Origin: an uncultured Verrucomicrobiae bacterium | GTDB taxonomy: Bacteria; Verrucomicrobiota; Verrucomicrobiia; Chthoniobacterales; UBA10450 | Assembly: GCA_963756875.1 (NCBI GenBank) | Contig: CAVWPA010000003.1 | Coordinates: forward strand, 736,001-800,000 | Length of the DNA stretch: 64,000 nucleotides | Direction: 5' to 3' | In this document: in pieces, positions 1-64,000 of the stretch | Position numbering within the stretch: the first letter of the stretch is position 1 | Layout of the letters: the number at the start of each line of letters is the position of its first letter | The notes under the pieces: model-generated | The model's input: only the letters and a program-made list of their open reading frames with translations | The model's database searches: none | What the model was told of the DNA's origin: nothing | Position numbers and translations under genes: made by a program

Positions 1-1622
1 CAACTCACGATCTCGCCACCACGGTAGGTGGATCGACACTGATCGGCGTCGGCCGCATCGGTGCGGGCCGCGTCGACCTAACCAAGGCGAGCAACGCGAA
101 TGTTGTTGCCTATAACGGTACCGACCCGAATCTGATCGGCGTATCGTTTGGCGATGTGGAAGTCCCGGTTGATGGATCGAAAACGCTGTCGAAATCCGTC
201 AAGGTGACGAACAAGGGAGGAACTGATGTGACCTATGACATCACCTACCAGGATGTCACCGCGGCGTCAGGTGCGTCGTTCACGCTACCAGCTTCTGTGA
301 CTGTGCTGGCGAATAGCACCAATACCTTCAACGTAACGTTTTCGGCTACCGGCAGCGCGCTGCGCCACGAACGTGATCTTAGCACGGGCACGAGCCAGGC
401 GACCTCGTTTGGCACCTTCTCGCGCCAGTATATGACGGAGAAGGCCGGTTATGCCGTGCTCACGCCGACGAGCGGCCCCGAACCGACCATTCGTGTTGCG
501 TTGTATGCCGCGCCGAAACCGACGTCGACCATGCACGCCACCACGACAGCTGTGGTTCCCGATGCCGCCTCCGGAAGCTTCACGATTAACCTGTCTGGAA
601 GCAGCATCAACACGGGCGCCAGTTTCCCGACCGACATTGTCAGTTACACCAAAGGATTCGAGCTGCAGTATGCGAGTCCGCTTGCCGGTTCTCCGGGTGC
701 GCCGACGAATCCCAACGTGCTGAAATACGTCGGTGTCACCAGTGATTGGAACAACCAAAGCCCGGCCGGCCAAGCTGGTTTCGCTACATGGCTGAACTTC
801 GCGATCGTCGGGTTCGGTAACGCGGCTGTTCCGGATTTCAATTCCGCGGACAAGGAAATCTTCATGGATCTGGATTTCGACAACGTCTATGACGTGGCGA
901 TTTTCCTGACGCAGCTTCCCAATGGGACGTCGCCAACCAACGTCTACTTCTCAGAGCTGGTGGACATCGCGGGCGTCTTCGGCCCACCGGGGAACGCTTA
1001 CTTTTGGGAGCCGACCGATGCGCGGTCTGTCTCGCCTACCAGTAGGGACACGAACGCGTTCAACAACAACGTGGTCACGGTTCCGATCGACGGGTTGGTC
1101 GGCACCGGGTACAGCGCATTCCAGTATCAGGTTGTGACATTTGATCGCAACGGCAACGAAGTAGACGAAACACCGATCCTTTATTACGATGCCGCCAATC
1201 CCGGCCTGGATGCCACACCGCCCGCCACGTTTGAGCCGTTCTTCCTGAACGACCTGCCGGCGACGAGCATCGCGGTCAACTACAACGGCACAAACTTCCA
1301 GAATAACTTCTCGAAGGGGGTACTGTTGGTCCACATGCACAACGGGACGGGCAGTCGCACTGATGTCGTTGCGTTCCGCAAACCGACGATCGCCAGCTTT
1401 AACCCTACCAGTGGAAAAGTGGGCGATATGATCACGATCACCGGCTCCAACTTTAACGCCGGCACCGTGGTGAAGTTCTTTAACAACAAGACGGCAACTG
1501 TCAACGTGCTGACAGCGAACACGCTGGTGGCCACAGTGCCATCCGGAGCGGTGAGCGGCCCGGTCCGCGTGCAGAACGCGGCCGGATTCTCGTCGAAGCC
1601 GGGATTCACAGTAATTCCTTGA
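1..1622 (+). CDS. S8 (subtilisin-like) serine peptidase, C-terminal part (5'-truncated by window edge), ending in an IPT/TIG-like domain
   Basis: Frame is open from position 3 (THDLATTVGGSTLIGVGRIGAGRVDLTKA). GAGRVD is typical of the end of S8 catalytic domains. It is followed by an Fn3-like VTNKG...TF beta-sandwich and a C-terminal PTIASFNPTSGKVGDMITITGSNF IPT/TIG-like motif. Confidence 0.7.
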   Translation, partial: THDLATTVGGSTLIGVGRIGAGRVDLTKASNANVVAYNGTDPNLIGVSFGDVEVPVDGSKTLSKSVKVTNKGGTDVTYDITYQDVTAASGASFTLPASVTVLANSTNTFNVTFSATGSALRHERDLSTGTSQATSFGTFSRQYMTEKAGYAVLTPTSGPEPTIRVALYAAPKPTSTMHATTTAVVPDAASGSFTINLSGSSINTGASFPTDIVSYTKGFELQYASPLAGSPGAPTNPNVLKYVGVTSDWNNQSPAGQAGFATWLNFAIVGFGNAAVPDFNSADKEIFMDLDFDNVYDVAIFLTQLPNGTSPTNVYFSELVDIAGVFGPPGNAYFWEPTDARSVSPTSRDTNAFNNNVVTVPIDGLVGTGYSAFQYQVVTFDRNGNEVDETPILYYDAANPGLDATPPATFEPFFLNDLPATSIAVNYNGTNFQNNFSKGVLLVHMHNGTGSRTDVVAFRKPTIASFNPTSGKVGDMITITGSNFNAGTVVKFFNNKTATVNVLTANTLVATVPSGAVSGPVRVQNAAGFSSKPGFTVIP

Positions 1623-1650
1623 CAGTTGAACAACTAAAATTGTAAAACCT

Positions 1651-2424
1651 ATGGATATGAGAATGTTTGGATTGCCCCGAGGGGTTCTGGCGCTTGCGGC
1701 GATAATCACATTGGCGTCGGTGCACTCTAGCAACGCAGGAGGCGTGCAGGGATTCGAAGCGGGCGACCCCAGCGTCACCAAGGTTGGTGATGGCAGCGCC
1801 CAGGGCACAATCGAAGGAATCAGTCCTCCGGAAGGCAGCAATCAATATGTCATTACGACGCTGAACCAGTTCGATGGGGAAGGTAATACTTCCGTGTCGG
1901 GGACGGACGCCGTGGCGCACCCTGCTCTTCAGAACTTCTTCAACGGCATTGACAGCGGAAGTATCGCGCTTCCCGACGTCGAGGGTTCGGGGTTTTACTT
2001 CACGTTCACGCTCGCACCGGGGGACATGGGAGTTTCGTTTCTATACGACTTCCTGACCAATGAGGACCGAGTGAGTGCCGTGGACACCGCCTTCTACGTC
2101 CTGTATAGCGGTACTCCTGGCAGCGCTACGGCGCTGACCGGGCCGACAACGATCGCGACCTTCAATGACGCCACCAACCTTATTTCGAGCCCGAATAAGT
2201 TCACGTTCGAAAGTGGGTACACTTCAACGATGATTTCAATTGCATCACCCGGCACTTATACGCTGGCCATTGGAATCTACGACAAAGGCGATGACGATCA
2301 TAACTCCGCGCTGCTCGTCGACAACTTCACGGCGGTCGTTCCGGAACCATCGACGATTGCTTTTTGCCTCGCCGGGGCAGGTCTGTTAGGCGCGCTCCGC
2401 ACCCGATTCAAAAGAAAGTCGTAA
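1651..2424 (+). CDS. PEP-CTERM sorting-domain secreted protein
   Basis: Signal peptide; C-terminal VPEPST + hydrophobic helix + basic tail (RTRFKRKS). Confidence 0.9.
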   Translation: MDMRMFGLPRGVLALAAIITLASVHSSNAGGVQGFEAGDPSVTKVGDGSAQGTIEGISPPEGSNQYVITTLNQFDGEGNTSVSGTDAVAHPALQNFFNGIDSGSIALPDVEGSGFYFTFTLAPGDMGVSFLYDFLTNEDRVSAVDTAFYVLYSGTPGSATALTGPTTIATFNDATNLISSPNKFTFESGYTSTMISIASPGTYTLAIGIYDKGDDDHNSALLVDNFTAVVPEPSTIAFCLAGAGLLGALRTRFKRKS

Positions 2425-2455
2425 CAGGGACGAAAGTTTCATAACTTAACAAACC

Positions 2456-2481
2456 GGGCCGGGAGCGATCCCGGCCCTTTT
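2456..2481 (+). terminator. Intrinsic terminator after the S8/PEP-CTERM pair
   Basis: GGGCCGGGA-gcga-TCCCGGCCC perfect stem followed by TTTT. Confidence 0.75.
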
Positions 2482-2510
2482 GTTGTTTTGATTGGTTGAT
2501 GCGCGCGTCC

Positions 2511-2594
2511 TGTAGCCACGGCTCTGTGAGCCGTTCCCGTTATTTCGCGAGACCTCTTCTGGTAGATGCGACCGGCCGCAGGCCGGTGGCTACA
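2511..2594. repeat. GTAG-family REP doublet (REPIN-like)
   Basis: TGTAGCCAC...GTGGCTACA terminal inverted repeat, each arm with its own internal hairpin. Confidence 0.75.
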
Positions 2595-2649
2595 GTGATT
2601 GCCCAATTGACGCGGGCGGTTGTCACGCGCATATTCTGCGCTTCTTGAT

Positions 2650-2708
2650 TTGTAGGGCAGGCGCATCGCCTGCCGACCAAAGTGGCAACCGGAGCGGTCG
2701 CCCTACAA
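2650..2708. repeat. GTAG-family REP doublet
   Basis: TTGTAGGGC...GCCCTACAA inverted ends with internal hairpins (ggcaggcg-cat-cgcctgcc). Confidence 0.7.
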
Positions 2709-2723
2709 TCGCGAGGCGTCCCC

Positions 2724-4532
2724 ATGGAAAAGATCCGTAACATCGCTATCATTGCGCACGTCGATCACGGCAAGACCACGCTCGTCGATCAATTGCTGCG
2801 GCAATCGGGGACATTTCGTTCCAATCAAAAGGTGGAGGAGCGCGTAATGGATTCGATGGATCTCGAGCGGGAAAAGGGAATCACCATCCGCGCGAAGAAC
2901 GCCGCATTCCAATGGAACGATTGCCGCATTAACATCGTCGATACGCCAGGTCACGCCGATTTCGGCGGCGAAGTGGAGCGGATCATGAAAATGGTGGACG
3001 GCGTCCTGCTGGTCGTCGATGCGCACGACGGCCCGCAGGCGCAGACGCGCTTCGTCCTGCGAAAAGCGCTAGAGAACCATGCCCAGCCGATCGTAGTGAT
3101 TAATAAGATCGACAGGGAAAACGCCCGGCCGCGCGAGGTCGTGGACATGGTTTTCGATCTTTTCGTGGAACTGAAGGCAACCGATCAACAGCTCGATTTC
3201 CCCATCATTTATGCCAGTGCCAAAAATGGCTTTGCCGTCCGCGAATTGAGCGACGAGCACAAGGACATGACCCCGCTCTTCGAGGCGATTGTGCAATATG
3301 TTCCTCCGCCGGAAATTTCGACCGATCCATTTTTTCAGATGCTCGTTTCGAATCTCCATTACAGCGATTACCTCGGCCGGATTGCGCTCGGCCGCATTGT
3401 TAGCGGTCGCGTCGCTGTCGGCGACTCCATCCTCTGTCTTCATCGCGACGGGAGCCGCGAACGGTCCACGGTAACCGCTCTTTTTACCCATTCCGGGCTC
3501 GAACAGGTCGAAATCAAGGAAGCTGGCGCGGGAGAAATTATCGGCCTGACGGGATTTGAAAATGCGTACATTGGCGAGACACTTACTGCTGGAGAGGGAA
3601 GCGCGTCGCTGGAATTTGTCGATATCGATCCGCCTACGATTCGAATGCGAATCTTGGTGAACGATTCGCCGTTTGCCGGACGCGACGGAAAATTTATCAC
3701 CGCGCGACATATTCGCGACCGGCTGGTTCGGGAAACGCGCGCCAACGTCTCCCTCCAGTTCAACGATACCGACACGGCCGGAGCATTTGAGATTCATGCG
3801 CGCGGCGAGATGCAGATCGCCATCCTGGTGGAACAAATGCGGCGCGAAGGCTACGAAATGATGGTCTCACGCCCAGAAGTCATTTTTCATCGAAACGAAA
3901 ACGGCGACCTGCTCGAGCCATTGGAGAATCTCTATATCGATCTTCCGGAAGAAAACCTGGGCGACGTGTTGCAGTTGCTCGCTGCCCGCAAAGGCGATAT
4001 CGCCCATATAAATCACCATGCCAATCGTGTTTCGATTGAAGCAATCATTCCTACCCGCGGATTGATTGGTTTTGAAACAGCGCTGGTCAATCTGACCCGC
4101 GGTGAAGGCTTGATGAGCCATTTGTTTGCAGAATACGCCCCGTTCAAGGGCGAGATCGAAGGCCGGACCCGAGGCGTTCTGGTCTCGATGGAAACCGGCA
4201 CGAGCAAGGCCTACGCGCTCAACAGTATTCAGGATCGCGGCCGGCTTTTCATTGGCCCGCAAGAGGATGTGTATGAGGGCATGATAGTCGGTGAAAATGC
4301 ACGCCCGGCAGATCTGCCCGTAAATCCTTGTAAAGCCAAACGTCTTACAAACATGCGATCGCAGGGCGACGGCAAAGGGATCCAGCTCGAGGCGCCGCTG
4401 CGCTTGAGCGTGGAGCGCTCTCTCGAATACATCGATATCGACGAATATGTCGAAGCGACGCCAAAGTCCTTGCGGCTTCGCAAATGTATCCTGGAGGCTA
4501 CCGCCCGTAAACGGGCCGTCGCTGCGGCCTAG
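2724..4532 (+). CDS. typA: Translational GTPase TypA/BipA
   Basis: [41 protein letters not shown]-terminal LTNMRS and [11 protein letters not shown]. Start moved to ATG 2724 because the upstream extension is REP sequence. Confidence 0.97.
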
Positions 4533-4538
4533 AGGCCC

Positions 4539-4658
4539 TGTAGCCACCGGCCTGCCTGCCGCGCCGAAGCCGCGAAGGCGGGGTGGCCGGTCGGGCTTGG
4601 GGTTTTGAGCCGGGAAAAAGGAGGCGAACCATCGAGGACTCATAGAGCCGTGGCTACA
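4539..4658. repeat. GTAG-family REP doublet, an inverted copy of the 2511-2594 element with a nested palindrome
   Basis: TGTAGCCACCGGCCTG...TGGCCGGTCG and ...AGAGCCGTGGCTACA match the reverse complement of the 2511-2594 arms. Confidence 0.7.
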
Positions 4659-4911
4659 ACCGCCCTGCTGGTGGGGCGAGACTCTGTCGAGCCGACGCAT
4701 AAAACTCTCGGGGACCGGAACCACTCGGGTTGCAAGGTCCACGATCAGCTCACCAGGGCGGGCCGAGGCCTTCCGGCTAACATTGACAAACGCCGTTTTC
4801 GAGGTTTTGATATCCGGCCGGTAATTCTTCTTCGCCAGCCACTTCTCGGCAAGGCGCTGTTGGGATTGGAACTTTTTCGTCAGGCAAAAATTAGAATATC
4901 ACTCCGCAGTT

Positions 4912-5667
4912 ATGGCGGGACATAGCAAGTGGTCGAAGGTCAAACGTTTCAAGGGCGCAATCGACGCGAAACGCGGCCAAATTTTCAGCAAGCTGTCGAA
5001 GGAAATCACCATCGCCGCCAAGACCGGCGGGGGCGATCCGAGCGCCAACCCGCGCTTGCGGAGCGCCATCCAGGCCGCACGCGTGCAGAGCATGCCGAAC
5101 GATAACGTCGAGCGCGCGATCAAACGCGGGACGGGCGAGGGGCACGATGGCGGACAAATCGAGGAGATTACTTACGAAGGCTACGGCCCGGCCGGCGTGG
5201 CGGTGATTGTGGAGGCGGCGACGGACAATAAAAATCGCACTGCCGCCGAGATCCGCAGAATCTTTTCCAAGAACAACGGTAACCTCGCTTCGGCCGGCAG
5301 CGTTTCCTACATGTTCCATCGCAAAGGCCAGATCACTGTGCCCCGCGATTCGATGGATGAAGACCGCATTCTGGAAGTGGCGCTTGAAGCCGGGGCTGAG
5401 GAGTTGACAACCGAGGAGGATCAGTATGTTATTACCACTTCCCACGATCAGCTCTACGCTGTAGCTGACGCGCTTAAGAAAGCGGGTGTTACGACCAATG
5501 GGCAAAAGTTTACGTTTATTCCCGATACGACTGTTCCGGTTACCGATGAGACCGTGGCGCGTCAGGTGTTGCACTTGTGCGACGCGCTTGAAGAGGACGA
5601 TGACGTCCAGAATGTCTATTCCAATCTAGATATTCCCGACGAATTGCTGGCCAGATTACCCGACTGA
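4912..5667 (+). CDS. yebC: YebC/PmpR family protein
   Basis: MAGHSKW, NPRLR, YEGYGPAGVA, TDNKNRT, DDDVQNVYSN motifs. Confidence 0.96.
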   Translation: MAGHSKWSKVKRFKGAIDAKRGQIFSKLSKEITIAAKTGGGDPSANPRLRSAIQAARVQSMPNDNVERAIKRGTGEGHDGGQIEEITYEGYGPAGVAVIVEAATDNKNRTAAEIRRIFSKNNGNLASAGSVSYMFHRKGQITVPRDSMDEDRILEVALEAGAEELTTEEDQYVITTSHDQLYAVADALKKAGVTTNGQKFTFIPDTTVPVTDETVARQVLHLCDALEEDDDVQNVYSNLDIPDELLARLPD

Positions 5668-5744
5668 GAAATTTTGCTTCGCTGCGAACGTGGCGATGCG
5701 TGCTCGCCAGAGTGGGCGATCGATTCTGCTTTTAGACTTAGATT

Positions 5745-7091
5745 ATGAACGAAGAAAAGGAAAACCAGCCGCCGCTGGAAACTGAATCCGCTGCGTCTGC
5801 TGCGCCGGAACAACGCCGTCGCCGTCCACGCCGCCGTTATCCCCGGAGACGTTATTACGATCGTGGCGACAGGGTAGAGAACTCCAGAGAACCCTACGGC
5901 GATAATTCTGACCCGGCCACCGGCGAAGGCACGGCCACGGCGCTGGAGGGGGCAGATGTCACCGAAGGCGGCGAACAGGTCCAGGCCGAGCCCGAATTCG
6001 GTGAAGGGATCATCGAGATCTCGGGGAAAGGCTTCGGTTTCCTGCGCGATCCCAAACGGAACTTCGTCCAGACGCCGCAGGACATTTTCGTTACACCGGA
6101 AATCGTGCGGCGGTTTGGTCTGCGGGATGGCATGTGGATCCACGGCGAGACCCGCAGGGGCAGTCGTGGCCCGCAATTGACCACGTTACTGACGATTAAC
6201 GGCGAAGAGCCGCCCAAGTATCAAGGGCTTCGTCCGTTTGAAGAGCTCACCACGATAAACCCGAACAAGCGAATCAAGCTCGAGACCGTCCCGGAACGGT
6301 ACACGACCCGGATCATGGATTTAATGACGCCGCTTGGAATGGGTCAGCGCGGCCTGATCGTTGCACCTCCACGCACGGGCAAAACCACGCTGCTGCACCA
6401 CATTGCGGATGCGGTCGCGAAGAATCATCCGGAGATGAAGCTGATCATTCTCCTCGTCGATGAACGCCCGGAAGAAGTCACCGATTTTCGGCGTTCGCAT
6501 CCGAACGCGGAGATCATGGCCAGCTCGAACGACAGCGACATCAAAAGCCACACCCGCATTGCGCAGCTTGCCAGCGAACGCGCGAAACGCCTGGTCGAAG
6601 CGGGCAAGCATGTCTTCATTCTGCTCGATTCGATTACCCGCACGGCCCGCGCCTTTAATAACGCGATGGCTGGTGGTGGCCGCACCATGAGCGGCGGCAT
6701 CGACGCGCGGGCCATGGAAATCCCGAGAAAGATCTTTGCGGCCGCGCGCAACACGGAAGAGGCCGGCTCGCTCACGATTGTGGCGACCGCGCTGATTGAA
6801 ACCGGCAGCCGCATGGACGAATTGATCTTTCAGGAATTCAAGGGCACCGGAAATATGGAAATGGTGCTGGACCGCAAAATCAGCGACCAGCGCATCTATC
6901 CGGCGATCGACATCTTTCTTTCCGGCACGCGCCGCGAAGAATTGCTGCTTCAACCGTGGGAGCTGGAGAAAATCAATCTCATTCGTCGCGGCCTCGCCGG
7001 TCACAAGCCCGAGGAAGCAATCCAGCGGTTGCTCATGTTCGTGAAAAAATTCCCGACCAATGCCGAGATGCTGAAAGGTATTCCGGGTTAA
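5745..7091 (+). CDS. rho: Transcription termination factor Rho
   Basis: GFGFLR RNA-binding motif, GQRGLIVAPPRTGKT Walker A, DERPEEVTD, LLDSITR, FKGTGNME. Confidence 0.96.
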   Translation: MNEEKENQPPLETESAASAAPEQRRRRPRRRYPRRRYYDRGDRVENSREPYGDNSDPATGEGTATALEGADVTEGGEQVQAEPEFGEGIIEISGKGFGFLRDPKRNFVQTPQDIFVTPEIVRRFGLRDGMWIHGETRRGSRGPQLTTLLTINGEEPPKYQGLRPFEELTTINPNKRIKLETVPERYTTRIMDLMTPLGMGQRGLIVAPPRTGKTTLLHHIADAVAKNHPEMKLIILLVDERPEEVTDFRRSHPNAEIMASSNDSDIKSHTRIAQLASERAKRLVEAGKHVFILLDSITRTARAFNNAMAGGGRTMSGGIDARAMEIPRKIFAAARNTEEAGSLTIVATALIETGSRMDELIFQEFKGTGNMEMVLDRKISDQRIYPAIDIFLSGTRREELLLQPWELEKINLIRRGLAGHKPEEAIQRLLMFVKKFPTNAEMLKGIPG

Positions 7092-7092
7092 G

Positions 7093-7169
7093 CTGTAGCG
7101 GCGGTCAATGACCGCCGGTTCCAGATGTCTGCCTCGCTAAATTACGGCGGTCATGGACCGCCGCTACAG
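7093..7169. repeat. GTAG-family REP doublet
   Basis: CTGTAGCGGCGGTC-aat-GACCGCCG ... CGGCGGTC-atg-GACCGCCGCTACAG. Confidence 0.8.
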
Positions 7170-7172
7170 GAA

Positions 7173-7673
7173 ATGGATTGGGAGGTTCTTCCGCCGGAAC
7201 AGAAGCAGGAACGCGCGGCGCTCGAGCCTCTTTTCAAATGGCTCGCCCTGATCATGGACGATCTGCTGCGGCTGCCCGGGACGAAGTTTCGCTTTGGATT
7301 GGATCCGATCATCGGTTTGCTTCCCGGCCTCGGCGACACCGCCTCCGCTATCGTTTCAGCGCTGGCGCTTATTTATGCGGCGCGCAGCGGTGTCCCGAAA
7401 ATTCTGCTCGCGCGCATGGCCGCAAACATCCTCATCAACGAACTGGTTGGCATTGTTCCGGGGGTCGGCGATGCATTTTCGTTTTGGTTCAAATCGAATG
7501 TGCGTAACTACGAGCTGCTCAAGCGTCACATCGGCATGCCGCAGCGATCCAGACGAAGCGACTGGGTTTTTGTCATCGTCGTTCTAGGCCTGCTTTTTCT
7601 GATTGTTTTCGCGGGACTAATCGTCAGCTTCCTGGTTATTCAGGCACTCGTTCACCTCGTCGCTCCGCGATAA
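7173..7673 (+). CDS. DUF4112-like membrane protein
   Basis: MDD..R.PGT.FRFG.DP.IGL.PG.GD and G.VPG.GD.F...FKSN.RN pattern. Start placed after the REP. Confidence 0.8.
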   Translation: MDWEVLPPEQKQERAALEPLFKWLALIMDDLLRLPGTKFRFGLDPIIGLLPGLGDTASAIVSALALIYAARSGVPKILLARMAANILINELVGIVPGVGDAFSFWFKSNVRNYELLKRHIGMPQRSRRSDWVFVIVVLGLLFLIVFAGLIVSFLVIQALVHLVAPR

Positions 7674-7681
7674 GACTTTAA

Positions 7682-10411
7682 TCACAGCGCGGTCTTGACG
7701 TGATGATCGTAAAGCGCATGGAGGGTTTTGCGCGCTTTGTTGTAATTCGTTGCAAAGTCGTCGGCGTTTTTGTAGCCGAGACGACGGGCCAGCTTTTTCT
7801 GTTCTTCCAAGTCGGCGGGAACCGTGGAAACACTTTTGTTTTCCCAGCGCCGTAATGTTGTCGCGCAGCGCCGGAGAAAGTCGTAACTGCTTGTGGCCGA
7901 TTCAATCTCGGCGTTCGAAAGCAAATTTCGATCGCCCAGCCCCTGAAGCGCGTCACCCCAGTTCGGCCCCCATATGCCGTTTTTCATTTGCAAGGCCTGG
8001 ACTAAAAATTCCGCTTCAATCAGTCCACCCGCCCCGGTTTTGAAATCCAGAAAGTCCGAGCCGCTGCCGCGCCCCCCGCGGATTCGCTCCAGCATGCTAT
8101 CGATCTTTTCGAAAAGATCGGGCTGCCGTCCAGTTTCGGTCCAGATTCCCTTTACCATGTCGATGTACGGGCGTTGCAACGGTCCGCTGACAGGCCGCGC
8201 GCGGGTCAGGGCATGTATCTCCCAAAGTTGAGCGCGCTGTTTGTAATACGCCTCAAAAGCGTCCAATGAGCAGACCAGCGGACCTTTTTCACCGTCCGGG
8301 CGAAGACGTGCATCCAGTGCTGCGATATTTCCCTCCGGGCTCGAAGAGGTCATCGCAACGGTAAGACTTTGTGCCGCTCGAATATCGTCGCCAACAAAAA
8401 TAACATCGAGATCCGCGCCATAGTTAATTTCTCGTCCGCCGAATTTTCCCAGCGCAATAATGGTCAGACCTTCGCCGCCCAGAAGGCCGCTTGTAAATTC
8501 CAGGCAGGCTTCAGCCAGATCGGACAGCTCCGCAAAGATCGCCGCGGGTGTGGCCAGCCCGAGGACGTCCCGCAGAACAACTCGCAGCAAATGCCGCTGA
8601 CGGTATGCGCGGATCGGGTCGAGATTCGCCGCGTCGGCACCTAACGAACCGAGTCTTCGCAAGTTTTCTGCTTTTGATCGGGGCTCATAGAACGTGGGGT
8701 CGCGCGTGATTTCCTCGAGTAGTTGGGGCCGCCGAATGAGCAGGTCGCCGGCAAAGCGACTGCCATCGAATGTCTTGATCAGTAGCTCGAGCAATTTCGG
8801 ATTCGTTACCAGGAGCTCGAAAAGCAGACTGCGCAGACCGTAGGCTTCGACGAAGCGAACGAGTTGGTTCAGCGTGAAGTCGGGGTCAGCGGCCTTCGCA
8901 AGCCAGTCGAGCAAAAGCGGCCGGAGTTTGCGAAAAACCTGGCGCGTGCGGGGCGCTACATGGAAACCGGCCCTCCCGCGTGCCAGATCGTTGAGGGCCT
9001 TGTCTGCCCGTCTCTGGTCGGCAAATATGCCGGTCGCGACCGGTCCCTCGCCGGGCGTTCCCGCGGTCACGCGCTGAAAAATCGCGCGCACGCCTGTCAT
9101 GGTTTCTTTCAGCGCAGCGATAAATTGTTGCGCGGACGCAAAGCCAAGACTGAGCGCCAGCCGTCGCAGAGGCTCCGGCTCCTGCGGCACGGTGTGCGTT
9201 TGTTGCTCGGCGTCAATCTGTAACCGGTGTTCGACCCGGCGCAGAAAACGATACGCCCGGTCGAGATCGAGAACTTCCTTCCGGGGAATCAGTTCGAGCT
9301 CCGCCAGAGCATGTAATGCTCTCAGGGTGCTCGTTTCCTGCAAGAAGGTGTGATGCGCGCCGTGAACGAATTGAAGCGTTTGCACGACGAATTCGATCTC
9401 GCGTATGCCGCCACGCCCGAGTTTCACGTTCCGCTCCAACTTGTCCGCTCCGACAACATCTCGCTCAATCCGCCGTTTGATATTGGCGATCTCTTCGAAA
9501 AGGTCCGGCGTCGGACTTTTCGGATAGATAAATGGCTGGAGCAGCTGCAGGAATTCGTAGGCGAGCTCGCGGCTGCCGCAGATTCCACGCGCTTTGATCA
9601 ACGCGAGGCGTTCCCAGGTTTCGCCAAACCCGGCATAATAATTTTCCATGCTTTCCAATGAGCGCGCCAGCGGACCGGCGGAACCCTCGGGGCGAAGGCG
9701 CAGATCGATGCGAAAAAGCGGCCCTGCGGGATCGGTCGTGGCGAAAGATTTCAGGATCTTCTCGGCTAACTGATTGAACCACTCGTGATTCGAAAGGCGC
9801 GGCGACGCCTGACCTTCGCTGCTGTATAGAAAAAGCAAATCGATGTCGGAGCTGTGATTGAGCTCGTGGCCGCCCAGTTTTCCAAGGGCAACAACGGCAA
9901 ATTGCGCGGTGGGCGAACCGGAGCTCGCGCGCAACTGCGCGTTCCAGTAATTGTAAACTTCCGTGACGCAAATCTCCGCCAGTTGCGACAGTTCGGCCGT
10001 CGTTTCTTCCAACGCCGCCGCGCCGGCCAGTTCGCGCAGCGCAATCCGCGTCATCTCGCGGCTCTTCCAGGAGCGGAGTGCGCCAAAGTCTTTGGCCGCG
10101 ACCGAGTCCTCGGTCGATCTGCGGAGATCGGCGAGCATTTCTACGTAGCCACGTTCGCTCAGAGCAATCTCCGGCTGCGAAAGCCACAAGAGCATTTCGG
10201 GATGTAGCGCCAGTCGGGTCGCGCAGATTCTGGACATGGCTAAAAGATGCAAGATTGCAGCCTCGCCCATTGGAAATTTTTCGATGAGATCGACAAGGGG
10301 AGGCGCGCTGGCCGGCCACGATTCACTCAATTGAGCGAGCGCTTGTTCGACTTGCGCAGGCTGCAACGATCCAGCCGTCTTTTTCTGGATCCAATCGGTA
10401 CGGCGATGCAT
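7682..10411 (-). CDS. glnE: Bifunctional glutamine synthetase adenylyltransferase/adenylyl-removing enzyme
   Basis: Two nucleotidyltransferase repeats (GKLGGHELNHSSDIDL, GKFGGREINYGADLDV), DLRLRPEG/DARLRPDG, KLGRGGIREIEF. Confidence 0.93.
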   Translation of the reverse strand: MHRRTDWIQKKTAGSLQPAQVEQALAQLSESWPASAPPLVDLIEKFPMGEAAILHLLAMSRICATRLALHPEMLLWLSQPEIALSERGYVEMLADLRRSTEDSVAAKDFGALRSWKSREMTRIALRELAGAAALEETTAELSQLAEICVTEVYNYWNAQLRASSGSPTAQFAVVALGKLGGHELNHSSDIDLLFLYSSEGQASPRLSNHEWFNQLAEKILKSFATTDPAGPLFRIDLRLRPEGSAGPLARSLESMENYYAGFGETWERLALIKARGICGSRELAYEFLQLLQPFIYPKSPTPDLFEEIANIKRRIERDVVGADKLERNVKLGRGGIREIEFVVQTLQFVHGAHHTFLQETSTLRALHALAELELIPRKEVLDLDRAYRFLRRVEHRLQIDAEQQTHTVPQEPEPLRRLALSLGFASAQQFIAALKETMTGVRAIFQRVTAGTPGEGPVATGIFADQRRADKALNDLARGRAGFHVAPRTRQVFRKLRPLLLDWLAKAADPDFTLNQLVRFVEAYGLRSLLFELLVTNPKLLELLIKTFDGSRFAGDLLIRRPQLLEEITRDPTFYEPRSKAENLRRLGSLGADAANLDPIRAYRQRHLLRVVLRDVLGLATPAAIFAELSDLAEACLEFTSGLLGGEGLTIIALGKFGGREINYGADLDVIFVGDDIRAAQSLTVAMTSSSPEGNIAALDARLRPDGEKGPLVCSLDAFEAYYKQRAQLWEIHALTRARPVSGPLQRPYIDMVKGIWTETGRQPDLFEKIDSMLERIRGGRGSGSDFLDFKTGAGGLIEAEFLVQALQMKNGIWGPNWGDALQGLGDRNLLSNAEIESATSSYDFLRRCATTLRRWENKSVSTVPADLEEQKKLARRLGYKNADDFATNYNKARKTLHALYDHHVKTAL

Positions 10412-10611
10412 CTGCTGGGAAATTCCTCTAAATCCGCCGAAAGACCAGTTCCGGAAATAGACTTCTGACTTTCAAACGCGCAGAAATGCCCGCTCTCTCC
10501 CGAACGCAAGCCTAGTGGTGCATTTAAACCTGACTGCTTTAAGCAGTAAAGTTCAGCAATAGCATTCGCGCTCTTGACGCGTTGGATTCCGTCTAAGCGA
10601 AAAGCAGCGAC

Positions 10612-11451
10612 TTATGCCGCCTCTTTCTTTTCCAGAATTCTCTCGCGCGCTTTGAGCAGGCTGCGCCGTTCGGTCCTGCTAAGACTTTGGAAGCCGTGCC
10701 TTGAAATTTTCTCCAGCAGCGGATCGATTTCCTCCGCCATGAGCTGCTCGGCTGTAAGTTGGCGATAACGTTCGGCCGCGGCGCGACGCTGCCGCAACAA
10801 GCGCTGCAAGATCGATGTCCGCCCGAAGCCGAGCAGGTGTGCATACATCCAGCCGGCGACGCAGCCGCCAAGCCACGCGCTGTGGCTTACTGGACCGCTT
10901 CGGTCGACGCAAACCAGGAGCAATGCGAGCAGGAAAACACCGTAACCAAGATATTTTGCCTTCAGACGAAATGGCACCCCAAATAACTTTAGCGAACTCC
11001 ATTCCAACTCCGGAAGGATTGTGGCATATGCGGCGAGCACTGCCGCGACGCCTCCGGAAGCCGCAAACAGAACCGAGTTTGCCGGCATTAGAAAAAGATG
11101 AGTGAACTCACCGCTAACGGAGCCGGTCAGATACAAATAAAGGAAATGGCGCTGGCCGAGGATTGATTCCATATCCCGGCCGAAAGCGTAAAGAACGAAC
11201 ATGTTTCCCAGGAAGTGCCACGGACCGTCGTGGAGAAAAATCGCGGTAATGAACTGCCAGGAATAGGCATCGCGTATGCCGCGATCGCTGAGAGCGAGAT
11301 AATCGGAAACGAAACCCGCTTGATACCCTTCCAGGAAAAGCTGCACAACAAACGCGGCCGCATTCGCTCCGATTAATGCGAGCAGAACGACGCGCTGTTG
11401 CTGCCTCCACGGGCGAGCAAACAATGGTGGTTTTCGCCCCGACAGCCGCAT
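10612..11451 (-). CDS. Rhomboid family intramembrane protease-like protein with a C-terminal EEIDPLLEKIS (DUF6576-like) tail
   Basis: FLH..PWHFLGNM, ASGG (catalytic Ser region), SHSAWLGG. The usual catalytic His position reads W, so activity is uncertain. Confidence 0.8.
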   Translation of the reverse strand: MRLSGRKPPLFARPWRQQQRVVLLALIGANAAAFVVQLFLEGYQAGFVSDYLALSDRGIRDAYSWQFITAIFLHDGPWHFLGNMFVLYAFGRDMESILGQRHFLYLYLTGSVSGEFTHLFLMPANSVLFAASGGVAAVLAAYATILPELEWSSLKLFGVPFRLKAKYLGYGVFLLALLLVCVDRSGPVSHSAWLGGCVAGWMYAHLLGFGRTSILQRLLRQRRAAAERYRQLTAEQLMAEEIDPLLEKISRHGFQSLSRTERRSLLKARERILEKKEAA

Positions 11452-11529
11452 CGTGAAAAGGCTATCAAAATGCGGCGAAAATGTCGATGTATTACTGGAA
11501 AAAATCCGTTGCGCCCGGGTTTGCCGATC

Positions 11530-12393
11530 TTAGCCGGGTGCGAAAACACGGAGCGAGCGCTGGCGAACACAAAACTCGACCGGACAATTGCCCATCAGTT
11601 CGCCATCGACTTCGACCGGCACTTTTTCGGCGCTTGTTACGCGCAGGCGCTGCGTTTGAAAATATTCGATCTCCGGCGTGTTAATCTCGGAGCTGAATAC
11701 CACATCCTGGAGATATTTGATGATCTCGAGATAACCGAGTCGCTTGAAAATGACGACGTCCAACAGACCATCGTCGATCACCGCGTGTTTGAAAAAAGGA
11801 AATGGCCCGCCGTACAAACGCCCGTTCCCGATCAAGACGAACGAACCTTCATTAATGGAGGCATTTTCCGATTCAATAAACAGTCGGGGTGGTTGACGCG
11901 CTGCGATCTGCGCCGCTGAAATCAGATAGCTGAGCGGCCCAAAATTTTCTCGCAACCGGGTGCTGGTTTCCTTGACGACCTGAGCGTCGAGACCCACTCC
12001 AGCCAGCTGAACAAAGTATTTCCGGTTTGCACTCGGAAGATCGACCAGGCGTGTGTTCTCGCCTTGAATGATGTTCCAACAAAGCTCGAGATTGTTGCCA
12101 GGCAGTCCGAGTTCCATGGCGAAGACGTTCATCGTGCCGATTGGCAGCAGCCCCAGCGTGGCATTGCTTCCAGCCAGGCCGTTGACCACTTCGTTCACTG
12201 TGCCGTCCCCCCCAGCTGCGACAATCCGCTGGACCCCTTCCCGCGCCGCCCGGCGTGCCAGGCCCTCGGCCTCACCGGACCGCGACGTGGAGCGAACAAC
12301 GGCGCCCTTGGCAAGCGATTCGACGCGTTCGCGTCTGCGCCGGGCGCGCTGGCCATGCGCGGCAGGATTAAGAATAACAAGCGTGCGAGTCAC
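11530..12393 (-). CDS. Diacylglycerol/lipid kinase family protein (YegS/DgkB-like)
   Basis: ILNPAA, AAGGDGTVNEVVNG, LPIGTMNVFA, VEVDGE motifs. Confidence 0.9.
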   Translation of the reverse strand: MTRTLVILNPAAHGQRARRRRERVESLAKGAVVRSTSRSGEAEGLARRAAREGVQRIVAAGGDGTVNEVVNGLAGSNATLGLLPIGTMNVFAMELGLPGNNLELCWNIIQGENTRLVDLPSANRKYFVQLAGVGLDAQVVKETSTRLRENFGPLSYLISAAQIAARQPPRLFIESENASINEGSFVLIGNGRLYGGPFPFFKHAVIDDGLLDVVIFKRLGYLEIIKYLQDVVFSSEINTPEIEYFQTQRLRVTSAEKVPVEVDGELMGNCPVEFCVRQRSLRVFAPG

Positions 12394-12444
12394 GGGACTT
12401 TACAATTTCTTTTCTTCGAACTTGAGCTGGGTAACGTTCTGCAC

Positions 12445-13996
12445 GTGCAAAGACTCATCCGAATCATCCTGATCGTTCTCGGAGGATTGTCGATCTTCGC
12501 CGTGGTTCTTTTACTCGGGATGAATTTGTATGTGCAATCGCAGGGCACTCAAGCGCGGATTAGGCAGGAACTGAGCCAGCGTCTCGGCACGACACTGCAT
12601 ATTCAGCGAACCAGCGTGACGCCATGGGGAGGTCTTAAATTAAGCGGCATCGCCGTTCCGCAAGCTCCCGGTTCAACACAAGCTTCGGCGAATTTTCTCG
12701 AGGCGAAATCGTTCGGACTGCGAGTCAGGATCTTTTCGCTCTTTTCCCGGCGTCTCGTCGTTACAAATGTCTCGCTGATTGACCCGAAGGTGATCTGGCC
12801 GCAGGACCAGGATGGGAAATGGAGGCTGCCGGGTGCGGAGGAGGAAAAATTCGAAGCTGCGGCCAGGACAGGTGAAGCAGTCGAGGAATCACCCACGCCA
12901 AGGTCGACTGCAGAAACAGTTGCACCTTTGAAGCCGGCTCACGCAACGGCTTCTTTTTCCAAGCGTGCAACCAACAGGAAATTTACGTTTGTTCCGGACG
13001 TTCGACGTCTGAAGGTGGCGGGCGGCGATTTTCGATTTTTGGATCGGTCCGGAAACCTTGTCGCTGCTTTCGAAGACGTTGGATTTCGTTCCAGCGTTCG
13101 CAACTCGGTTGATCTGGACGGTCGCGTTACGGTTGAAAAAATTTCGATTCGCGATCGCTTTTTCCTGGAGAAGCTGACGTCTCCGCTGCGTTATCAGCCG
13201 GGTAAGCTGGAGTTGTCGAAGATCTCTGCGCAAGCCGGCGGCGGCGACATCATGGGCCATTTCTCCATGCAGCCGCAAACCGCGGATTCGCCGTTCACAG
13301 TGGAAGTAAAATTTCGCAAGGTCCCTGTCGATCGCATCATCATCGAGGCAGGCGGCCCGCGCGGACTCGTCCAGGGTGAGATTGAAGGCAGCTTGCAAGC
13401 AGCAGGGAAAGCTGCCGATCCGAACGCGCTGGTCGGAAATGGTGAAATTCTCTTGAGGAATGGAGAGGTCCGGCAATACAGCCTGCTCGTCGCACTGGGC
13501 CAGATTTTGCAAATCGAGGAGCTAAAGCAGCTTCATCTTGAGGAGGCGGAAGCCAAATATCACATGACTCCCGGCCTCGTTACCGTGGACGAACTGATTT
13601 TGCGCTCGCAAAATATCCGGCTTTCCGCAACCGGCACGATCAGCTTTGCCGGCAAATTGCACCTCGATTCGCGGCTTGCCATAGACGAAAAAATTCGCGC
13701 CCGGCTTTTTAAGCCGATTCGGGTGAATTTTCAGCCAATCGATGAACCCGGATACTCGGCGGTCGATTTCCAGGTGACCGGGTACGATCAAACGGCCAAA
13801 AACGAACCTGCTTAAAAAAGTGGTTGGGCACGATCTGGAGGATTTGTTCGGTCGTTTCCTGGGCGGAAAGAAGGCGCGCCCGAAGAGGAACAAGTCCGAA
13901 GTTGTATCGCCGGCCGAGCCGCCCACTCCATCGCCGGCACCCAGTCGGGCCAGCGATGCAACCGAAGCTGCGGTTACGCCGAGTCCTTCGCCATGA
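12445..13996 (+). CDS. AsmA-like protein (one apparent +1 frameshift near 13780)
   Basis: N-terminal TM anchor after GTG 12445 and a beta-rich AsmA-like C-terminus. Removing one G in accgggtacg gives VTGTIKRPKTNLL...SPSP* with its stop overlapping the rsmD ATG. Confidence 0.7.
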
Positions 13997-14544
13997 GAGT
14001 GATCGCCGGTAGCGCCGGCGGTGTCAGGTTGTCTGTTCCCAGAACCGGCGTCCGCCCGACCATGGATCGGGTCAAGGCGGCCATTTTTTCCAGTTTGGGT
14101 GACACGGTCATCGGCGCGCGAGTTCTCGATCTTTTCGCGGGCAGTGGCGCGCTGGGCATTGAAGCACTCAGTCGGGGCGCTTCGTTTGCGCTCTTTGTAG
14201 ACGACGATCGGCAATCCATCGTGACGATTGAACAAAATCTGGCCAGGACCGGCCTTCAAGGGCAGTTGCGGAAACAAGACGCATTCATCTTCCTGCGCGG
14301 CATGACTTCGGGCCAAAAATTCCGGATCATTTTTGCCGATCCGCCGTACCATCAGACAGTCTCCGGGGTTTCCATTACAAAAAAACTACTGACCTGCGCA
14401 AAGCTGCCTGAAATACTGGAACCAGGTGGGCTTTTTGTTCTGGAAAAACATCCCGCGGAGAAAATGCCGGACGCGCCGTTCTGGAAGGTGCGCCGCGCAA
14501 AAGTCTATGGTGCAACTCAAGTTTTATTTCTTGAGAGCGCGTGA
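13993..14544 (+). CDS. rsmD: 16S rRNA m2G966 methyltransferase
   Basis: MRVIAG..GG, RPT.DRVK.A.F, LDLFAGSGALGIEALSRGA, DPPY. Confidence 0.95.
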   Translation: MRVIAGSAGGVRLSVPRTGVRPTMDRVKAAIFSSLGDTVIGARVLDLFAGSGALGIEALSRGASFALFVDDDRQSIVTIEQNLARTGLQGQLRKQDAFIFLRGMTSGQKFRIIFADPPYHQTVSGVSITKKLLTCAKLPEILEPGGLFVLEKHPAEKMPDAPFWKVRRAKVYGATQVLFLESA

Positions 14545-14550
14545 GGTTTC

Positions 14551-15879
14551 GTGCTGATGGAGCCGCGCGGCCGCATGTTTCGTTTTCTCTATAATTTGCT
14601 TTGGCCCGTCGGCCTTCTCCTTTTTTTGCCGGGCTATCTGATCAAAATGTTTCGGCGCGGCGGCTATCGGTCAAAATTCGGTCAGCGTCTCGGATGGTAC
14701 GATTCCGAAGTGCGCCGGCGGCTGGCACGGCAAAAATCGACCTGGCTGCACGCAGTCAGCGTTGGGGAAGTAGGAATCGCGCTCAAGCTCGCTGCGGAAA
14801 TGCGCGTTCTACAACCCGATCTGCAATGCATCCTGACTACGACCACGACAACCGGGTTCGCGTTTGCCAGTAAAAATGCGCTGCCATGGATCGAGGTAAT
14901 GTACAACCCGCTCGATTTTTGGCCGATCATGCGACGCGCATTTTCGGTGTTGAAACCGGCGAAAATCGTTCTGGTCGAAGCTGAGATCTGGCCGAACCTC
15001 GTGGCGGAGGCGCATGCTCATGGAATTCCAATTGCGTTGGCGAACGCGCGTCTCTCTCCGCGATCGGAGCGGAGATTTCGCCGTTTTCGACAGTTCGTTA
15101 CGCCTACTTTTCGTCTTCTTGATCTGATTTGTGTGCAGGAACCGGAGGATGTCGATCGCTGGGCTGCGCTGGGCGTCGATCGCTCCCGTATCCATTGCAC
15201 CGGCAGTATCAAGTTCGATCCGGGCAACATTTCTCTCGATCCAACGCTCGCGTGCAATGTTCTCCGCGAGTTCGAGATCGACGCAAACCGGCCGATCCTT
15301 TTGGGCGGAAGCACGCATTCCGGCGAGGAGGAAATTCTGGCCAGCATTTTCATGGAACTTCGCTCTCAGTTTCCGGGGTTGTTCCTCGTGATCGCTCCGC
15401 GCCATGCGGAGCGCGGACGAGAAGTTCAACGCAGTCTTAAGCAACTCGGCTTGCGCGTGGTATTGCGCACTCAGCCCATCGCTGATGCGGCGTCCGATTG
15501 CCTGATTCTTGATAGCACCGGTGAACTGCGAAACTGGTATGCTGCGGCGACAATCGTGTTCGTGGGGAAGAGTCTTACCGTCCATGGAGGGCAAAACCCG
15601 GCCGAAGCCATCGCCGCGGGTAAGCCGGTCTTATTTGGGCCTCACATGGAGAATTTCGCCGCGCTCGCGCGATCGCTTGTCGAACAGAAAGGCGCGATAC
15701 AGGTCGAAAACAAGAAGGGGTTGAAAGAAGCAATTTCCACTCTGCTGAACGACGAAAATCGCCGCGAAAAGTTGAGCCAGGATGCGCATCGAGTCCTCGA
15801 AAAGCACCGCTACGCGACGGCGCGCGCCGCGAAGCTGATTAATTATCTCGCGGCCCGGGCTGAAAACCCCGCAGGCTAG
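14551..15879 (+). CDS. waaA: Kdo transferase
   Basis: WLHAVSVGE, TTTT.TG, EAEIWPN, NARLS.RS, STH.GEE, APRH.ER, GGQNP.E. The true start may be ATG 14557 or 14575. Confidence 0.93.
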   Translation: MLMEPRGRMFRFLYNLLWPVGLLLFLPGYLIKMFRRGGYRSKFGQRLGWYDSEVRRRLARQKSTWLHAVSVGEVGIALKLAAEMRVLQPDLQCILTTTTTTGFAFASKNALPWIEVMYNPLDFWPIMRRAFSVLKPAKIVLVEAEIWPNLVAEAHAHGIPIALANARLSPRSERRFRRFRQFVTPTFRLLDLICVQEPEDVDRWAALGVDRSRIHCTGSIKFDPGNISLDPTLACNVLREFEIDANRPILLGGSTHSGEEEILASIFMELRSQFPGLFLVIAPRHAERGREVQRSLKQLGLRVVLRTQPIADAASDCLILDSTGELRNWYAAATIVFVGKSLTVHGGQNPAEAIAAGKPVLFGPHMENFAALARSLVEQKGAIQVENKKGLKEAISTLLNDENRREKLSQDAHRVLEKHRYATARAAKLINYLAARAENPAG

Positions 15880-16011
15880 CTTCATGTCGCTTGGTTCCCG
15901 CCGGCTTCGTTTGCGAAAAATGCAAGGAAACGCTGGGCCCCAGATTGGATCGTTTTCCGGCAATTTACCTTGCGTGCATCGGTCTCAATTCCGATATTGC
16001 CCGGCTTTTGT

Positions 16012-16087
16012 GACCCTATCGTCCAGAGGCCTAGGACACCGCCCTTTCACGGCGGTAACACGGGTTCGAATCCCGTTAGGGTCGCCA
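16012..16087 (+). tRNA. tRNA-Glu (TTC)
   Basis: 76-nt cloverleaf: acceptor GACCCTA/TAGGGTC, anticodon loop CTTTCAC, GGTTCGAATCC T-arm, encoded CCA. Confidence 0.97.
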
Positions 16088-16170
16088 TTCGACTCGGCCC
16101 CATGAAGGGCCTCGCTCATGCGACTTGATCCCCAATTTGCCCTAGCTTGGGCGTGGGATTAGGTCCAATT

Positions 16171-17379
16171 ATGCCAAACATCAATACCAGGAAGGGCTTG
16201 ATCGGTATTCTCACCGGCGGCGGGGATGTGCCGGGGCTGAATCCCGCGATCCGCGCGGTCACGGTTCGCGCCCTGCGCGAAGGCTACCAGGTGGTCGGTC
16301 TCCGGCGTGGCTGGCTTGGCGCGATCGGCATCGTGCGCGATGAGCACGCCGACAACAGTGAGAACTTTCAAATCCTGACGGAAGAGATCGTCAATCGTGC
16401 GGCACGCACAGGCGGCACGTTTCTACATACGTCGCGTACGAACCCGCCGGCAGTGAAGAAAGAAGATGTGCCTGAGCCGCTGCGCGAAACCTACAATCAA
16501 GACAAGAACGATCTCACCCCTGAAGTCATCAAGAACCTGGATTGGCTCGGCATTGACTATCTGATTCCGATCGGCGGCGACGACACGCTTTCTTTTGCGA
16601 CCCGCTTGCACAAGGAAGGCGTCAAGGTCGTCGCGATACCCAAGACGATGGATAATGACGTGCCGGGCACCGATTATTGCATCGGATTTAGCACCTGCGT
16701 CAGCCGCACGATTGAGTTGTCGAATCGCCTCCGCACATCGGCCGGATCTCACGAACGATTTCTCGTGATGGAAGTATTCGGACGCTACGCGGGGTTCACC
16801 GCGATGCTGCCGACGATGGCGGGCGCGGCGAATCGGTGCGTCATCCCCGAATACAAATTCGACATTGAGCATCTGACCGAATTGTTGTGCTATGACCGCG
16901 CGCGCCATCCGAGCCAATATTCAGTCGTCATCGTTTCAGAAGGGGCAATATTCGAAGGGGGTGAGATGGTGTTCTCCGGCAAGAGGACCGATGCGTTCGG
17001 GCACGCGAAGCTCGGCGGCATCGGCGACCTGGTCTCGGCAGAACTCCAAGACCGCTCCTCCAAATACAACAAGGGCAAGCCTATACATGTCATCAATCAG
17101 CGTCTCGGCTATATGGTGCGCGGCGGCGATCCCGACGCGATTGATTCGATTGTGCCCATGGCGTACGGCAACCTTGCCCTTGATCTCATCTTGCGTGGCA
17201 GCCAGGGCCGCCTCGTCGTCTTGAAGAATGGGCGCTATGACAACGTGCCGATCGAAGTGGTGACCAGCACCAAGAAAACGGTCAACGTCGACAAGTACTA
17301 TAACAAGGAGCGCCTGCGTCCGCTCTACACCGATTTCGAAATGCAGCCGCTATTCATCATGGCAAGCGAGCAGGGCTGA
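16171..17379 (+). CDS. pfkA: 6-phosphofructokinase, probably PPi-dependent
   Basis: GILTGGGDVPGLN, GGTFLHTSR, GGDDT, PKTMDND, EVFGRYAG. Confidence 0.9.
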   Translation: MPNINTRKGLIGILTGGGDVPGLNPAIRAVTVRALREGYQVVGLRRGWLGAIGIVRDEHADNSENFQILTEEIVNRAARTGGTFLHTSRTNPPAVKKEDVPEPLRETYNQDKNDLTPEVIKNLDWLGIDYLIPIGGDDTLSFATRLHKEGVKVVAIPKTMDNDVPGTDYCIGFSTCVSRTIELSNRLRTSAGSHERFLVMEVFGRYAGFTAMLPTMAGAANRCVIPEYKFDIEHLTELLCYDRARHPSQYSVVIVSEGAIFEGGEMVFSGKRTDAFGHAKLGGIGDLVSAELQDRSSKYNKGKPIHVINQRLGYMVRGGDPDAIDSIVPMAYGNLALDLILRGSQGRLVVLKNGRYDNVPIEVVTSTKKTVNVDKYYNKERLRPLYTDFEMQPLFIMASEQG

Positions 17380-17589
17380 AGCCAAAATGCGGTTTCAGCC
17401 GCCTTGGTAAATATTAGACAACTACGCGCGCGCGAAATCCTCCTTTTTCGCCATAACGCGCAGTCTACAGCGCATTTGTGGCGGAAATTGCGCAGAATCA
17501 CGAAATGTGAAAATTGGTTTCGAATCCCGTTAAAGGTCGATTGGAATGGTGTTCTCTTCGTTTTTGTGGTAGGAAATACGCCCCCTCAA

Positions 17590-18618
17590 ATGCAGACGGC
17601 TTTCTTTCAATCTGGCCTTGAACATCCGCATGGCGGTCGCGCACGCGCCATCATCAAAACGCATCCGGAAGTCCGGGAATTGATGGTGCGCAATCCATAC
17701 ACGGCCCTGATCACGCTGTCACTCCTGGTCCTGCAAACAGCGATTGCATACGGGATGGGAAAACTCGGGTTCGGTTACTGGTGGCTCAGCTTGCTGGTGG
17801 CGTATTGCCTGGGCGCGTTCGCCAATCATGCCAACTACGTCATCATTCATGACGCGACGCATAATCTCATTTTGCGGAGCAAAAGCTGGAATAAAATGAT
17901 CGCGATTATCGCCGATCTTCCCAATTTAACGCCCGGTGCCATGGGCTTTCGGGTTTATCATTTAAAGCACCACTCGCATCAGGGTGATTACGAGCACGAT
18001 GCCGACCTGGCAAATCTCTGGGAGGCGCGTCTGGTGAGCAACATTTGGTATCGCAAGGCGCTCTGGTTGATGCTATTCCCGTTTTTCCAGTTGACGCGCC
18101 CTCCGCGTTTGAAGGCGATTACCATGTGGGACAGGTGGTTCGTCGTGAATTTCGTGTGCGTGGCCGCTTATGACACGGCTGTCGTTTATTTCTGCGGCTG
18201 GGCCGGGTTTTTTTATCTTGCGTTGTCGTTTCTTTTCTCGATCGGTCTGCATCCGGTAGGCGCGCGCTGGATCCAGGAGCATTACACGAACGATCCGGAG
18301 CAGGAGACCTACAGTTATTACGGACCAATCAATCGAGTTTGCCTCAACATGGGATACCACAACGAGCATCACGATTTGTCCTCGATTCCCTGGAATAATT
18401 TGCCGAAATTGCGGGCCATGGCGCCGGAGTTCTACGAGAATTTGAAATATCATCCGTCGTGGACCCGTTTGCTTTTTCAATTCATCTTCGACAAGCGCTA
18501 CAGTTTATTCTCGCGCATCGAACGAATGAAACAGCCCGCGCCCGAGGCGCAAGCCGCCCAATCGATTGTCGATCTTGGAGGCCATGAAGTTGTTAACGCG
18601 GAGGCAATCAATGCCTGA
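17590..18618 (+). CDS. Sphingolipid delta4-desaturase/C4-hydroxylase-like (DEGS/DES1 family) membrane desaturase
   Basis: N-terminal PH..R.R.I...HPE...LM, His boxes HDATH, HLKHH, HNEHH, and GLHP...I.EHY...ETYSYYGP.N...N.GYHNEHHD, collinear with DEGS1 as I recall it. Confidence 0.85.
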   Translation: MQTAFFQSGLEHPHGGRARAIIKTHPEVRELMVRNPYTALITLSLLVLQTAIAYGMGKLGFGYWWLSLLVAYCLGAFANHANYVIIHDATHNLILRSKSWNKMIAIIADLPNLTPGAMGFRVYHLKHHSHQGDYEHDADLANLWEARLVSNIWYRKALWLMLFPFFQLTRPPRLKAITMWDRWFVVNFVCVAAYDTAVVYFCGWAGFFYLALSFLFSIGLHPVGARWIQEHYTNDPEQETYSYYGPINRVCLNMGYHNEHHDLSSIPWNNLPKLRAMAPEFYENLKYHPSWTRLLFQFIFDKRYSLFSRIERMKQPAPEAQAAQSIVDLGGHEVVNAEAINA

Positions 18619-19234
18619 ACCGGCGAAACGATTCTACGTTTCGAACAAGAACGAGAGCGTGCCGATGTTCGAAAGTAAGTTCATGGAGTTTTTTTCCCAC
18701 ATCCATCCGGCGACACCGGTGATTTTGTATGTGCCGGTGATCGTTTACCTGCTCTACCGCGCGCTCGCGCCGGGGCAAATGCCGATCCTGGCGGTGATGG
18801 TGCTTTTCCTGATTGGCGTCCTCATGTGGACGCTGTTGGAGTACATGGTCCACCGTTATGTTTTTCATTACGAACCGAAAAGCCGGCCGGGTAAGGCTTT
18901 GCACTTCATCATTCACGGCGTGCACCATGATTATCCGAACGATGCGAGCCGCCTTGTTTTGCCACCCGTGATTAGTGTCCCGATGGCGGTTCTATTTTAC
19001 TTCTTGTTTGCTTTCACTTTTGGGCAATTTGCCCCGGCCATTTCGGCTGGTTTTGGGACGGGCTACGTTTGCTACGACATGATTCACTACGCTACGCATC
19101 ATTTTCCGATGCGAAGCAGGGTCGGTCTTTGGCTCAAACAGTATCATCTGCGCCATCATTACAAAGACGACGAGGCCGGCTTCGGCGTTAGCTCTCCCCT
19201 GTGGGACTATATTTTTGGGACCACCCGAAAATAG
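18611..19234 (+). CDS. Fatty acid 2-hydroxylase-like (FA2H/Scs7 family) protein, without a cytochrome b5 domain
   Basis: WTLLEY..HR..FH, HG.HH.YP.D..RLV.PP, GYVCYD..H...HH, HL.HHYK...GFGV.S..WD.IFGT. Confidence 0.85.
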   Translation: MPEPAKRFYVSNKNESVPMFESKFMEFFSHIHPATPVILYVPVIVYLLYRALAPGQMPILAVMVLFLIGVLMWTLLEYMVHRYVFHYEPKSRPGKALHFIIHGVHHDYPNDASRLVLPPVISVPMAVLFYFLFAFTFGQFAPAISAGFGTGYVCYDMIHYATHHFPMRSRVGLWLKQYHLRHHYKDDEAGFGVSSPLWDYIFGTTRK

Positions 19235-19291
19235 TCCTGGCCGGCTCAAAATCGAGATGGAAAGGGCCTAAAAAAAGTTGCGACTAAAGCC

Positions 19292-19319
19292 TTGTCGTAA
19301 GCGGCGAAGGCGCTACAAT
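19292..19319 (+). promoter_or_regulatory. Possible sigma70 promoter upstream of the SPT-like operon
   Basis: TTGTCG-16 nt-TACAAT in the intergenic region; weak match only. Confidence 0.3.
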
Positions 19320-19463
19320 AGCTGCCCCGATATGGAACTCTCCGGCACACCAGCTGGTGAGCCTTACATAAGGTATTGAAAACAATTAAGTTACATACAA
19401 GCGATTCCAGAGAGTCCTGCGCCATTAACTGGCGAGCGAAGATTTCGCGACTGGGCTCGCAAG

Positions 19464-20744
19464 ATGGATCAGGAAGGGGAATATCAACCGACGATGAGCC
19501 AGGACCCCTTCAAGCTTAGTCTCAGTAATTTCCTGGCCGCCGAGAGCAGCGATCCGCTGCAGGCTCCGCAAAGTTTCACAAATTGGGTGCGCGAGAGCGC
19601 GTGGGCCCGCGAATTGTACGAGCCCGAACTTCTTGGAACGGCGGACGCGCGCACGACGATCAATTACGATGGCAAGCCGGTCTCGGTTATCAATTTTTGT
19701 TCCTACAACTATCTTGGTCTGGCCAATCACCCGGAGGTTATTGCCGCCGCCCATCAGGCGCTCAGCACCCACGGCCTTGGCGCCTGCGGCGCGCCGATGC
19801 TCTCCGGCATGACCGATCTGCACCGGGAGCTGGAGCGGCGCGTTGCAAAATTTCTCGGGCGTGAAGACGCGATGCTTTTCAACAGCGGGTTCGGAGGGGC
19901 GCTCGGGACAATCTCTGGATTTCTTCGCAAGAGCGACGTCGCCATTCTCGACAATCGATCCCATCTCAGTCTCCGGGACGGCGCGATCCTGTCACGCTGT
20001 CGTACGGAAAAATTTGAACATAACGATCCAGAGTCGCTCGATACCGCGTTGAGCCGGCAACGCAATCGCCGTCAGCTTGTCGTCGTGGAAGGCATCTATT
20101 CCATGGATGGCGATTTCGGAAATCTGCAGGAATTGATCAGCGTCGCAGATTTGCACGGAGCCAGCGTTTTCGTCGACGAAGCGCACTCGATGTTGGGTTG
20201 TGGCGAAAACGGTCGGGGCGCGGCCGAAAAGTTCGGCGTGGAGCATCGGATTCCGCTCATCTACGGGACTTTTTCGAAGGCGTTTGGAGCCCTGGGTGGA
20301 TTCGTGGCCGGCTCGAAGGAGACTCTCCAATACCTGCGCTTTTACGCCCATCCCTACGTTTATTCTTGCGCCTTGCCCCCGGTGGTGGTGGCGGGAATTC
20401 TCAAAGCACTCGAGATCGGCATGCGGCAACCAGAGTTGCGAACACAACTTTGGGAGAATGCCGATTATTTTCATGCGCAACTTCGCGGTCTCGGCATCGA
20501 TACCGGGAAATCGACAACCTATATCATGCCGATCGTGATCGGGGAACGCGAGCGCATGTATCGCCTGGGCCATGAGCTGCGCCGGCGCGGTTTGTGGGTT
20601 GCACCGGTGGATTATCCGGCCGTGCCGTTGAATCGAGTCTGCTTCCGGGCCTGCGTTTCCGCCAAACACACGCGGGCTGACCTCGACGAAGCGCTCAATA
20701 TTCTCGAGGACACGCTGGTTCCGGCTGCGCTCCAAAGCGCCTGA
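19464..20744 (+). CDS. PLP-dependent alpha-oxoamine synthase, probable serine palmitoyltransferase
   Basis: SYNYLGL, EGIYSMDGD, DEAH, GTFSK (PLP lysine). The SPT call rests on GTFSK and on neighbouring sphingolipid genes. Confidence 0.75.
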   Translation: MDQEGEYQPTMSQDPFKLSLSNFLAAESSDPLQAPQSFTNWVRESAWARELYEPELLGTADARTTINYDGKPVSVINFCSYNYLGLANHPEVIAAAHQALSTHGLGACGAPMLSGMTDLHRELERRVAKFLGREDAMLFNSGFGGALGTISGFLRKSDVAILDNRSHLSLRDGAILSRCRTEKFEHNDPESLDTALSRQRNRRQLVVVEGIYSMDGDFGNLQELISVADLHGASVFVDEAHSMLGCGENGRGAAEKFGVEHRIPLIYGTFSKAFGALGGFVAGSKETLQYLRFYAHPYVYSCALPPVVVAGILKALEIGMRQPELRTQLWENADYFHAQLRGLGIDTGKSTTYIMPIVIGERERMYRLGHELRRRGLWVAPVDYPAVPLNRVCFRACVSAKHTRADLDEALNILEDTLVPAALQSA

Positions 20745-20760
20745 AGCAGCGCTTGGCGAG

Positions 20761-21714
20761 ATGGTAATGCCGGAGCAGATTGATTTGCCGCTTTCTCCAT
20801 TGGAAGCGACCTACAAGACGCGTGACGTAGAGGGGATTGTCGATCTTTACTTTTATCGCAAGATCGCGTTCCGCCTGGCGCAGCTTTTCGCCAAACTGAA
20901 GATGACGCCGACGACGGTGACGCTTCTGGGCGGCGTTTTGGGCATCGCCGCCGGGCATTTGTATTTTTATCGCAATCTGCGCCTGAATGTTGTCGGGATG
21001 GTTCTACACATTTGCGCCAATGTGTTTGACAACGCCGATGGTCAGCTCGCGCGGCTGCTGAACCAAAAGAGCAGAACTGGTCGTGTAATCGATAGTCTGG
21101 TTGATCACGTAATATTCCTGAATATTTACGTCCATCTGATGCTGCGATGTTTGGTGGAAGGGGCATCTCTCACCGTCTGCCTGCTGGCCCTTGGCGCGGG
21201 AATCAGTCACGCATTGCAGGGCGCAGCCGCCGATTATTTCCGGAACGCCTATCTTTATTTTGTGAAAGGCCGATCCCGCGCGGATTGGGATTGCTCCGCC
21301 GTGTTGCGGAACGATTATCGCAGACTGAACTGGCGCACCGAGGGTTGGAACAAGTTTCTCCTTGCCACCTATCTGAATTTTACCCGACAACAGGAGCTGC
21401 TGTCGCCCAAGCTGAAACAATTGCGTGACGCGACAGTGCATGATTTTGCCGACGAGATTCCAGGTTCATTACGGGGCCATTATCGGGATATCGCTCGCCC
21501 GATGCTTCGAGGGTGGGGGTTGTTAATGACGAACACGCGCATGTTTTTTCTGTTCCTTTTCCTGGCCATCGACCGGCCCATCTGGTACTTTTGGCTCGAA
21601 GTCAGCGTTTTCAATCTTCTCCTGATTTACTTGATTTTCCGACAGGAAAAAATGGCGCGCGCCTTTCTTGAGCACCCTTATCGGGCGGCAGAAGTAACAA
21701 CAGGCGTGTCTTAA
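20761..21714 (+). CDS. CDP-alcohol phosphatidyltransferase family protein
   Basis: TPTTVT and D..DG..AR......G...D...D signature (DNADGQLARLLNQKSRTGRVIDSLVD). Confidence 0.9.
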   Translation: MVMPEQIDLPLSPLEATYKTRDVEGIVDLYFYRKIAFRLAQLFAKLKMTPTTVTLLGGVLGIAAGHLYFYRNLRLNVVGMVLHICANVFDNADGQLARLLNQKSRTGRVIDSLVDHVIFLNIYVHLMLRCLVEGASLTVCLLALGAGISHALQGAAADYFRNAYLYFVKGRSRADWDCSAVLRNDYRRLNWRTEGWNKFLLATYLNFTRQQELLSPKLKQLRDATVHDFADEIPGSLRGHYRDIARPMLRGWGLLMTNTRMFFLFLFLAIDRPIWYFWLEVSVFNLLLIYLIFRQEKMARAFLEHPYRAAEVTTGVS

Positions 21715-21718
21715 TTCC

Positions 21719-22846
21719 GTGGCGGAAATTGAAATCTCGCAAGTCAGCTCGCATCGTGACCGCGATGCCTTCATTAAGTTTCCCTGGCGCATCTACCGGA
21801 ATGATCCGGCCTGGGTCCCACCGTTAATTATTGAGCGGAAGGCGTTCCTCGACCGGACGAAGCATCCGTTTTACAAACATGGCGACGCCGCCCTGTTTCT
21901 GGCGAAGCGCAGCGGCGAAATCGTCGGTCGAATCATGGCCAGCGACGATCCGCGTTACAACGCGCTCCACGAAACGAACGTTGGCTGTTTCGGTCTCTTC
22001 GAGTGCATCGACAGTCGCGAGGTCGCGGCCGCCTTGTTCGCGGCCGCGGGTGATTGGCTGCGCGCCCGGGGACGCAGCGAGATGATGGGACCGATCGATT
22101 ACTCGACCAATTATGTTTGCGGGTTACTCATCGACGGATTTCAATATCCGCCCACGATCCTTACCTCACACAATCCGCCCTATTACGCTGGCTTGATCGA
22201 AGGCTGCGGCTTTACGAAAGCCAAAGATTGGTACGCCTGGTGGTTTTCGGAGTTTCCCGCTCCGGCGGAACGGTTGCGGAAGATTGCCGTTGCGCGGGCG
22301 GGAAAAATCGGGGTCAAGATTCGACCGATCAAGGTGAGAAAGATCGAAGACGAAGGCCAACGCATCCGGACGGTTTACAATCAGGCTTGGCAGAAGAATT
22401 GGGGGTTTGTCCCCTTTACAGAAGCTGAATCCGAACACATGGCGAAGGAAATGAAGCCGCTGATTCATCCCAAGGGAACATTGATCGCGGAGATCGGCGA
22501 TGAACCCGTCGGCTTTGTTATCGGTGTGCCGGACATCAACGTCGCATTTCGCCGTATCGATGGTCGACTGACTTGGTTTGGTTTGCCGATTGGCTTGATT
22601 AAGCTGCTTTACTACAGATTGAAAATCCGCACCGGCCGGCTCATTGCGCTTGGTGTTGTGGAAAAGTACCGCCGAGCGGGCATCGCCGAAATGCTTGTCC
22701 TTGCTTTGATGGATGCATCGTTCAAACGCGGGTTTACTGGCGAGTTAAGCATGACGCTCGAAGACAATGTCATGGTCAATCGCTTCATCGAAGCAATGGG
22801 CGCGTCGCGATACAAAACGTATCGAATCTACAGCCGCGCTCTGTGA
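21719..22846 (+). CDS. GNAT N-acyltransferase, bacterial ceramide synthase (bCerS/YghO)-like
   Basis: FIKFPW.IY..DP.WVPPL, G.FG.FEC, GP..YS.N...G.L.DGF, HNPPYY, NWGFVP, LGV...YR..GI, LEDN motifs. Confidence 0.75.
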   Translation: MAEIEISQVSSHRDRDAFIKFPWRIYRNDPAWVPPLIIERKAFLDRTKHPFYKHGDAALFLAKRSGEIVGRIMASDDPRYNALHETNVGCFGLFECIDSREVAAALFAAAGDWLRARGRSEMMGPIDYSTNYVCGLLIDGFQYPPTILTSHNPPYYAGLIEGCGFTKAKDWYAWWFSEFPAPAERLRKIAVARAGKIGVKIRPIKVRKIEDEGQRIRTVYNQAWQKNWGFVPFTEAESEHMAKEMKPLIHPKGTLIAEIGDEPVGFVIGVPDINVAFRRIDGRLTWFGLPIGLIKLLYYRLKIRTGRLIALGVVEKYRRAGIAEMLVLALMDASFKRGFTGELSMTLEDNVMVNRFIEAMGASRYKTYRIYSRAL

Positions 22847-24060
22847 TCAGAGAAACTTCTGCGTTTGTTATCCTGGCTGATGAATCGGCCGACTGGAAAA
22901 TTGCAGGCCTGCGCCAACTGGAACGGCTGGTTCTTGCCATTAATGAATTGCGCGACTCCAGCTCGACGGAAGCGCAGCTCGACATTGTTGTCTTTTGGAA
23001 ACCAGAGATTCCGTCTTCAAAGCGCTGGTTGCCGCGAAGCACGGCGGGTATTCGCCTTTTTGACAATAACAAGCGACAGCCTGATTTCGGTGCGCGTATT
23101 TTATCGACGCGATTGCTAGTTGGCCGCGCTGCTCTCCCGGAGTTCATCGCCAATGTGCCCTGTGTTGGAGCCGTAGCGCCAACCATGGATGAATGCCGGC
23201 TTTGGAAGGAGTCCTGGCATGACTTCGAAGTCGCTTGTCAGCGAGCTCTGACCGGGAAGAAGGTTTCACCAGCCTGGCAATACCTCAATGCTTCGGACGA
23301 AATTCCACGGTCGGAGAAAGCATTTCTCCGTCGAGTTGGAAAACCGCAGGATGGAATTGTCTCGCGTTTCATTAATCGACCGATCTCCCGAACGATCACG
23401 CGCGTTTTACTTCGTTCCCAAATAACTCCGGCTGCGTGGACAATATCGATGCTGGTCGTGCCGGTTGCTGCCTTCTTCGTGCTGCGTCGCGGAGATTACT
23501 TCGCTTTCGTAATCGGTCTCGCCATTTTTCAGTTATACAGCGTTCTGGACGGTTGCGATGGCGAAATTGCGCGGGCCAAGTATTTGGAATCGGAGAAAGG
23601 CGGAAGACTCGATACCTGGACGGATATTTTTGGTGGATTCATTTTCATCTTTGGCCTTGGATATGGCCTGTATCGGAAGCATTCCGGCGCCGCGAACGCC
23701 TGGCATTATGTCACACAAGCGATTGCCTGCGTGCTGCTTATCGGAATCAATGAGTGGCGGTTGCGGGGCCGGAGGAGCGAACGAAATGCTCCGCCGGATG
23801 ATTTGATTCCGACTTTATATCCGCGACATAAGGAGCTGATTCATCATTCGGGAATTCTGTTGCTGGGCGAGAGACTTGTGTGGTGGTTGGTTCAGTTTAC
23901 GAAGAGAGACATCTCCATTTTTGTCTTTTTTCTTCTGGCGATCGTTTCCCGTCCGGAATGGATCCTTCCGCTATGGATCGCCGTGACCGCCGTAGTATTG
24001 GTGCTGGCCGAGATCGCGCGGTGGAAACGTGCGCATTCGTCATTGGGTGGACCCCGATGA
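22843..24060 (+). CDS. CDP-alcohol phosphotransferase, DIPPS-like, with a degenerate N-terminal domain
   Basis: DGIVSRFINRPIS (DIPPS-like) and DGCDGEIARAKYLESEKGGRLDTWTD signature. Confidence 0.85.
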   Translation: MIRETSAFVILADESADWKIAGLRQLERLVLAINELRDSSSTEAQLDIVVFWKPEIPSSKRWLPRSTAGIRLFDNNKRQPDFGARILSTRLLVGRAALPEFIANVPCVGAVAPTMDECRLWKESWHDFEVACQRALTGKKVSPAWQYLNASDEIPRSEKAFLRRVGKPQDGIVSRFINRPISRTITRVLLRSQITPAAWTISMLVVPVAAFFVLRRGDYFAFVIGLAIFQLYSVLDGCDGEIARAKYLESEKGGRLDTWTDIFGGFIFIFGLGYGLYRKHSGAANAWHYVTQAIACVLLIGINEWRLRGRRSERNAPPDDLIPTLYPRHKELIHHSGILLLGERLVWWLVQFTKRDISIFVFFLLAIVSRPEWILPLWIAVTAVVLVLAEIARWKRAHSSLGGPR

Positions 24061-24123
24061 GTAGATTCGGCGTTGGACGGGGGCAGCGTGGCTTGCTACT
24101 ATTCTGACCTTCGTTGTTAGCCT

Positions 24124-25074
24124 ATGGAGTCCACCTTGGCTCAAGATATTGCGCCCGTCTCCCGGCCGATTGGGCCCGGTCTGTCTTTCCGTCTCCGCTA
24201 CAGTCCTTTTTTAGCACAGATGGTGGTGATCCGGCGTTGCAATCTCTCCTGTGGATATTGCTCTGAGTACGACAAATCGAGCGATCCGGTGCCGATCGGA
24301 TTGCTGGAAACCCGGCTGCGCAAGTTGAAGGAACTCGGCACATTCGGCATTTCACTCACTGGTGGCGAACCGACACTGCACCCGGAACTGCCTCGTCTCA
24401 TTCGCATGTGCCGGACCCTGCGTTTCTTTCGCACCGGTATGATTTCAAACGGTTTCTTTTTGCGCCCGGAAATGATTGAAACGCTGAACCAGGCCGGGCT
24501 CCAGGAAATGCAGATTTCGATTGATGGTGTGCATGGCAATGACACAACGCAGAAAGTTCTGAACAACCTCAAGAAACGCCTTCGCTGGCTGCGGGAGCAT
24601 GCCCGTTTTCAAGTTTTCGTTAGCGCGGTCATCGGCGCGTGCCCGCCGGAAGAAGCGGAGGAGGTCGTCTCGTTTGCGACCGAGATGGGCTTCGCCTGGC
24701 GTGTTCTTCTTGTGCATGACGAACATGGTCAGCTCAAACTGAAGAGTGACGAGGTGAAAGCCTTCCGGAGCATCGTGAAAAAACTTCCGAAAAGTTTGAG
24801 GGAGCTTTCCGACTATCGTGAGCGCCTGATCCGTGACGGCACGGCGCCATACAAGTGTCGGGCCGGGAGCCGATATCTTTACATCGATGAATTCGGTAAC
24901 GTGAATTGGTGCTCACAAACCCGTCGCGTTTGGTCCAAGCCCTTGATGGATTATGGGCTGAACGATCTGCGGGAACAGTTCTATCGCTACAAATCCTGTC
25001 ACGCGACCTGCACTCTGGGATGCGTGCGGTCTGCCAGCCAATTGGACAACTGGCGCAAACAATCCGCCGCCTAG
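24124..25074 (+). CDS. Radical SAM protein with a C-terminal Cys-rich (Twitch/SPASM-like) region
   Basis: CNLSCGYC, LTGGEPTLH, ISNG, ISIDG, CRAG...G.V.WC and C...C...C. Confidence 0.9.
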   Translation: MESTLAQDIAPVSRPIGPGLSFRLRYSPFLAQMVVIRRCNLSCGYCSEYDKSSDPVPIGLLETRLRKLKELGTFGISLTGGEPTLHPELPRLIRMCRTLRFFRTGMISNGFFLRPEMIETLNQAGLQEMQISIDGVHGNDTTQKVLNNLKKRLRWLREHARFQVFVSAVIGACPPEEAEEVVSFATEMGFAWRVLLVHDEHGQLKLKSDEVKAFRSIVKKLPKSLRELSDYRERLIRDGTAPYKCRAGSRYLYIDEFGNVNWCSQTRRVWSKPLMDYGLNDLREQFYRYKSCHATCTLGCVRSASQLDNWRKQSAA

Positions 25075-25087
25075 CCGAAAATATTTC

Positions 25088-25867
25088 TTATCGCCGTTCG
25101 GGCAGCGCCTGGGCCCGCGTCTGCAACACCCTGGCCGCTTGCTGGAGCATCTGCGGAGTGTCGACGTCCTGCCACCAAGCATCGCCGATATCCGTGGCGC
25201 GGACCTTTCCGTCGGCAGCCATCAAGCGGACACCGTCAGCCAGGCTGCAATCTCCATTGCTCTTGGCGCGTGCGAGATAATCGAAGATCTGGGCGGGGCA
25301 GACGAACAACCCGGTGTCGATTCCATCGTAATGTCGTAGTTCTTTTCCAATAGCGACAATGCGTTCGCCGCGGGTCTGGACTTTCATCGCATCCGCCAGA
25401 TCGAAAATAGAATCGATTTTTCGGTCGACTGCCAGATTGAGCTGGTCGAGATCGGGACTTTTCAGGAGAAGGTCGATGACGGTCTGGTCAAACAAATGGT
25501 CGCTCATGGTCAAAAGAAACGGAGGTTTGACGTGATGAGCGGCGGCAAGAACCGAGATGCCATTCTGTTTTTGCCACTCGCTATTCTTGATAAAACGCAC
25601 TTCCAGTGCGGGCGGTGCCAATCGACTTACCGCAGCGCTCAAACGTTCGGCCTCAAATCCTACCACGGCATTGATTCTCTTGATTCCGGCCCGGGCCAGG
25701 GCGTCGATCGTGTAGGAAATGAGCGGTCGGCCAAGCAGTGGAACCAACGGCTTCGGGAAGGTCGGATCCGCGCCGCGCAACCGGGAACCGGATCCAGCCA
25801 TCAAAATCACTGCCTCAGTAACCAGCCTCCGTTCGAGCGAAGCGGCCGATCCTGGAAGGCTTGTCAT
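25088..25867 (-). CDS. NTP transferase, inositol-1-phosphate cytidylyltransferase (IPCT)/LicC-like
   Basis: AVILMAG.GSRL, PKPL, MSDH, IDTGLF, WQDVDTP. The ATG overlaps the SDR stop codon. Confidence 0.8.
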   Translation of the reverse strand: MTSLPGSAASLERRLVTEAVILMAGSGSRLRGADPTFPKPLVPLLGRPLISYTIDALARAGIKRINAVVGFEAERLSAAVSRLAPPALEVRFIKNSEWQKQNGISVLAAAHHVKPPFLLTMSDHLFDQTVIDLLLKSPDLDQLNLAVDRKIDSIFDLADAMKVQTRGERIVAIGKELRHYDGIDTGLFVCPAQIFDYLARAKSNGDCSLADGVRLMAADGKVRATDIGDAWWQDVDTPQMLQQAARVLQTRAQALPERR

Positions 25868-26667
25868 ATTCCGTAATACCGCTTCAGGCCCCAAAGGCGA
25901 ACGCGCTGGGGAAGAAATCGAAAGATGAGCGGCGCAATTTTGGATTGAAACGTGTCGCCTACGGTGATGCGCGGGGGTGGATTTGCTGCGTCGATCAACT
26001 TCAGAACATTCTTTGCGACCAGTTCCGGTTCCGGGGCCGCCTTCATGTTGCGATCTACGACGGTCCAGGTCCTAACCACTTTCGCTTCATAGCGCGGATT
26101 GGATTGCGCACTCTTGCTGACTGCATCGTTGAAGGCGGTGCAAATATCGCCGGGCTGGAGATCGACAATGCGCACTCTCGAATCGCCCAGTTCGAGCTGC
26201 ATAGACATGGTGAAGGCTGCCATCGCTGCCTTGGCGGCGTTGTAGGCCGCCATGAATGGAACGGGCAAACGCGAAGCCAGAGACGTCACGTTGACGATGA
26301 GGCCTTCCCCTCGCGCTTGCATCGCGTTGAGGGCCAGACGCATCAACTGCAGGTGTCCGAACACGAGCACCTGAAATTCGCGCGCCGTTTCCTTCGCAGA
26401 AAGATCTTCCGCCGGCCCGAAGTGACCGCTGCCGGCATTGTTGATAACAACATCAAAATGACCGGCTTCCGAAAGCGCGGTTGTAAACGCCTCGTCGATT
26501 GAATGGGAGTCGGACAGATCGAGCCGTACCGCGTGCAAGCGTGGCAGTTGCGGGACGCGACCAGGTTCTCGCGAGGTCCCCCAGATCTCATCTCCACGGT
26601 TGACAAGCGCTTGGGCAATGGCCAGGCCGATTCCGGAACTGGCGCCTGTGAGAAAAATGGGTTTCAT
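25864..26667 (-). CDS. Classical short-chain dehydrogenase/reductase (candidate 3-oxo-sphingoid/oxidised-ceramide reductase)
   Basis: TGASSGIG, NNAG, S...YNAAK catalytic motif. Substrate inferred from context only. Confidence 0.85.
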   Translation of the reverse strand: MKPIFLTGASSGIGLAIAQALVNRGDEIWGTSREPGRVPQLPRLHAVRLDLSDSHSIDEAFTTALSEAGHFDVVINNAGSGHFGPAEDLSAKETAREFQVLVFGHLQLMRLALNAMQARGEGLIVNVTSLASRLPVPFMAAYNAAKAAMAAFTMSMQLELGDSRVRIVDLQPGDICTAFNDAVSKSAQSNPRYEAKVVRTWTVVDRNMKAAPEPELVAKNVLKLIDAANPPPRITVGDTFQSKIAPLIFRFLPQRVRLWGLKRYYGI

Positions 26668-28190
26668 GAATGACGTTGGATTAAAAACAGCTGCAGAAAA
26701 TGGTGCTTGCTGTGGACGATTACCGAGCGGTCAAATTCGGCCAATGGTACCCGCTGCCAGCCTGCGGGTAACGGCAGATGCGCATCATCGGTATAAACGG
26801 CGACTGAGTTTTCAAGAGCTTGCGGCAAATCGCCCGGAGGCGGCACATCGCGAAACGTTTTGAATTCGGGTGCATACCACTCGGCATGTGGTACGGCATG
26901 GAGAAAGAGCAGCGCCACATTTTTGCGTTGTGAGGGTGGATAGAGCTGCATGAGATAGTGGACCATCCGTGCCGATGGCGGTTGTTCGCGATGGTTTTGG
27001 ATTACGTTTGGGATTGCGATATAAAGGAGCAAAATGGGAAGGGCCAGCGCCGTCCAATTCCACGGGGTGCGCATTTGCAGAAAGCCTCGCAGTATCGCCA
27101 CTAAAAGGAGAGGAAAAATAAGTATGTAGTACCGAGCAGTGCCACCGAGACAGACAAAAATGATCGCAATGTAGATCAGCGCCCACGGCGCGTGAAATTT
27201 CCAGAAAAGCCGGTCTTGCAGATCCCGGGGCCCGAGGATGTAGGCAGCGAATCCCCCGACGATCATCGCGATTCCAATTGCCAGTGTGACCGGCGATTGC
27301 AGAAATCCGAAACCGAGTCCGAACCAGCCGAGAAGGAAGTGTTCGGCGAAACGCGTCGCCAAATAATGAGCGCTCCAATTTCCCGCCCCGATGAAGGTAT
27401 GCGGCTTGTCCAGGCGCCACTGCCATTGGCCGTAGACAAGTTTTGGATAAACAAGCCACGCGGGAACATCAGGTCGCAAACGCGCCTGCAAATACCACAT
27501 CGGCAACAGCCACACTAGGCAGCTCGCGATCAAAACGCCCACGGCCAGGATAGATATCTTCCAGCGAGCATGTCCCATCTTTAACGCCGCGATGAGAATG
27601 ACGATGACAATCAGAATCAATTGAGGTCGCGCGCCGCTAGCAGCGGCTCCGCATAAGGACGCGCCCAACAAAGCGGCCACACTCCGGCGCTGCCAAAAAC
27701 AAATTGCCGCGAAAATCTCCAAACTCAGGAATCCTGCCGCGAGACTATCTGTCATAATTTTCGTCGCCGTCAGCCAAACGGCAGGCATAACCGAGAGGCA
27801 CGCAGCTATCCACCACGCCAAGCGCTCGTTGAGCTGAGATCGGATGATAAGAAACCATGCCGCAATGAAAAGTGCGCCGCCCACACACGACACGAGATGC
27901 AAAGAAGTTTGAGGACTGAGTCCCAAGCCCCTGGTGCCAATCCAGCCGAAGAAAATAAAAAGCGGATACCCCGGTGGATGCGGTTGATTGTTCCAGAGAT
28001 TAAATGCGCGAACACCCATGGCGAAGTTTACGGAATCGAATTCGTCAAGGCCGGCAGAACGTGTCAGCAGGTAAACTACGAACATCACCACAAAGATGGC
28101 GGCGGCTTTGACCGCCGTTTCGTAATCAACCCGGTTTGCGGCAAGCGCGCCGTTCCCTGCTTGAGATTTGTGAAGAATTCGCTGGCCCAT
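26664..28190 (-). CDS. Polytopic GT-C-like membrane glycosyltransferase (DUF2723/PMT-like)
   Basis: Acidic DEFDS motif after TM1, HPPGYPL motif, many TM helices. Confidence 0.6.
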   Translation of the reverse strand: MGQRILHKSQAGNGALAANRVDYETAVKAAAIFVVMFVVYLLTRSAGLDEFDSVNFAMGVRAFNLWNNQPHPPGYPLFIFFGWIGTRGLGLSPQTSLHLVSCVGGALFIAAWFLIIRSQLNERLAWWIAACLSVMPAVWLTATKIMTDSLAAGFLSLEIFAAICFWQRRSVAALLGASLCGAAASGARPQLILIVIVILIAALKMGHARWKISILAVGVLIASCLVWLLPMWYLQARLRPDVPAWLVYPKLVYGQWQWRLDKPHTFIGAGNWSAHYLATRFAEHFLLGWFGLGFGFLQSPVTLAIGIAMIVGGFAAYILGPRDLQDRLFWKFHAPWALIYIAIIFVCLGGTARYYILIFPLLLVAILRGFLQMRTPWNWTALALPILLLYIAIPNVIQNHREQPPSARMVHYLMQLYPPSQRKNVALLFLHAVPHAEWYAPEFKTFRDVPPPGDLPQALENSVAVYTDDAHLPLPAGWQRVPLAEFDRSVIVHSKHHFLQLFLIQRHS

Positions 28191-28280
28191 CTTCCCACCG
28201 AATCTTCTCGATGCGAGCCGATTCGACAAGGTGGAATGATGTAGCGGCAGCCATAGCGGAATGCGCTATAATCAACGTCC

Positions 28281-29654
28281 TTGATTGCGAGTTTACGCCG
28301 CTGGGCCAGTCTTACTCTTAGCCGTGGTTCGCCCCGAGATGGTCGCGAGCGGCGGTCGCGCGGTGTTTTTCGGGTAATGCGTCCGCTTTGGTCGGCCGGC
28401 TTCTGGCGATTCTTGTCACCATCGTCTCGGTCCCGCTCACGGTTGGATATCTGGGGAGTGAACGCTACGGCGCATGGGTGACGATTGTAAGCGTTCTCAC
28501 ATTTCTGAGTATTACCGATGCGGGTCTGGCTGCCAGTCTTACAAACGCGCTGGCCAAGGCTCAAGCCGAAGACGCGCGCGATGTCGGCCAGCGTTACGTT
28601 TCGTCCGCTTTCTTTACATTGTCGTTAATTGCGGTGGTCATTCTCATTTTCGGCAATGCACTCGCGCCGCAGATTTCGGCATTTTTGTTTCCAAGTCTGC
28701 AATCCCCAGCCGCGCGCCCTGAAATCGTTACCGCAGTAAGGGCCGCGCTGTCGATCTTCGCGCTGAATCTTCCGTTTCTGGTCAATGCTCGTGTGCTGGC
28801 CGCGCATCAAGAAAGCGCACTGGCCAACCTTTGGAACGTAGCAGGAACCGTCGGCAATCTCGGCGCTATCTCGCTGTTATCTGGTTTCGAGGCAGCCTTC
28901 CATGGCTTATCTTGGGCTGCTTCGGCTTCGGATTGCTGACGAACATCATTTGCGCCATCTGGTTGTTCGGGTTTCACAAGCCGTGGCTGCGGCCGGGGGC
29001 TGCCGGCGTCGCGCCGGCCTTTATCAAATCCCTTCTTTCCGATGGTTGGAAATTTTTCGTAATCGGCATCGGCTGGATGATCAACTGGCAAACGGACAAC
29101 GTGGTCATCGCGCACTTTCTGGACGTGGCGCAGGTGACCCCATATGCTGTCACGTTCAGCCTCTTTGCGCTGGCAACCGGGTTGCAAGCGCTTGCCTATC
29201 AATCGCTTTGGCCGGCTTACACCGAGGCATTCGCGCAACGCGACTACGCTTGGATCCGCCAGACCTTGCGCTCGAATTTCAAATTCAGCTTCATTACCAC
29301 GATTGCAATTCTCGGCACGCTTACGATTTTTGGCAGCGACATCATCCGGCTCTGGGCGGGCCCGATCGCAGTGCCACCATTTTCAGTGATTGTCTGGATG
29401 GCCGTCTGGCGGCTGATGTTATCGACGCTCATGGTCGGGGTTGCCTTCTCAATGCGACCGGACATCTGAAAGGCATGACGATTTACGGCAGTGTCACCGC
29501 AGTCTTAAACCTCATCTTATCGATCTTACTGGCCAAGAGGTACGGCATTACTGGTGTCATCGCCGGGACAGCCATCGCCTACGCCGTCGCCAGCTACATC
29601 CCAACGTTTTTGGAAGTGAGAAGCGTGCTGCGAAAGTGTTGTCCCTCTGAATGA
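28281..29654 (+). CDS. Wzx/MATE-like polysaccharide flippase, broken by about 3 single-base frameshifts (~28370, ~28870, ~29437)
   Basis: VPLTVGYLGSERYGAW, TDNVVIAHFL...VTPY, NLILSILL...YGITGV pieces in successive frames. Confidence 0.75.
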
Positions 29655-30860
29655 ATGTCATTATTGACGTTACCAGCTCGTGCCGGTCTGTCCAAAGCAC
29701 CGGCGTTCAGAGGATGACGCGCAAAATTTTCGCGGAGCTTTCGCAACGTCTGCCGGTTACACCGATTTGCTGGAGCGAGATCGGCAGATTTTATCAAAGG
29801 CTCGGCCCCGTCGAGCACAAGCTATTGACCCGTCCTTTTGATGTACGTTCGCGACCGACGACGCGCCCGGAGATTCGCGGTCAAAAATCCGATTGCGGAA
29901 CTCCGGAGGCTCATGTTTCTGCGTCGATTCGATCTGGCGAATTCGCTTACAGAAAACGATGTTTTTATCCTGCCGGATGGTCACCACGATTTGCGGGGTA
30001 GATATCTGCCGCACCTTATCAAAAGAGGGCGAGGCCGATCGTTGGCAATTTTCCACGATGCTGCCAGGTTGCGTCTTGCTTCTCTTTACCGGATTCGCAG
30101 TCGACGTTACCTGGAATACGTCAAATCTCTTTCTGCGTTTGATCTTGTAATCTGCGTTTCCCAGGAGGCACACGATGACCTGCAGGATTTCTGGAGGCAT
30201 CTCGGCTGCAAGGCAACATCGACATGCGTTGAACCTTGGCCCGCTCAGTTGGAAAATGGCGCGTCCGGGGAGAGCCACGATGCCGCAACCAATCTTGTTA
30301 TTTGTGTCAGCTCCCTGGATCCGCGGAAAAATCATTTAGCGCTTCTGGCTGCGGCGGAAAGATTGTGGAGGGAAGGACTCAACTTCGAGCTGCACATAAT
30401 CGGCAGAGGCACGAAATTCCTGGGACTAGGAGTGGTATCGAAAATACGGAAGCTGCGGAGAGACAGCCGGCCGATTCAATGGTTGCGGCATGTCGATGAC
30501 AAGACATTGCAGCGCGAGTATAACCGCTGCCGATTCACCGTTTATCCGTCGTTAATGGAAGGTTACGGCCTGCCCATCGTGGAAAGTTTGTTACATGGGA
30601 AGCCTTGCGTTTGCGGCGACAACGGCGCTCTTGGAGAAGTCGCCCACGGCGGCGGATGTCTGATCGTCGATCAAACGAGCGTGGAGTCGCTAGCCGGCGG
30701 AATCAAAAAATTGCTGCAAGATCGAGAATTGTATATGCAGCTGTGCGCTGAATCGCGTGCGCGAAAGTTCCGTTCCTGGTCAGATTATGTCGATCGTTTC
30801 CTGCGCTATTTGCAAACGACCTCTCCCGCGCCTGCCATTCCTGGCGTTCCGTCACACTGA
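29651..30860 (+). CDS. GT4 glycosyltransferase (one frameshift at the A-run near 29885)
   Basis: [26 protein letters not shown] motifs. Confidence 0.85.
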
Positions 30861-31566
30861 GATGCGCTGGCCATGTGGGTGGCTGCTGATGATGCGGCCG
30901 TCCTGCATCTCGTGAATCCAATCGCACGCTTCGGCGATGGCCGGATTATGGGTAACAAGAAGCAGCGCCTTGTGCCCGCTGTGGCACCAGATCCTGCAAA
31001 AGATCAAAGGCGCGTATGCGAGTTGCTGAGTGTCGAGATTTCCAGTCGGTTCGTCGGCCAGAATGACGCGCGGATCGTTGGCCAGGGCCCGTGCGATCGC
31101 CACCCGCTGTTGTTCGCCGCCGGAAAGATGACGGCTCGGACGTCGTGATCTTGTCCCCGAGATCAACCGCTTCGAGCAGCATCGCGGCGCGATCATTCAT
31201 TTGCGACTCGGTCAGCTGGCCGAGTTGACGCATGGGAATCGTGACATTTTCCTGCGCGCGTGAAATCCTCCATCAAGAAATGGAATTGAAAGATGAAGCC
31301 AATCAGCTTCGTTACGCCTTTGCGCCAATTGATCGTCGGCCATATGCGATACCGGTTCCGATTCAATTTCGACCCAGCCGTTGTCCGGGTGATCGAGCAA
31401 TCCGAGAATATAAAGCAGAGTGCTCTTGCCACAGCCGGACGGACCGACCACGGCGTGAATGCTGCCGGGTTCGAGCTCGAGAGAAACTCCGCGCAGCGCG
31501 TGCACGCGCGATTCCTCTTCGCCGAGGTAACGCTCAATTTCCTCGACAATTCAGACAAAGACTCAT
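30852..31566 (-). CDS. ABC transporter ATP-binding protein (LolD/MacB type), multiply frameshifted
   Basis: [46 protein letters not shown] fragments across frames. Confidence 0.8.
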
Positions 31567-32813
31567 ACGCTCGATCCGCGCAAGGTTGCGACAGGTGGGA
31601 ATTCAGCCGCGCGCCGGGCGGGCACGTAGCTGGCGATGAATACGGCGACGAATCGCGAGCAATGTTGCCCAGACGATAATGCCGCCAATCCCAAATCACC
31701 AAAAAGTGATTGGCATAGATCAACCCGCGAATCCGGATGGGAATCTGCGAAACGCCGCCACGTCATGAGTCGCGCCGAGCAAACAGCCAATCACGGAACC
31801 GGCGACGGCGATGAGCGCGCCCTGCCAGAGGAAAATCGCGCTGATATCGATTCGCCGATACCCCATTGAACGCAAAATTGCGATCTCCCGTAACCTTCGC
31901 CAGGACGACATGGTGAGGACATTGAAAATGCCGAACCCGGCGAGCAAAATGATGAGTGAGACGGTGATGGCGGCGGAAATTCGCAGTGTGAAAAAGATCT
32001 GTAACGTCGATCCTTCGCGCTCCTGCCAACTGAGCGGACATGTGACGGAAAAGCTCTTCAAAATGCCGCGCCAGCGCTGGAGCGCGCTCCGGATCACGCA
32101 GTTTATAAATGATCATGGAGGCGGCGAAGGGCCGGTGCAGCAAACTTTGCGCGACTTTGACGTGTGAATAGACGTCGGGTGGAATCGATCGATCCGACGC
32201 CGCTAGCGGGCAATCGCGGCGACTGTGAAGCGCCAATATTCTCCCGTCGGGAGAGAGCAGTTGAACCGTCTCTCCAACGCCGACATCCAGATGATCGGCC
32301 AGTTGTTCGCCAACAATCACGGCATTTGGGTTGTTTCGAAAGTCGTCATAATTTCCGTCGACCAGTTCCTGGCCGAGATCGCTCGTTTGCAGCTGCAAGG
32401 CCGGGTTAATTCCAAAAAGATCGACCGTTGCGTTTTCAAAACCGGCGCGTGCGCTGACTGTTCCGCGGAGAACCGGCGAGCAAGCAAACCACGTTGGAAA
32501 ACTGACGGCTCACGCGCATGATCTCGCTAGCATCGTCGATCCCCTCGAAATAAAGACGATGCGCGGCGGCCGGGTTGCGATTCTTGGCCGGCCACGACAG
32601 ATCGCTATAGCGAGGACGGAATCGGCTCGCGCATGACCATGGCGCCGTTGCTTCCAATCGTCGAATTGATGAAATGCTTGCGCAAAGCCCTGCGTTTGCG
32701 CCTGAGTGCAGATAAAAATGGCGACCCCGAAAACGACGCCGCTGAGACTGAGAAGAAACGCACGCTTGCGATGCGTAAGAAATCGCAAGCGCAATATAGA
32801 GCGACGGAGTCAC
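31563..32813 (-). CDS. ABC transporter permease (FtsX/LolCE/MacB type), multiply frameshifted
   Basis: LSLSGVVFGVA, GFGIFNVL...REIAILRSMG, ASYVPARRAA...PV..LRG fragments. Confidence 0.75.
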
Positions 32814-33962
32814 TTTGTAGGTTTCGAGGTGGCCACACGACGTTGACGCGCCGGCTGCCCCGGCCGCAGACGATCCTGATCTGCCACAACGACACGATCG
32901 CCTCGGCGAAAGCCCACTGAGGATTTCCGTGAAATCGAGCGTGCGGAATCCAATTTTCACCGTGCGCTTTTGCACGATGCCGTGCTTGATAATCAGCGCC
33001 TGATCCACAAGCAATGCCCGCGTTGGCACCAGGATGGCATTTTCATGTGTGCCGGTAATAATGTTCATTTCTCCTGTCATGCCTGCCATCAAGATTGTCG
33101 GGCGGCTTTTCCAGTTTGCAGGATGATCGTGTAGCGCTGCGTTTCCGGATCCGCCGCCGGTTGAACGGAGGAGACCGTGCGATGAAACTCTGGGTGCGAT
33201 AGGCGTAGAGTTGCACCTTTGCCTTCATTCCCGGCTTTACTTCGCCCACATCTTCTTCGTTTACTTCTCCGCGAACGTAGTTTTTGCGCGACGAAACGGT
33301 GAAGAGGTGGTTGCCTTGCCGACGAATTCGCCATTGATGGTCTGCACCGCGGTGAGGAGACCGTCCATCGGCGCCCGAATCTCCGAGTTCTTCATTTGCG
33401 CCTCCAGTTTTTTGCAGTTTGCGTCCAGGGCTTCAAGATTCCGGTCGCGCTCGATTCGTTCATTTTCAACCGCGCCGTGTAACCGATTGACTTCGCTCTT
33501 CGCTTTTTCGTACTCGACCGCCGGCACATTGCTCAGCGCGGCGAGTTTCTCCAGGCGCTGTAAATTATCCTCCGCCGCTTTGAGCGGCTCGTCCGAAGGA
33601 AGCGGGAGTTTGGCGCGCTCCATCGCCGCCTCAAGGTCCGTTCGCGCCTGCTTCAGTTGTCGCGCGGTCGCCTCGTCGGCGATCACGGCCAGCAACTGGC
33701 CCTTGGTCACGCTTTGCCCAATGGCGCCGCGTCCGGCAGAAAAAGCGTCCGCCAAACGGATAAATCCGGAATTCTGCGCGCGTACATGCACCACAAAAGT
33801 CGGTTCGATCCGCACTGTTCCGTAAACTGCCTCGATGGCCGTGCCCCGGCGCACGGGTGCGACTTCCGCCACCGGCAGCATGAAATAATACGCCAGGAAG
33901 AAAATCAGGGCGAGTAACGCGGCACCGCCCCATAAAACTGTCTTTGATTGCGGCAACTTCAA
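32810..33962 (-). CDS. Efflux RND/MacA-type periplasmic adaptor subunit, frameshifted
   Basis: N-terminal TM, V.KGQLLA, coiled coil, IRAPMDG, GMTGE..I...LVP..AL, V.IG...EILSGL. Confidence 0.8.
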
Positions 33963-33971
33963 CTGCTGGAA

Positions 33972-35309
33972 CTAATGCACGTTTTGCGGGGTGTCGTCGG
34001 AAAATTGAAAATAGCGGCCGGTGGCCCGGTCCCATTCCGCTAGTAAGACATCGTGTTCGTAGGAAGCGTTCAGAAGACCGCTCTTGATTTTGAGCAAGCC
34101 GGTCTCGGCCACCCGATACTCGAGCTCCGACAGAACGCCCGCAGCAAGATTTTGCTGCACCGTGGAAGCGTTTTGTTCCGCGGCGGCCAGTGCCGCGCTG
34201 AGCGACGCTTCCCGCTGCTGGACGGCTTCCAGATTATTATGAATACGGGAGAGCTCGTTGCCGACATTGGCTTCCAGCTTTTTGCAAGTGACCTCGTTTA
34301 TCTCCCGTGCTTTGCGTTGCCTGATCACTGCTCCTGTCACTTTGCCGTTATCGATCACCTGCCAGGTATATTCCGCACCCTCTCGAATTTCCGATGAGAT
34401 AAAATCCTGGTTCCGGCTGGTGGAACCTTCGCGATGAATCCCGGAAACGGGGAGATAATCGCCCGTCACGGTCCCGGTAGCGACAGGGTAGTATCCGGCC
34501 TCGATGATCCGCTGGTCTTCGTTGGCGGCGCGGACAAGTAGTCGGGCGAGCTTGATATCCGCCCGCCGCTTCAGCGCCCCTGCCGTTTCCGCGCGAACAT
34601 CGAAGGCCACCGGCCCAAATTGCAGGTCCCCTTGGGGTTCGGGCAAAGTGGATTCCGGTCCGAGGTCGCTGCCCATCGCCTCTGCCAACTTTAGCTGCGC
34701 CCCGGCGTAACCTCGTTGCGCGCCTCCGATTTGCGAATCCAGTTCGCGAGCTTGCACTGTGGCACCTGTGGCCACGCTGCGGTCGACCAAGCCGGCTTCG
34801 TAACGGCTGTTTTGAGTAGCGGCATTCTCATCGAGACGATGTCGCTGCTCTTCGCGAATGGATTGCAGCCTGCGGTTGTAAAGCGCCATGTAAAATGCCA
34901 GTCGCGTGGCGTGCAGTTGTTCCACGACTGCCACGTTCAACTGTTGCTCCGCGATTAAAACGTCGACATTCCCGAGGCGGACCGATGCCGGAATCGCAGC
35001 GTTAAACAAGGCCTGAGTAAGGGAGCCGCGCGCGAAAGCGAACGCTTTGAACGAACTTTCTCCTGCTCGATGTCCTCCCTGAATGCCGGCCGGCACGCCA
35101 ACTTTTGCGCTTGGCCACACGATGGAGCGGAGGATGAGCCGCTCCCCGGATGCCTGTTCCAGGTTTGCTTTTGCCAGCTGGATGGCGGGATTTTTTTCCA
35201 GTGTCGTTTGCAACACTTGTTCCAATGTCACCGCGCTCGCTGCGGCCAGCATCGAGAGCAAGCAACCGACAGCGACCGCGGTTGTGTAACGACATGAATT
35301 ATTCATCAC
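33972..35309 (-). CDS. TolC family outer-membrane factor
   Basis: Signal peptide, TLEQ.L...LE.NP, RYEAG, R.D...A repeats, terminal RATG. Confidence 0.85.
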   Translation of the reverse strand: MMNNSCRYTTAVAVGCLLSMLAAASAVTLEQVLQTTLEKNPAIQLAKANLEQASGERLILRSIVWPSAKVGVPAGIQGGHRAGESSFKAFAFARGSLTQALFNAAIPASVRLGNVDVLIAEQQLNVAVVEQLHATRLAFYMALYNRRLQSIREEQRHRLDENAATQNSRYEAGLVDRSVATGATVQARELDSQIGGAQRGYAGAQLKLAEAMGSDLGPESTLPEPQGDLQFGPVAFDVRAETAGALKRRADIKLARLLVRAANEDQRIIEAGYYPVATGTVTGDYLPVSGIHREGSTSRNQDFISSEIREGAEYTWQVIDNGKVTGAVIRQRKAREINEVTCKKLEANVGNELSRIHNNLEAVQQREASLSAALAAAEQNASTVQQNLAAGVLSELEYRVAETGLLKIKSGLLNASYEHDVLLAEWDRATGRYFQFSDDTPQNVH

Positions 35310-36736
35310 TGGTTCAATTTTTTAGGCGGACGAGCCACGGCAAGCGCCTGCGCCGCATCGCGATCCTGGCGCGTTTTTTTCGCGTTTGATGGTTCAAAGT
35401 CGAGAGCGTCGGGACTGGTCGCGCACGCATGGGCGAGCCGCGCCAGTGCAATATTGTTTAAATAGATTGCGCTGAGTCGCGTCGTACGGGTTCTGGTGAC
35501 GTCCGAAGCGGCTTGCAAAACATCGAGCTGCGTTCCCAATCCCGCGGCCAGGTTTGCTTTCGCGATTTCCAGGGATTGGTCGGCCGTCGCCACATTTTTC
35601 GTTTCCGATTCGAGAACACGCCCGGCCTGTTGCAGATCGAGAAACGCGCTGCGCACCTCCGACGCGACCGCAAGCCGTGTGGCCCTCAGCATTTGCACCG
35701 CAGCTTCCCGCCGGGCCCGTGTCGCCTGCATGCGCCCTTTCGTGGCAAACCCGTCGAAAAGGTGCCAGGTCGCGTTGACGCCGACGAGATACCCATGATT
35801 GAATTCGGGACCGACCGCGGGATCCCGCTCGCTGTAGACTTCGTAGCCTGAGAAAAGCTGCACGTGCGGACGGAGTTCGCTGCGGTCCACGGTGTATTGT
35901 TGGTCCTCGATCTCAATATCTTTCTCCCGGGCCTTAATTTCGGGCCGTTCCGTGTCGGCGCGCGCCAGGCATTCATTCAAGTCAGGGTGCCCTCCTTCGT
36001 ATTGTAATTGGCCGGCTACTTCAAAGCGCGGTTGGTCCGATTCGGAGCGGAAATCGATTCCGAAAAGTTCGCCTAACCGCAGATACGAATTCTTCAACTG
36101 CGTCTGCGCGTTAACCAGTTCCGGTCTTTCATTGGCGAGCGCGACTTCGGCCCGTTGCACGTTCAACGTCCCCACGATGCCGGCCTGCAACCTCTGCTGT
36201 TGCGTCTTGAGCTCCTCTTCCAGGACGCCCACGGAATCCTGGCGCACGTGTACCTTTGCTCGATTCAGCAGAAGGTCGTAAAACCCGATCCGAACGTCCA
36301 TGGCCACGCGGTTTTTGATTTCTTCCAGCTCGTCGCTCTGTTTCTCGATATTGAGTTCGGCGATTGCCATCTGGCTGGAAACTGCGCCGCCGGTGTAAAC
36401 ATTTTCCAAGGCGCGCACCGAAGCGTTATAGTCTTCGTTTCTGAGACTGGTCTGAGTTTGGGTCTGTCTCTTGTCGGCAAAGCCGGTCGAAACGACCGAT
36501 GGCAGAAAACCGGAGCGCGCTTCGATCAAACCACCGCGCGCCGCTTCAAGTTTTTTGCGGGCGATAACGATCTCCGGGTTCTGCTCTTCCGCCAGAGAAA
36601 CACCCTGGTCGATACTGTAAGTGGTGGCCTCTCCGCTGGCTGCAGGGAGCCAGGAAATGGCCGCGAGCAAGCCAGCGGCAACGTAGGGCCCCCACCGGCC
36701 CCGTCTTATCCCCCATACGGAGCGTTCCTTATGCAC
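35306..36736 (-). CDS. TolC family outer-membrane factor
   Basis: A.EQNPEI, SGFLP, RPEI, W.LFDG, AGLGTQLDVLQA. Confidence 0.88.
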   Translation of the reverse strand: MHKERSVWGIRRGRWGPYVAAGLLAAISWLPAASGEATTYSIDQGVSLAEEQNPEIVIARKKLEAARGGLIEARSGFLPSVVSTGFADKRQTQTQTSLRNEDYNASVRALENVYTGGAVSSQMAIAELNIEKQSDELEEIKNRVAMDVRIGFYDLLLNRAKVHVRQDSVGVLEEELKTQQQRLQAGIVGTLNVQRAEVALANERPELVNAQTQLKNSYLRLGELFGIDFRSESDQPRFEVAGQLQYEGGHPDLNECLARADTERPEIKAREKDIEIEDQQYTVDRSELRPHVQLFSGYEVYSERDPAVGPEFNHGYLVGVNATWHLFDGFATKGRMQATRARREAAVQMLRATRLAVASEVRSAFLDLQQAGRVLESETKNVATADQSLEIAKANLAAGLGTQLDVLQAASDVTRTRTTRLSAIYLNNIALARLAHACATSPDALDFEPSNAKKTRQDRDAAQALAVARPPKKLNQ

Positions 36737-36921
36737 AGAAATCGGTTTTGATTAAATTGTCTTGCATCGTAGCCTCAGCTACGTCACTTTCCACGCTCAA
36801 ATCGATGGGTTTCCCCAACCGGGCGGAGCCTAACATTTTACTTGGTAACCACATTTCCATAACTAATACTTTTTGCATCTTGCCCGAAGCTCATGGCTGT
36901 GGGTAGGATTTCTTTTTCCCA

Positions 36922-38025
36922 ATGAGAAAGATCAGAATCGCCATTGTCGGGGTGGGCAACTGTGCCAGTTCGCTCGTCCAAGGAATAAACTTCTATCGCG
37001 GCTCCTCCGTCAATGGCACTTCTGTCGGACTGATGCATCGCCAGATCGGCCCCTATCGACCGGGCGACATCGAGGTGGTCGCAGCATTTGACATCGATCG
37101 CCGGAAAGTCGGCCTCGACGTCAGCCGGGCCATCTTTGCGCCGCCCAATTGCACGAAAATCTTCTGTGAAAAGGTCAATCTCACGGGGTCCATCGTGAAA
37201 ATGGGTTGCGTATTCGATAGCTTCGCCCCGCATATGGCCGAGCAGGACCCGCTGCGGACCTTCCTGCCGCTGGAAAAGGAGTCCACCCGGGAGCAGATCA
37301 TCGCGGAGCTGAAAGATTCGTGCACTGAGATCATGGTCAATTACCTCCCCGTCGGCTCCGAGGAAGCGACGCGGTTTTACGCCAGCTGCGCGCTCGAGGC
37401 TGGGGTAGCCTTCGTGAATAATATGCCTGTCTTTATTGCGAGCGACCCGGTTTGGGCAAAACGCTTCGCCGATAAAAATTTGCCGGTTGTTGGGGACGAT
37501 ATCAAGGCACAACTCGGCGCGACCGTTCTGCATCGCACCATTGTCGATCTGTTCCGCAAGCGCGGCGTCAAAGTCGAGCGTACCTACCAATTAAATACCG
37601 GCGGAAACACCGATTTTCTGAACATGCTCAGTCGCACGCGGCTGAGTTCCAAAAAAACGTCCAAGACCGAAGCCGTTCAATCGGTCATGGGTGAGCGGCT
37701 TGCCGATGAAAACATTCATATTGGCCCGAGCGACTATGTCCCTTGGCAGCTCGATAACAAGATTGCCTTCATTCGGGTCGAGGGCCGCCTTTTTGGCAAC
37801 GTTCCGATGGAGCTCGACCTCAAGCTTTCGGTCGAAGATTCGCCGAACTCCGCAGGCATTGCCATCGACGCCATCCGCTGCTGCAAGCTGGCGCTCGATC
37901 GCGGGATCGGCGGCGCGTTGCATTCGCCATCCGCTTATTTCGCCAAGCATCCGCCCGTGCAGATGACCGACGACGAGGCCTATCGCTGCGTCGAACAGTT
38001 CATCCGCGGGGACCGCGAAAGCTAA
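36922..38025 (+). CDS. ino1: myo-inositol-1-phosphate synthase
   Basis: AIVGVGNCASSLVQG, NYLPVGS, GDDIK.Q.GAT, YQLNTGGNTDFLNM, SKK.SKT, HIGPSDYV, EDSPNSAG. Confidence 0.95.
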   Translation: MRKIRIAIVGVGNCASSLVQGINFYRGSSVNGTSVGLMHRQIGPYRPGDIEVVAAFDIDRRKVGLDVSRAIFAPPNCTKIFCEKVNLTGSIVKMGCVFDSFAPHMAEQDPLRTFLPLEKESTREQIIAELKDSCTEIMVNYLPVGSEEATRFYASCALEAGVAFVNNMPVFIASDPVWAKRFADKNLPVVGDDIKAQLGATVLHRTIVDLFRKRGVKVERTYQLNTGGNTDFLNMLSRTRLSSKKTSKTEAVQSVMGERLADENIHIGPSDYVPWQLDNKIAFIRVEGRLFGNVPMELDLKLSVEDSPNSAGIAIDAIRCCKLALDRGIGGALHSPSAYFAKHPPVQMTDDEAYRCVEQFIRGDRES

Positions 38026-38053
38026 GAAGCCGACTCCTGTTTTTGAGATGGCT

Positions 38054-41000
38054 TCAAAGCCCCGGTAATTCCAACTGCGCACGTGGTCCGTCCGGTTGGC
38101 GGTCGAGATCTGGCGCAACTACTGTGTCGAACTCGTTAGCCGCCAATTTTTCCAGGCGCGCCCACTCCTGCGCCAGTTCATCGGTTTCGTAACGAACAAG
38201 CGCGCCGGCGGCAGTCGAATAGATCGCTGCGGTGACATCCATTTTGGTTATCTCGCCGATCGCTTTCCAATAGGCAGTCAGCTGCGGAAGATAGTAGGCG
38301 CGCAACTTCTCGATTCGGTCCGCCGTGATATCGTTTGTTTTCCAATCGAGGAGCGACCACTTCTTTTTCGCCGGATCGAACAGAGCAAAATCGATAACGC
38401 CTTCCAGGCATCGACGATCGTTTGTTGCCCAGAGAAAGGGCATTTCCACACGCACGATCACAGCGGCGTCGCGAAGATCCGGGCCGAGATCGGCCAGGTT
38501 CGGAATCCTGCCTCGAAACACCTCCCATTCTTTAATTGACCGGTTTTTGTCGGGCGAACGCGGATGCGCATCCTGGAAAACTTTATCCCAGGCGGCCGGA
38601 TCGGCCTTCCAGGGAACCTGCTGAACGAACTCGTGCCACCAAATGCCGTACTGTGTCGCGACGCTCGGCACGGTGGCCGCGCGGAATTCGCGCTCCGTCT
38701 CTTTCCATTTGTCAGCGCCGGTGCTTTCGATTTCCTGCGTCGCGGGTATCAGGCTGCTGGGCAGGAATTTCCGGGGAAACTTTTGGGCCCGCTCCCGCGC
38801 TCTCGGCAGCAGGGCTTCAGTCAGCGGAGCGAATTTCTCCGGCTTCGTATCGGCTTGCGCTTTGGCGGATTGATGGGTGCGCGTTTTAGCACAACCGACT
38901 GCGTTCGCCTCCAATTCATCAACGTGCGGTTCATTCGGCTGCGTCTGATCCGCCCGAAACCATTTGGTTAGTGAAGTTCTGGATACCGTCCCGTCGGCCT
39001 TCGCAAAGAGTTCACGGTCGGCCGCAACGACGAGTGTGTGTCGCGCCCGAGTGAGCGCGACATAAAGCAATCGTTCCATTTCCTGGCCTTGGGCCTTTTT
39101 GAGTACGTCTTTTTTCTCTTTCGGAACGTCACCTTTGCTGAATGCGACCGTCACTTCGCAATCGTGGCCGGCGGTGACAATGCGAGGGAAATCATCTTCA
39201 TCGGTATGGATGCGGCGCGAGAAAAACGGCACGATCACAGCGTCCCACTCGAGACCTTTCGCTTTTTGGCAGGTAATCAATTGAATCGCGTCCGCGCGCG
39301 GCGTCCTCGCCTCACGTTCTGTCGCAAAATTCGCGCGCAGCAGCTCTGAAAACTCCTCCAACGTTGCGCCTTCCGCTTCGGCCATGGCGGCCGATTCCAG
39401 CAGAACGTCGAGTTCCGCGTCGAGATCGTCGAAATCTTCCCGGGGAAGTTTTCGAAGCCGTTCCCTCAGAAAGGTTGCATCGAGCATGCGACGCACTGCG
39501 GTGAAAAGCGGCTTGTCCGCAATCTCGGCGTGGACACGGGCAAGCAAATCAACAGTCGTTGAAACGATGTCGTGCTTACCGGTTGGCGTTTCGATTTGGA
39601 AGCGGTCGCCGTCTCCATCGGCAAACAATGCCAGATCGTGATCGGAGATGCCAAAAACCTCGCGAAGCACGCCTGCGATTTCGAAGCCGCAGCGCGGCTG
39701 CGTCAGGATGGTTAGCAGCGCGGTGAACCACGCATGCGCCGGGCTATCTCCCATAACGTCCGTTTCCGATTGGATCTGGGAATCAATGGCGACCAAACGG
39801 AGCGCGTCCGCGATCGGCGCAAACCATTTTTTTCGCGGGCACAAAATAGCAACATGTTCCCACGACCTTGCGCGCAGGTTTTCGCAGCCGGTTTGGACAA
39901 TCCAGCGCGCCAGCTGGGCTGCCTCCGCTCTTGCCTTGTCGTTTTCGGGAGCTTTGATCTCCAGCTGCTCCGACGTGATGTCGAGTCGGATCACCTGACC
40001 CGGGAGTGCTTCCGGCCGCGGGTTGAGGTCGATGAAATCGACCTGACCCTCGCCACCGTTGAGAATCCCGCGAAAAGTCCTGTTTACGAAGCCGAGTTGC
40101 TCGCGATCGAGCCGGAACGTGACCGAAAATTTCAATTCCTCGCCAGCGCCGCTCGTTATCAGCGCGTTGTGAATCCGGCGATATTGGTTCAAATCGGCGC
40201 GATCGCCGTAGATCGATTGCTGAAAATCCCCAACCATGCAGAACCTTCCGGGACGCGGCGGCCCTTGAAGATTCTCCAGCCATCGTTGCGGCGCGTCAGG
40301 AGGGCGGGTGATTTCGAGCAGGATTTCAAACTGCTGGGGGTCGGTGTCCTGTGCCTCGTCGAGAATAACGATGTAGTCCTTGGCGCGGATGCGTGAAGCG
40401 GCCGCGCGACTCCGGGTGAGTTCGAGAGCGAGGACGATCTGATCGTCGAAAGTGACAACGCCACGCTCGGCGCGAAACTGTCGATAGCCGGCCTGGATCT
40501 CGGCCGCGACGGTCATGGCGCAGCAACTGAGCCATTCATTAAACTCGCGGAATGTTTCTTCCCACTTCTCGGCAAACTTTCCTTCCACGGTGCATTCCAT
40601 GAGCGGGAGAAAGTCCGCGCCTCGGTTGAGTCGCTTCTCCCAAGCCAGCAATGCGTCCTGCAACGCCTGGACCCGGGTCGCGTTTTTTGGAGCAACATGA
40701 TCATGCAACAGCGAAAGATCGATGTTCTTTGGGTAATCGATTTCGTGCCGCTCGAGCGAAAGCGGCAATTTGCCCCGCCGGCCCAGCTCCATCAGATCGC
40801 GCAACTGCACGTGGCGGAACAACGCCTTGCGATTCCCGGGTGAAAGCGAATGACCGAGCGAATGGGTGCGCTGGACGAAATCGTTCCACAATTCTTCATC
40901 GTCAGTGATTAACTCCAGCCGCGCCGGCAGACCGAGATGATGGCCGTGCGCGGCCAGAAGCTTCATGCAAAAACTGTGGATGGTGCCGAAAAATGCTCGA

Positions 41001-41275
41001 TTGAACGCAGCCAGTACGTCCGGCGAAACGTTGCTCTCAAAAATGCGCTGACGAGCGCGTTGCTGCATTTCGTCCGCCGCGCGATTAGTGAACGTCACGA
41101 CGACCAGCCGGGGAAACCATTCAACGGCGCGCTGTGGATCTTCTGCGATTTGCGCGATCCGGTCGGTAATCGCGGTGGTTTTGCCGGCGCCGGCTGCCGC
41201 GATAACGGAGAAATTCTTATCCAGCTCCTTCGCGAACCGGTCGCGTTGGGTCTGGTCTTGTGGCGCGGTTTTCAT
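38054..41275 (-). CDS. UvrD-type helicase-nuclease, AddA/RecB-like
   Basis: AAAGAGKT, TFTNRAA.EM, GTIHSFC, DEAQDT, VGD.QQSIY, KGLEW, LLYVALTRA, C-terminal GVID...DWKT nuclease. Confidence 0.9.
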   Translation of the reverse strand: MKTAPQDQTQRDRFAKELDKNFSVIAAAGAGKTTAITDRIAQIAEDPQRAVEWFPRLVVVTFTNRAADEMQQRARQRIFESNVSPDVLAAFNRAFFGTIHSFCMKLLAAHGHHLGLPARLELITDDEELWNDFVQRTHSLGHSLSPGNRKALFRHVQLRDLMELGRRGKLPLSLERHEIDYPKNIDLSLLHDHVAPKNATRVQALQDALLAWEKRLNRGADFLPLMECTVEGKFAEKWEETFREFNEWLSCCAMTVAAEIQAGYRQFRAERGVVTFDDQIVLALELTRSRAAASRIRAKDYIVILDEAQDTDPQQFEILLEITRPPDAPQRWLENLQGPPRPGRFCMVGDFQQSIYGDRADLNQYRRIHNALITSGAGEELKFSVTFRLDREQLGFVNRTFRGILNGGEGQVDFIDLNPRPEALPGQVIRLDITSEQLEIKAPENDKARAEAAQLARWIVQTGCENLRARSWEHVAILCPRKKWFAPIADALRLVAIDSQIQSETDVMGDSPAHAWFTALLTILTQPRCGFEIAGVLREVFGISDHDLALFADGDGDRFQIETPTGKHDIVSTTVDLLARVHAEIADKPLFTAVRRMLDATFLRERLRKLPREDFDDLDAELDVLLESAAMAEAEGATLEEFSELLRANFATEREARTPRADAIQLITCQKAKGLEWDAVIVPFFSRRIHTDEDDFPRIVTAGHDCEVTVAFSKGDVPKEKKDVLKKAQGQEMERLLYVALTRARHTLVVAADRELFAKADGTVSRTSLTKWFRADQTQPNEPHVDELEANAVGCAKTRTHQSAKAQADTKPEKFAPLTEALLPRARERAQKFPRKFLPSSLIPATQEIESTGADKWKETEREFRAATVPSVATQYGIWWHEFVQQVPWKADPAAWDKVFQDAHPRSPDKNRSIKEWEVFRGRIPNLADLGPDLRDAAVIVRVEMPFLWATNDRRCLEGVIDFALFDPAKKKWSLLDWKTNDITADRIEKLRAYYLPQLTAYWKAIGEITKMDVTAAIYSTAAGALVRYETDELAQEWARLEKLAANEFDTVVAPDLDRQPDGPRAQLELPGL

Positions 41276-44200
41276 TCGTCGGATTCCTCTCCGGCAAACG
41301 CCGGATGAGTGCGGCGCCATTTCTCGCACAAGAGATCCTTATCAATCGCCAGGGTCGCCAGCGGATAGTCGCCGGTAAACGTGAACTCGGATCGCAGTTC
41401 GCCGAGCATTCCAAAGATGCCGGTACGCTCGGTTCGGGCGATCTCTTTCCAGATGTCGTTTTGCGCCGTGATATCGGATACGCCGATCTGGGCGTGATCC
41501 AGTTCCGTTTCCCGCGCGAGCAGGCTTACGCCGATATCGCGCCAGCCGAGAGCACGCAGCGCGAGCGCGTAAATGCAAATCTGAACACCGTTGCCCTTCA
41601 CGAGTTCCTTGCGCAACGCCGCCAGTCGCGGTTTTAACGCCGTCGCGATACCGGTCTTGTAATCTACGATCCAGAGCCGGCCGGCCACCGGATCGTCGGC
41701 ATCGGCGAGCAGTAAATCGACCCGGCCGCGAACGCGGAGCTCTTCTCCTTCATCGAGCGGGATGTTCTGTGGAGAATCGAGCACCCATTCGGTGGCGAGT
41801 CGGGGCCAATCGGAAACGCGGCCAAGTTCTTCGGCGAAGCGCTCGGCGAGATACCGCGCGTTGCGCCAACCGGAGAGCCACCAGTCCGGCACTGTTCGCC
41901 GTTCTCCCCCGGGGCGGCTCCGCGCGCCGGTGGCAGACAAGGTTGATATCATTTCCTCGCGAAAGTGTTCCGCCGCATCCGTGACGAGTCGCCGGATTTC
42001 GTCGGCCGGCGGTTTCTTCACAAAACAATTTTTGCTCGATTCATGGCCGGCCGCGGCGAGCCAGCGGTGCACCCATTGGCCGGTCGCGAGGTTCCACGAA
42101 ATTCCATCGTGCTCCACGGATTCAACGCCAAGAAACGTTTTCATCCAAACCAGCGCGGGGCTGGCGAACAATTTGGCGGTGTCGGTTGCCGAAAGGGAGA
42201 CTTTGCGGACCGGCGGCAGGCCTTTGCGAAACGCGAACTCGTATTCGCCAAATGACTGATCGCCGCGACGCCGGGCTTGGTAGGCGAGCCGGGTCTGTTG
42301 GAGATCAGCATCGTCCGTTTTGCCGTCTTGGAATAGATCGGCGCGGTCCAGCCATTTCCGGGTGCGCGCGTAAATTTCGTCGATCTCGCGCTGCGACAAC
42401 GCAGTTCCGCGCGCGGTGAAGTAGAGGCGCGCAAAAAATTCACTCGGATTAATTGCCTGTTCGCGCGGAGATGTAATGTACAGCTGGGCGGTGACTCCAA
42501 TTTCGGCGGTGGTCGATTCGATCGCGTTGAGCAGTTGCCGGAGCGCGATATCGCGCCGGTCTTGTGAAGCAAGGCACAGCGTCATCCCTTCGCGCACAGT
42601 CGTTTGTCCCGCGCCGAAGCGGCTCTCCGTTGTCGCGCGCTTGTTGATCGCGCGCATCCGCGCATTCAACGCGGCGATCTGTTCGTCGGGGAGAAATGGC
42701 GATTCGTCGTCGCGCTTCGGCCATGCGCCTTCGTTCAATCCCGCGAGAATGAGGTGCGACCAGGTTTGGTTTTCTGCCTGATCGCAGCGCAATAATTGTA
42801 CGCGCGCATAAGGGTGGTCACCCTGCGGGTCGCGACAAAAGGCCGATTCAACAAACAGCTCGGTCAGCCACCGGAGAAAGTGTTGACGAGAGAAAGTTTT
42901 CGTAAGCGCTGCGCTCCAGTCACGAGTTAATCGTTCGAGCTCGGCGCCACGTTCGTGCCATCCGAGCTCGCGAAAAATCGACAACGTTATTTTCAAAAAA
43001 TCGCTTAAGTCCGCTTCTTCTGGCAGGAGACGGACCGCGCGAAGTCCACTGACGATTTTGGAGAACTTCTCTTCCACGCGCCGGCTCAAATACTCGGTGA
43101 GAACCTCGACATCGTTAATGAGGATGTCTCCGCACGCGCGGCGCAGCGCTTTTTCAATGTCGCGTAGCGCAAGGTTTGGAAAAAAACCGGCTGCAATCGG
43201 GGAGTGGTTTAGAAATTGCAGCAACGACCCGATTTGCGGTCGTTGCTGCAATTTCAACCAGGCGCGCCATTCCTCGTCATCAAACGCACCGCGCAGGGGA
43301 TGCGCGATTGAGTCGTTGTGAGGAATTCCAAGCGTATCGAGCGCCTGGGCGACCAACCGGGCAAGCGCGCCAGGTCCGGCGAAGAGGATTGCAACGGTTT
43401 CACTGGAAGACTTGTTCAAGAATGACACCGCGAGAGTCGCGATCGCGCGGGCCTGTTCGCTGTTGTCGCGGCCTACCAGAAAATGGACTCTTCCGAGTGG
43501 ACTGGCTTTGCGTGCGGCAACGGCGGAAGGCGACTCAAGTGGTCCGGTCAATTCTGAAAATGGGATCGCGTCCTCTGGTAGCGATGGAATCGGTTCGGCT
43601 GCGTCGTAATGCTGCTCCCATGTCCCAATCCATGTTTGGTCGATCTCGCGCGCTTCATCCCGCGGATCGTTCAAGAGTAGCGTCGCGTTGCGCGACCGGC
43701 GGACGCTCGCATGGAGCAGCGGCCAGAGTGGCCAATGCGCGCCGTCGAACCCGCTTACCAAAAGATTGCCGAATAACGGTTGCGAGTTGCCCGCCGTTTC
43801 GGCCAACAGCCGATCCGCCTCGTGGACCAGCGTGAAACCGCAATCGTGCACCTGTTTCTCGAAAGAGGTAGCGATCTGACGCAAAACGGTGGGCTCAATT
43901 TCCTGCAATTGGCATCCGGCAGCGCGGAGCTGATCGAATGCGCGTAGAAAGTTGTCCGGATCGCGCGCGACCGATTTGGCGATCGGCGCCTCCAATGAAG
44001 GATTCCCTGCTGTCGCGATGCCGGTTCCGGCTTCATCCGCCGCGATCGCAAGTAACAATCGGAGATGTTCGCGCAAAGGCAGCCTCAGGGTGCTGCCGGC
44101 CAACAACAACTCGCGCAATTGCGGCGGCGTAAGGAACTTTACGCCGATCAGGGAAATCCGCTGCGCGAGCAATTGAAGCCGAAAGAAATCGGCATGACCA

Positions 44201-44367
44201 CGTGATGGCGTTATGACTACAACCGGTTCGGTGCTTTCGAGGAAAGCGAGCGCGGCGCGGTTGAACCACGGCAAAAGGACATTCTCCCAGGCTGCCGGGA
44301 AAGAAGATCCGATGTGTAACGAAACAGTGCGCGAATTTTGTCGCGCTTTGGCATTTCTGTGTGCCAT
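41272..44367 (-). CDS. AddB-like protein with a C-terminal PD-(D/E)XK nuclease
   Basis: Inactive helicase-like body (GLNEG.WP), RGRVDL...IVDYKTG, Q...YA. Stop overlaps the addA-like start. Confidence 0.8.
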   Translation of the reverse strand: MAHRNAKARQNSRTVSLHIGSSFPAAWENVLLPWFNRAALAFLESTEPVVVITPSRGHADFFRLQLLAQRISLIGVKFLTPPQLRELLLAGSTLRLPLREHLRLLLAIAADEAGTGIATAGNPSLEAPIAKSVARDPDNFLRAFDQLRAAGCQLQEIEPTVLRQIATSFEKQVHDCGFTLVHEADRLLAETAGNSQPLFGNLLVSGFDGAHWPLWPLLHASVRRSRNATLLLNDPRDEAREIDQTWIGTWEQHYDAAEPIPSLPEDAIPFSELTGPLESPSAVAARKASPLGRVHFLVGRDNSEQARAIATLAVSFLNKSSSETVAILFAGPGALARLVAQALDTLGIPHNDSIAHPLRGAFDDEEWRAWLKLQQRPQIGSLLQFLNHSPIAAGFFPNLALRDIEKALRRACGDILINDVEVLTEYLSRRVEEKFSKIVSGLRAVRLLPEEADLSDFLKITLSIFRELGWHERGAELERLTRDWSAALTKTFSRQHFLRWLTELFVESAFCRDPQGDHPYARVQLLRCDQAENQTWSHLILAGLNEGAWPKRDDESPFLPDEQIAALNARMRAINKRATTESRFGAGQTTVREGMTLCLASQDRRDIALRQLLNAIESTTAEIGVTAQLYITSPREQAINPSEFFARLYFTARGTALSQREIDEIYARTRKWLDRADLFQDGKTDDADLQQTRLAYQARRRGDQSFGEYEFAFRKGLPPVRKVSLSATDTAKLFASPALVWMKTFLGVESVEHDGISWNLATGQWVHRWLAAAGHESSKNCFVKKPPADEIRRLVTDAAEHFREEMISTLSATGARSRPGGERRTVPDWWLSGWRNARYLAERFAEELGRVSDWPRLATEWVLDSPQNIPLDEGEELRVRGRVDLLLADADDPVAGRLWIVDYKTGIATALKPRLAALRKELVKGNGVQICIYALALRALGWRDIGVSLLARETELDHAQIGVSDITAQNDIWKEIARTERTGIFGMLGELRSEFTFTGDYPLATLAIDKDLLCEKWRRTHPAFAGEESDE

Positions 44368-44407
44368 CCGCTAACGGTAGCAGATTTTATGGTCGCGCCA
44401 CGGCCGC

Positions 44408-46330
44408 CTATTTCGGTTTACGCAATTGTCGCGAGTCGCCGTGACGCTGGGTAACACCGGTGCGATCAAGGTATTCAAGAAACGGAATGATGATGCGCCG
44501 GGAGGTTCCAATTTGCTGGCGGAGTTGACTCGCGGTGGCAGGTCCCTGTCTCGAAATAAAATCAATCACGGCATTTTGCATTTGCTCTGCGGCCCCGCGG
44601 CCGACGACGATTTCGCCGCTAATTTCGACGACTTCCCCTTGCTCGATTAGAAACCGAAGGGCCTGCTGCAGGTCCCGATCTTGTGCGAACTCCTTGCGTC
44701 CAGGCGGATCGAACGGTTTCGCGGACAGCGCGTTTCGAATTGCTTCGGCCGCCGGTAGAATCTGCGGAGGCAACGTCGCGTGATGAGAGGTGCGTGCGAT
44801 CGCCGTCCCCATGCGGACAAAGCCATTTCCAGACAAATCCGAAATAAGCGCCTCGATTACCTCATCGGACCGCTCAGGCAATGCGGCTCGCAAATCGACA
44901 AGCTCCAGGCCGCGCTGTTCGGGACGCTTGTTGTGCGCATCATCGATCAATGCAACCGTCTCTTGGCGCAGAGCGCGCCATTTTTCTGCATTTAAAACAA
45001 TTTTACCACAGCGGACGATTACGCCCGCGTGTTCGAGGCGCAACAAGGCACCGGCAACTTCATCGCTGCTAAAATTGGATTTGTGCAACAGCGCGGGGTT
45101 TTGAGCAAACCCGCAATGTGCAAGTTCGCTGTTCAAACAAACATCGACGCTGCCCGGTGCCGCCGCGCGCGCAGCGAGGAACCGGGTGTACGCCGCAGTT
45201 CGAAAGTTCTCGCGATCGCCATCCGGATTGAGGACCGTGCCGCCGGCGATCGTGTATTGCCCGGATGCATCCCGGATAACAAAGCGATCGCCAAGCAGCG
45301 CCAGGAGCGGCGATTCCAGTCGCAACTGCGCGATCCCATGTTCTCCACATTCGATTGTGCTTTCCCGTGCCAAAACGACCTTCGCGGCAACGCGTGTTGT
45401 GCCATGGTGAACGTAAGCAGAGCTCCCATTTTTCAACGGCCGCGCCGGCGGAGCGTTTCGATTCAACCTTGCCGATTTCTCGAGAAGAACGTCAAGCGTT
45501 GCACTCGGCGAGCCAAGGTCAGCAACGGTGATCACGTCTCCACGTCTGATTCCGCCCGAAGCCGTCCCGGCAGCGATGTCCGGCAAATTAATCGCGGTGC
45601 GCATTCCCGGTATGGCCAGTTCCATGTCGCGCCCGTGATTCTGGACTGATCGAATGCGGGCCGGCAGGTTCTGCGGCTGAACAAGAACGCTCTGGCCGCG
45701 GCGAAGTCGTCCTCCAGTCAGCGTGCCGGTCACGACGGTGCCGATGCCGTGCAGGGTAAAGACGCGATCAACGAACAAGCGTGGCTTCTCGATGTCGCGC
45801 GGCGGTCGTAGAGTGGTGAATTCGGAAGCCAGCGCGCGCTTTAGATCCTCAATTCCTTCACCGGTGCGAGCGGAGGTTGCAACAATCTGCGAGTTTGCGA
45901 AGGGGCTACCACCCAGGCGGTCGCGGATTTGCGACGCGACGTTGCCCGCGTTGTTCAGATCGCTCTTGGTGAGCGCAACGACGGCGCGTTTCACGTCGAG
46001 ATAAGCTAAAATCTCCAAATGTTCCTCGGTTTGCGGCATCCAGCCGTCGTCCGCTGCGACAACGAGCAGCGCCAGATCGATCGAGCCGACGCCGGCGATC
46101 ATGTTGCGAATGAAATCTTCGTGTCCCGGCACATCTACAATTCCGACGTCGAAATGCTTTTCGTCAGGTCCATCGAGAGTTAGTTCGGCAAATCCCAGAT
46201 CGATGGTGATGCCGCGGGCTTTTTCTTCAGGCAAGCGGTCCGGGTCGGTGCCGGTCAGCGCCTGGACGAGCGCGCTCTTGCCGTGATCTACATGTCCGGC
46301 GGTTGCAATAATGAAATTGCTTCGTGTCAC
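44408..46330 (-). CDS. selB: Selenocysteine-specific elongation factor
   Basis: [37 protein letters not shown]-terminal winged-helix GTSRR..IP.LEYLD..G.T.R.GD.R. Confidence 0.96.
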
Positions 46331-47778
46331 GCCTGCGCGACCGGTGAAAATGTTGCGCAGGCGGCGCGAATTGCATCGATCACGATGTCATCCTGATGCG
46401 GAAAAATCGTGCGCAGATCCAGTTTGAAACGCCCATTGCCAATGTAGCCGATTACGGGTGGAACCGATCGGCGAAGCGTGCGCGCGAAGTCTTGTACGGA
46501 ACAATTTTCCGGCAGGATGTCGATGGCAATCGACGGCAGAATGGACCTTGGCAAAGCGCCGCCGCCGACCTTCCCTGTCCCGCGCCCGATTGTTATTTGA
46601 AGCGGCAGCCCTTGCAGCCGATTCAAAATCGTCGCGGCGCGCCCACGGAGCTCGTCTTTCGGGACCTGCAAAAGTGCGAACGCCGGGATTTCCTGCGTCG
46701 ACTGATGCAGGTGAAGATCGGTAGTCGCCTGGAGCGCCGCAAAAACCAGTTTGTCGCAGCGGAGCGCTCGAAATAATGGCTCGCGCTTAAGCCCGCGTAT
46801 GAAGCGCTTTTTCCCGGCAATGATGCCCGCCTGTGGACCGCCAAAAAGTTTGTCGCCGCTGAAGCAAACCAGGTCCGCACCCTCCTTGATCGCTTCGGCC
46901 GGCATCGGCTCGTGATGGTGCAATCCAAGTTGTTCGGTGGCAACCATTGCGCCGCTTCCCAGGTCCTCAACAAATGGGACACGTTTTTTCCGCGCGAGCT
47001 CGGCGAGTTCCGTCGACGCGGGCGATTCCACGAAGCCGCTCATGGAAAAATTGCTCCGATGAACTTTCAGAATCAATGCCGTTTGCCTGCCGATGGCCCG
47101 CGCATAGTCGGTAAGACTCGTTTTGTTCGTAGCGCCTACCTCACGCAACGTTGCGCCACTGGCCTCAAGTATTTCGCCGATGCGAAAACCGCCGCCGATC
47201 TGGACCATTTCGCCACGGGAAACAATCACTTCCGCGTCCGGGCTCGCCACGGCGAGTCTTCGACCGGATCGGTTTCTTGCCATGTTATTTCTCCCGATGA
47301 AATGGCGGACGATCAAAACCAGGGCGGCCGCACAATTGTTGACAACGGTTGCTGCTTCGGCCTGGCAGAGGACGGCGAGCGCTTGCTCGAGATATGCGCC
47401 GCGGTCGCCGCGCTCGCCGGTCGACAGATCGTGCTCGAGGTTATTGTAAGAGGAGGCAACCGCGCTTAGCGCTTCCGCCGCCTCGCTGGCAAGTGGCGAT
47501 CGTCCAAGATTTGTGTGAACGATGATGCCGGTGCCATTAATGACTGGCTGGAGCCGGCTGGCCCGCAGCTTTGCGAGCGAAACGCGGATGCGATCGACAA
47601 TCGAAGCAAAATCGGGGATTTCACCCGTTGCGCGCATTTCCGAGAGCTCCCGCCGGACGAGATCGACAACCACTGGTCGCGGCAGGTCGGTCCGAGCCGG
47701 ACTGGCCTGTCCGCCTAACGAATCGAGTACGCTCGTAACAGCCGGAATGGAGCGACGCGACTTTAGTTTGCCATGCAT
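46327..47778 (-). CDS. selA: L-seryl-tRNA(Sec) selenium transferase
   Basis: VINGTG..VHTNLGR, VNN.AAA, SRGE.V.IGGGFR, KVH.SNF, EDLGSG, FSGDKL.GGPQAG. Confidence 0.96.
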   Translation of the reverse strand: MHGKLKSRRSIPAVTSVLDSLGGQASPARTDLPRPVVVDLVRRELSEMRATGEIPDFASIVDRIRVSLAKLRASRLQPVINGTGIIVHTNLGRSPLASEAAEALSAVASSYNNLEHDLSTGERGDRGAYLEQALAVLCQAEAATVVNNCAAALVLIVRHFIGRNNMARNRSGRRLAVASPDAEVIVSRGEMVQIGGGFRIGEILEASGATLREVGATNKTSLTDYARAIGRQTALILKVHRSNFSMSGFVESPASTELAELARKKRVPFVEDLGSGAMVATEQLGLHHHEPMPAEAIKEGADLVCFSGDKLFGGPQAGIIAGKKRFIRGLKREPLFRALRCDKLVFAALQATTDLHLHQSTQEIPAFALLQVPKDELRGRAATILNRLQGLPLQITIGRGTGKVGGGALPRSILPSIAIDILPENCSVQDFARTLRRSVPPVIGYIGNGRFKLDLRTIFPHQDDIVIDAIRAACATFSPVAQA

Positions 47779-48815
47779 ATCACAGAGGCGCGGCGGCGGA
47801 CAATCCGGCCAATTGTCGCAGCGCAAGGCGTGCCCGCTTGTTTCAGAATGCGCAGAACTTTTGGAAGCGATCTCTCCGCGACGCACAGAAGCAGTCCACC
47901 GCTGGTTTGGGCGTCGGTGAGCAGGATTCTCTGTTGGTTGCTCACATTTTTCCAGTCCACGATGGAATCAGCCGCCTCGAGATTATCCCGGCTTCCTCCC
48001 GGCACGCAGCCTCGCGCAACGAGACCGGCAATCTCGCGGGAGAGCGCGGGCACCCGGCTTTGGTCGATCTCTGCGGAGACGGCGCTTGCCCGGCACAAAT
48101 TGGTCAGGTGCCCGATCAAACCGAATCCGGTGACGTCTGTGGCCGCCCGAATGAGACGTTTCTCAGCAAGGTCGGCGCCGATCGAATTAATTTTGGACAT
48201 GAGTGAGATCACTTTTCTCTCGAGTCGGCTTGAGGCGAGACCGCGCTTGATGGCGGTGGTAGCGACACCAGTGCCAAGCGGTTTTGTGAGCACGAGCAAA
48301 TCTCCCGGGCGCGCTTTTGCGTTCGTCACCATGCATCGCAGATCGACCATTCCGGTGACGGCAAGCCCGTAGATCGGTTCCGGATTGCGAATGGAGTGTC
48401 CGCCGATAATGGCGCAGCCAACCTCGGCGGCTTTCTTCAAGCCACCGCGCAGGATTGCGGTGATGGTTTTCGCAGGCACAAGGTTCTTTGGAAATCCCAT
48501 GATGTTCAGCGCAGTCAGCGGACGACCTCCCATGGCGAAGACGTCCGAAAGCGCATTGGCAGCGGCAATTTGTCCGTAGGCGAACGGATCGTCCACGATC
48601 GGTGTGAAAAAATCCACGGTCTGCACAAGTGCGCGGTGCCGGTCCAGGCGATAAACACCGGCGTCGTCGAACGTGCTCGAGTTCACGAGAACATTGGCGT
48701 TTTTGGAAACGGGAAGCTGACGCAAAACTTGCGCCAGGGCCTGTTGGCTCAATTTGGCTGCTCACCCGGCGCAGGATGACAGCGAAGTCAATGAGCGGAT
48801 TCGTTCGCGCGACAT
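47763..48815 (-). CDS. selD: Selenide, water dikinase; selenoprotein with in-frame UGA at codon 18
   Basis: RBS GGGAGG and ATG 48815 give MSRERIRSLTSLSSCAG-U-AAKL, in frame with DDAGVY, QTVDFFTPIVDDP, GGHS, TDVTGFGL, DAQTSGGLL. Confidence 0.95.
48717..48737 (-). promoter_or_regulatory. Putative bacterial SECIS element of selD
   Basis: CUGGCGCAA-GUU-UUGCGUCAG hairpin, with the loop G about 34 nt after the UGA. Confidence 0.6.
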
Positions 48816-48832
48816 GCGTCACCTCCCTTCTT

Positions 48833-48933
48833 ATTGTGGATTGCGGATTGCGGATTTCGGATTGGCAGAAACGGAGCATCAGTGTGCGCGTTCTTCTTCA
48901 TCAATCCCCACTCCGCAATCGCCAATCCGCAAT
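48833..48933. repeat. Inverted pair of heptamer tandem repeats (GCGGATT)n ... (AATCCGC)n
   Basis: attgtggattgcggattgcggatttcggattg versus caatccccactccgcaatcgccaatccgcaat. Confidence 0.8.
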
Positions 48934-48941
48934 TGATCAGG

Positions 48942-49032
48942 CGGAGAGGACAGGAATCGAACCTGCCCCGGCTCTTGCGAACCGACAACGGTTTTGAAGA
49001 CCGCGAGGGCCACCAGGCACCCTTCACTCTCC
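48942..49032 (-). tRNA. selC: tRNA-Sec (anticodon TCA)
   Basis: GGAGAGTG... extended D-stem, GCGGT-CTTCAAA-ACCGT anticodon arm, long variable arm, GCAGG-TTCGATT-CCTGT, discriminator G; CCA not encoded. Confidence 0.93.
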
Positions 49033-49047
49033 TGAAGAAAGAAAAAG

Positions 49048-49143
49048 AAAACGCCGAACGCCCAACGTCCAACGCCCAACGCCGAACTGTGCACGGCTTT
49101 TGGAGTTGAGCGTTGGACGTTGGACGTTGGGCGTTCGGCGTTT
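49048..49143. repeat. Inverted pair of heptamer tandem repeats (AACGYCS)n ... (SGRCGTT)n
   Basis: aacgccgaacgcccaacgtccaacgcccaacgccgaact versus agttgagcgttggacgttggacgttgggcgttcggcgtt. Confidence 0.85.
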
Positions 49144-49196
49144 GACTGTGGTAAGAGACGAAAACGCCAGGAGGTCGAGACTTTGCCGAACTGGCA

Positions 49197-49433
49197 CTAC
49201 TTGAGCTTCTTGATCGCCTTGACGATGGCGTCGAAGTCCGGCCAGTCGCCGGAATCGAGTTTGGAATGAAGGAGCTGGCCATTGGCGCGAATTTCAAAGG
49301 CGCCGCCGCTTGACGGGATGAGCGTGAGCGATTTGATGCGTTCGCCGAGTTCGAGAATCTGGGTCGCCAAACTGACGGCCTTGGGCGTGTAGTTTCAAAC
49401 CACGCAGTATTCGATCGATACTTCGGTCTTCAT
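49197..49433 (-). CDS. Rdx family (SelW/SelT/SelH-like) selenoprotein, 78 aa, CxxU motif
   Basis: MKTEVSIEYCVV-U-NYTPKAVSLATQILELGERIKSLTLIPSSGGAFEIRANGQLLHSKLDSGDWPDFDAIVKAIKKLK*. TGA at 49397-49395; GGAFEI...G.L..SK...G..P Rdx signature. Confidence 0.92.
49362..49380 (-). promoter_or_regulatory. Putative SECIS element of the Rdx selenoprotein
   Basis: GGCCGUCA-GUU-UGGCGACC hairpin, with the loop G about 23 nt after the UGA. Confidence 0.55.
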
Positions 49434-49567
49434 CCCGGGCTCCTTTCCGGCGCCAAAGTATGGGCGAGGCCGGACCGGGTCAAGACGTCCTCGGAGTGTA
49501 CAAGAAATCTGCGCGTCGCCCCGCAGCCGGCCGGCCTGGGAACGAAGCGCAGATCTTTTAACCGGGA

Positions 49568-50332
49568 CTAGAAAGCGAAATTGATTCCGCTTCTGAACAT
49601 GCCGAAATTGTTTCGCGGCCCGTCGATGACGCCGATGCTAAAGTCATTGGTCCAGCCAATGTGCCGGGTCACGCGCGTTTCCAGTCCCACGCCGAATTGA
49701 CCAAGCAGTTTCGTCGTGCTGCCGTGATGAACCGTGAAGGCGTCAGCCAGGAACGCATCGGGCGGCTCCACGAGGGAATGGGCGAAGAGCTCATCGCTTT
49801 GTCCGCCTCCGAAGATCGCGCCTGCGCCGGCCCAGGCGTACGGGGCAAAACGGGTGCAGGGAATAGGATAGCGAACGGTAAACGTGCCCAAAACCGAACC
49901 AAGGGCGCGGTGATGAGTCATCCGTTGCCGATCAAAAATCTGCATGCGCGGATCTTCGAAAATATCGAAACCGCCCTTGCGGGCATCGACCACAAAGCCC
50001 TCCAGGCCGACGCCGAAATAGCGATGAAAGAAGTATTTGATGTCGCCGCCGCCGCCCCAGGCATGATCGTCGCCAAGGTAACGGTCGTATTCACCGAGGA
50101 CTGCCCCTCCCTCAGTCGTGCTCTGAACTACGTCGACTAAATCAAGATTGCGCGCGTACTCGGTGTTTGTGAACGCGTACGTTCCCCAAAGATCGATATT
50201 CCATTCGTTGTCGCCGTACCATTGCGGGCAAGGCTCGGGCGCCGCCTGCTTAATCTCCTTTGCGGAATATTCGCCTGCAAAACCAAAGGAACATGCCAGG
50301 CACGATGTCAGGATTAAAAATGTGATTTTCAT
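49568..50332 (-). CDS. Outer-membrane beta-barrel protein (small, OmpA/OmpW-like strands)
   Basis: Signal peptide, alternating aromatic strands (GGGGDIKYFF, APYAWAGAG, GVGLE), C-terminal GINFAF. Confidence 0.75.
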   Translation of the reverse strand: MKITFLILTSCLACSFGFAGEYSAKEIKQAAPEPCPQWYGDNEWNIDLWGTYAFTNTEYARNLDLVDVVQSTTEGGAVLGEYDRYLGDDHAWGGGGDIKYFFHRYFGVGLEGFVVDARKGGFDIFEDPRMQIFDRQRMTHHRALGSVLGTFTVRYPIPCTRFAPYAWAGAGAIFGGGQSDELFAHSLVEPPDAFLADAFTVHHGSTTKLLGQFGVGLETRVTRHIGWTNDFSIGVIDGPRNNFGMFRSGINFAF

Positions 50333-50350
50333 GATTCGAACGATTTCTAA

Positions 50351-51286
50351 TTAGCGGTTGCGTGTGGAAACCGGGGCTTCGGCTTCGGCGCCTTCGCCGC
50401 CGAACAACCAGGAAAAAACGACAAACACCTGCACGCGTGGAGAATCGTCCGTGCAGCCAAAAAGCGGTGACACATCGACACGGGTTTGGGGCGTCGGTTT
50501 CCACGCGACGGTCGGTCCGATGACAAAACGATGCATCGGGTCCCCACGAGTGTCCTTTACGGTAAAGTTGCTGTATTGCATCTCCACGCCCGTCTTGAGC
50601 CGTTCGTTAGGCAACACGATCGGCATGGTGGCGCTCTGCGCAAAACCCCACTCTCGGCCGCGGTCGCCGGTGTTTTCCTTTTCAAAGAACCAGTTCATCG
50701 CCCATTCGACGCGTTCGCCAAAATCCTGCGCCAGCAACAGGCGGAATTCGTAGGCGTCCGGCACCTTCGGCGGGCCGCTCTCTTCTTCTTCCTCCCCCGG
50801 AGGTGGCGGCGGGCCTTCTTCGTGGCGGATGGTGCCGATGCCGAACTTGTATTCGGCGAACAGGGTCGGATTCAGCGGGATCTTGTTCCAATCGGCAAGC
50901 GCGTAGCGCGCTTCCAGGCTGGTGGTCTCCAAACCGCCGCCGCCGTTGAATCTCTCAAACGTGCCTTCGGTGGCAATGCCGAACCGATAAGGCAGGCCCA
51001 TTTCGATTTCCTGCGTGAACAGATGGTCTGGTGGGCCGTGCCAGAACGCGTCGCCTTCATAGATCTCGCCGAAATAGAAGGCCCATGGTGGCAGAACGTA
51101 GGCATTGGTGAGGTTGGAAAATCGGCTGCGCGAAAACCCCTGAGGGGCGCCGTAGGAGCTGGGCACCTCCTGGCCGGTGACGACGACGGATTCGGACGCG
51201 CCGGTTTGAGCGCGGACGAGCGGCGCGGTAGTGAGGAACACGCCACAAATCAATAGGCGGCTAATGAGAGAATGTTTCGGAGACAT
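50351..51286 (-). CDS. Secreted/outer-membrane protein with a TonB-box-like N-terminus
   Basis: Signal peptide then ESVVVTG; amphipathic strands (EARYALADW, LFAEYKF, FVIGPTVAW, FVVFSWLF). Confidence 0.6.
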   Translation of the reverse strand: MSPKHSLISRLLICGVFLTTAPLVRAQTGASESVVVTGQEVPSSYGAPQGFSRSRFSNLTNAYVLPPWAFYFGEIYEGDAFWHGPPDHLFTQEIEMGLPYRFGIATEGTFERFNGGGGLETTSLEARYALADWNKIPLNPTLFAEYKFGIGTIRHEEGPPPPPGEEEEESGPPKVPDAYEFRLLLAQDFGERVEWAMNWFFEKENTGDRGREWGFAQSATMPIVLPNERLKTGVEMQYSNFTVKDTRGDPMHRFVIGPTVAWKPTPQTRVDVSPLFGCTDDSPRVQVFVVFSWLFGGEGAEAEAPVSTRNR

Positions 51287-51422
51287 GCTGTTTTTCCTTC
51301 CTATTCGTATTTGCGAAGTCTGCTGGATGCCAGATTATTACAAACTTGTAATAAATGGCAACAGTCTATTCCAAGCGAGACCGGCGCTCTGGAACGGCCG
51401 TTCCAACAGGGTCCTGGGAGAG

Positions 51423-52823
51423 CTATTCCTTGTTCGGAAAAGTTAGAATGACGGTGGTCCCGCGATCCACCTCGCTGTGGATTGCGGCCGATCCGCCGTG
51501 CAGGTCGGTGATCGATTTCACCAGTGCCAGTCCCAGTCCCGCGCCGCCGGTGCTGCGTGACGAATCCGCCCGATAGAAACGGTCGAATATGCGCGGAACG
51601 TGTTCGGCCGCAATCCCGCATCCCGTGTCGCGCACGGAAATTTCCGAAGCCGCGGGGTATTGCGTGACAGACACTTCGATTTTTCCGCCGTCCGGCGTGT
51701 AGCGCAGGGCATTATCGAGAAGGTTTCCCAGCGCGCGGTCAAAGAGCGTCGGATCGGCGTATACGTTAGCGTTGCCAGTGCATTGAATGGCGATATTGCG
51801 GTCCTCGGCGATCGCCCGGTAGTAAGCGGCGATCTTTTCGACGGCCGCAGAGCCGTCAAAGGTAGTACGATGGATTTTATCCCGCGCAGCGTTCGCCCGG
51901 GCGACAAAAAGCAAATTGTCGACGATCCCGGAAAGTTTCTCGCATTCCGCTGCGGCCGACTCGACCACTTCGCGATATTCGTCGGACGAACGGGCGCGGG
52001 TCAACGCCACCTGCGCTTCGCCGAGAATGTTGGCGAGAGGCGTCCGTAATTCATGGGCAAGATCGGCCGAAAACTGCGACAAACGCGTGAAGGAGTCTTC
52101 AAGACGGTCGAGCATCTTATCGAATGCCGAAGCGAACGGTTGCAACTCCCGGGGCCAGCCGGCCGGTGCGACTCGTTCGTCAAGATGCGTCGGACCAACA
52201 CGCTCGAGCGACCGGGTCATTTCCGCGAGTGGCCGCAGACCTCGCCTGGTTACCGTGAGTGCAATGGCGGCCGCGGCGACAATTCCGCAGGCGAGCACGA
52301 CGGCAACCAGCGCGCCGAATTCCCGCGTGAATTGTTCATCGGACGAGCGGTCCTGGGCGACTTGTATCGTGTAATCCCGGCCGTTTCCCTGGTCGGTCGC
52401 GGCGACCAATGAAAATAATCGTGGGCCAACACGATATTCCTTCGTCGCTTGCATCGTGTTGCGGGCTGTCGAAGGGAGGGGGAAAACGGCGACGGGGAGA
52501 AGTTGCTCCATTCCCGGCGTTTCACTCACCGTGTGTCCGCTCGAATCGATGATCCGCACCCAGTAAACGATGTGCTCGCCGGCGCGCGCGTTTCTCAGCT
52601 CGTTGTCGAGCAAACTCGGACCGCCGGCTTTTTTCAAGTCGGCGCGCAAGGCGGTCAGCTTGTCGCTCAGAACGGCGTTATCCTCGGTTTCCGCATGTCC
52701 CGCAACCACCCAGTAAAAAACACCGAGCCCGCAGAAGAGCAGCAGCGCAGTGGCGAGCGTGAAAAGAATTACCAGTTGCGACGCGATCGAGCGCCGCTTA
52801 CTCCGCTTTGAGAACATAGCCAA
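51423..52823 (-). CDS. Heavy-metal sensor histidine kinase (CusS/CzcS-like)
   Basis: Two TMs, HAMP (PREL..AFD.ML.RL), FSADLAHELRTP H-box, NLLDNA, DTGCGI, FDRFYR, GAGLGL. Confidence 0.9.
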   Translation of the reverse strand: MAMFSKRSKRRSIASQLVILFTLATALLLFCGLGVFYWVVAGHAETEDNAVLSDKLTALRADLKKAGGPSLLDNELRNARAGEHIVYWVRIIDSSGHTVSETPGMEQLLPVAVFPLPSTARNTMQATKEYRVGPRLFSLVAATDQGNGRDYTIQVAQDRSSDEQFTREFGALVAVVLACGIVAAAAIALTVTRRGLRPLAEMTRSLERVGPTHLDERVAPAGWPRELQPFASAFDKMLDRLEDSFTRLSQFSADLAHELRTPLANILGEAQVALTRARSSDEYREVVESAAAECEKLSGIVDNLLFVARANAARDKIHRTTFDGSAAVEKIAAYYRAIAEDRNIAIQCTGNANVYADPTLFDRALGNLLDNALRYTPDGGKIEVSVTQYPAASEISVRDTGCGIAAEHVPRIFDRFYRADSSRSTGGAGLGLALVKSITDLHGGSAAIHSEVDRGTTVILTFPNKE

Positions 52824-53469
52824 TACCGCGGATCGTGTGGATCAGCTTCCTTTTGAACGGGTCGTCCACCTTTGCTCGCAGCCGGCGCACCACGACATCT
52901 ACGACGTTCGTTTCAGTATTGAAATCGATATCCCATACATGCTCGGCAATTTGTCGCCGTGAGATCACTTCACCGCCGGAGCGCGCCAGGTGAGCAAGAA
53001 GCAGAAATTCCTTGGGCGTCAGATTGAGGGCGACGCCCGATCGCGTCGCGCGGTTTCTGCGGGTATCGATTTCCAGATCGTCAATTCGCAGCTGGTCGAC
53101 GTCCTCGTGGGGCGTGCGTCGGAGCAGGGACCTGACTCGCGCCAGCAACTCCGGGAAAGCAAACGGCTTCACCATGTAATCGTCGGCCCCCAACTCGAGG
53201 CCTTTAACGCGGTCGCGCACGCTGTCCCGAGCGGTAAGAAAAATCACCGGAGTTCGTTTCCCGGCGGCGCGAAGCTCGGCCACAACGGCCCAGCCGTCCT
53301 TTTTCGGCAACATCACGTCGACGATGAGCAAATCGAACCGTTTGGTCTGAGCCGCTTTGATTCCGGTTTCTCCATCCTTGGCAATGGTCGCGGCAAAACC
53401 GGCTTCCCGCAGGCCTTTGGCGAGAAAGCCAGCCGTTTTCTTTTCATCCTCGATAATCAGGATGCGCAC
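52798..53469 (-). CDS. Heavy-metal response regulator (CusR/CzcR-like)
   Basis: MRILIIEDE, DVMLP, LTARD.V.DRVKGLELGADDY, TNVVDV..RRLRAKVDDPF, IHT.RG.GY. Confidence 0.92.
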   Translation of the reverse strand: MRILIIEDEKKTAGFLAKGLREAGFAATIAKDGETGIKAAQTKRFDLLIVDVMLPKKDGWAVVAELRAAGKRTPVIFLTARDSVRDRVKGLELGADDYMVKPFAFPELLARVRSLLRRTPHEDVDQLRIDDLEIDTRRNRATRSGVALNLTPKEFLLLAHLARSGGEVISRRQIAEHVWDIDFNTETNVVDVVVRRLRAKVDDPFKRKLIHTIRGIGYVLKAE

Positions 53470-53504
53470 CGCGCTAGTTTATAACGCTTCGGCGCCGAGA
53501 CACG

Positions 53505-53536
53505 AAAAAAGACCGCTTCGGGAGCGAACGGCCTTT
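53505..53536 (-). terminator. Intrinsic terminator after the PEP-CTERM gene
   Basis: Minus strand AGGCCGTTCG-ctcc-CGAAGCGGTCT followed by a T-run. Confidence 0.6.
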
Positions 53537-53537
53537 G

Positions 53538-54141
53538 TTAAAGCGAAGATGGAGAGCGAACTCGCCTGAGTATTGGGCGCGCGCGAGGCACAGACAACAC
53601 GGCCAGCAGCCCCAGGCAAACCAAAATTGCACTACCTGGCTCAGGCACGGCCGCGGTCTGTGTTTGAAAACCAAACGTCGCCTGCTGCTGGCCGTTCGCG
53701 CTGCTGGAAGTAAAGCTCCAGGATCCGGGCGTCGGAATCGAAGCCATTGCCGCTGATCGTTCCGATGCCGGTGATATTCAGAAATTGCGAATTCTGAGCG
53801 GTAATGGTCGACGATTGGAGATCGAACGTAAATCCGCCAACACTCCACAAAGCCGGCGTTTGCGTAGACGGATTGAAAATCCACGGCGCCGCCATGGTCA
53901 CATTGGTCCCCGGCGAAATGCTGGAAAAGTCTCCCGAGTCCTGCAAAACAAAAGAACTGTTCCAAATATCCACGCGCGTGGCAGTGGCCAGAGAAGTGGT
54001 ATCGTAGGTCACGACGCCGCCGAAATCGATGCTTCCCACGATCGGCCGCGCGTTTGCCCCCTGGCACGTGAAGCCGGCGACCAGTCCGATGGCCAGGATG
54101 GCGACGCGTGTGTTCGAGAGAATTTTCATCGGATTTGCCAT
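53538..54141 (-). CDS. PEP-CTERM protein (one +1 frameshift near 53736)
   Basis: MANPMKILSNTR signal peptide. Removing one T in gattccgacg joins GNGFD to PTPGSWSF...VPEPGSAILVCLGLL...RR. Confidence 0.8.
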
Positions 54142-54202
54142 GTTTGTTTCTCTTAATGCGAAACTCATTGGGTCTCTGGATGCCCCCGTGGCGAAATTTC
54201 TC

Positions 54203-54844
54203 CTAATCGGCCTTTGAAGCGTCCGGGTGCAGACCGGGCCGTTGCACAACGAAGAACATGATTTTACCCGCCTTCCGGTTTTGGCCGCTGGCGACAACCC
54301 GGTAGAGGGGCCGTTTCGGGCGCAACACGTCCCACGCGATCATGTTCGCGTTTTGCACCGGAGCCTTGGCAGACTCGCCAATTTTTTTGAAGGGGATCTC
54401 CTTACCGGGGCGAAGAAAGCCGCTAACATATGTGATTCGGCCTTCGTCGTCTGCCTTGACGAACACAAAGGAGTAGTCGGTCTTTGACAGTTCCCACAGA
54501 ACCTTTTGTTCTCCTTCGTCCGCGTCGTCTTCTTTCTCTTCTTTCGGCCGGTGAGCGGAATCGCAAAGCTTGTCGAGCTTTGCGTGCGCTGCTTCGAGAG
54601 TCGATCCAAGCTCCACGCCGAGGATCGATTTCATTACTTTGACCGATTTCGCGTTTGCCAGCCGCTCCTTGTACGGCGCGAGCGAATGGGCCGGCAAAGA
54701 CGATGCTGACTGGATTTGAGGTGAAAGCGACGCGGTCGGAGAGGCTTTCGGCATCGGTCTTTCTGACGGCGCTGTTTGGCCGATTGTCGACCCGACGGCG
54801 CCGAAAAATGAGACTGCGACAAGCAGCGATCTCCACGTGATCAT
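54203..54844 (-). CDS. Secreted hypothetical protein
   Basis: Signal peptide, Pro/Ser linker, ILGVELGSTL; lies in line with flanking minus-strand genes. Confidence 0.7.
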   Translation of the reverse strand: MITWRSLLVAVSFFGAVGSTIGQTAPSERPMPKASPTASLSPQIQSASSLPAHSLAPYKERLANAKSVKVMKSILGVELGSTLEAAHAKLDKLCDSAHRPKEEKEDDADEGEQKVLWELSKTDYSFVFVKADDEGRITYVSGFLRPGKEIPFKKIGESAKAPVQNANMIAWDVLRPKRPLYRVVASGQNRKAGKIMFFVVQRPGLHPDASKAD

Positions 54845-54850
54845 ACGCGA

Positions 54851-57595
54851 TTACGGCGAACTGGTGATCGTAAATTCCGTCCCGCCGCGGGTGATGTCCT
54901 GTAACGCGATGTTTTCTCCCGCTGGATCGGTGACAAAAGCGTGGCCCTTCAATCCGCAAAAAGTAGACCCGACGCCTATTGAGGCGTGGCCGACCGAGTT
55001 GAGATATGTGTTCAACTTCGCCGCGGAAACGCGCACGCTGATTTGCTTGACCAAACGATTGAACGCGCCGGCATCTGCGGTTCCACGCTTCGTATCGGTA
55101 CTCGATCCGTCGCTATTTCGGATGGTCGTACCCCAATTGAAAGTAATGGCGCCTTGAGCACTGGTCTCGGCATCCACCCAGAATTGATCGCCACGATCAG
55201 GCAATCCCCTCGAAAACTGGTTGCCAATCGGACCAATCACGCCCATCTCCGGAGCATTTGCCGCGAAGTACATTCGCCAGACGCAACTGCTTGGAGTCGT
55301 CGTTAGGTCAGACACAGTCATCGCAGCTGTGATGTACGGGCCCTGGTTCGTATTCTGCGATTGATATTTGATCGAGACGATATCGACCGGATTATTGGCC
55401 GGGGCGACACCGAGCAGGCCACTGTCCTGGTCCTGCGCGAAATCGGTCACCTGCTCGCCATTCGGTCCGGGCTGCATTGGTTGGGGCGGCGGAGCGCCAA
55501 GCGCGCCAACGGTTCCCGGGACAGCAAATGGCTGAGCCGGGAGCGATGTGCCTTCCTGCTGCGTCGGCAAATCGCCGGTGCCGTTAATGGAAGGCCCGCT
55601 GATTTGACGCGTTACGTAGGAGTGCCCTCGAAAATCATTGTGGTCATCCGTGTAACCGATCGCCGCCGCGCCCGACGGATCAAAGTTCACTTGGAAATAA
55701 TCGATGAGATTTCGGTTCGGCCCGCCTGTTAGCACCAGGCCGCTCAAGGAAATGTTGGAGGCGTGATTGGAATGGTCGCTTGCTTGGACGATGCGAAACG
55801 CAGGCGTGTTCGAGTCGGCGTTGAAACTTTGAGCGAAAAAGACACGCCAGTTTGCGTTATCATTGTTGGCCGAGTTATCGCTGCCGTACCACACAACTCC
55901 GACCGATCCGGCGACTGGGCCGGTGGCCAGCCAGGGCATGAGATTAATCGTCTCATCGGGGTCGGACGTGTCATTTACGCGCACCGGCGCAGTCCAAGTC
56001 TGCCCTTTATCCGCCGAACTCACCAAATAGATGTTGCTGGCGTCAGAATAGACGCCATAGACCGTGTGATTCACCGTGGCGACCCGAATCGGGAAAAAGA
56101 TGTTTGCGGTGTTTACGCCTGCCGGAACGGCTTGCACGACTGTGTATGACGTTGGCGCGTTTCCTGGCCCGGTCGTGCCGGGAACAACATTGTTCGCGGG
56201 ATCTCCGACCGCAACGTGTCCATCGTTGCTGCTCACATATACGACGCCCGTGGTTTGATCGACGTCGAGGGCGCCAGTCTGCGGAAAACTAATGCCGCCG
56301 GGCGGGAGGGCCGGCCCGTAATTTAGTCCTCCATCCGTCGATTGCTGAACGAAGGCGATGCCTTCGGCGAAATTTCGGTAAACGAGAAAAACATTATTAT
56401 TCCCAACAAAGCCCATCCATTGCCGGTCGTTAATTGGAACGCCGGCCAAAACATTCCCGGCCCCGTTAAAGGTGAAGGTTTGTCCGCGATCGAGCGAATG
56501 ACCGACAGTGACGTTCGCAGCCGTCAAACTTGCATAAGCCATGGCCGGTACCGCTTCGGAGTGTTCGCTTGGGCTCACGACGCCCGAGTAATTGTCGAAC
56601 CCAAGTGCGAGATCGATATCGCCGCCCCCCAAAGCGCCTGCCGAAAGCGAGCCCACGCCGTTTGAGCTAAATGGAGAATCGGGCTGGCCGCGATAAACCG
56701 GCACACGCATGTTCGGATCAAAGCCCGAACTACTTGAGCGCAAATCGAAGTAAAAGAGATTCACGCCTGCGGGAACGCCTTGGATCGGCATGATATAAAA
56801 ATTGCCTTGCGCATCAATGCGGCTGCTCGGTTCGCCGTCCTGATGTGCGGTCGGGGCTTTCAAAGGACTGTTGGGCGAAAACGTGATGCCGCCATGGGTG
56901 TAGGTCGCGATGCGAGATCCTCCTCCGCCACCCGTGCCGCAAAACGTATTTCCAACCAGCGTGTAACTCGGGTTCGCAGGGGTTGCGTTGCTCGTGTCAT
57001 CCACTGTCGCAAGAAGCCCGCCGACTTGTTGCGTGCCGATCAACAAATCGGTTTCGCCCAGAACATCTGTCAGCGTGCTGCCCACGACAGGGCTGCCCAT
57101 CTTACTATTTGAATTCGTGATCGTAATTGTACCGTCGGCGGAGAAGGTCCCCGAATCCGCTGAGCCGGACGAAGTGTAGTTGCCCTGACCTTGTGTGACC
57201 GCGTAAGTGCCGTAGCTGAAAGTCGCCTGCGAATTCTGGTCGGTATCCATGCTCACGAAATAAGTGTTGCCATCGATCGACGTGAACCTGATTCGCCAGC
57301 TCCCATTCGCGGGAACCGTTGTTAGATCCTGAACTTTCATGGTGAAAGTGATCTTGCCCGGATTCTGCGCCAGCTCGGCGAAGTAAACTCCCTGAATATC
57401 CTGAGTCCTCGAATCGTATCCGGGTGGATCCGGGGCAGGGGAATAGGGGTCCTGCTGATCCCCGGTCGGATCGCTGATTACGTGAACACCAGGCAAGGTG
57501 CAGGGACTGTCCGCGCTGAAGATTTGGTTCGCGAAAGTTAGCGCAAACGCGACCACAGCAATTGCCGGGACTCGGTGCAACATGGACATTTTCAT
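54851..57595 (-). CDS. Large secreted Asp-box (BNR, sialidase-like) beta-propeller protein
   Basis: Signal peptide after MKMSM; SLDRGQTF, STDGGLNY, SADKGQTW Asp-boxes; DRQWM. Confidence 0.75.
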   Translation of the reverse strand: MKMSMLHRVPAIAVVAFALTFANQIFSADSPCTLPGVHVISDPTGDQQDPYSPAPDPPGYDSRTQDIQGVYFAELAQNPGKITFTMKVQDLTTVPANGSWRIRFTSIDGNTYFVSMDTDQNSQATFSYGTYAVTQGQGNYTSSGSADSGTFSADGTITITNSNSKMGSPVVGSTLTDVLGETDLLIGTQQVGGLLATVDDTSNATPANPSYTLVGNTFCGTGGGGGSRIATYTHGGITFSPNSPLKAPTAHQDGEPSSRIDAQGNFYIMPIQGVPAGVNLFYFDLRSSSSGFDPNMRVPVYRGQPDSPFSSNGVGSLSAGALGGGDIDLALGFDNYSGVVSPSEHSEAVPAMAYASLTAANVTVGHSLDRGQTFTFNGAGNVLAGVPINDRQWMGFVGNNNVFLVYRNFAEGIAFVQQSTDGGLNYGPALPPGGISFPQTGALDVDQTTGVVYVSSNDGHVAVGDPANNVVPGTTGPGNAPTSYTVVQAVPAGVNTANIFFPIRVATVNHTVYGVYSDASNIYLVSSADKGQTWTAPVRVNDTSDPDETINLMPWLATGPVAGSVGVVWYGSDNSANNDNANWRVFFAQSFNADSNTPAFRIVQASDHSNHASNISLSGLVLTGGPNRNLIDYFQVNFDPSGAAAIGYTDDHNDFRGHSYVTRQISGPSINGTGDLPTQQEGTSLPAQPFAVPGTVGALGAPPPQPMQPGPNGEQVTDFAQDQDSGLLGVAPANNPVDIVSIKYQSQNTNQGPYITAAMTVSDLTTTPSSCVWRMYFAANAPEMGVIGPIGNQFSRGLPDRGDQFWVDAETSAQGAITFNWGTTIRNSDGSSTDTKRGTADAGAFNRLVKQISVRVSAAKLNTYLNSVGHASIGVGSTFCGLKGHAFVTDPAGENIALQDITRGGTEFTITSSP

Positions 57596-57617
57596 ATCTC
57601 GTGTGTCGTCAGTGCAG

Positions 57618-60248
57618 TTACGGCGAGTTGGTGAACGTGAACTCGGTTCCGCCGCGCGTGTAATCCTCCAGCGCGAGCCCGAGTGAGTCGGTCTGGTATG
57701 CGTTCCCGCGCAACCCGCACAAGGTCGAGCCGACTCCAATGGTCGGACGGCCGTGTGCGGCGAGATAGGCATTCAGTTTTGCCACCGAAATACGGACACT
57801 GATCTGGCGGACCGACTTGTTGATTGCGCCGCTATCCGCCGCGCCTTGGGACGTGGTATTGATTCCACCGCTGAAACTCCGCGAAGCGGTGCCCCAGTTA
57901 AAGCTGACGGTGCCTAACGGATTTGTCGCTGCTTCGATGTAGAATTGGTCGCCCCGATCGGACAAGCCTTTCGAAAACCGGTTGCCCGCCGGGCCAACAA
58001 TCCCCATTTCGGGCGCGTTGGCAGCGAAATACATCCGCCATGTGCAGTCCGGAGGAACTGTGGTCAGATCCGAGACCGTCATGGTCGCTGTGAGATACAA
58101 GCCCTGCGGCGTACTCTGCGATTGATACCTCACCGACACGATGTCGACCGGACTGTTGGTCGGCGTGGTCGCCAGCAAACCGGAATCCTGGTCCTGCACA
58201 AAGTCGGTGATCTGTTCGCCGTTCGGCCCGGGCTGCATCGGTTGCGGGGCGGGCGCGCCAACTGTTGCCGGCCCTGTGCCCGGTGTAACAAACGGCTGTG
58301 CCGGCAAAGCCGAGCCCTCCTGGGGCGAAGGGAGATTGCCTTTTGTCTTGTCGATGGACGGGCCGCTGATCTGGCGGGTTACGTAAACGTTGCCCGAAAA
58401 ATCGTTGTGATCGTCCGTGTAACCAACGACCGCAGCACCCTGCGGATCGAAATTCACCTGAAAATAATCCGCCAGATTTCGGTTCGGTCCTCCGGTAAGC
58501 ACCAGGCCGCTCAGCGAAATATTTGCGGCATGGTTCACATGATCGCTTGCCTGCGCGTATTGGAACGTCGGATTATCGTCCGTTGCGTTGAATGTCTGGG
58601 CATAGTAGACGCGCCAGCGCGCATTGTCGTCGTTTGTAGGGACACCGCCGCCGTTCACGTTATCCGTGCCGTACCAGACAATGCCCACCGAGCCGGGTGT
58701 TGGGCCGGTCGCCAGCCAGGGGAAGATGTTCATCTTCAAGTTGGGATCGGCCGGATTATTCACCCGTACCGGGCTGCTCCAATGCGCGCCTCGGTCGAGC
58801 GAGGAGATCAGGTAAACGTTTGCGCCATCGGAATACACACCGTAGACGGTCCCCGGACCGGTAAGAGTGTAGGTCCCGTCCGGATTGGTCGTGCGATGAT
58901 CCGCAGCCACGCGCAGGGCGAAGAATATATTCGCCACATTCACGCCCGACGGGGTCGCCTGCACAATCGTGTAACTCGTCGGCGCTTGTCCGGCCACGGT
59001 TGGAATTCCAACTGCCACCTGACCGTCATTGCCGCTGATATAAACCGTCCCGTCGAAACGATCGACGTCGCATGCTCCGGTTTGCGGAAGATTGCCGACC
59101 AGCGTAGCCGGCCCGTAGGTGAGGCCGCCGTCATCGGAGCGCTGCGCGAACGCGATGCCCTGCGCGAAGTTCCGGTACTCGAGATAAACGGTGTGGTCGT
59201 CCAGAAATCCCATCCATTGCCGGTCGTTCACGGGCGCGCCGCCCGCAAAATTTCCAACTCCATTGAACTGGAACGTTTGGCCGAGGTCCATGGATCGGCC
59301 GACCGTGACGTTCGCAGCCGTCAAACTTGCGTAGGCCAGCACCGGATCGGGCGTCGCGTTAAGGCCGAGGCCGTTATCACCGGAGTAGTTGCCGAAACCA
59401 ACGGCAAGATCAATGTCGCCGCCACCGAGCGCGCCGACTTGCAATTGTGCTTGCGCAGCCGCGCTGGAAGGCGAATCCGGTTTGCCGCGATAGAGCGGAA
59501 CGCGCAGGTTCGGATCGTAGTTGGGGTTTGCCATCGTTCCGCCCGGATGCATCGGATCCGGAATCGTCGGCCGCAAATCAAAGTACCAAAGATCGACTCC
59601 GGCAGGGACGCCCTGGATGCCGCAGAAATACGCGTTGCCGGTGCTGTCGATGCGGCTGCTCGGTTCGCTGTCCGCGAGTGCGGTAGGCGCCTTGCAGGCT
59701 GTGTTCGGCGAAAATGTCATTCCGCCCTGGATGTAAGAGGCGCTGCGAACAATCGGTCCGTTGACTAATGTGATCGTTCCTGTGGGCTGATCGGTCGCCG
59801 GAGTGCAGGCGAAGTAGATAACTTCGACATTATACTGTCCTGTCCCGTAAATATTGGGATCGAACGAAGTCGTTTCGCCTGTCTGCGGAGCACCGCCGGC
59901 GGATTCGCCCACCTGCTGCCCATTCGACCCGTCCACGTTGCGCTTAAATATATAGAGATCGCGGTCGTTGGCCGGGTTGATCCAACTGAGGTTGACCGAG
60001 ATGAGCTTACCGGAATAATCGCCGGGCGTGAGAGTCAGCACATAGGTGTCTTTGTTCACGCCCTCGATCCCGTCCGGCTCACTGTCGGCCGCCGTGCCGG
60101 GCGCGGTTCCGGTGAAGGTAAGCGGCGTCGCCGAGGATGGAGTCAGTGTGCCGCTGGCGGGGGTTGTTGCTTTGGTGGCGAAGGCCGGCAGGAGTAGAAA
60201 TGCGATTCCTACTGAGAACAGGCGCGTATAAAGGAGATTCTTTTTCAT
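57618..60248 (-). CDS. Large secreted Asp-box beta-propeller protein, paralogue of 54851-57595, with a PPC-like N-terminal domain
   Basis: SMDLGQTF, SDDGGLTY, SLDRGAHW; long near-identical blocks with the downstream gene (ALGGGDIDLA, YASLTAANVTVG, SLSGLVLTGGPNRNL, PQPMQPGPNGEQ). Confidence 0.78.
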   Translation of the reverse strand: MKKNLLYTRLFSVGIAFLLLPAFATKATTPASGTLTPSSATPLTFTGTAPGTAADSEPDGIEGVNKDTYVLTLTPGDYSGKLISVNLSWINPANDRDLYIFKRNVDGSNGQQVGESAGGAPQTGETTSFDPNIYGTGQYNVEVIYFACTPATDQPTGTITLVNGPIVRSASYIQGGMTFSPNTACKAPTALADSEPSSRIDSTGNAYFCGIQGVPAGVDLWYFDLRPTIPDPMHPGGTMANPNYDPNLRVPLYRGKPDSPSSAAAQAQLQVGALGGGDIDLAVGFGNYSGDNGLGLNATPDPVLAYASLTAANVTVGRSMDLGQTFQFNGVGNFAGGAPVNDRQWMGFLDDHTVYLEYRNFAQGIAFAQRSDDGGLTYGPATLVGNLPQTGACDVDRFDGTVYISGNDGQVAVGIPTVAGQAPTSYTIVQATPSGVNVANIFFALRVAADHRTTNPDGTYTLTGPGTVYGVYSDGANVYLISSLDRGAHWSSPVRVNNPADPNLKMNIFPWLATGPTPGSVGIVWYGTDNVNGGGVPTNDDNARWRVYYAQTFNATDDNPTFQYAQASDHVNHAANISLSGLVLTGGPNRNLADYFQVNFDPQGAAVVGYTDDHNDFSGNVYVTRQISGPSIDKTKGNLPSPQEGSALPAQPFVTPGTGPATVGAPAPQPMQPGPNGEQITDFVQDQDSGLLATTPTNSPVDIVSVRYQSQSTPQGLYLTATMTVSDLTTVPPDCTWRMYFAANAPEMGIVGPAGNRFSKGLSDRGDQFYIEAATNPLGTVSFNWGTASRSFSGGINTTSQGAADSGAINKSVRQISVRISVAKLNAYLAAHGRPTIGVGSTLCGLRGNAYQTDSLGLALEDYTRGGTEFTFTNSP

Positions 60249-60274
60249 GGGATAGGACGGTGAGGTTGGGTGGC

Positions 60275-61006
60275 TTAGGCGTTGCGACGGAAACGGCGCA
60301 CGTGCGTGCTGAGCACGAGAAGCAACGCAAAGCCGAGCAGGGCGGAGGTCGCCGGTTCGGGAACATTGCTGAAGCTCAGTGTGGTTGTCGCATTGTTCAG
60401 ATCGTTGGTCAGAGCAAGCTCGTTAGGCGCAAGCGCCGTGTCGCTCGGATTGTCGGACACGACGAAAGCAGGCAGAATTCCGTTGCCCGATTGCAAGGCG
60501 GCGAGAATGGCGGTGCCGGTCGTGGCCGGATCGACCATGATCGAAAATGTCTGGGTATCGACAAAACTGTCTCCTCGAAATCCATTCAAAAGAATTCCGG
60601 TGTCGATTCCCCCGGTGTAAACGCCGGTCATGGAATCGTACGTTCCGCCGACATAGAAGTGCAGATGATCGAAATCGAAGTTCGTGGGATCTCCTGTGTT
60701 TGTTCCGGAATTCCCGTCGAACATGGTGAGCGTCAGCGTGATTTGGTTGATGCTGGTTAACGACGTGTAGCTGCCGCTAAAGTCGTAACCGGCGCCCGCA
60801 GTCACCAGCGCAGGGTGATTCAACGGCAGGGCCATCGAAACGTCGTATACGTTCTGATTTTGATCGGTGCCATTGGTTGTGGCGCGGTTGTCTTCGCTCA
60901 CTGTCGAGCTGATCGTCGTTGCCTTGCTCAATGCCGGAGACAAGATCAGCAATGCGATCAGCGCAGGCATCGTCAACATTCGAATGACAAAAGATGAATT
61001 TTTCAT
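60275..61006 (-). CDS. PEP-CTERM protein
   Basis: Signal peptide; VPEPATSALLGFALLL...RRFRRNA. Confidence 0.9.
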   Translation of the reverse strand: MKNSSFVIRMLTMPALIALLILSPALSKATTISSTVSEDNRATTNGTDQNQNVYDVSMALPLNHPALVTAGAGYDFSGSYTSLTSINQITLTLTMFDGNSGTNTGDPTNFDFDHLHFYVGGTYDSMTGVYTGGIDTGILLNGFRGDSFVDTQTFSIMVDPATTGTAILAALQSGNGILPAFVVSDNPSDTALAPNELALTNDLNNATTTLSFSNVPEPATSALLGFALLLVLSTHVRRFRRNA

Positions 61007-61136
61007 TTGTTTGGGTTCCTGGTTTTGAGACTGTATTCGGATTCGCGAGCGGACCCGGACGTATGGCCTGCAAATTTTTTTCGAGCGTTGCTCGATTGTC
61101 AGGGTGTGCCGCGCGTTGCTTGCGCGAACTAGCTCA

Positions 61137-61451
61137 TTAATGAGAGCGGTGGGACTGCAGGAAGCGCAACCAGCCTCGCCCGAACAAGCTAATCAACTCG
61201 TGCAACGTCGGATCGACCTGCCTCTTCGGCGCCTCCTCTTCAAATGCAGGAGCCGCCGCCCATACTTGGTGCGGGCGACCGGATTTCTTCATCCGTGGCT
61301 GGCGTGGCAGAGGCGGCATCGCCGGAACAGGAATGCGTTCGTTTAGACGATCTTGTTCAAAGGCAGCGCGATTGATCTTAAAACGCCTCATGGGACGCAG
61401 TGGGGCGTTCTTTAAACGGGGCGCCCTATCCAAGTTCGCTTCTGAGATCAT
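61137..61451 (-). CDS. Small hypothetical protein (uncertain)
   Basis: Fills the gap between two minus-strand PEP-CTERM genes; no recognisable motif. Confidence 0.3.
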   Translation of the reverse strand: MISEANLDRAPRLKNAPLRPMRRFKINRAAFEQDRLNERIPVPAMPPLPRQPRMKKSGRPHQVWAAAPAFEEEAPKRQVDPTLHELISLFGRGWLRFLQSHRSH

Positions 61452-61537
61452 CTATTGGTAGTTCGGACGCGGTTGCCTTGGTGGACGTGTCGCAACCGAC
61501 TTTCGCCTGGAGGCGAACGGGCTGGGAGTCCCGGGAA

Positions 61538-62185
61538 CTATGCGCGAACTCGGCGACGAGACGCCAGCAACAGCGCGATGGTGCCAGCCCCGATTAACGC
61601 CGATGTGCCCGGTTCCGGCACGACCGTAAAATTATCGATGGTGGGCTCCGGATTGCCGACGCCATTCGAAATCTGCATGGCGACCGAGGTGATCGGGCTG
61701 CTGAGAGAATCGTAACCGATGAAAGTGTAAGCGTTGTTAACGCTGGGCGAAGCGATTGTATCCAACACCGTGGCTCCGGAATAAATGGTCAGTTGGTAAG
61801 GCTCGGCCACCGTCTGGCTGGGGCTAATGAGGTCCATGCCGAAGCTGAAAGTGTTCGCCGGCAGCGTGATCAATACACTATCGGCGAGAAACTGACCGTT
61901 GAACGCGTACAGCGCCAGATTGTTCGGCCCGAGAAATGAAAAGTTATTGTTGCCGAGGAACTCAATGTTGTTGCTGGAGGGAACGGCGTCGAAGTTCACA
62001 TTGCCGAGCGGCGTGGGGGCGGTGACGTCGGTATACTGCGTTGGGCCGGGCGTGTAACCGTTGAAGTCGATGACGTAATTGCCGGGGTGCACCAGATCGT
62101 AGGCCGCCCGCGTGTTGTAAATGGTTTGCGCATTTGCGCTGAAAGCCATCGCCGAAAGGAGAAGAGCGAGAATGAATGGTTTCAT
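61538..62185 (-). CDS. PEP-CTERM protein
   Basis: MKPFILALLLSAMAFSANAQ signal peptide; VPEPGTSALIGAG...RRRVRA. Confidence 0.9.
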   Translation of the reverse strand: MKPFILALLLSAMAFSANAQTIYNTRAAYDLVHPGNYVIDFNGYTPGPTQYTDVTAPTPLGNVNFDAVPSSNNIEFLGNNNFSFLGPNNLALYAFNGQFLADSVLITLPANTFSFGMDLISPSQTVAEPYQLTIYSGATVLDTIASPSVNNAYTFIGYDSLSSPITSVAMQISNGVGNPEPTIDNFTVVPEPGTSALIGAGTIALLLASRRRVRA

Positions 62186-62387
62186 AAGTTCAACAGTTTG
62201 TGGGTAGAATCGAAAAATCCCGAGAAGATGGTCGCCTCGCCGGATCAGTTTTGCGCCCTCTGTGAAGAAATTCTGGCGCTGGCCTCCTCTTCCCCGAGCT
62301 GTAAATCGTTGTTCCTGGGCTGCGTTGATTTGTTTCATTGCGGGTGCTAGGTAGCAGCGGTCCGAAGCCGGACGGGCATTGATTGCG

Positions 62388-64000
62388 ATGAGTCAGAAGA
62401 ATTACAAAGAGACGCTTAACCTCCCGCGCACGGATTTTCCCATGAAGGCGAATCTGTCCGCGCGCGAGCCGGAGCTGCTAAAAATGTGGGACGAGACCGG
62501 ACTCTATCGCGAAATCCAGAACGCGAGAAAGGAATCCGAGCTGTTCGTCCTGCACGATGGGCCGCCGTTCGCCAATGGCGACGTTCATATGGGCACCGCG
62601 CTCAATAAAGTCCTGAAGGATTTCGTGGTGAAATCCCAGACCATGCTTGGCAAACGCGCGCCTTACGTTCCCGGCTGGGACTGTCACGGCCTGCCCATCG
62701 AATACAAGGTGGTAAGGGAATCTCGCGGGCTTTCGCCGCTCGAGATCCGCAAACAATCCGAGGCTTTCGCCCGCAAGTACGTCGATATCCAGCGCGGGCA
62801 ATTCAAGCGCCTCGGCGTTCTTGGCGATTGGGATAATCCGTACCTGACAATGGACCCGAAATATGAGGCCGAAATTTTGCGCGCCTTCGCCGTGTTCGTC
62901 GAAAAAGACCTGGTTTATCAATCGCTCAAGCCGGTTTTTTGGAGCACCGGCGCGCAAACGGCCCTCGCTGAAGCCGAGGTGGAATACCAGGACCGCGACG
63001 ATACCGCTGTTTACGTGAAGTTCCCGATTGTTGGCGGGGCGCGACCGCCGGGCGCGCCGTCTGAATCTGTAGGGGAAGCTGTTAGCTTCCCTCCTGGAAC
63101 CAGCATCGCGATCTGGACGACCACGCCATGGACGTTGCCCGCGAATCTGGCGATCGCCGTCGATCCGAAAGCGACCTATGTCGTCCAGGAGTTTCGAAGG
63201 GTGGGCGAGGGCTCAGCGTCCCAAACTGAAACGCTGCTCCTTGCCGGCAAACTCGTTCCCCAGTTCTGCGCAAATACTGGATTCGAACCAATCGGCGAAC
63301 CGCTGGCATCGTTTCCCGGAGCCAGGATCGAAGCGCTCATCGCGCAGCATCCATTCCTGAACCGGCAATCGGTCGTATTTACTGCCGATTTCGTGACCAT
63401 GGATACTGGCACCGGTGCGGTACATATCGCGCCTGGTCATGGCGAGGACGATTACTTGTTAGGCCGGAAGAATAATTTGCAGATTTTATCCCCGGTTGAC
63501 GATCACGGCCGTTTTACTGACGCGGCCGGTCTGCCCAACTTGACCGGCCAATACGTTTTCGACGCCAATGGCGACATCGTTAATTTGCTGCGCGAGCGTG
63601 GCATGCTGCTCGGCGAAGAGAAATTTCACCACTCGTATCCGTACTGCTGGCGTTCGAAGACGCCGATCATTTTCCGCGCGGTCGAACAGTTCTTCATCCG
63701 CATCGACGAACTGCGGGGCCGCGCCTTGAAAGCGATTCACAAGGAAGTGAAATGGATTCCGGCATGGGGCGAGAACCGCATCGCAGGGACGGTCGAGTCA
63801 CGGCCGGATTGGGTCATCTCACGCCAGCGTAGTTGGGGTGTGCCGTTGCCCGTTTTTTATTCTGCTGATGGCAAACCGATTCTCGACGCCAAGAGTATTC
63901 GAAAGCTTGCCGATTTGGTAGCGGAGCGCGGCTCGAACATTTGGTTCGAACTCAACGACGCCGAGCTGGCGACACAATTGGGATTGCCGGAGGGAACGAC
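62388..64000 (+). CDS. ileS: Isoleucine--tRNA ligase (3'-truncated by window edge; absent from the ORF track)
   Basis: MSQKNYKETLNLPRTDFPMKA, LHDGPPFANGDVHMG, PGWDCHGLPIE, IWTTTPWTLPAN, GTGAVHIAPGHG, HSYP.CWR, RPDWVISRQR.WGVP. Confidence 0.97.
   Translation, partial: MSQKNYKETLNLPRTDFPMKANLSAREPELLKMWDETGLYREIQNARKESELFVLHDGPPFANGDVHMGTALNKVLKDFVVKSQTMLGKRAPYVPGWDCHGLPIEYKVVRESRGLSPLEIRKQSEAFARKYVDIQRGQFKRLGVLGDWDNPYLTMDPKYEAEILRAFAVFVEKDLVYQSLKPVFWSTGAQTALAEAEVEYQDRDDTAVYVKFPIVGGARPPGAPSESVGEAVSFPPGTSIAIWTTTPWTLPANLAIAVDPKATYVVQEFRRVGEGSASQTETLLLAGKLVPQFCANTGFEPIGEPLASFPGARIEALIAQHPFLNRQSVVFTADFVTMDTGTGAVHIAPGHGEDDYLLGRKNNLQILSPVDDHGRFTDAAGLPNLTGQYVFDANGDIVNLLRERGMLLGEEKFHHSYPYCWRSKTPIIFRAVEQFFIRIDELRGRALKAIHKEVKWIPAWGENRIAGTVESRPDWVISRQRSWGVPLPVFYSADGKPILDAKSIRKLADLVAERGSNIWFELNDAELATQLGLPEGT

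Follow-up and report, generated by a model that had tools for sequence, protein, structure and literature searches.

Clusters for bacterial ceramide synthesis are known from Proteobacteria, namely the spt/acpR/cerR/aasR/CC_1154 genes of Caulobacter and, in E. coli B, an spt–acp–epimerase–acyl-AMP ligase cluster of which yghO, the counterpart of the Caulobacter ceramide synthase CC_1154 (PMC9386255), is a member. For inositol lipids, a B. vulgatus-type cluster, still unconfirmed, combines an NTP transferase, a CDP-alcohol transferase and a HAD protein, and the account cited proposes a route via CDP-inositol (PMC9246714). The BEPIS pathway of R. marinus, as described, gives a precedent for CDP-inositol as donor to a lipid alcohol (PMC4587543), and Spt-like genes are reported from 22 Verrucomicrobiota MAGs (PMC11334938). 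Separate publications cover Spt-like genes of Verrucomicrobiota, inositol ceramides of bacteria and the synthesis of lipids from CDP-inositol, and a literature search found no description of the combined gene set in this lineage. The earlier view that the gene combination was undescribed in this lineage holds within the literature searched, the Spt-like genes being already on record. Here the gene set was examined in one window (the whole 64,000 nt stretch of DNA analyzed).

Gene content and conservation of the locus

The genome that carries the gene block is Candidatus Udaeobacter-like (order Chthoniobacterales, phylum Verrucomicrobiota), and the original prediction of a probable Verrucomicrobium was right. 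Udaeobacter is very common in soil and uncultured. Every gene class named beforehand was present at or near its expected position in Pfam and NCBIfam searches:

17590..18618, + strand: DEGS-like sphingolipid desaturase (or C4-hydroxylase), 342 aa (FA_desaturase, Lipid_DES, His boxes)
18611..19234, + strand: Scs7/FA2H-like fatty-acyl 2-hydroxylase without cytochrome b5 domain (PDB 4zr1, Pfam)
19464..20744, + strand: PLP-dependent alpha-oxoamine synthase (AOS), candidate serine palmitoyltransferase (SPT) (Aminotran_1_2, GTFSK)
20761..21714, + strand: CDP-alcohol phosphotransferase 1 (CPT1), membrane protein (CDP-OH_P_transf)
21719..22846, + strand: GNAT N-acyltransferase, YghO/CC_1154 (bacterial ceramide synthase) family (YghO identity)
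22843..24060, + strand: CPT2, DIPPS/AF2299-like CDP-alcohol phosphotransferase (CDP-OH_P_transf, PDB matches)
24124..25074, + strand: radical SAM enzyme (Radical_SAM 69.3 bits, CNLSCGYC at residue 39)
25088..25867, - strand: IPCT-like cytidylyltransferase (NTP transferase), predicted CDP-inositol maker (PDB 2xme, NCBIfam)
25864..26667, - strand: classical SDR without signal peptide, candidate 3-ketodihydrosphingosine reductase (adh_short, KdsR model)
26664..28229, - strand: GT-C fold membrane glycosyltransferase (PMT_2)
28272..29654, + strand: flippase-like (Wzx/MOP-type) membrane gene, three frame changes (alignment to L003)
29651..30860, + strand: GT4 glycosyltransferase, one frame change in the A5 run 29883-29887 (Glycos_transf_1 80.8 bits)
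30852..31560, - strand: ABC transporter ATPase, several frame changes (partial ABC_tran match)
31569..32813, - strand: MacB/FtsX-type ABC permease, several frame changes (FtsX, MacB_PCD fragments)
32834..33971, - strand: membrane-fusion (HlyD-type) protein, several frame changes (weak HlyD_D23 match)
33972..36736, - strand: two outer-membrane efflux (TolC-like, OEP) genes, intact, 4 nt overlap (OEP)
36922..38025, + strand: myo-inositol-1-phosphate synthase, ino1 (Inos-1-P_synth, TIGR03450)

The core (17590-28229) consists of two convergent operons with the 4–8 nt overlaps noted at the outset: 8 nt between the desaturase and hydroxylase genes if the latter starts at the ATG at 18611 (its start is uncertain, a TTG at 18566 being the other candidate), and 4 nt for GNAT/CPT2, GT-C/SDR and SDR/NTP transferase. 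Outside the core, flippase/GT4 and OEP2/OEP1 each overlap by 4 nt as well. The desaturase start is shared with its relatives, whose alignments begin at the same ATG (17590). AOS, CPT1, GNAT and CPT2 are interleaved in one operon, with spacing from a 16 nt gap (AOS/CPT1) through a 4 nt gap (CPT1/GNAT) to the 4 nt overlap. Co-occurrence in other genomes was borne out, the core order being kept in all 24 full-length related loci, and the arrangement is therefore not due to chance. Among these loci the hydroxylase and CPT1 were each present in 21/24, the desaturase in 18/24 and the GT-C protein (PMT_2 29.2 bits, cut-off 26.1; about 10 hydrophobic segments; no sequence match in the PDB) in 7/24. 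The radical SAM gene, with BlsE (47 bits) and viperin (43 bits) as best PDB matches, was limited to part of the clade (5/24 loci, 72–91% identity).

Between 28.3 and 33.3 kb, the flippase, GT4, ABC and membrane-fusion genes are each frame-broken here and intact in relatives, which corrects the original prediction. The flippase-like gene, a single ORF in the related loci L003 and L043, runs successively through frames 3, 2, 1 and 3 when aligned to the single 464 aa frame of L003; it had no Pfam match, so its name rests on hydrophobic make-up and on the original prediction. The GT4 gene aligns in two frames to a 403 aa ORF of relative G093, and the ATPase gene to an intact ORF of G014 with several frame switches. 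The permease fragments lie in different frames of what is one ORF in G014, G093 and G101, and the membrane-fusion gene corresponds to single frames of 385–387 aa in three relatives. The two OEP genes (66.6 and 177 bits) align end to end with three relatives. The proposed glycosylation and export steps are conjectural, their genes being frame-broken in this genome, and a tie of the ABC/TolC set to the lipid would be hypothetical.

Predicted route to an inositol-phosphoceramide

The locus probably makes, by a modest balance of likelihood, an inositol-phosphoceramide-type sphingolipid whose head group is delivered from CDP-inositol, each step being assigned from homology and gene order. AOS would form 3-ketodihydrosphingosine by condensation of serine and a long-chain acyl thioester, and the cytoplasmic SDR would reduce the keto group before or after acylation. 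The latter protein matched adh_short (143.9 bits) and, over its full length, the NCBIfam KdsR model NF049977 (163.9 bits, cut-off 400, ranking second to a generic model), with TGASSGIG at the protein start and YNAAK at residue 142. The N-acyl chain would be added by the GNAT, which aligns with E. coli YghO along 99% of its length at 39% identity and whose homologues adjoin AOS in 51/71 loci of other phyla, one AOS–GNAT fusion protein (P0147) also being found. The Scs7-like di-iron enzyme (PDB 4zr1, yeast Scs7, E 7.8e-34 over residues 31-219; FA_hydroxylase 74.8 bits) would then 2-hydroxylate the N-acyl chain, and the DEGS-like enzyme (FA_desaturase 90.8 bits; Lipid_DES 27.9 bits, above the cut-off of 23; His boxes HDATH, HLKHH and HNEHH) would carry out C4 desaturation or hydroxylation of the long-chain base, both di-iron enzymes requiring O2. 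Scs7-like genes also occur beside AOS–GNAT pairs in 4/71 loci of other phyla, and bacterial clusters of Lipid_DES-bearing desaturases in the ESM Atlas provide a lead, so that neither enzyme is peculiar to this lineage. The ceramide part of the original prediction gained support from the GNAT family assignment, the Scs7 match, the Lipid_DES score and the KdsR match, the last scoring below its cut-off.

In a parallel branch, ino1 would supply inositol-1-phosphate and the IPCT-like enzyme would convert it to CDP-inositol, from which a CDP-alcohol phosphotransferase would transfer inositol phosphate to ceramide, the predicted acceptor, at its C1 hydroxyl. The NTP transferase had the IPCT/DIPPS model as best NCBIfam match (128 bits) and, in the PDB, matched A. 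fulgidus IPCT (2xme) along the whole protein as well as 4jd0 (69 bits). CPT2 matched AF2299 (4o6m) at 66.2 bits, IPCT/DIPPS 4mnd at 58.2 bits and the NCBIfam IPCT/DIPPS model at 79.7 bits; it carries the full catalytic motif at residue 236 behind an N-terminal domain of about 160 aa of unassigned fold, and shares 28–35% identity with the CPT portion of IPCT–CPT fusions from Bacteroidota. As the DIPPS/AF2299-like copy, CPT2 is likelier than CPT1 to be the ceramide inositolphosphotransferase. CPT1 (CDP-OH_P_transf 46.4 bits, full DxxDGxxAR..G...D...D motif at residue 90), whose best PDB match was Renibacterium PIP synthase (34.8 bits), may perform the same transfer to another acceptor or add a second phospho-alcohol. 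Where relatives have these genes unbroken, the GT4, flippase and periplasmic GT-C proteins may add a sugar.

The IPCT-like and GNAT genes were each found in 11/11 genomes of the family, the former giving 2 weak matches among 109 others of the order. The ino1 product scored 123.9 bits with Inos-1-P_synth and 438.9 bits with TIGR03450 (cut-off 638), and the gene was present in every family genome examined (11/11; 12/12 in the linkage count). It shared the GNAT contig in 9/12 genomes, 13.6–26.7 kb from the GNAT gene, and here lies about 15 kb from the core. This linkage, together with the best relatives of the NTP transferase and CPT2, favors the CDP-inositol part of the original prediction. Several observations count against the inositol-phosphoceramide reading: the SPT-CFB score and tree position of the AOS, given below; the lack of ino1 linkage in 3/12 family genomes; and the state of CPT2, for which several relatives have only a weakly conserved copy or a replacement. 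In addition, scores with the NCBIfam equivalog models for KdsR, MIPS, SPT and IPCT/DIPPS were all below cut-off; and neither a dedicated ACP nor an acyl-ACP synthetase was found at the locus. As already noted from the sequence, the window contains no PP-binding (ACP) gene, both ACP genes of the genome being located elsewhere. In sampled Bacteroidota genomes, IPCT-like homologues at 36–44% identity occurred in 56/167, and their co-occurrence with MIPS was not above chance (52/56 vs 97/111), which also counts against it.

Alternative head groups and long-chain bases

The sphingolipid might carry a head group other than inositol, the cytidylyltransferase activating phosphoglycerate, glycerol phosphate or ethanolamine phosphate and ino1 being nearby for an unrelated reason. 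Caulobacter CpgD, described as having IPCT 4JD0 as its closest structure and yet making CDP-glycerate, acts on ceramide together with a CDP-alcohol-type protein (PMC12275187, PMC11324152). The same module lies beside a GNAT on a Roseomonas plasmid, but the Roseomonas CpgD and CpgA positional counterparts match the window enzymes at 23–30 bits only: the NTP transferase scored 87.7 bits to archaeal IPCT against 23.5 to the CpgD-position protein, and CPT2 58–66 bits to DIPPS/AF2299 against about 29 to the CpgA-position protein. The separation of ino1 from the IPCT-like gene (11 kb, past an unrelated efflux set) and its lack of linkage in some genomes suit a non-inositol head, whereas the recurrence of cluster-type ino1 (79–92% identity) in 10/11 family genomes does not, and on this evidence such a head is unlikely.

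Two pathways sharing a neighborhood would be a rather improbable explanation, in which a plain or differently headed ceramide is made and ino1, the IPCT-like enzyme and the CPTs separately make an inositol lipid built on glycerol (BEPIS- or PI-like) or di-myo-inositol phosphate (DIP). Both phosphotransferase genes alternate with AOS and GNAT within a single operon, the CPT1 order being kept in 21/24 loci, and the IPCT-like gene overlaps the SDR gene by 4 nt, even though ino1, IPCT and a CDP-alcohol phosphotransferase form the exact set of the DIP and, as described, the R. marinus BEPIS pathways, and the best relatives of CPT1 are PIP and archaetidylinositol-phosphate synthases. IPCT–CPT fusions were present in 56/167 sampled Bacteroidota genomes, and none of six Bacteroidota loci inspected had AOS or GNAT beside them, which fits separate pathways; the genome here has only two further CDP-alcohol phosphotransferases, which does not. 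DIP is a solute of hyperthermophiles, in contrast to this lineage of soil mesophiles.

The AOS bears on the nature of the base. It scored 179 bits with Aminotran_1_2, carries GTFSK at residue 268 and is the third paralogue in the genome, besides a true Kbl (658 bits, above cut-off) and a BioF-like gene. Its best PDB match was SPT 3a2b (262 bits; KBL 250.6 bits). With the SPT-CFB model it reached 316 bits, no better than a Kbl (340 bits), compared with 477–571 bits for GNAT-adjacent AOS genes of other phyla. In phylogenetic trees it formed its own long-branch clade (2.1 substitutions per site), which fell outside a 53-row Spt-like clade (SH-aLRT 99), in a smaller tree outside a clade of 27 that includes the SPTs of the E. 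coli and Roseomonas clusters, and also outside Kbl/BioF. It was placed neither among the Spt-like enzymes nor with Kbl/BioF, and the SPT role rests on context. No additional AOS beyond the cluster AOS, Kbl and BioF-like genes was found in 31 family genomes (a count that includes the unpublished G126 and G129). That the block makes some other N-acylated amino-lipid, derived from an amino acid other than serine, such as a 1-deoxy or sulfonolipid-like base, would agree with the tree position, the SPT-CFB score and a PDB match to cysteate-C-fatty acyltransferase (202 bits), but is very improbable given that grouping with the Spt-like clade rather than Kbl/BioF was not rejected (AU test, p 0.76; constrained tree 7.95 log-likelihood units better), that this is the sole AOS left for the GNAT, that, according to family descriptions, ceramides are the substrates of Lipid_DES and Scs7-like enzymes in the organisms where these are known, and that the two operon phosphotransferases would need a free lipid hydroxyl, as serine would supply.

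Comparison with known systems

An inositol-phosphate-headed ceramide, usually credited to fungi and plants, is the most likely product predicted for this conserved block of a soil bacterium. The locus shares AOS and a YghO/CC_1154-family GNAT with the Proteobacterial ceramide cluster, and in Caulobacter and Roseomonas, so far as described, the head group is likewise served by a nucleotidyltransferase and a CDP-alcohol-type enzyme. The Proteobacterial cluster differs in having a dedicated ACP, an acyl-ACP synthetase and an epimerase-type CerR, none of which is in the Udaeobacter locus, where the reductase belongs to the classical SDRs and lacks a signal peptide; the Udaeobacter AOS lies outside the clade of the E. 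coli and Roseomonas SPTs, and the head-group enzymes are not orthologous to those of Roseomonas.

Compared by description, the Bacteroides inositol lipid clusters (BT_1522-1526 and B. vulgatus-type) also have MIPS nearby and an inositol-phospho(dihydro)ceramide as predicted product. Pfam and NCBIfam searches of the Udaeobacter locus showed no PIP phosphatase, no HAD hydrolase and no synthase of the BT_1522 type, and the phosphotransferases lie inside the ceramide operon, whereas ceramide genes are described as dispersed in Bacteroidota (PMC11334938). The R. marinus BEPIS pathway (MIPS, IPCT and an ether-lipid inositolphosphotransferase) has the same three enzyme classes, the likeness being at class level; there CDP-inositol is described as donating to a lipid alcohol rather than the lipid being CDP-activated (PMC4587543), and the acceptor is a dialkylether glycerol in place of the ceramide predicted here.

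Among solved structures, the NTP transferase (2xme) and CPT2 (4o6m, 4mnd) find their best matches in the archaeal/Thermotoga IPCT-DIPPS and AF2299 group. CPT2 and AF2299 have in common the N-terminal extension of about 160 aa, in which, for CPT2, no similarity to the NTP transferase could be detected. The IPCT and DIPPS activities would be split in Udaeobacter into two genes on opposite strands, and the context would be lipid synthesis in a soil mesophile, unlike archaeal/Thermotoga DIP synthesis. Among eukaryotic enzymes, Scs7 (yeast Scs7/human FA2H) can be aligned with the whole of the hydroxylase domain, the alignment starting past the Scs7 cytochrome b5 domain, which has no counterpart in the Udaeobacter protein, and the desaturase resembles DEGS1/2 in its three His boxes and in an N-terminal domain specific to DES.

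Gene content, integrity and distribution of the locus

All of the gene classes named in the original prediction were recovered with Pfam and NCBIfam models in the window, which derives from a source genome of 2.69 Mb in 3 contigs with an estimated completeness of 87.6%. The core of the locus consists of a plus-strand operon and a convergent minus-strand operon.

Genes of the two convergent operons (window coordinates) and their occurrence in 24 related loci spanning 10 kb either side of the AOS gene
17590-18618, plus strand: DEGS-like desaturase (DES); 18/24
18611-19234, plus strand: Scs7/FA2H-like fatty acid (FA) hydroxylase; 21/24
19464-20744, plus strand: AOS, candidate serine palmitoyltransferase (SPT)
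20761-21714, plus strand: CDP-alcohol phosphotransferase CPT1; 21/24
21719-22846, plus strand: GNAT, N-acyltransferase of the YghO/CC_1154 family; 24/24
22843-24060, plus strand: CDP-alcohol phosphotransferase CPT2; CPT2-like gene in 16/24 (at E <= 1e-10)
24124-25074, plus strand: radical SAM protein; 5/24 (72-91% identity)
28229-26664, minus strand: GT-C, PMT_2 membrane glycosyltransferase; 7/24
26667-25864, minus strand: SDR, KdsR-like reductase; 22/24
25867-25088, minus strand: NTP transferase, IPCT-like; 23/24

The genes are as closely packed as had been described, most neighbours being joined by overlaps of 4 or 8 nt or gaps of 4-16 nt. Every catalytic motif that could be checked was intact: the desaturase has three His boxes and the hydroxylase four His motifs, the AOS carries GTFSK, both CPTs keep DxxDGxxAR..G...D...D, the radical SAM protein has CxxxCxxC, and the SDR combines TGxxxGxG with YxxxK. 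An Rfam search of the locus gave neither a riboswitch nor any other RNA and, as originally stated, the 64-kb window contains no ACP gene.

Just upstream of the locus lie KdtA (Kdo transferase) and tRNA-Glu (14551-16087), KdtA being a cluster neighbour in 8/24 relatives, and a phosphofructokinase gene (16147-17379) that neighbours the cluster in none of the 24. A DAGK_cat/YegS-type lipid kinase, from a family that takes in ceramide and sphingosine kinases, is encoded 5 kb upstream (11530-12393, minus strand) and is also found upstream of the cluster in four of the 24 related loci. Elsewhere in the window, a tRNA-Sec (48940-49032, minus strand) adjoins a gene (47763-48752) of the AIR-synthase family, which includes selenophosphate synthetase, and the genome probably uses selenocysteine.

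A search with the locus AOS protein identified 80 loci (82-93% identity), nearly all from soil MAGs assigned to Candidatus Udaeobacter, Chthoniobacterales, Spartobacteria or Verrucomicrobia. Three loci filed under Dormiibacterota, Limnocylindria and Terriglobales (L019, L033 and L034), with an AOS 85-86% identical to that of the window, are probably mis-binned Udaeobacter contigs. In an order-wide sample of 121 genomes, GNAT (64-83% identity), the IPCT-like gene and the MIPS gene ino1 (36922-38025 in the window) were each present in all 11 genomes of the window's Udaeobacter-like family; outside it, the IPCT-like gene gave weak matches in 2/109 genomes, ino1 occurred in 13/109 and distant GNAT homologues (28-37% identity) in 55/109. 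The ino1 and GNAT genes shared a contig, 13.6-26.7 kb apart, in nine of 12 family genomes including the source genome. Since these kin are not independent, the conservation counts reflect inheritance of one block and not its repeated assembly.

Beyond the minus-strand operon, frame changes (28.3-33.3 kb) affect five adjoining genes between 28272 and 33971, with one to several in each: three in a flippase-like gene, one in a GT4 gene, located in an A5 run, and several each in the genes for an ABC ATPase, a MacB/FtsX permease and a membrane-fusion protein (MFP). Intact single frames were found in the relatives compared (flippase in L003 and L043; GT4 in G093; ABC/MFP genes in G014, G093 and G101). 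The in-frame pieces match their counterparts in relatives to the same degree as the intact neighbouring genes do, and no frame changes were seen in the 11 kb before (17.6-28.2 kb) or the 7 kb after (34.0-41.3 kb), which points to a local consensus (assembly) fault or to very recent gene decay. By genome-wide stop-to-stop ORF coverage, the broken region (0.78) is not singled out, with 717 of 2673 windows as low or lower. The proposal that the efflux set exports the lipid was not upheld, position being its sole tie to the lipid.

Predicted ceramide synthesis and tailoring

By homology and gene context, the GNAT, a predicted bacterial ceramide synthase (bCerS), is the best-anchored piece of the ceramide part. 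It shares 39% identity with E. coli YghO over 99% of its length (residues 4-375, E 3e-65), and in the E. coli record yghO adjoins a fatty acyl-AMP ligase, an NAD-dependent epimerase-family gene, an ACP and a PLP aminotransferase. According to the available part of PMC9386255, yghO (ECD_02850) is the counterpart of Caulobacter CC_1154, an N-acyltransferase needed for dihydroceramide, and the E. coli B enzyme has SPT activity; the link of the window GNAT to CC_1154 runs through this pairing and not through an alignment of its own.

GNAT genes adjoin an AOS gene in 24/24 clade loci and in 51 of 71 loci of other phyla. The latter, found with an eight-row GNAT alignment as query, show 38-51% identity and come from Myxococcota, Planctomycetota, Acidobacteriota, Gemmatimonadota, Ignavibacteria and others; a protein homologue search with the GNAT returned near relatives only. 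The two families are also joined in one natural fusion protein of 780 aa (P0147), with an alpha-oxoamine synthase domain at 57-396 and a GNAT family domain at 412-780. On Roseomonas mucosa plasmid p1-AD2 (L182, 13968-15125), a YghO-family GNAT sits inside a Caulobacter-like phosphosphingolipid cluster. Many entries for Roseomonas plasmids give this GNAT the erroneous name 'dATP pyrophosphohydrolase'. An Archangium locus has MMPL and MlaC genes beside AOS-GNAT and is without a reductase.

The AOS is the weak link of the ceramide reading. It has an AOS fold (Aminotran_1_2, 179 bits) and the PLP-binding lysine motif (GTFSK at residue 268), and it aligns from end to end with solved structures of SPT, KBL and BioF; its scores lie below the cut-offs of the curated SPT models (NF047600, 316 vs 640 bits; NF047599, 312 vs 500; NF047603, 259 vs 670). 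On the SPT-CFB model the 316 bits of the locus AOS are about a Kbl's score, compared with 477-571 bits for GNAT-adjacent AOS proteins of other phyla. The genome has a separate Kbl (657.7 bits; cut-off, 493) as well as a BioF-like gene (417.6 bits), making the locus AOS a third paralogue. Across 31 family genomes, including the unpublished G126 and G129, no AOS exceeded 353 bits on the SPT-CFB model and there were at most three AOS genes per genome.

Quick maximum-likelihood trees were built from rows of 300-560 aa, without the duplicates L172-L175 or the very long L179 and L181, the second tree also omitting L115 and every second Spt-like row. The nine AOS rows from the Udaeobacter clade grouped together (support 100), with a branch length of ~2.1. 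In the first tree this clade fell outside an Spt-like group of 53 rows (SH-aLRT 99). In the second, it joined Kbl/BioF (96) and an Spt-like clade of 27 rows (96) at a single node, again outside the latter, which contained the E. coli and Roseomonas cluster SPTs. Placing the Udaeobacter rows with the Spt-like clade against Kbl/BioF was not rejected in an AU test (p 0.76), the constrained tree being 7.95 log-likelihood units better. The grouping with BioF/Kbl that would have spoken against the original prediction of an SPT was therefore not seen, but the AOS is also outside the Spt clade, so that its role as a candidate SPT rests on context.

The putative reductase has the motifs of an SDR (TGASSGIG at residue 7, YNAAK at residue 142; adh_short, 143.9 bits). 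It aligned over its full length to the KdsR model NF049977 with 163.9 bits vs a cut-off of 400, and was scored higher, at 183 bits, by a generic oxidoreductase model. Because the protein starts directly with the nucleotide-binding motif, it has no signal peptide, and it is unlike Caulobacter CerR, described as periplasmic and epimerase-type (PMC11087976, partial text), resembling instead the Bacteroides reductase BT_0972 (PMC9278070, likewise in part).

Both tailoring enzymes resemble eukaryotic families. The hydroxylase aligned to yeast Scs7 (4zr1) over the whole hydroxylase domain (E 7.8e-34), in keeping with membership of the FA2H family, and carries the motifs HRYVFH, HFIIH, HYATHH and HLRHH. 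The N-terminal cytochrome b5 domain looked for in Scs7/FA2H proteins is absent from the window hydroxylase, which has a length of 207-222 aa and aligns with the hydroxylase part of Scs7 only. Scs7-like genes also adjoin AOS-GNAT pairs in four of the 71 loci of other phyla. The desaturase matched the sphingolipid-specific Lipid_DES domain (PF08557, 27.9 bits vs a threshold of 23) and a desaturase domain (PF00487, 90.8 bits) with three His boxes, as expected of a DEGS-type delta4-desaturase; the enzyme may act as a desaturase or as a hydroxylase. An ESM Atlas search gave generic names only.

Candidate head-group genes

The three best solved relatives of the NTP transferase (259 aa), 2xme (87.7 bits), 4mnd (87 bits) and 4jd0 (69.1 bits), are all inositol-1-phosphate cytidylyltransferases and match it over its full length. 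Its best NCBIfam model was IPCT/DIPPS (128 bits; this model's threshold, 580, was chosen for a fused enzyme), and inositol-1-phosphate is its predicted substrate. For CPT2 the closest solved relatives were AF2299 (66.2 bits) and IPCT/DIPPS (58.2 bits), with the catalytic motif at residue 236; the best solved relative of CPT1 was, weakly, PIP synthase. Two other CDP-alcohol phosphotransferases are encoded in the genome. In BLASTP the N-terminal domain of CPT2 showed no similarity to the NTP transferase, which leaves the idea that it is a decayed IPCT domain unsupported. The product of ino1 has the Inos-1-P_synth domain (123.9 bits vs a cut-off of 27) and scored 438.9 bits on TIGR03450, below the cut-off of 638.

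A live alternative is a Caulobacter-type module, in which the IPCT-like enzyme would activate another phospho-alcohol for the sphingolipid head group. This fold can use phosphoglycerate, as Caulobacter CpgD makes CDP-glycerate (PMC12275187, available part), and a CDP-alcohol-type protein acts on sphingolipid in Caulobacter (PMC11324152, available part). However, the window enzymes scored only 23.5, 29.3 and 30.4 bits against their positional counterparts on the Roseomonas plasmid, which stood in for the Caulobacter CPG2 proteins (CpgD, CpgA), arguing that they are not orthologues of that module.

For a head group derived from CDP-inositol, the MIPS-IPCT-BEPIS operon of R. marinus provides a precedent with CDP-inositol as donor to a lipid alcohol (PMC4587543, in the text available). 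Among 167 sampled Bacteroidota genomes, 56 encode IPCT-like homologues (36-44% identity), in many cases as fusions with a CPT2-like domain; L198, L201 and L203 (genomes G122 and G204) are single ORFs of 478-521 aa combining both. Such fusions fit the unconfirmed 'alternative cluster' of PMC9246714, as far as its accessible text goes. No AOS or GNAT was found within 8 kb of the Bacteroidota IPCT-like genes in six loci inspected. MIPS was detected with the Pfam model in 149/167 Bacteroidota genomes, including the unpublished G304 and G308 (a MIPS protein as query found 9/167 only), and occurred in 52/56 genomes with and 97/111 without the IPCT-like gene, a frequency that makes co-occurrence uninformative either way.

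The radical SAM protein, located between the CDP-inositol-type genes, has BlsE (47 bits) and viperin (43 bits) as closest solved relatives, whose substrates are cytidine nucleotides or nucleosides. Its target might be the head group or the head-group donor.

Novelty and comparison with known systems

Candidatus Udaeobacter-like bacteria dominate many soils and are among the commonest soil bacteria; we know of no culture available for analysis. A literature search found no paper with Udaeobacter or Verrucomicrobia sphingolipid genes as its topic; supplements of the cited papers may list related clusters. To this extent the claim that the gene combination was undescribed in the lineage stands, but Spt-like proteins have been reported in 22 Verrucomicrobiota MAGs (PMC11334938, partial text).

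Bacterial inositol ceramides, the bCerS family, Scs7-like genes beside AOS-GNAT and CDP-inositol lipid routes are all already known or proposed. What is new is the predicted CDP-inositol head-group module inside a ceramide operon, together with both putative eukaryote-type tailoring enzymes, in an abundant soil family, and the aberrant AOS. It is conceivable, if rather doubtful, that the Udaeobacter family produces (glycosyl)inositol-phosphoceramides resembling those of fungi or plants, 2-hydroxylated and C4-modified, through a ceramide:CDP-inositol phosphotransferase, a reaction described for no organism in the literature searched, and with an AOS lineage that has taken an SPT role outside the known Spt clade. 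If these bacteria make inositol-phosphoceramides with a 2-hydroxy acyl chain and a C4-modified base, by whatever enzymes, part of the soil lipid markers regarded as 'fungal or plant' could be bacterial. An AOS this unusual would extend the range of sequences counted as sphingolipid starter enzymes, which affects surveys that define producers by the Spt clade. The locus offers a compact gene set for a head-group route from CDP-inositol to ceramide that has so far only been guessed at for Bacteroides.
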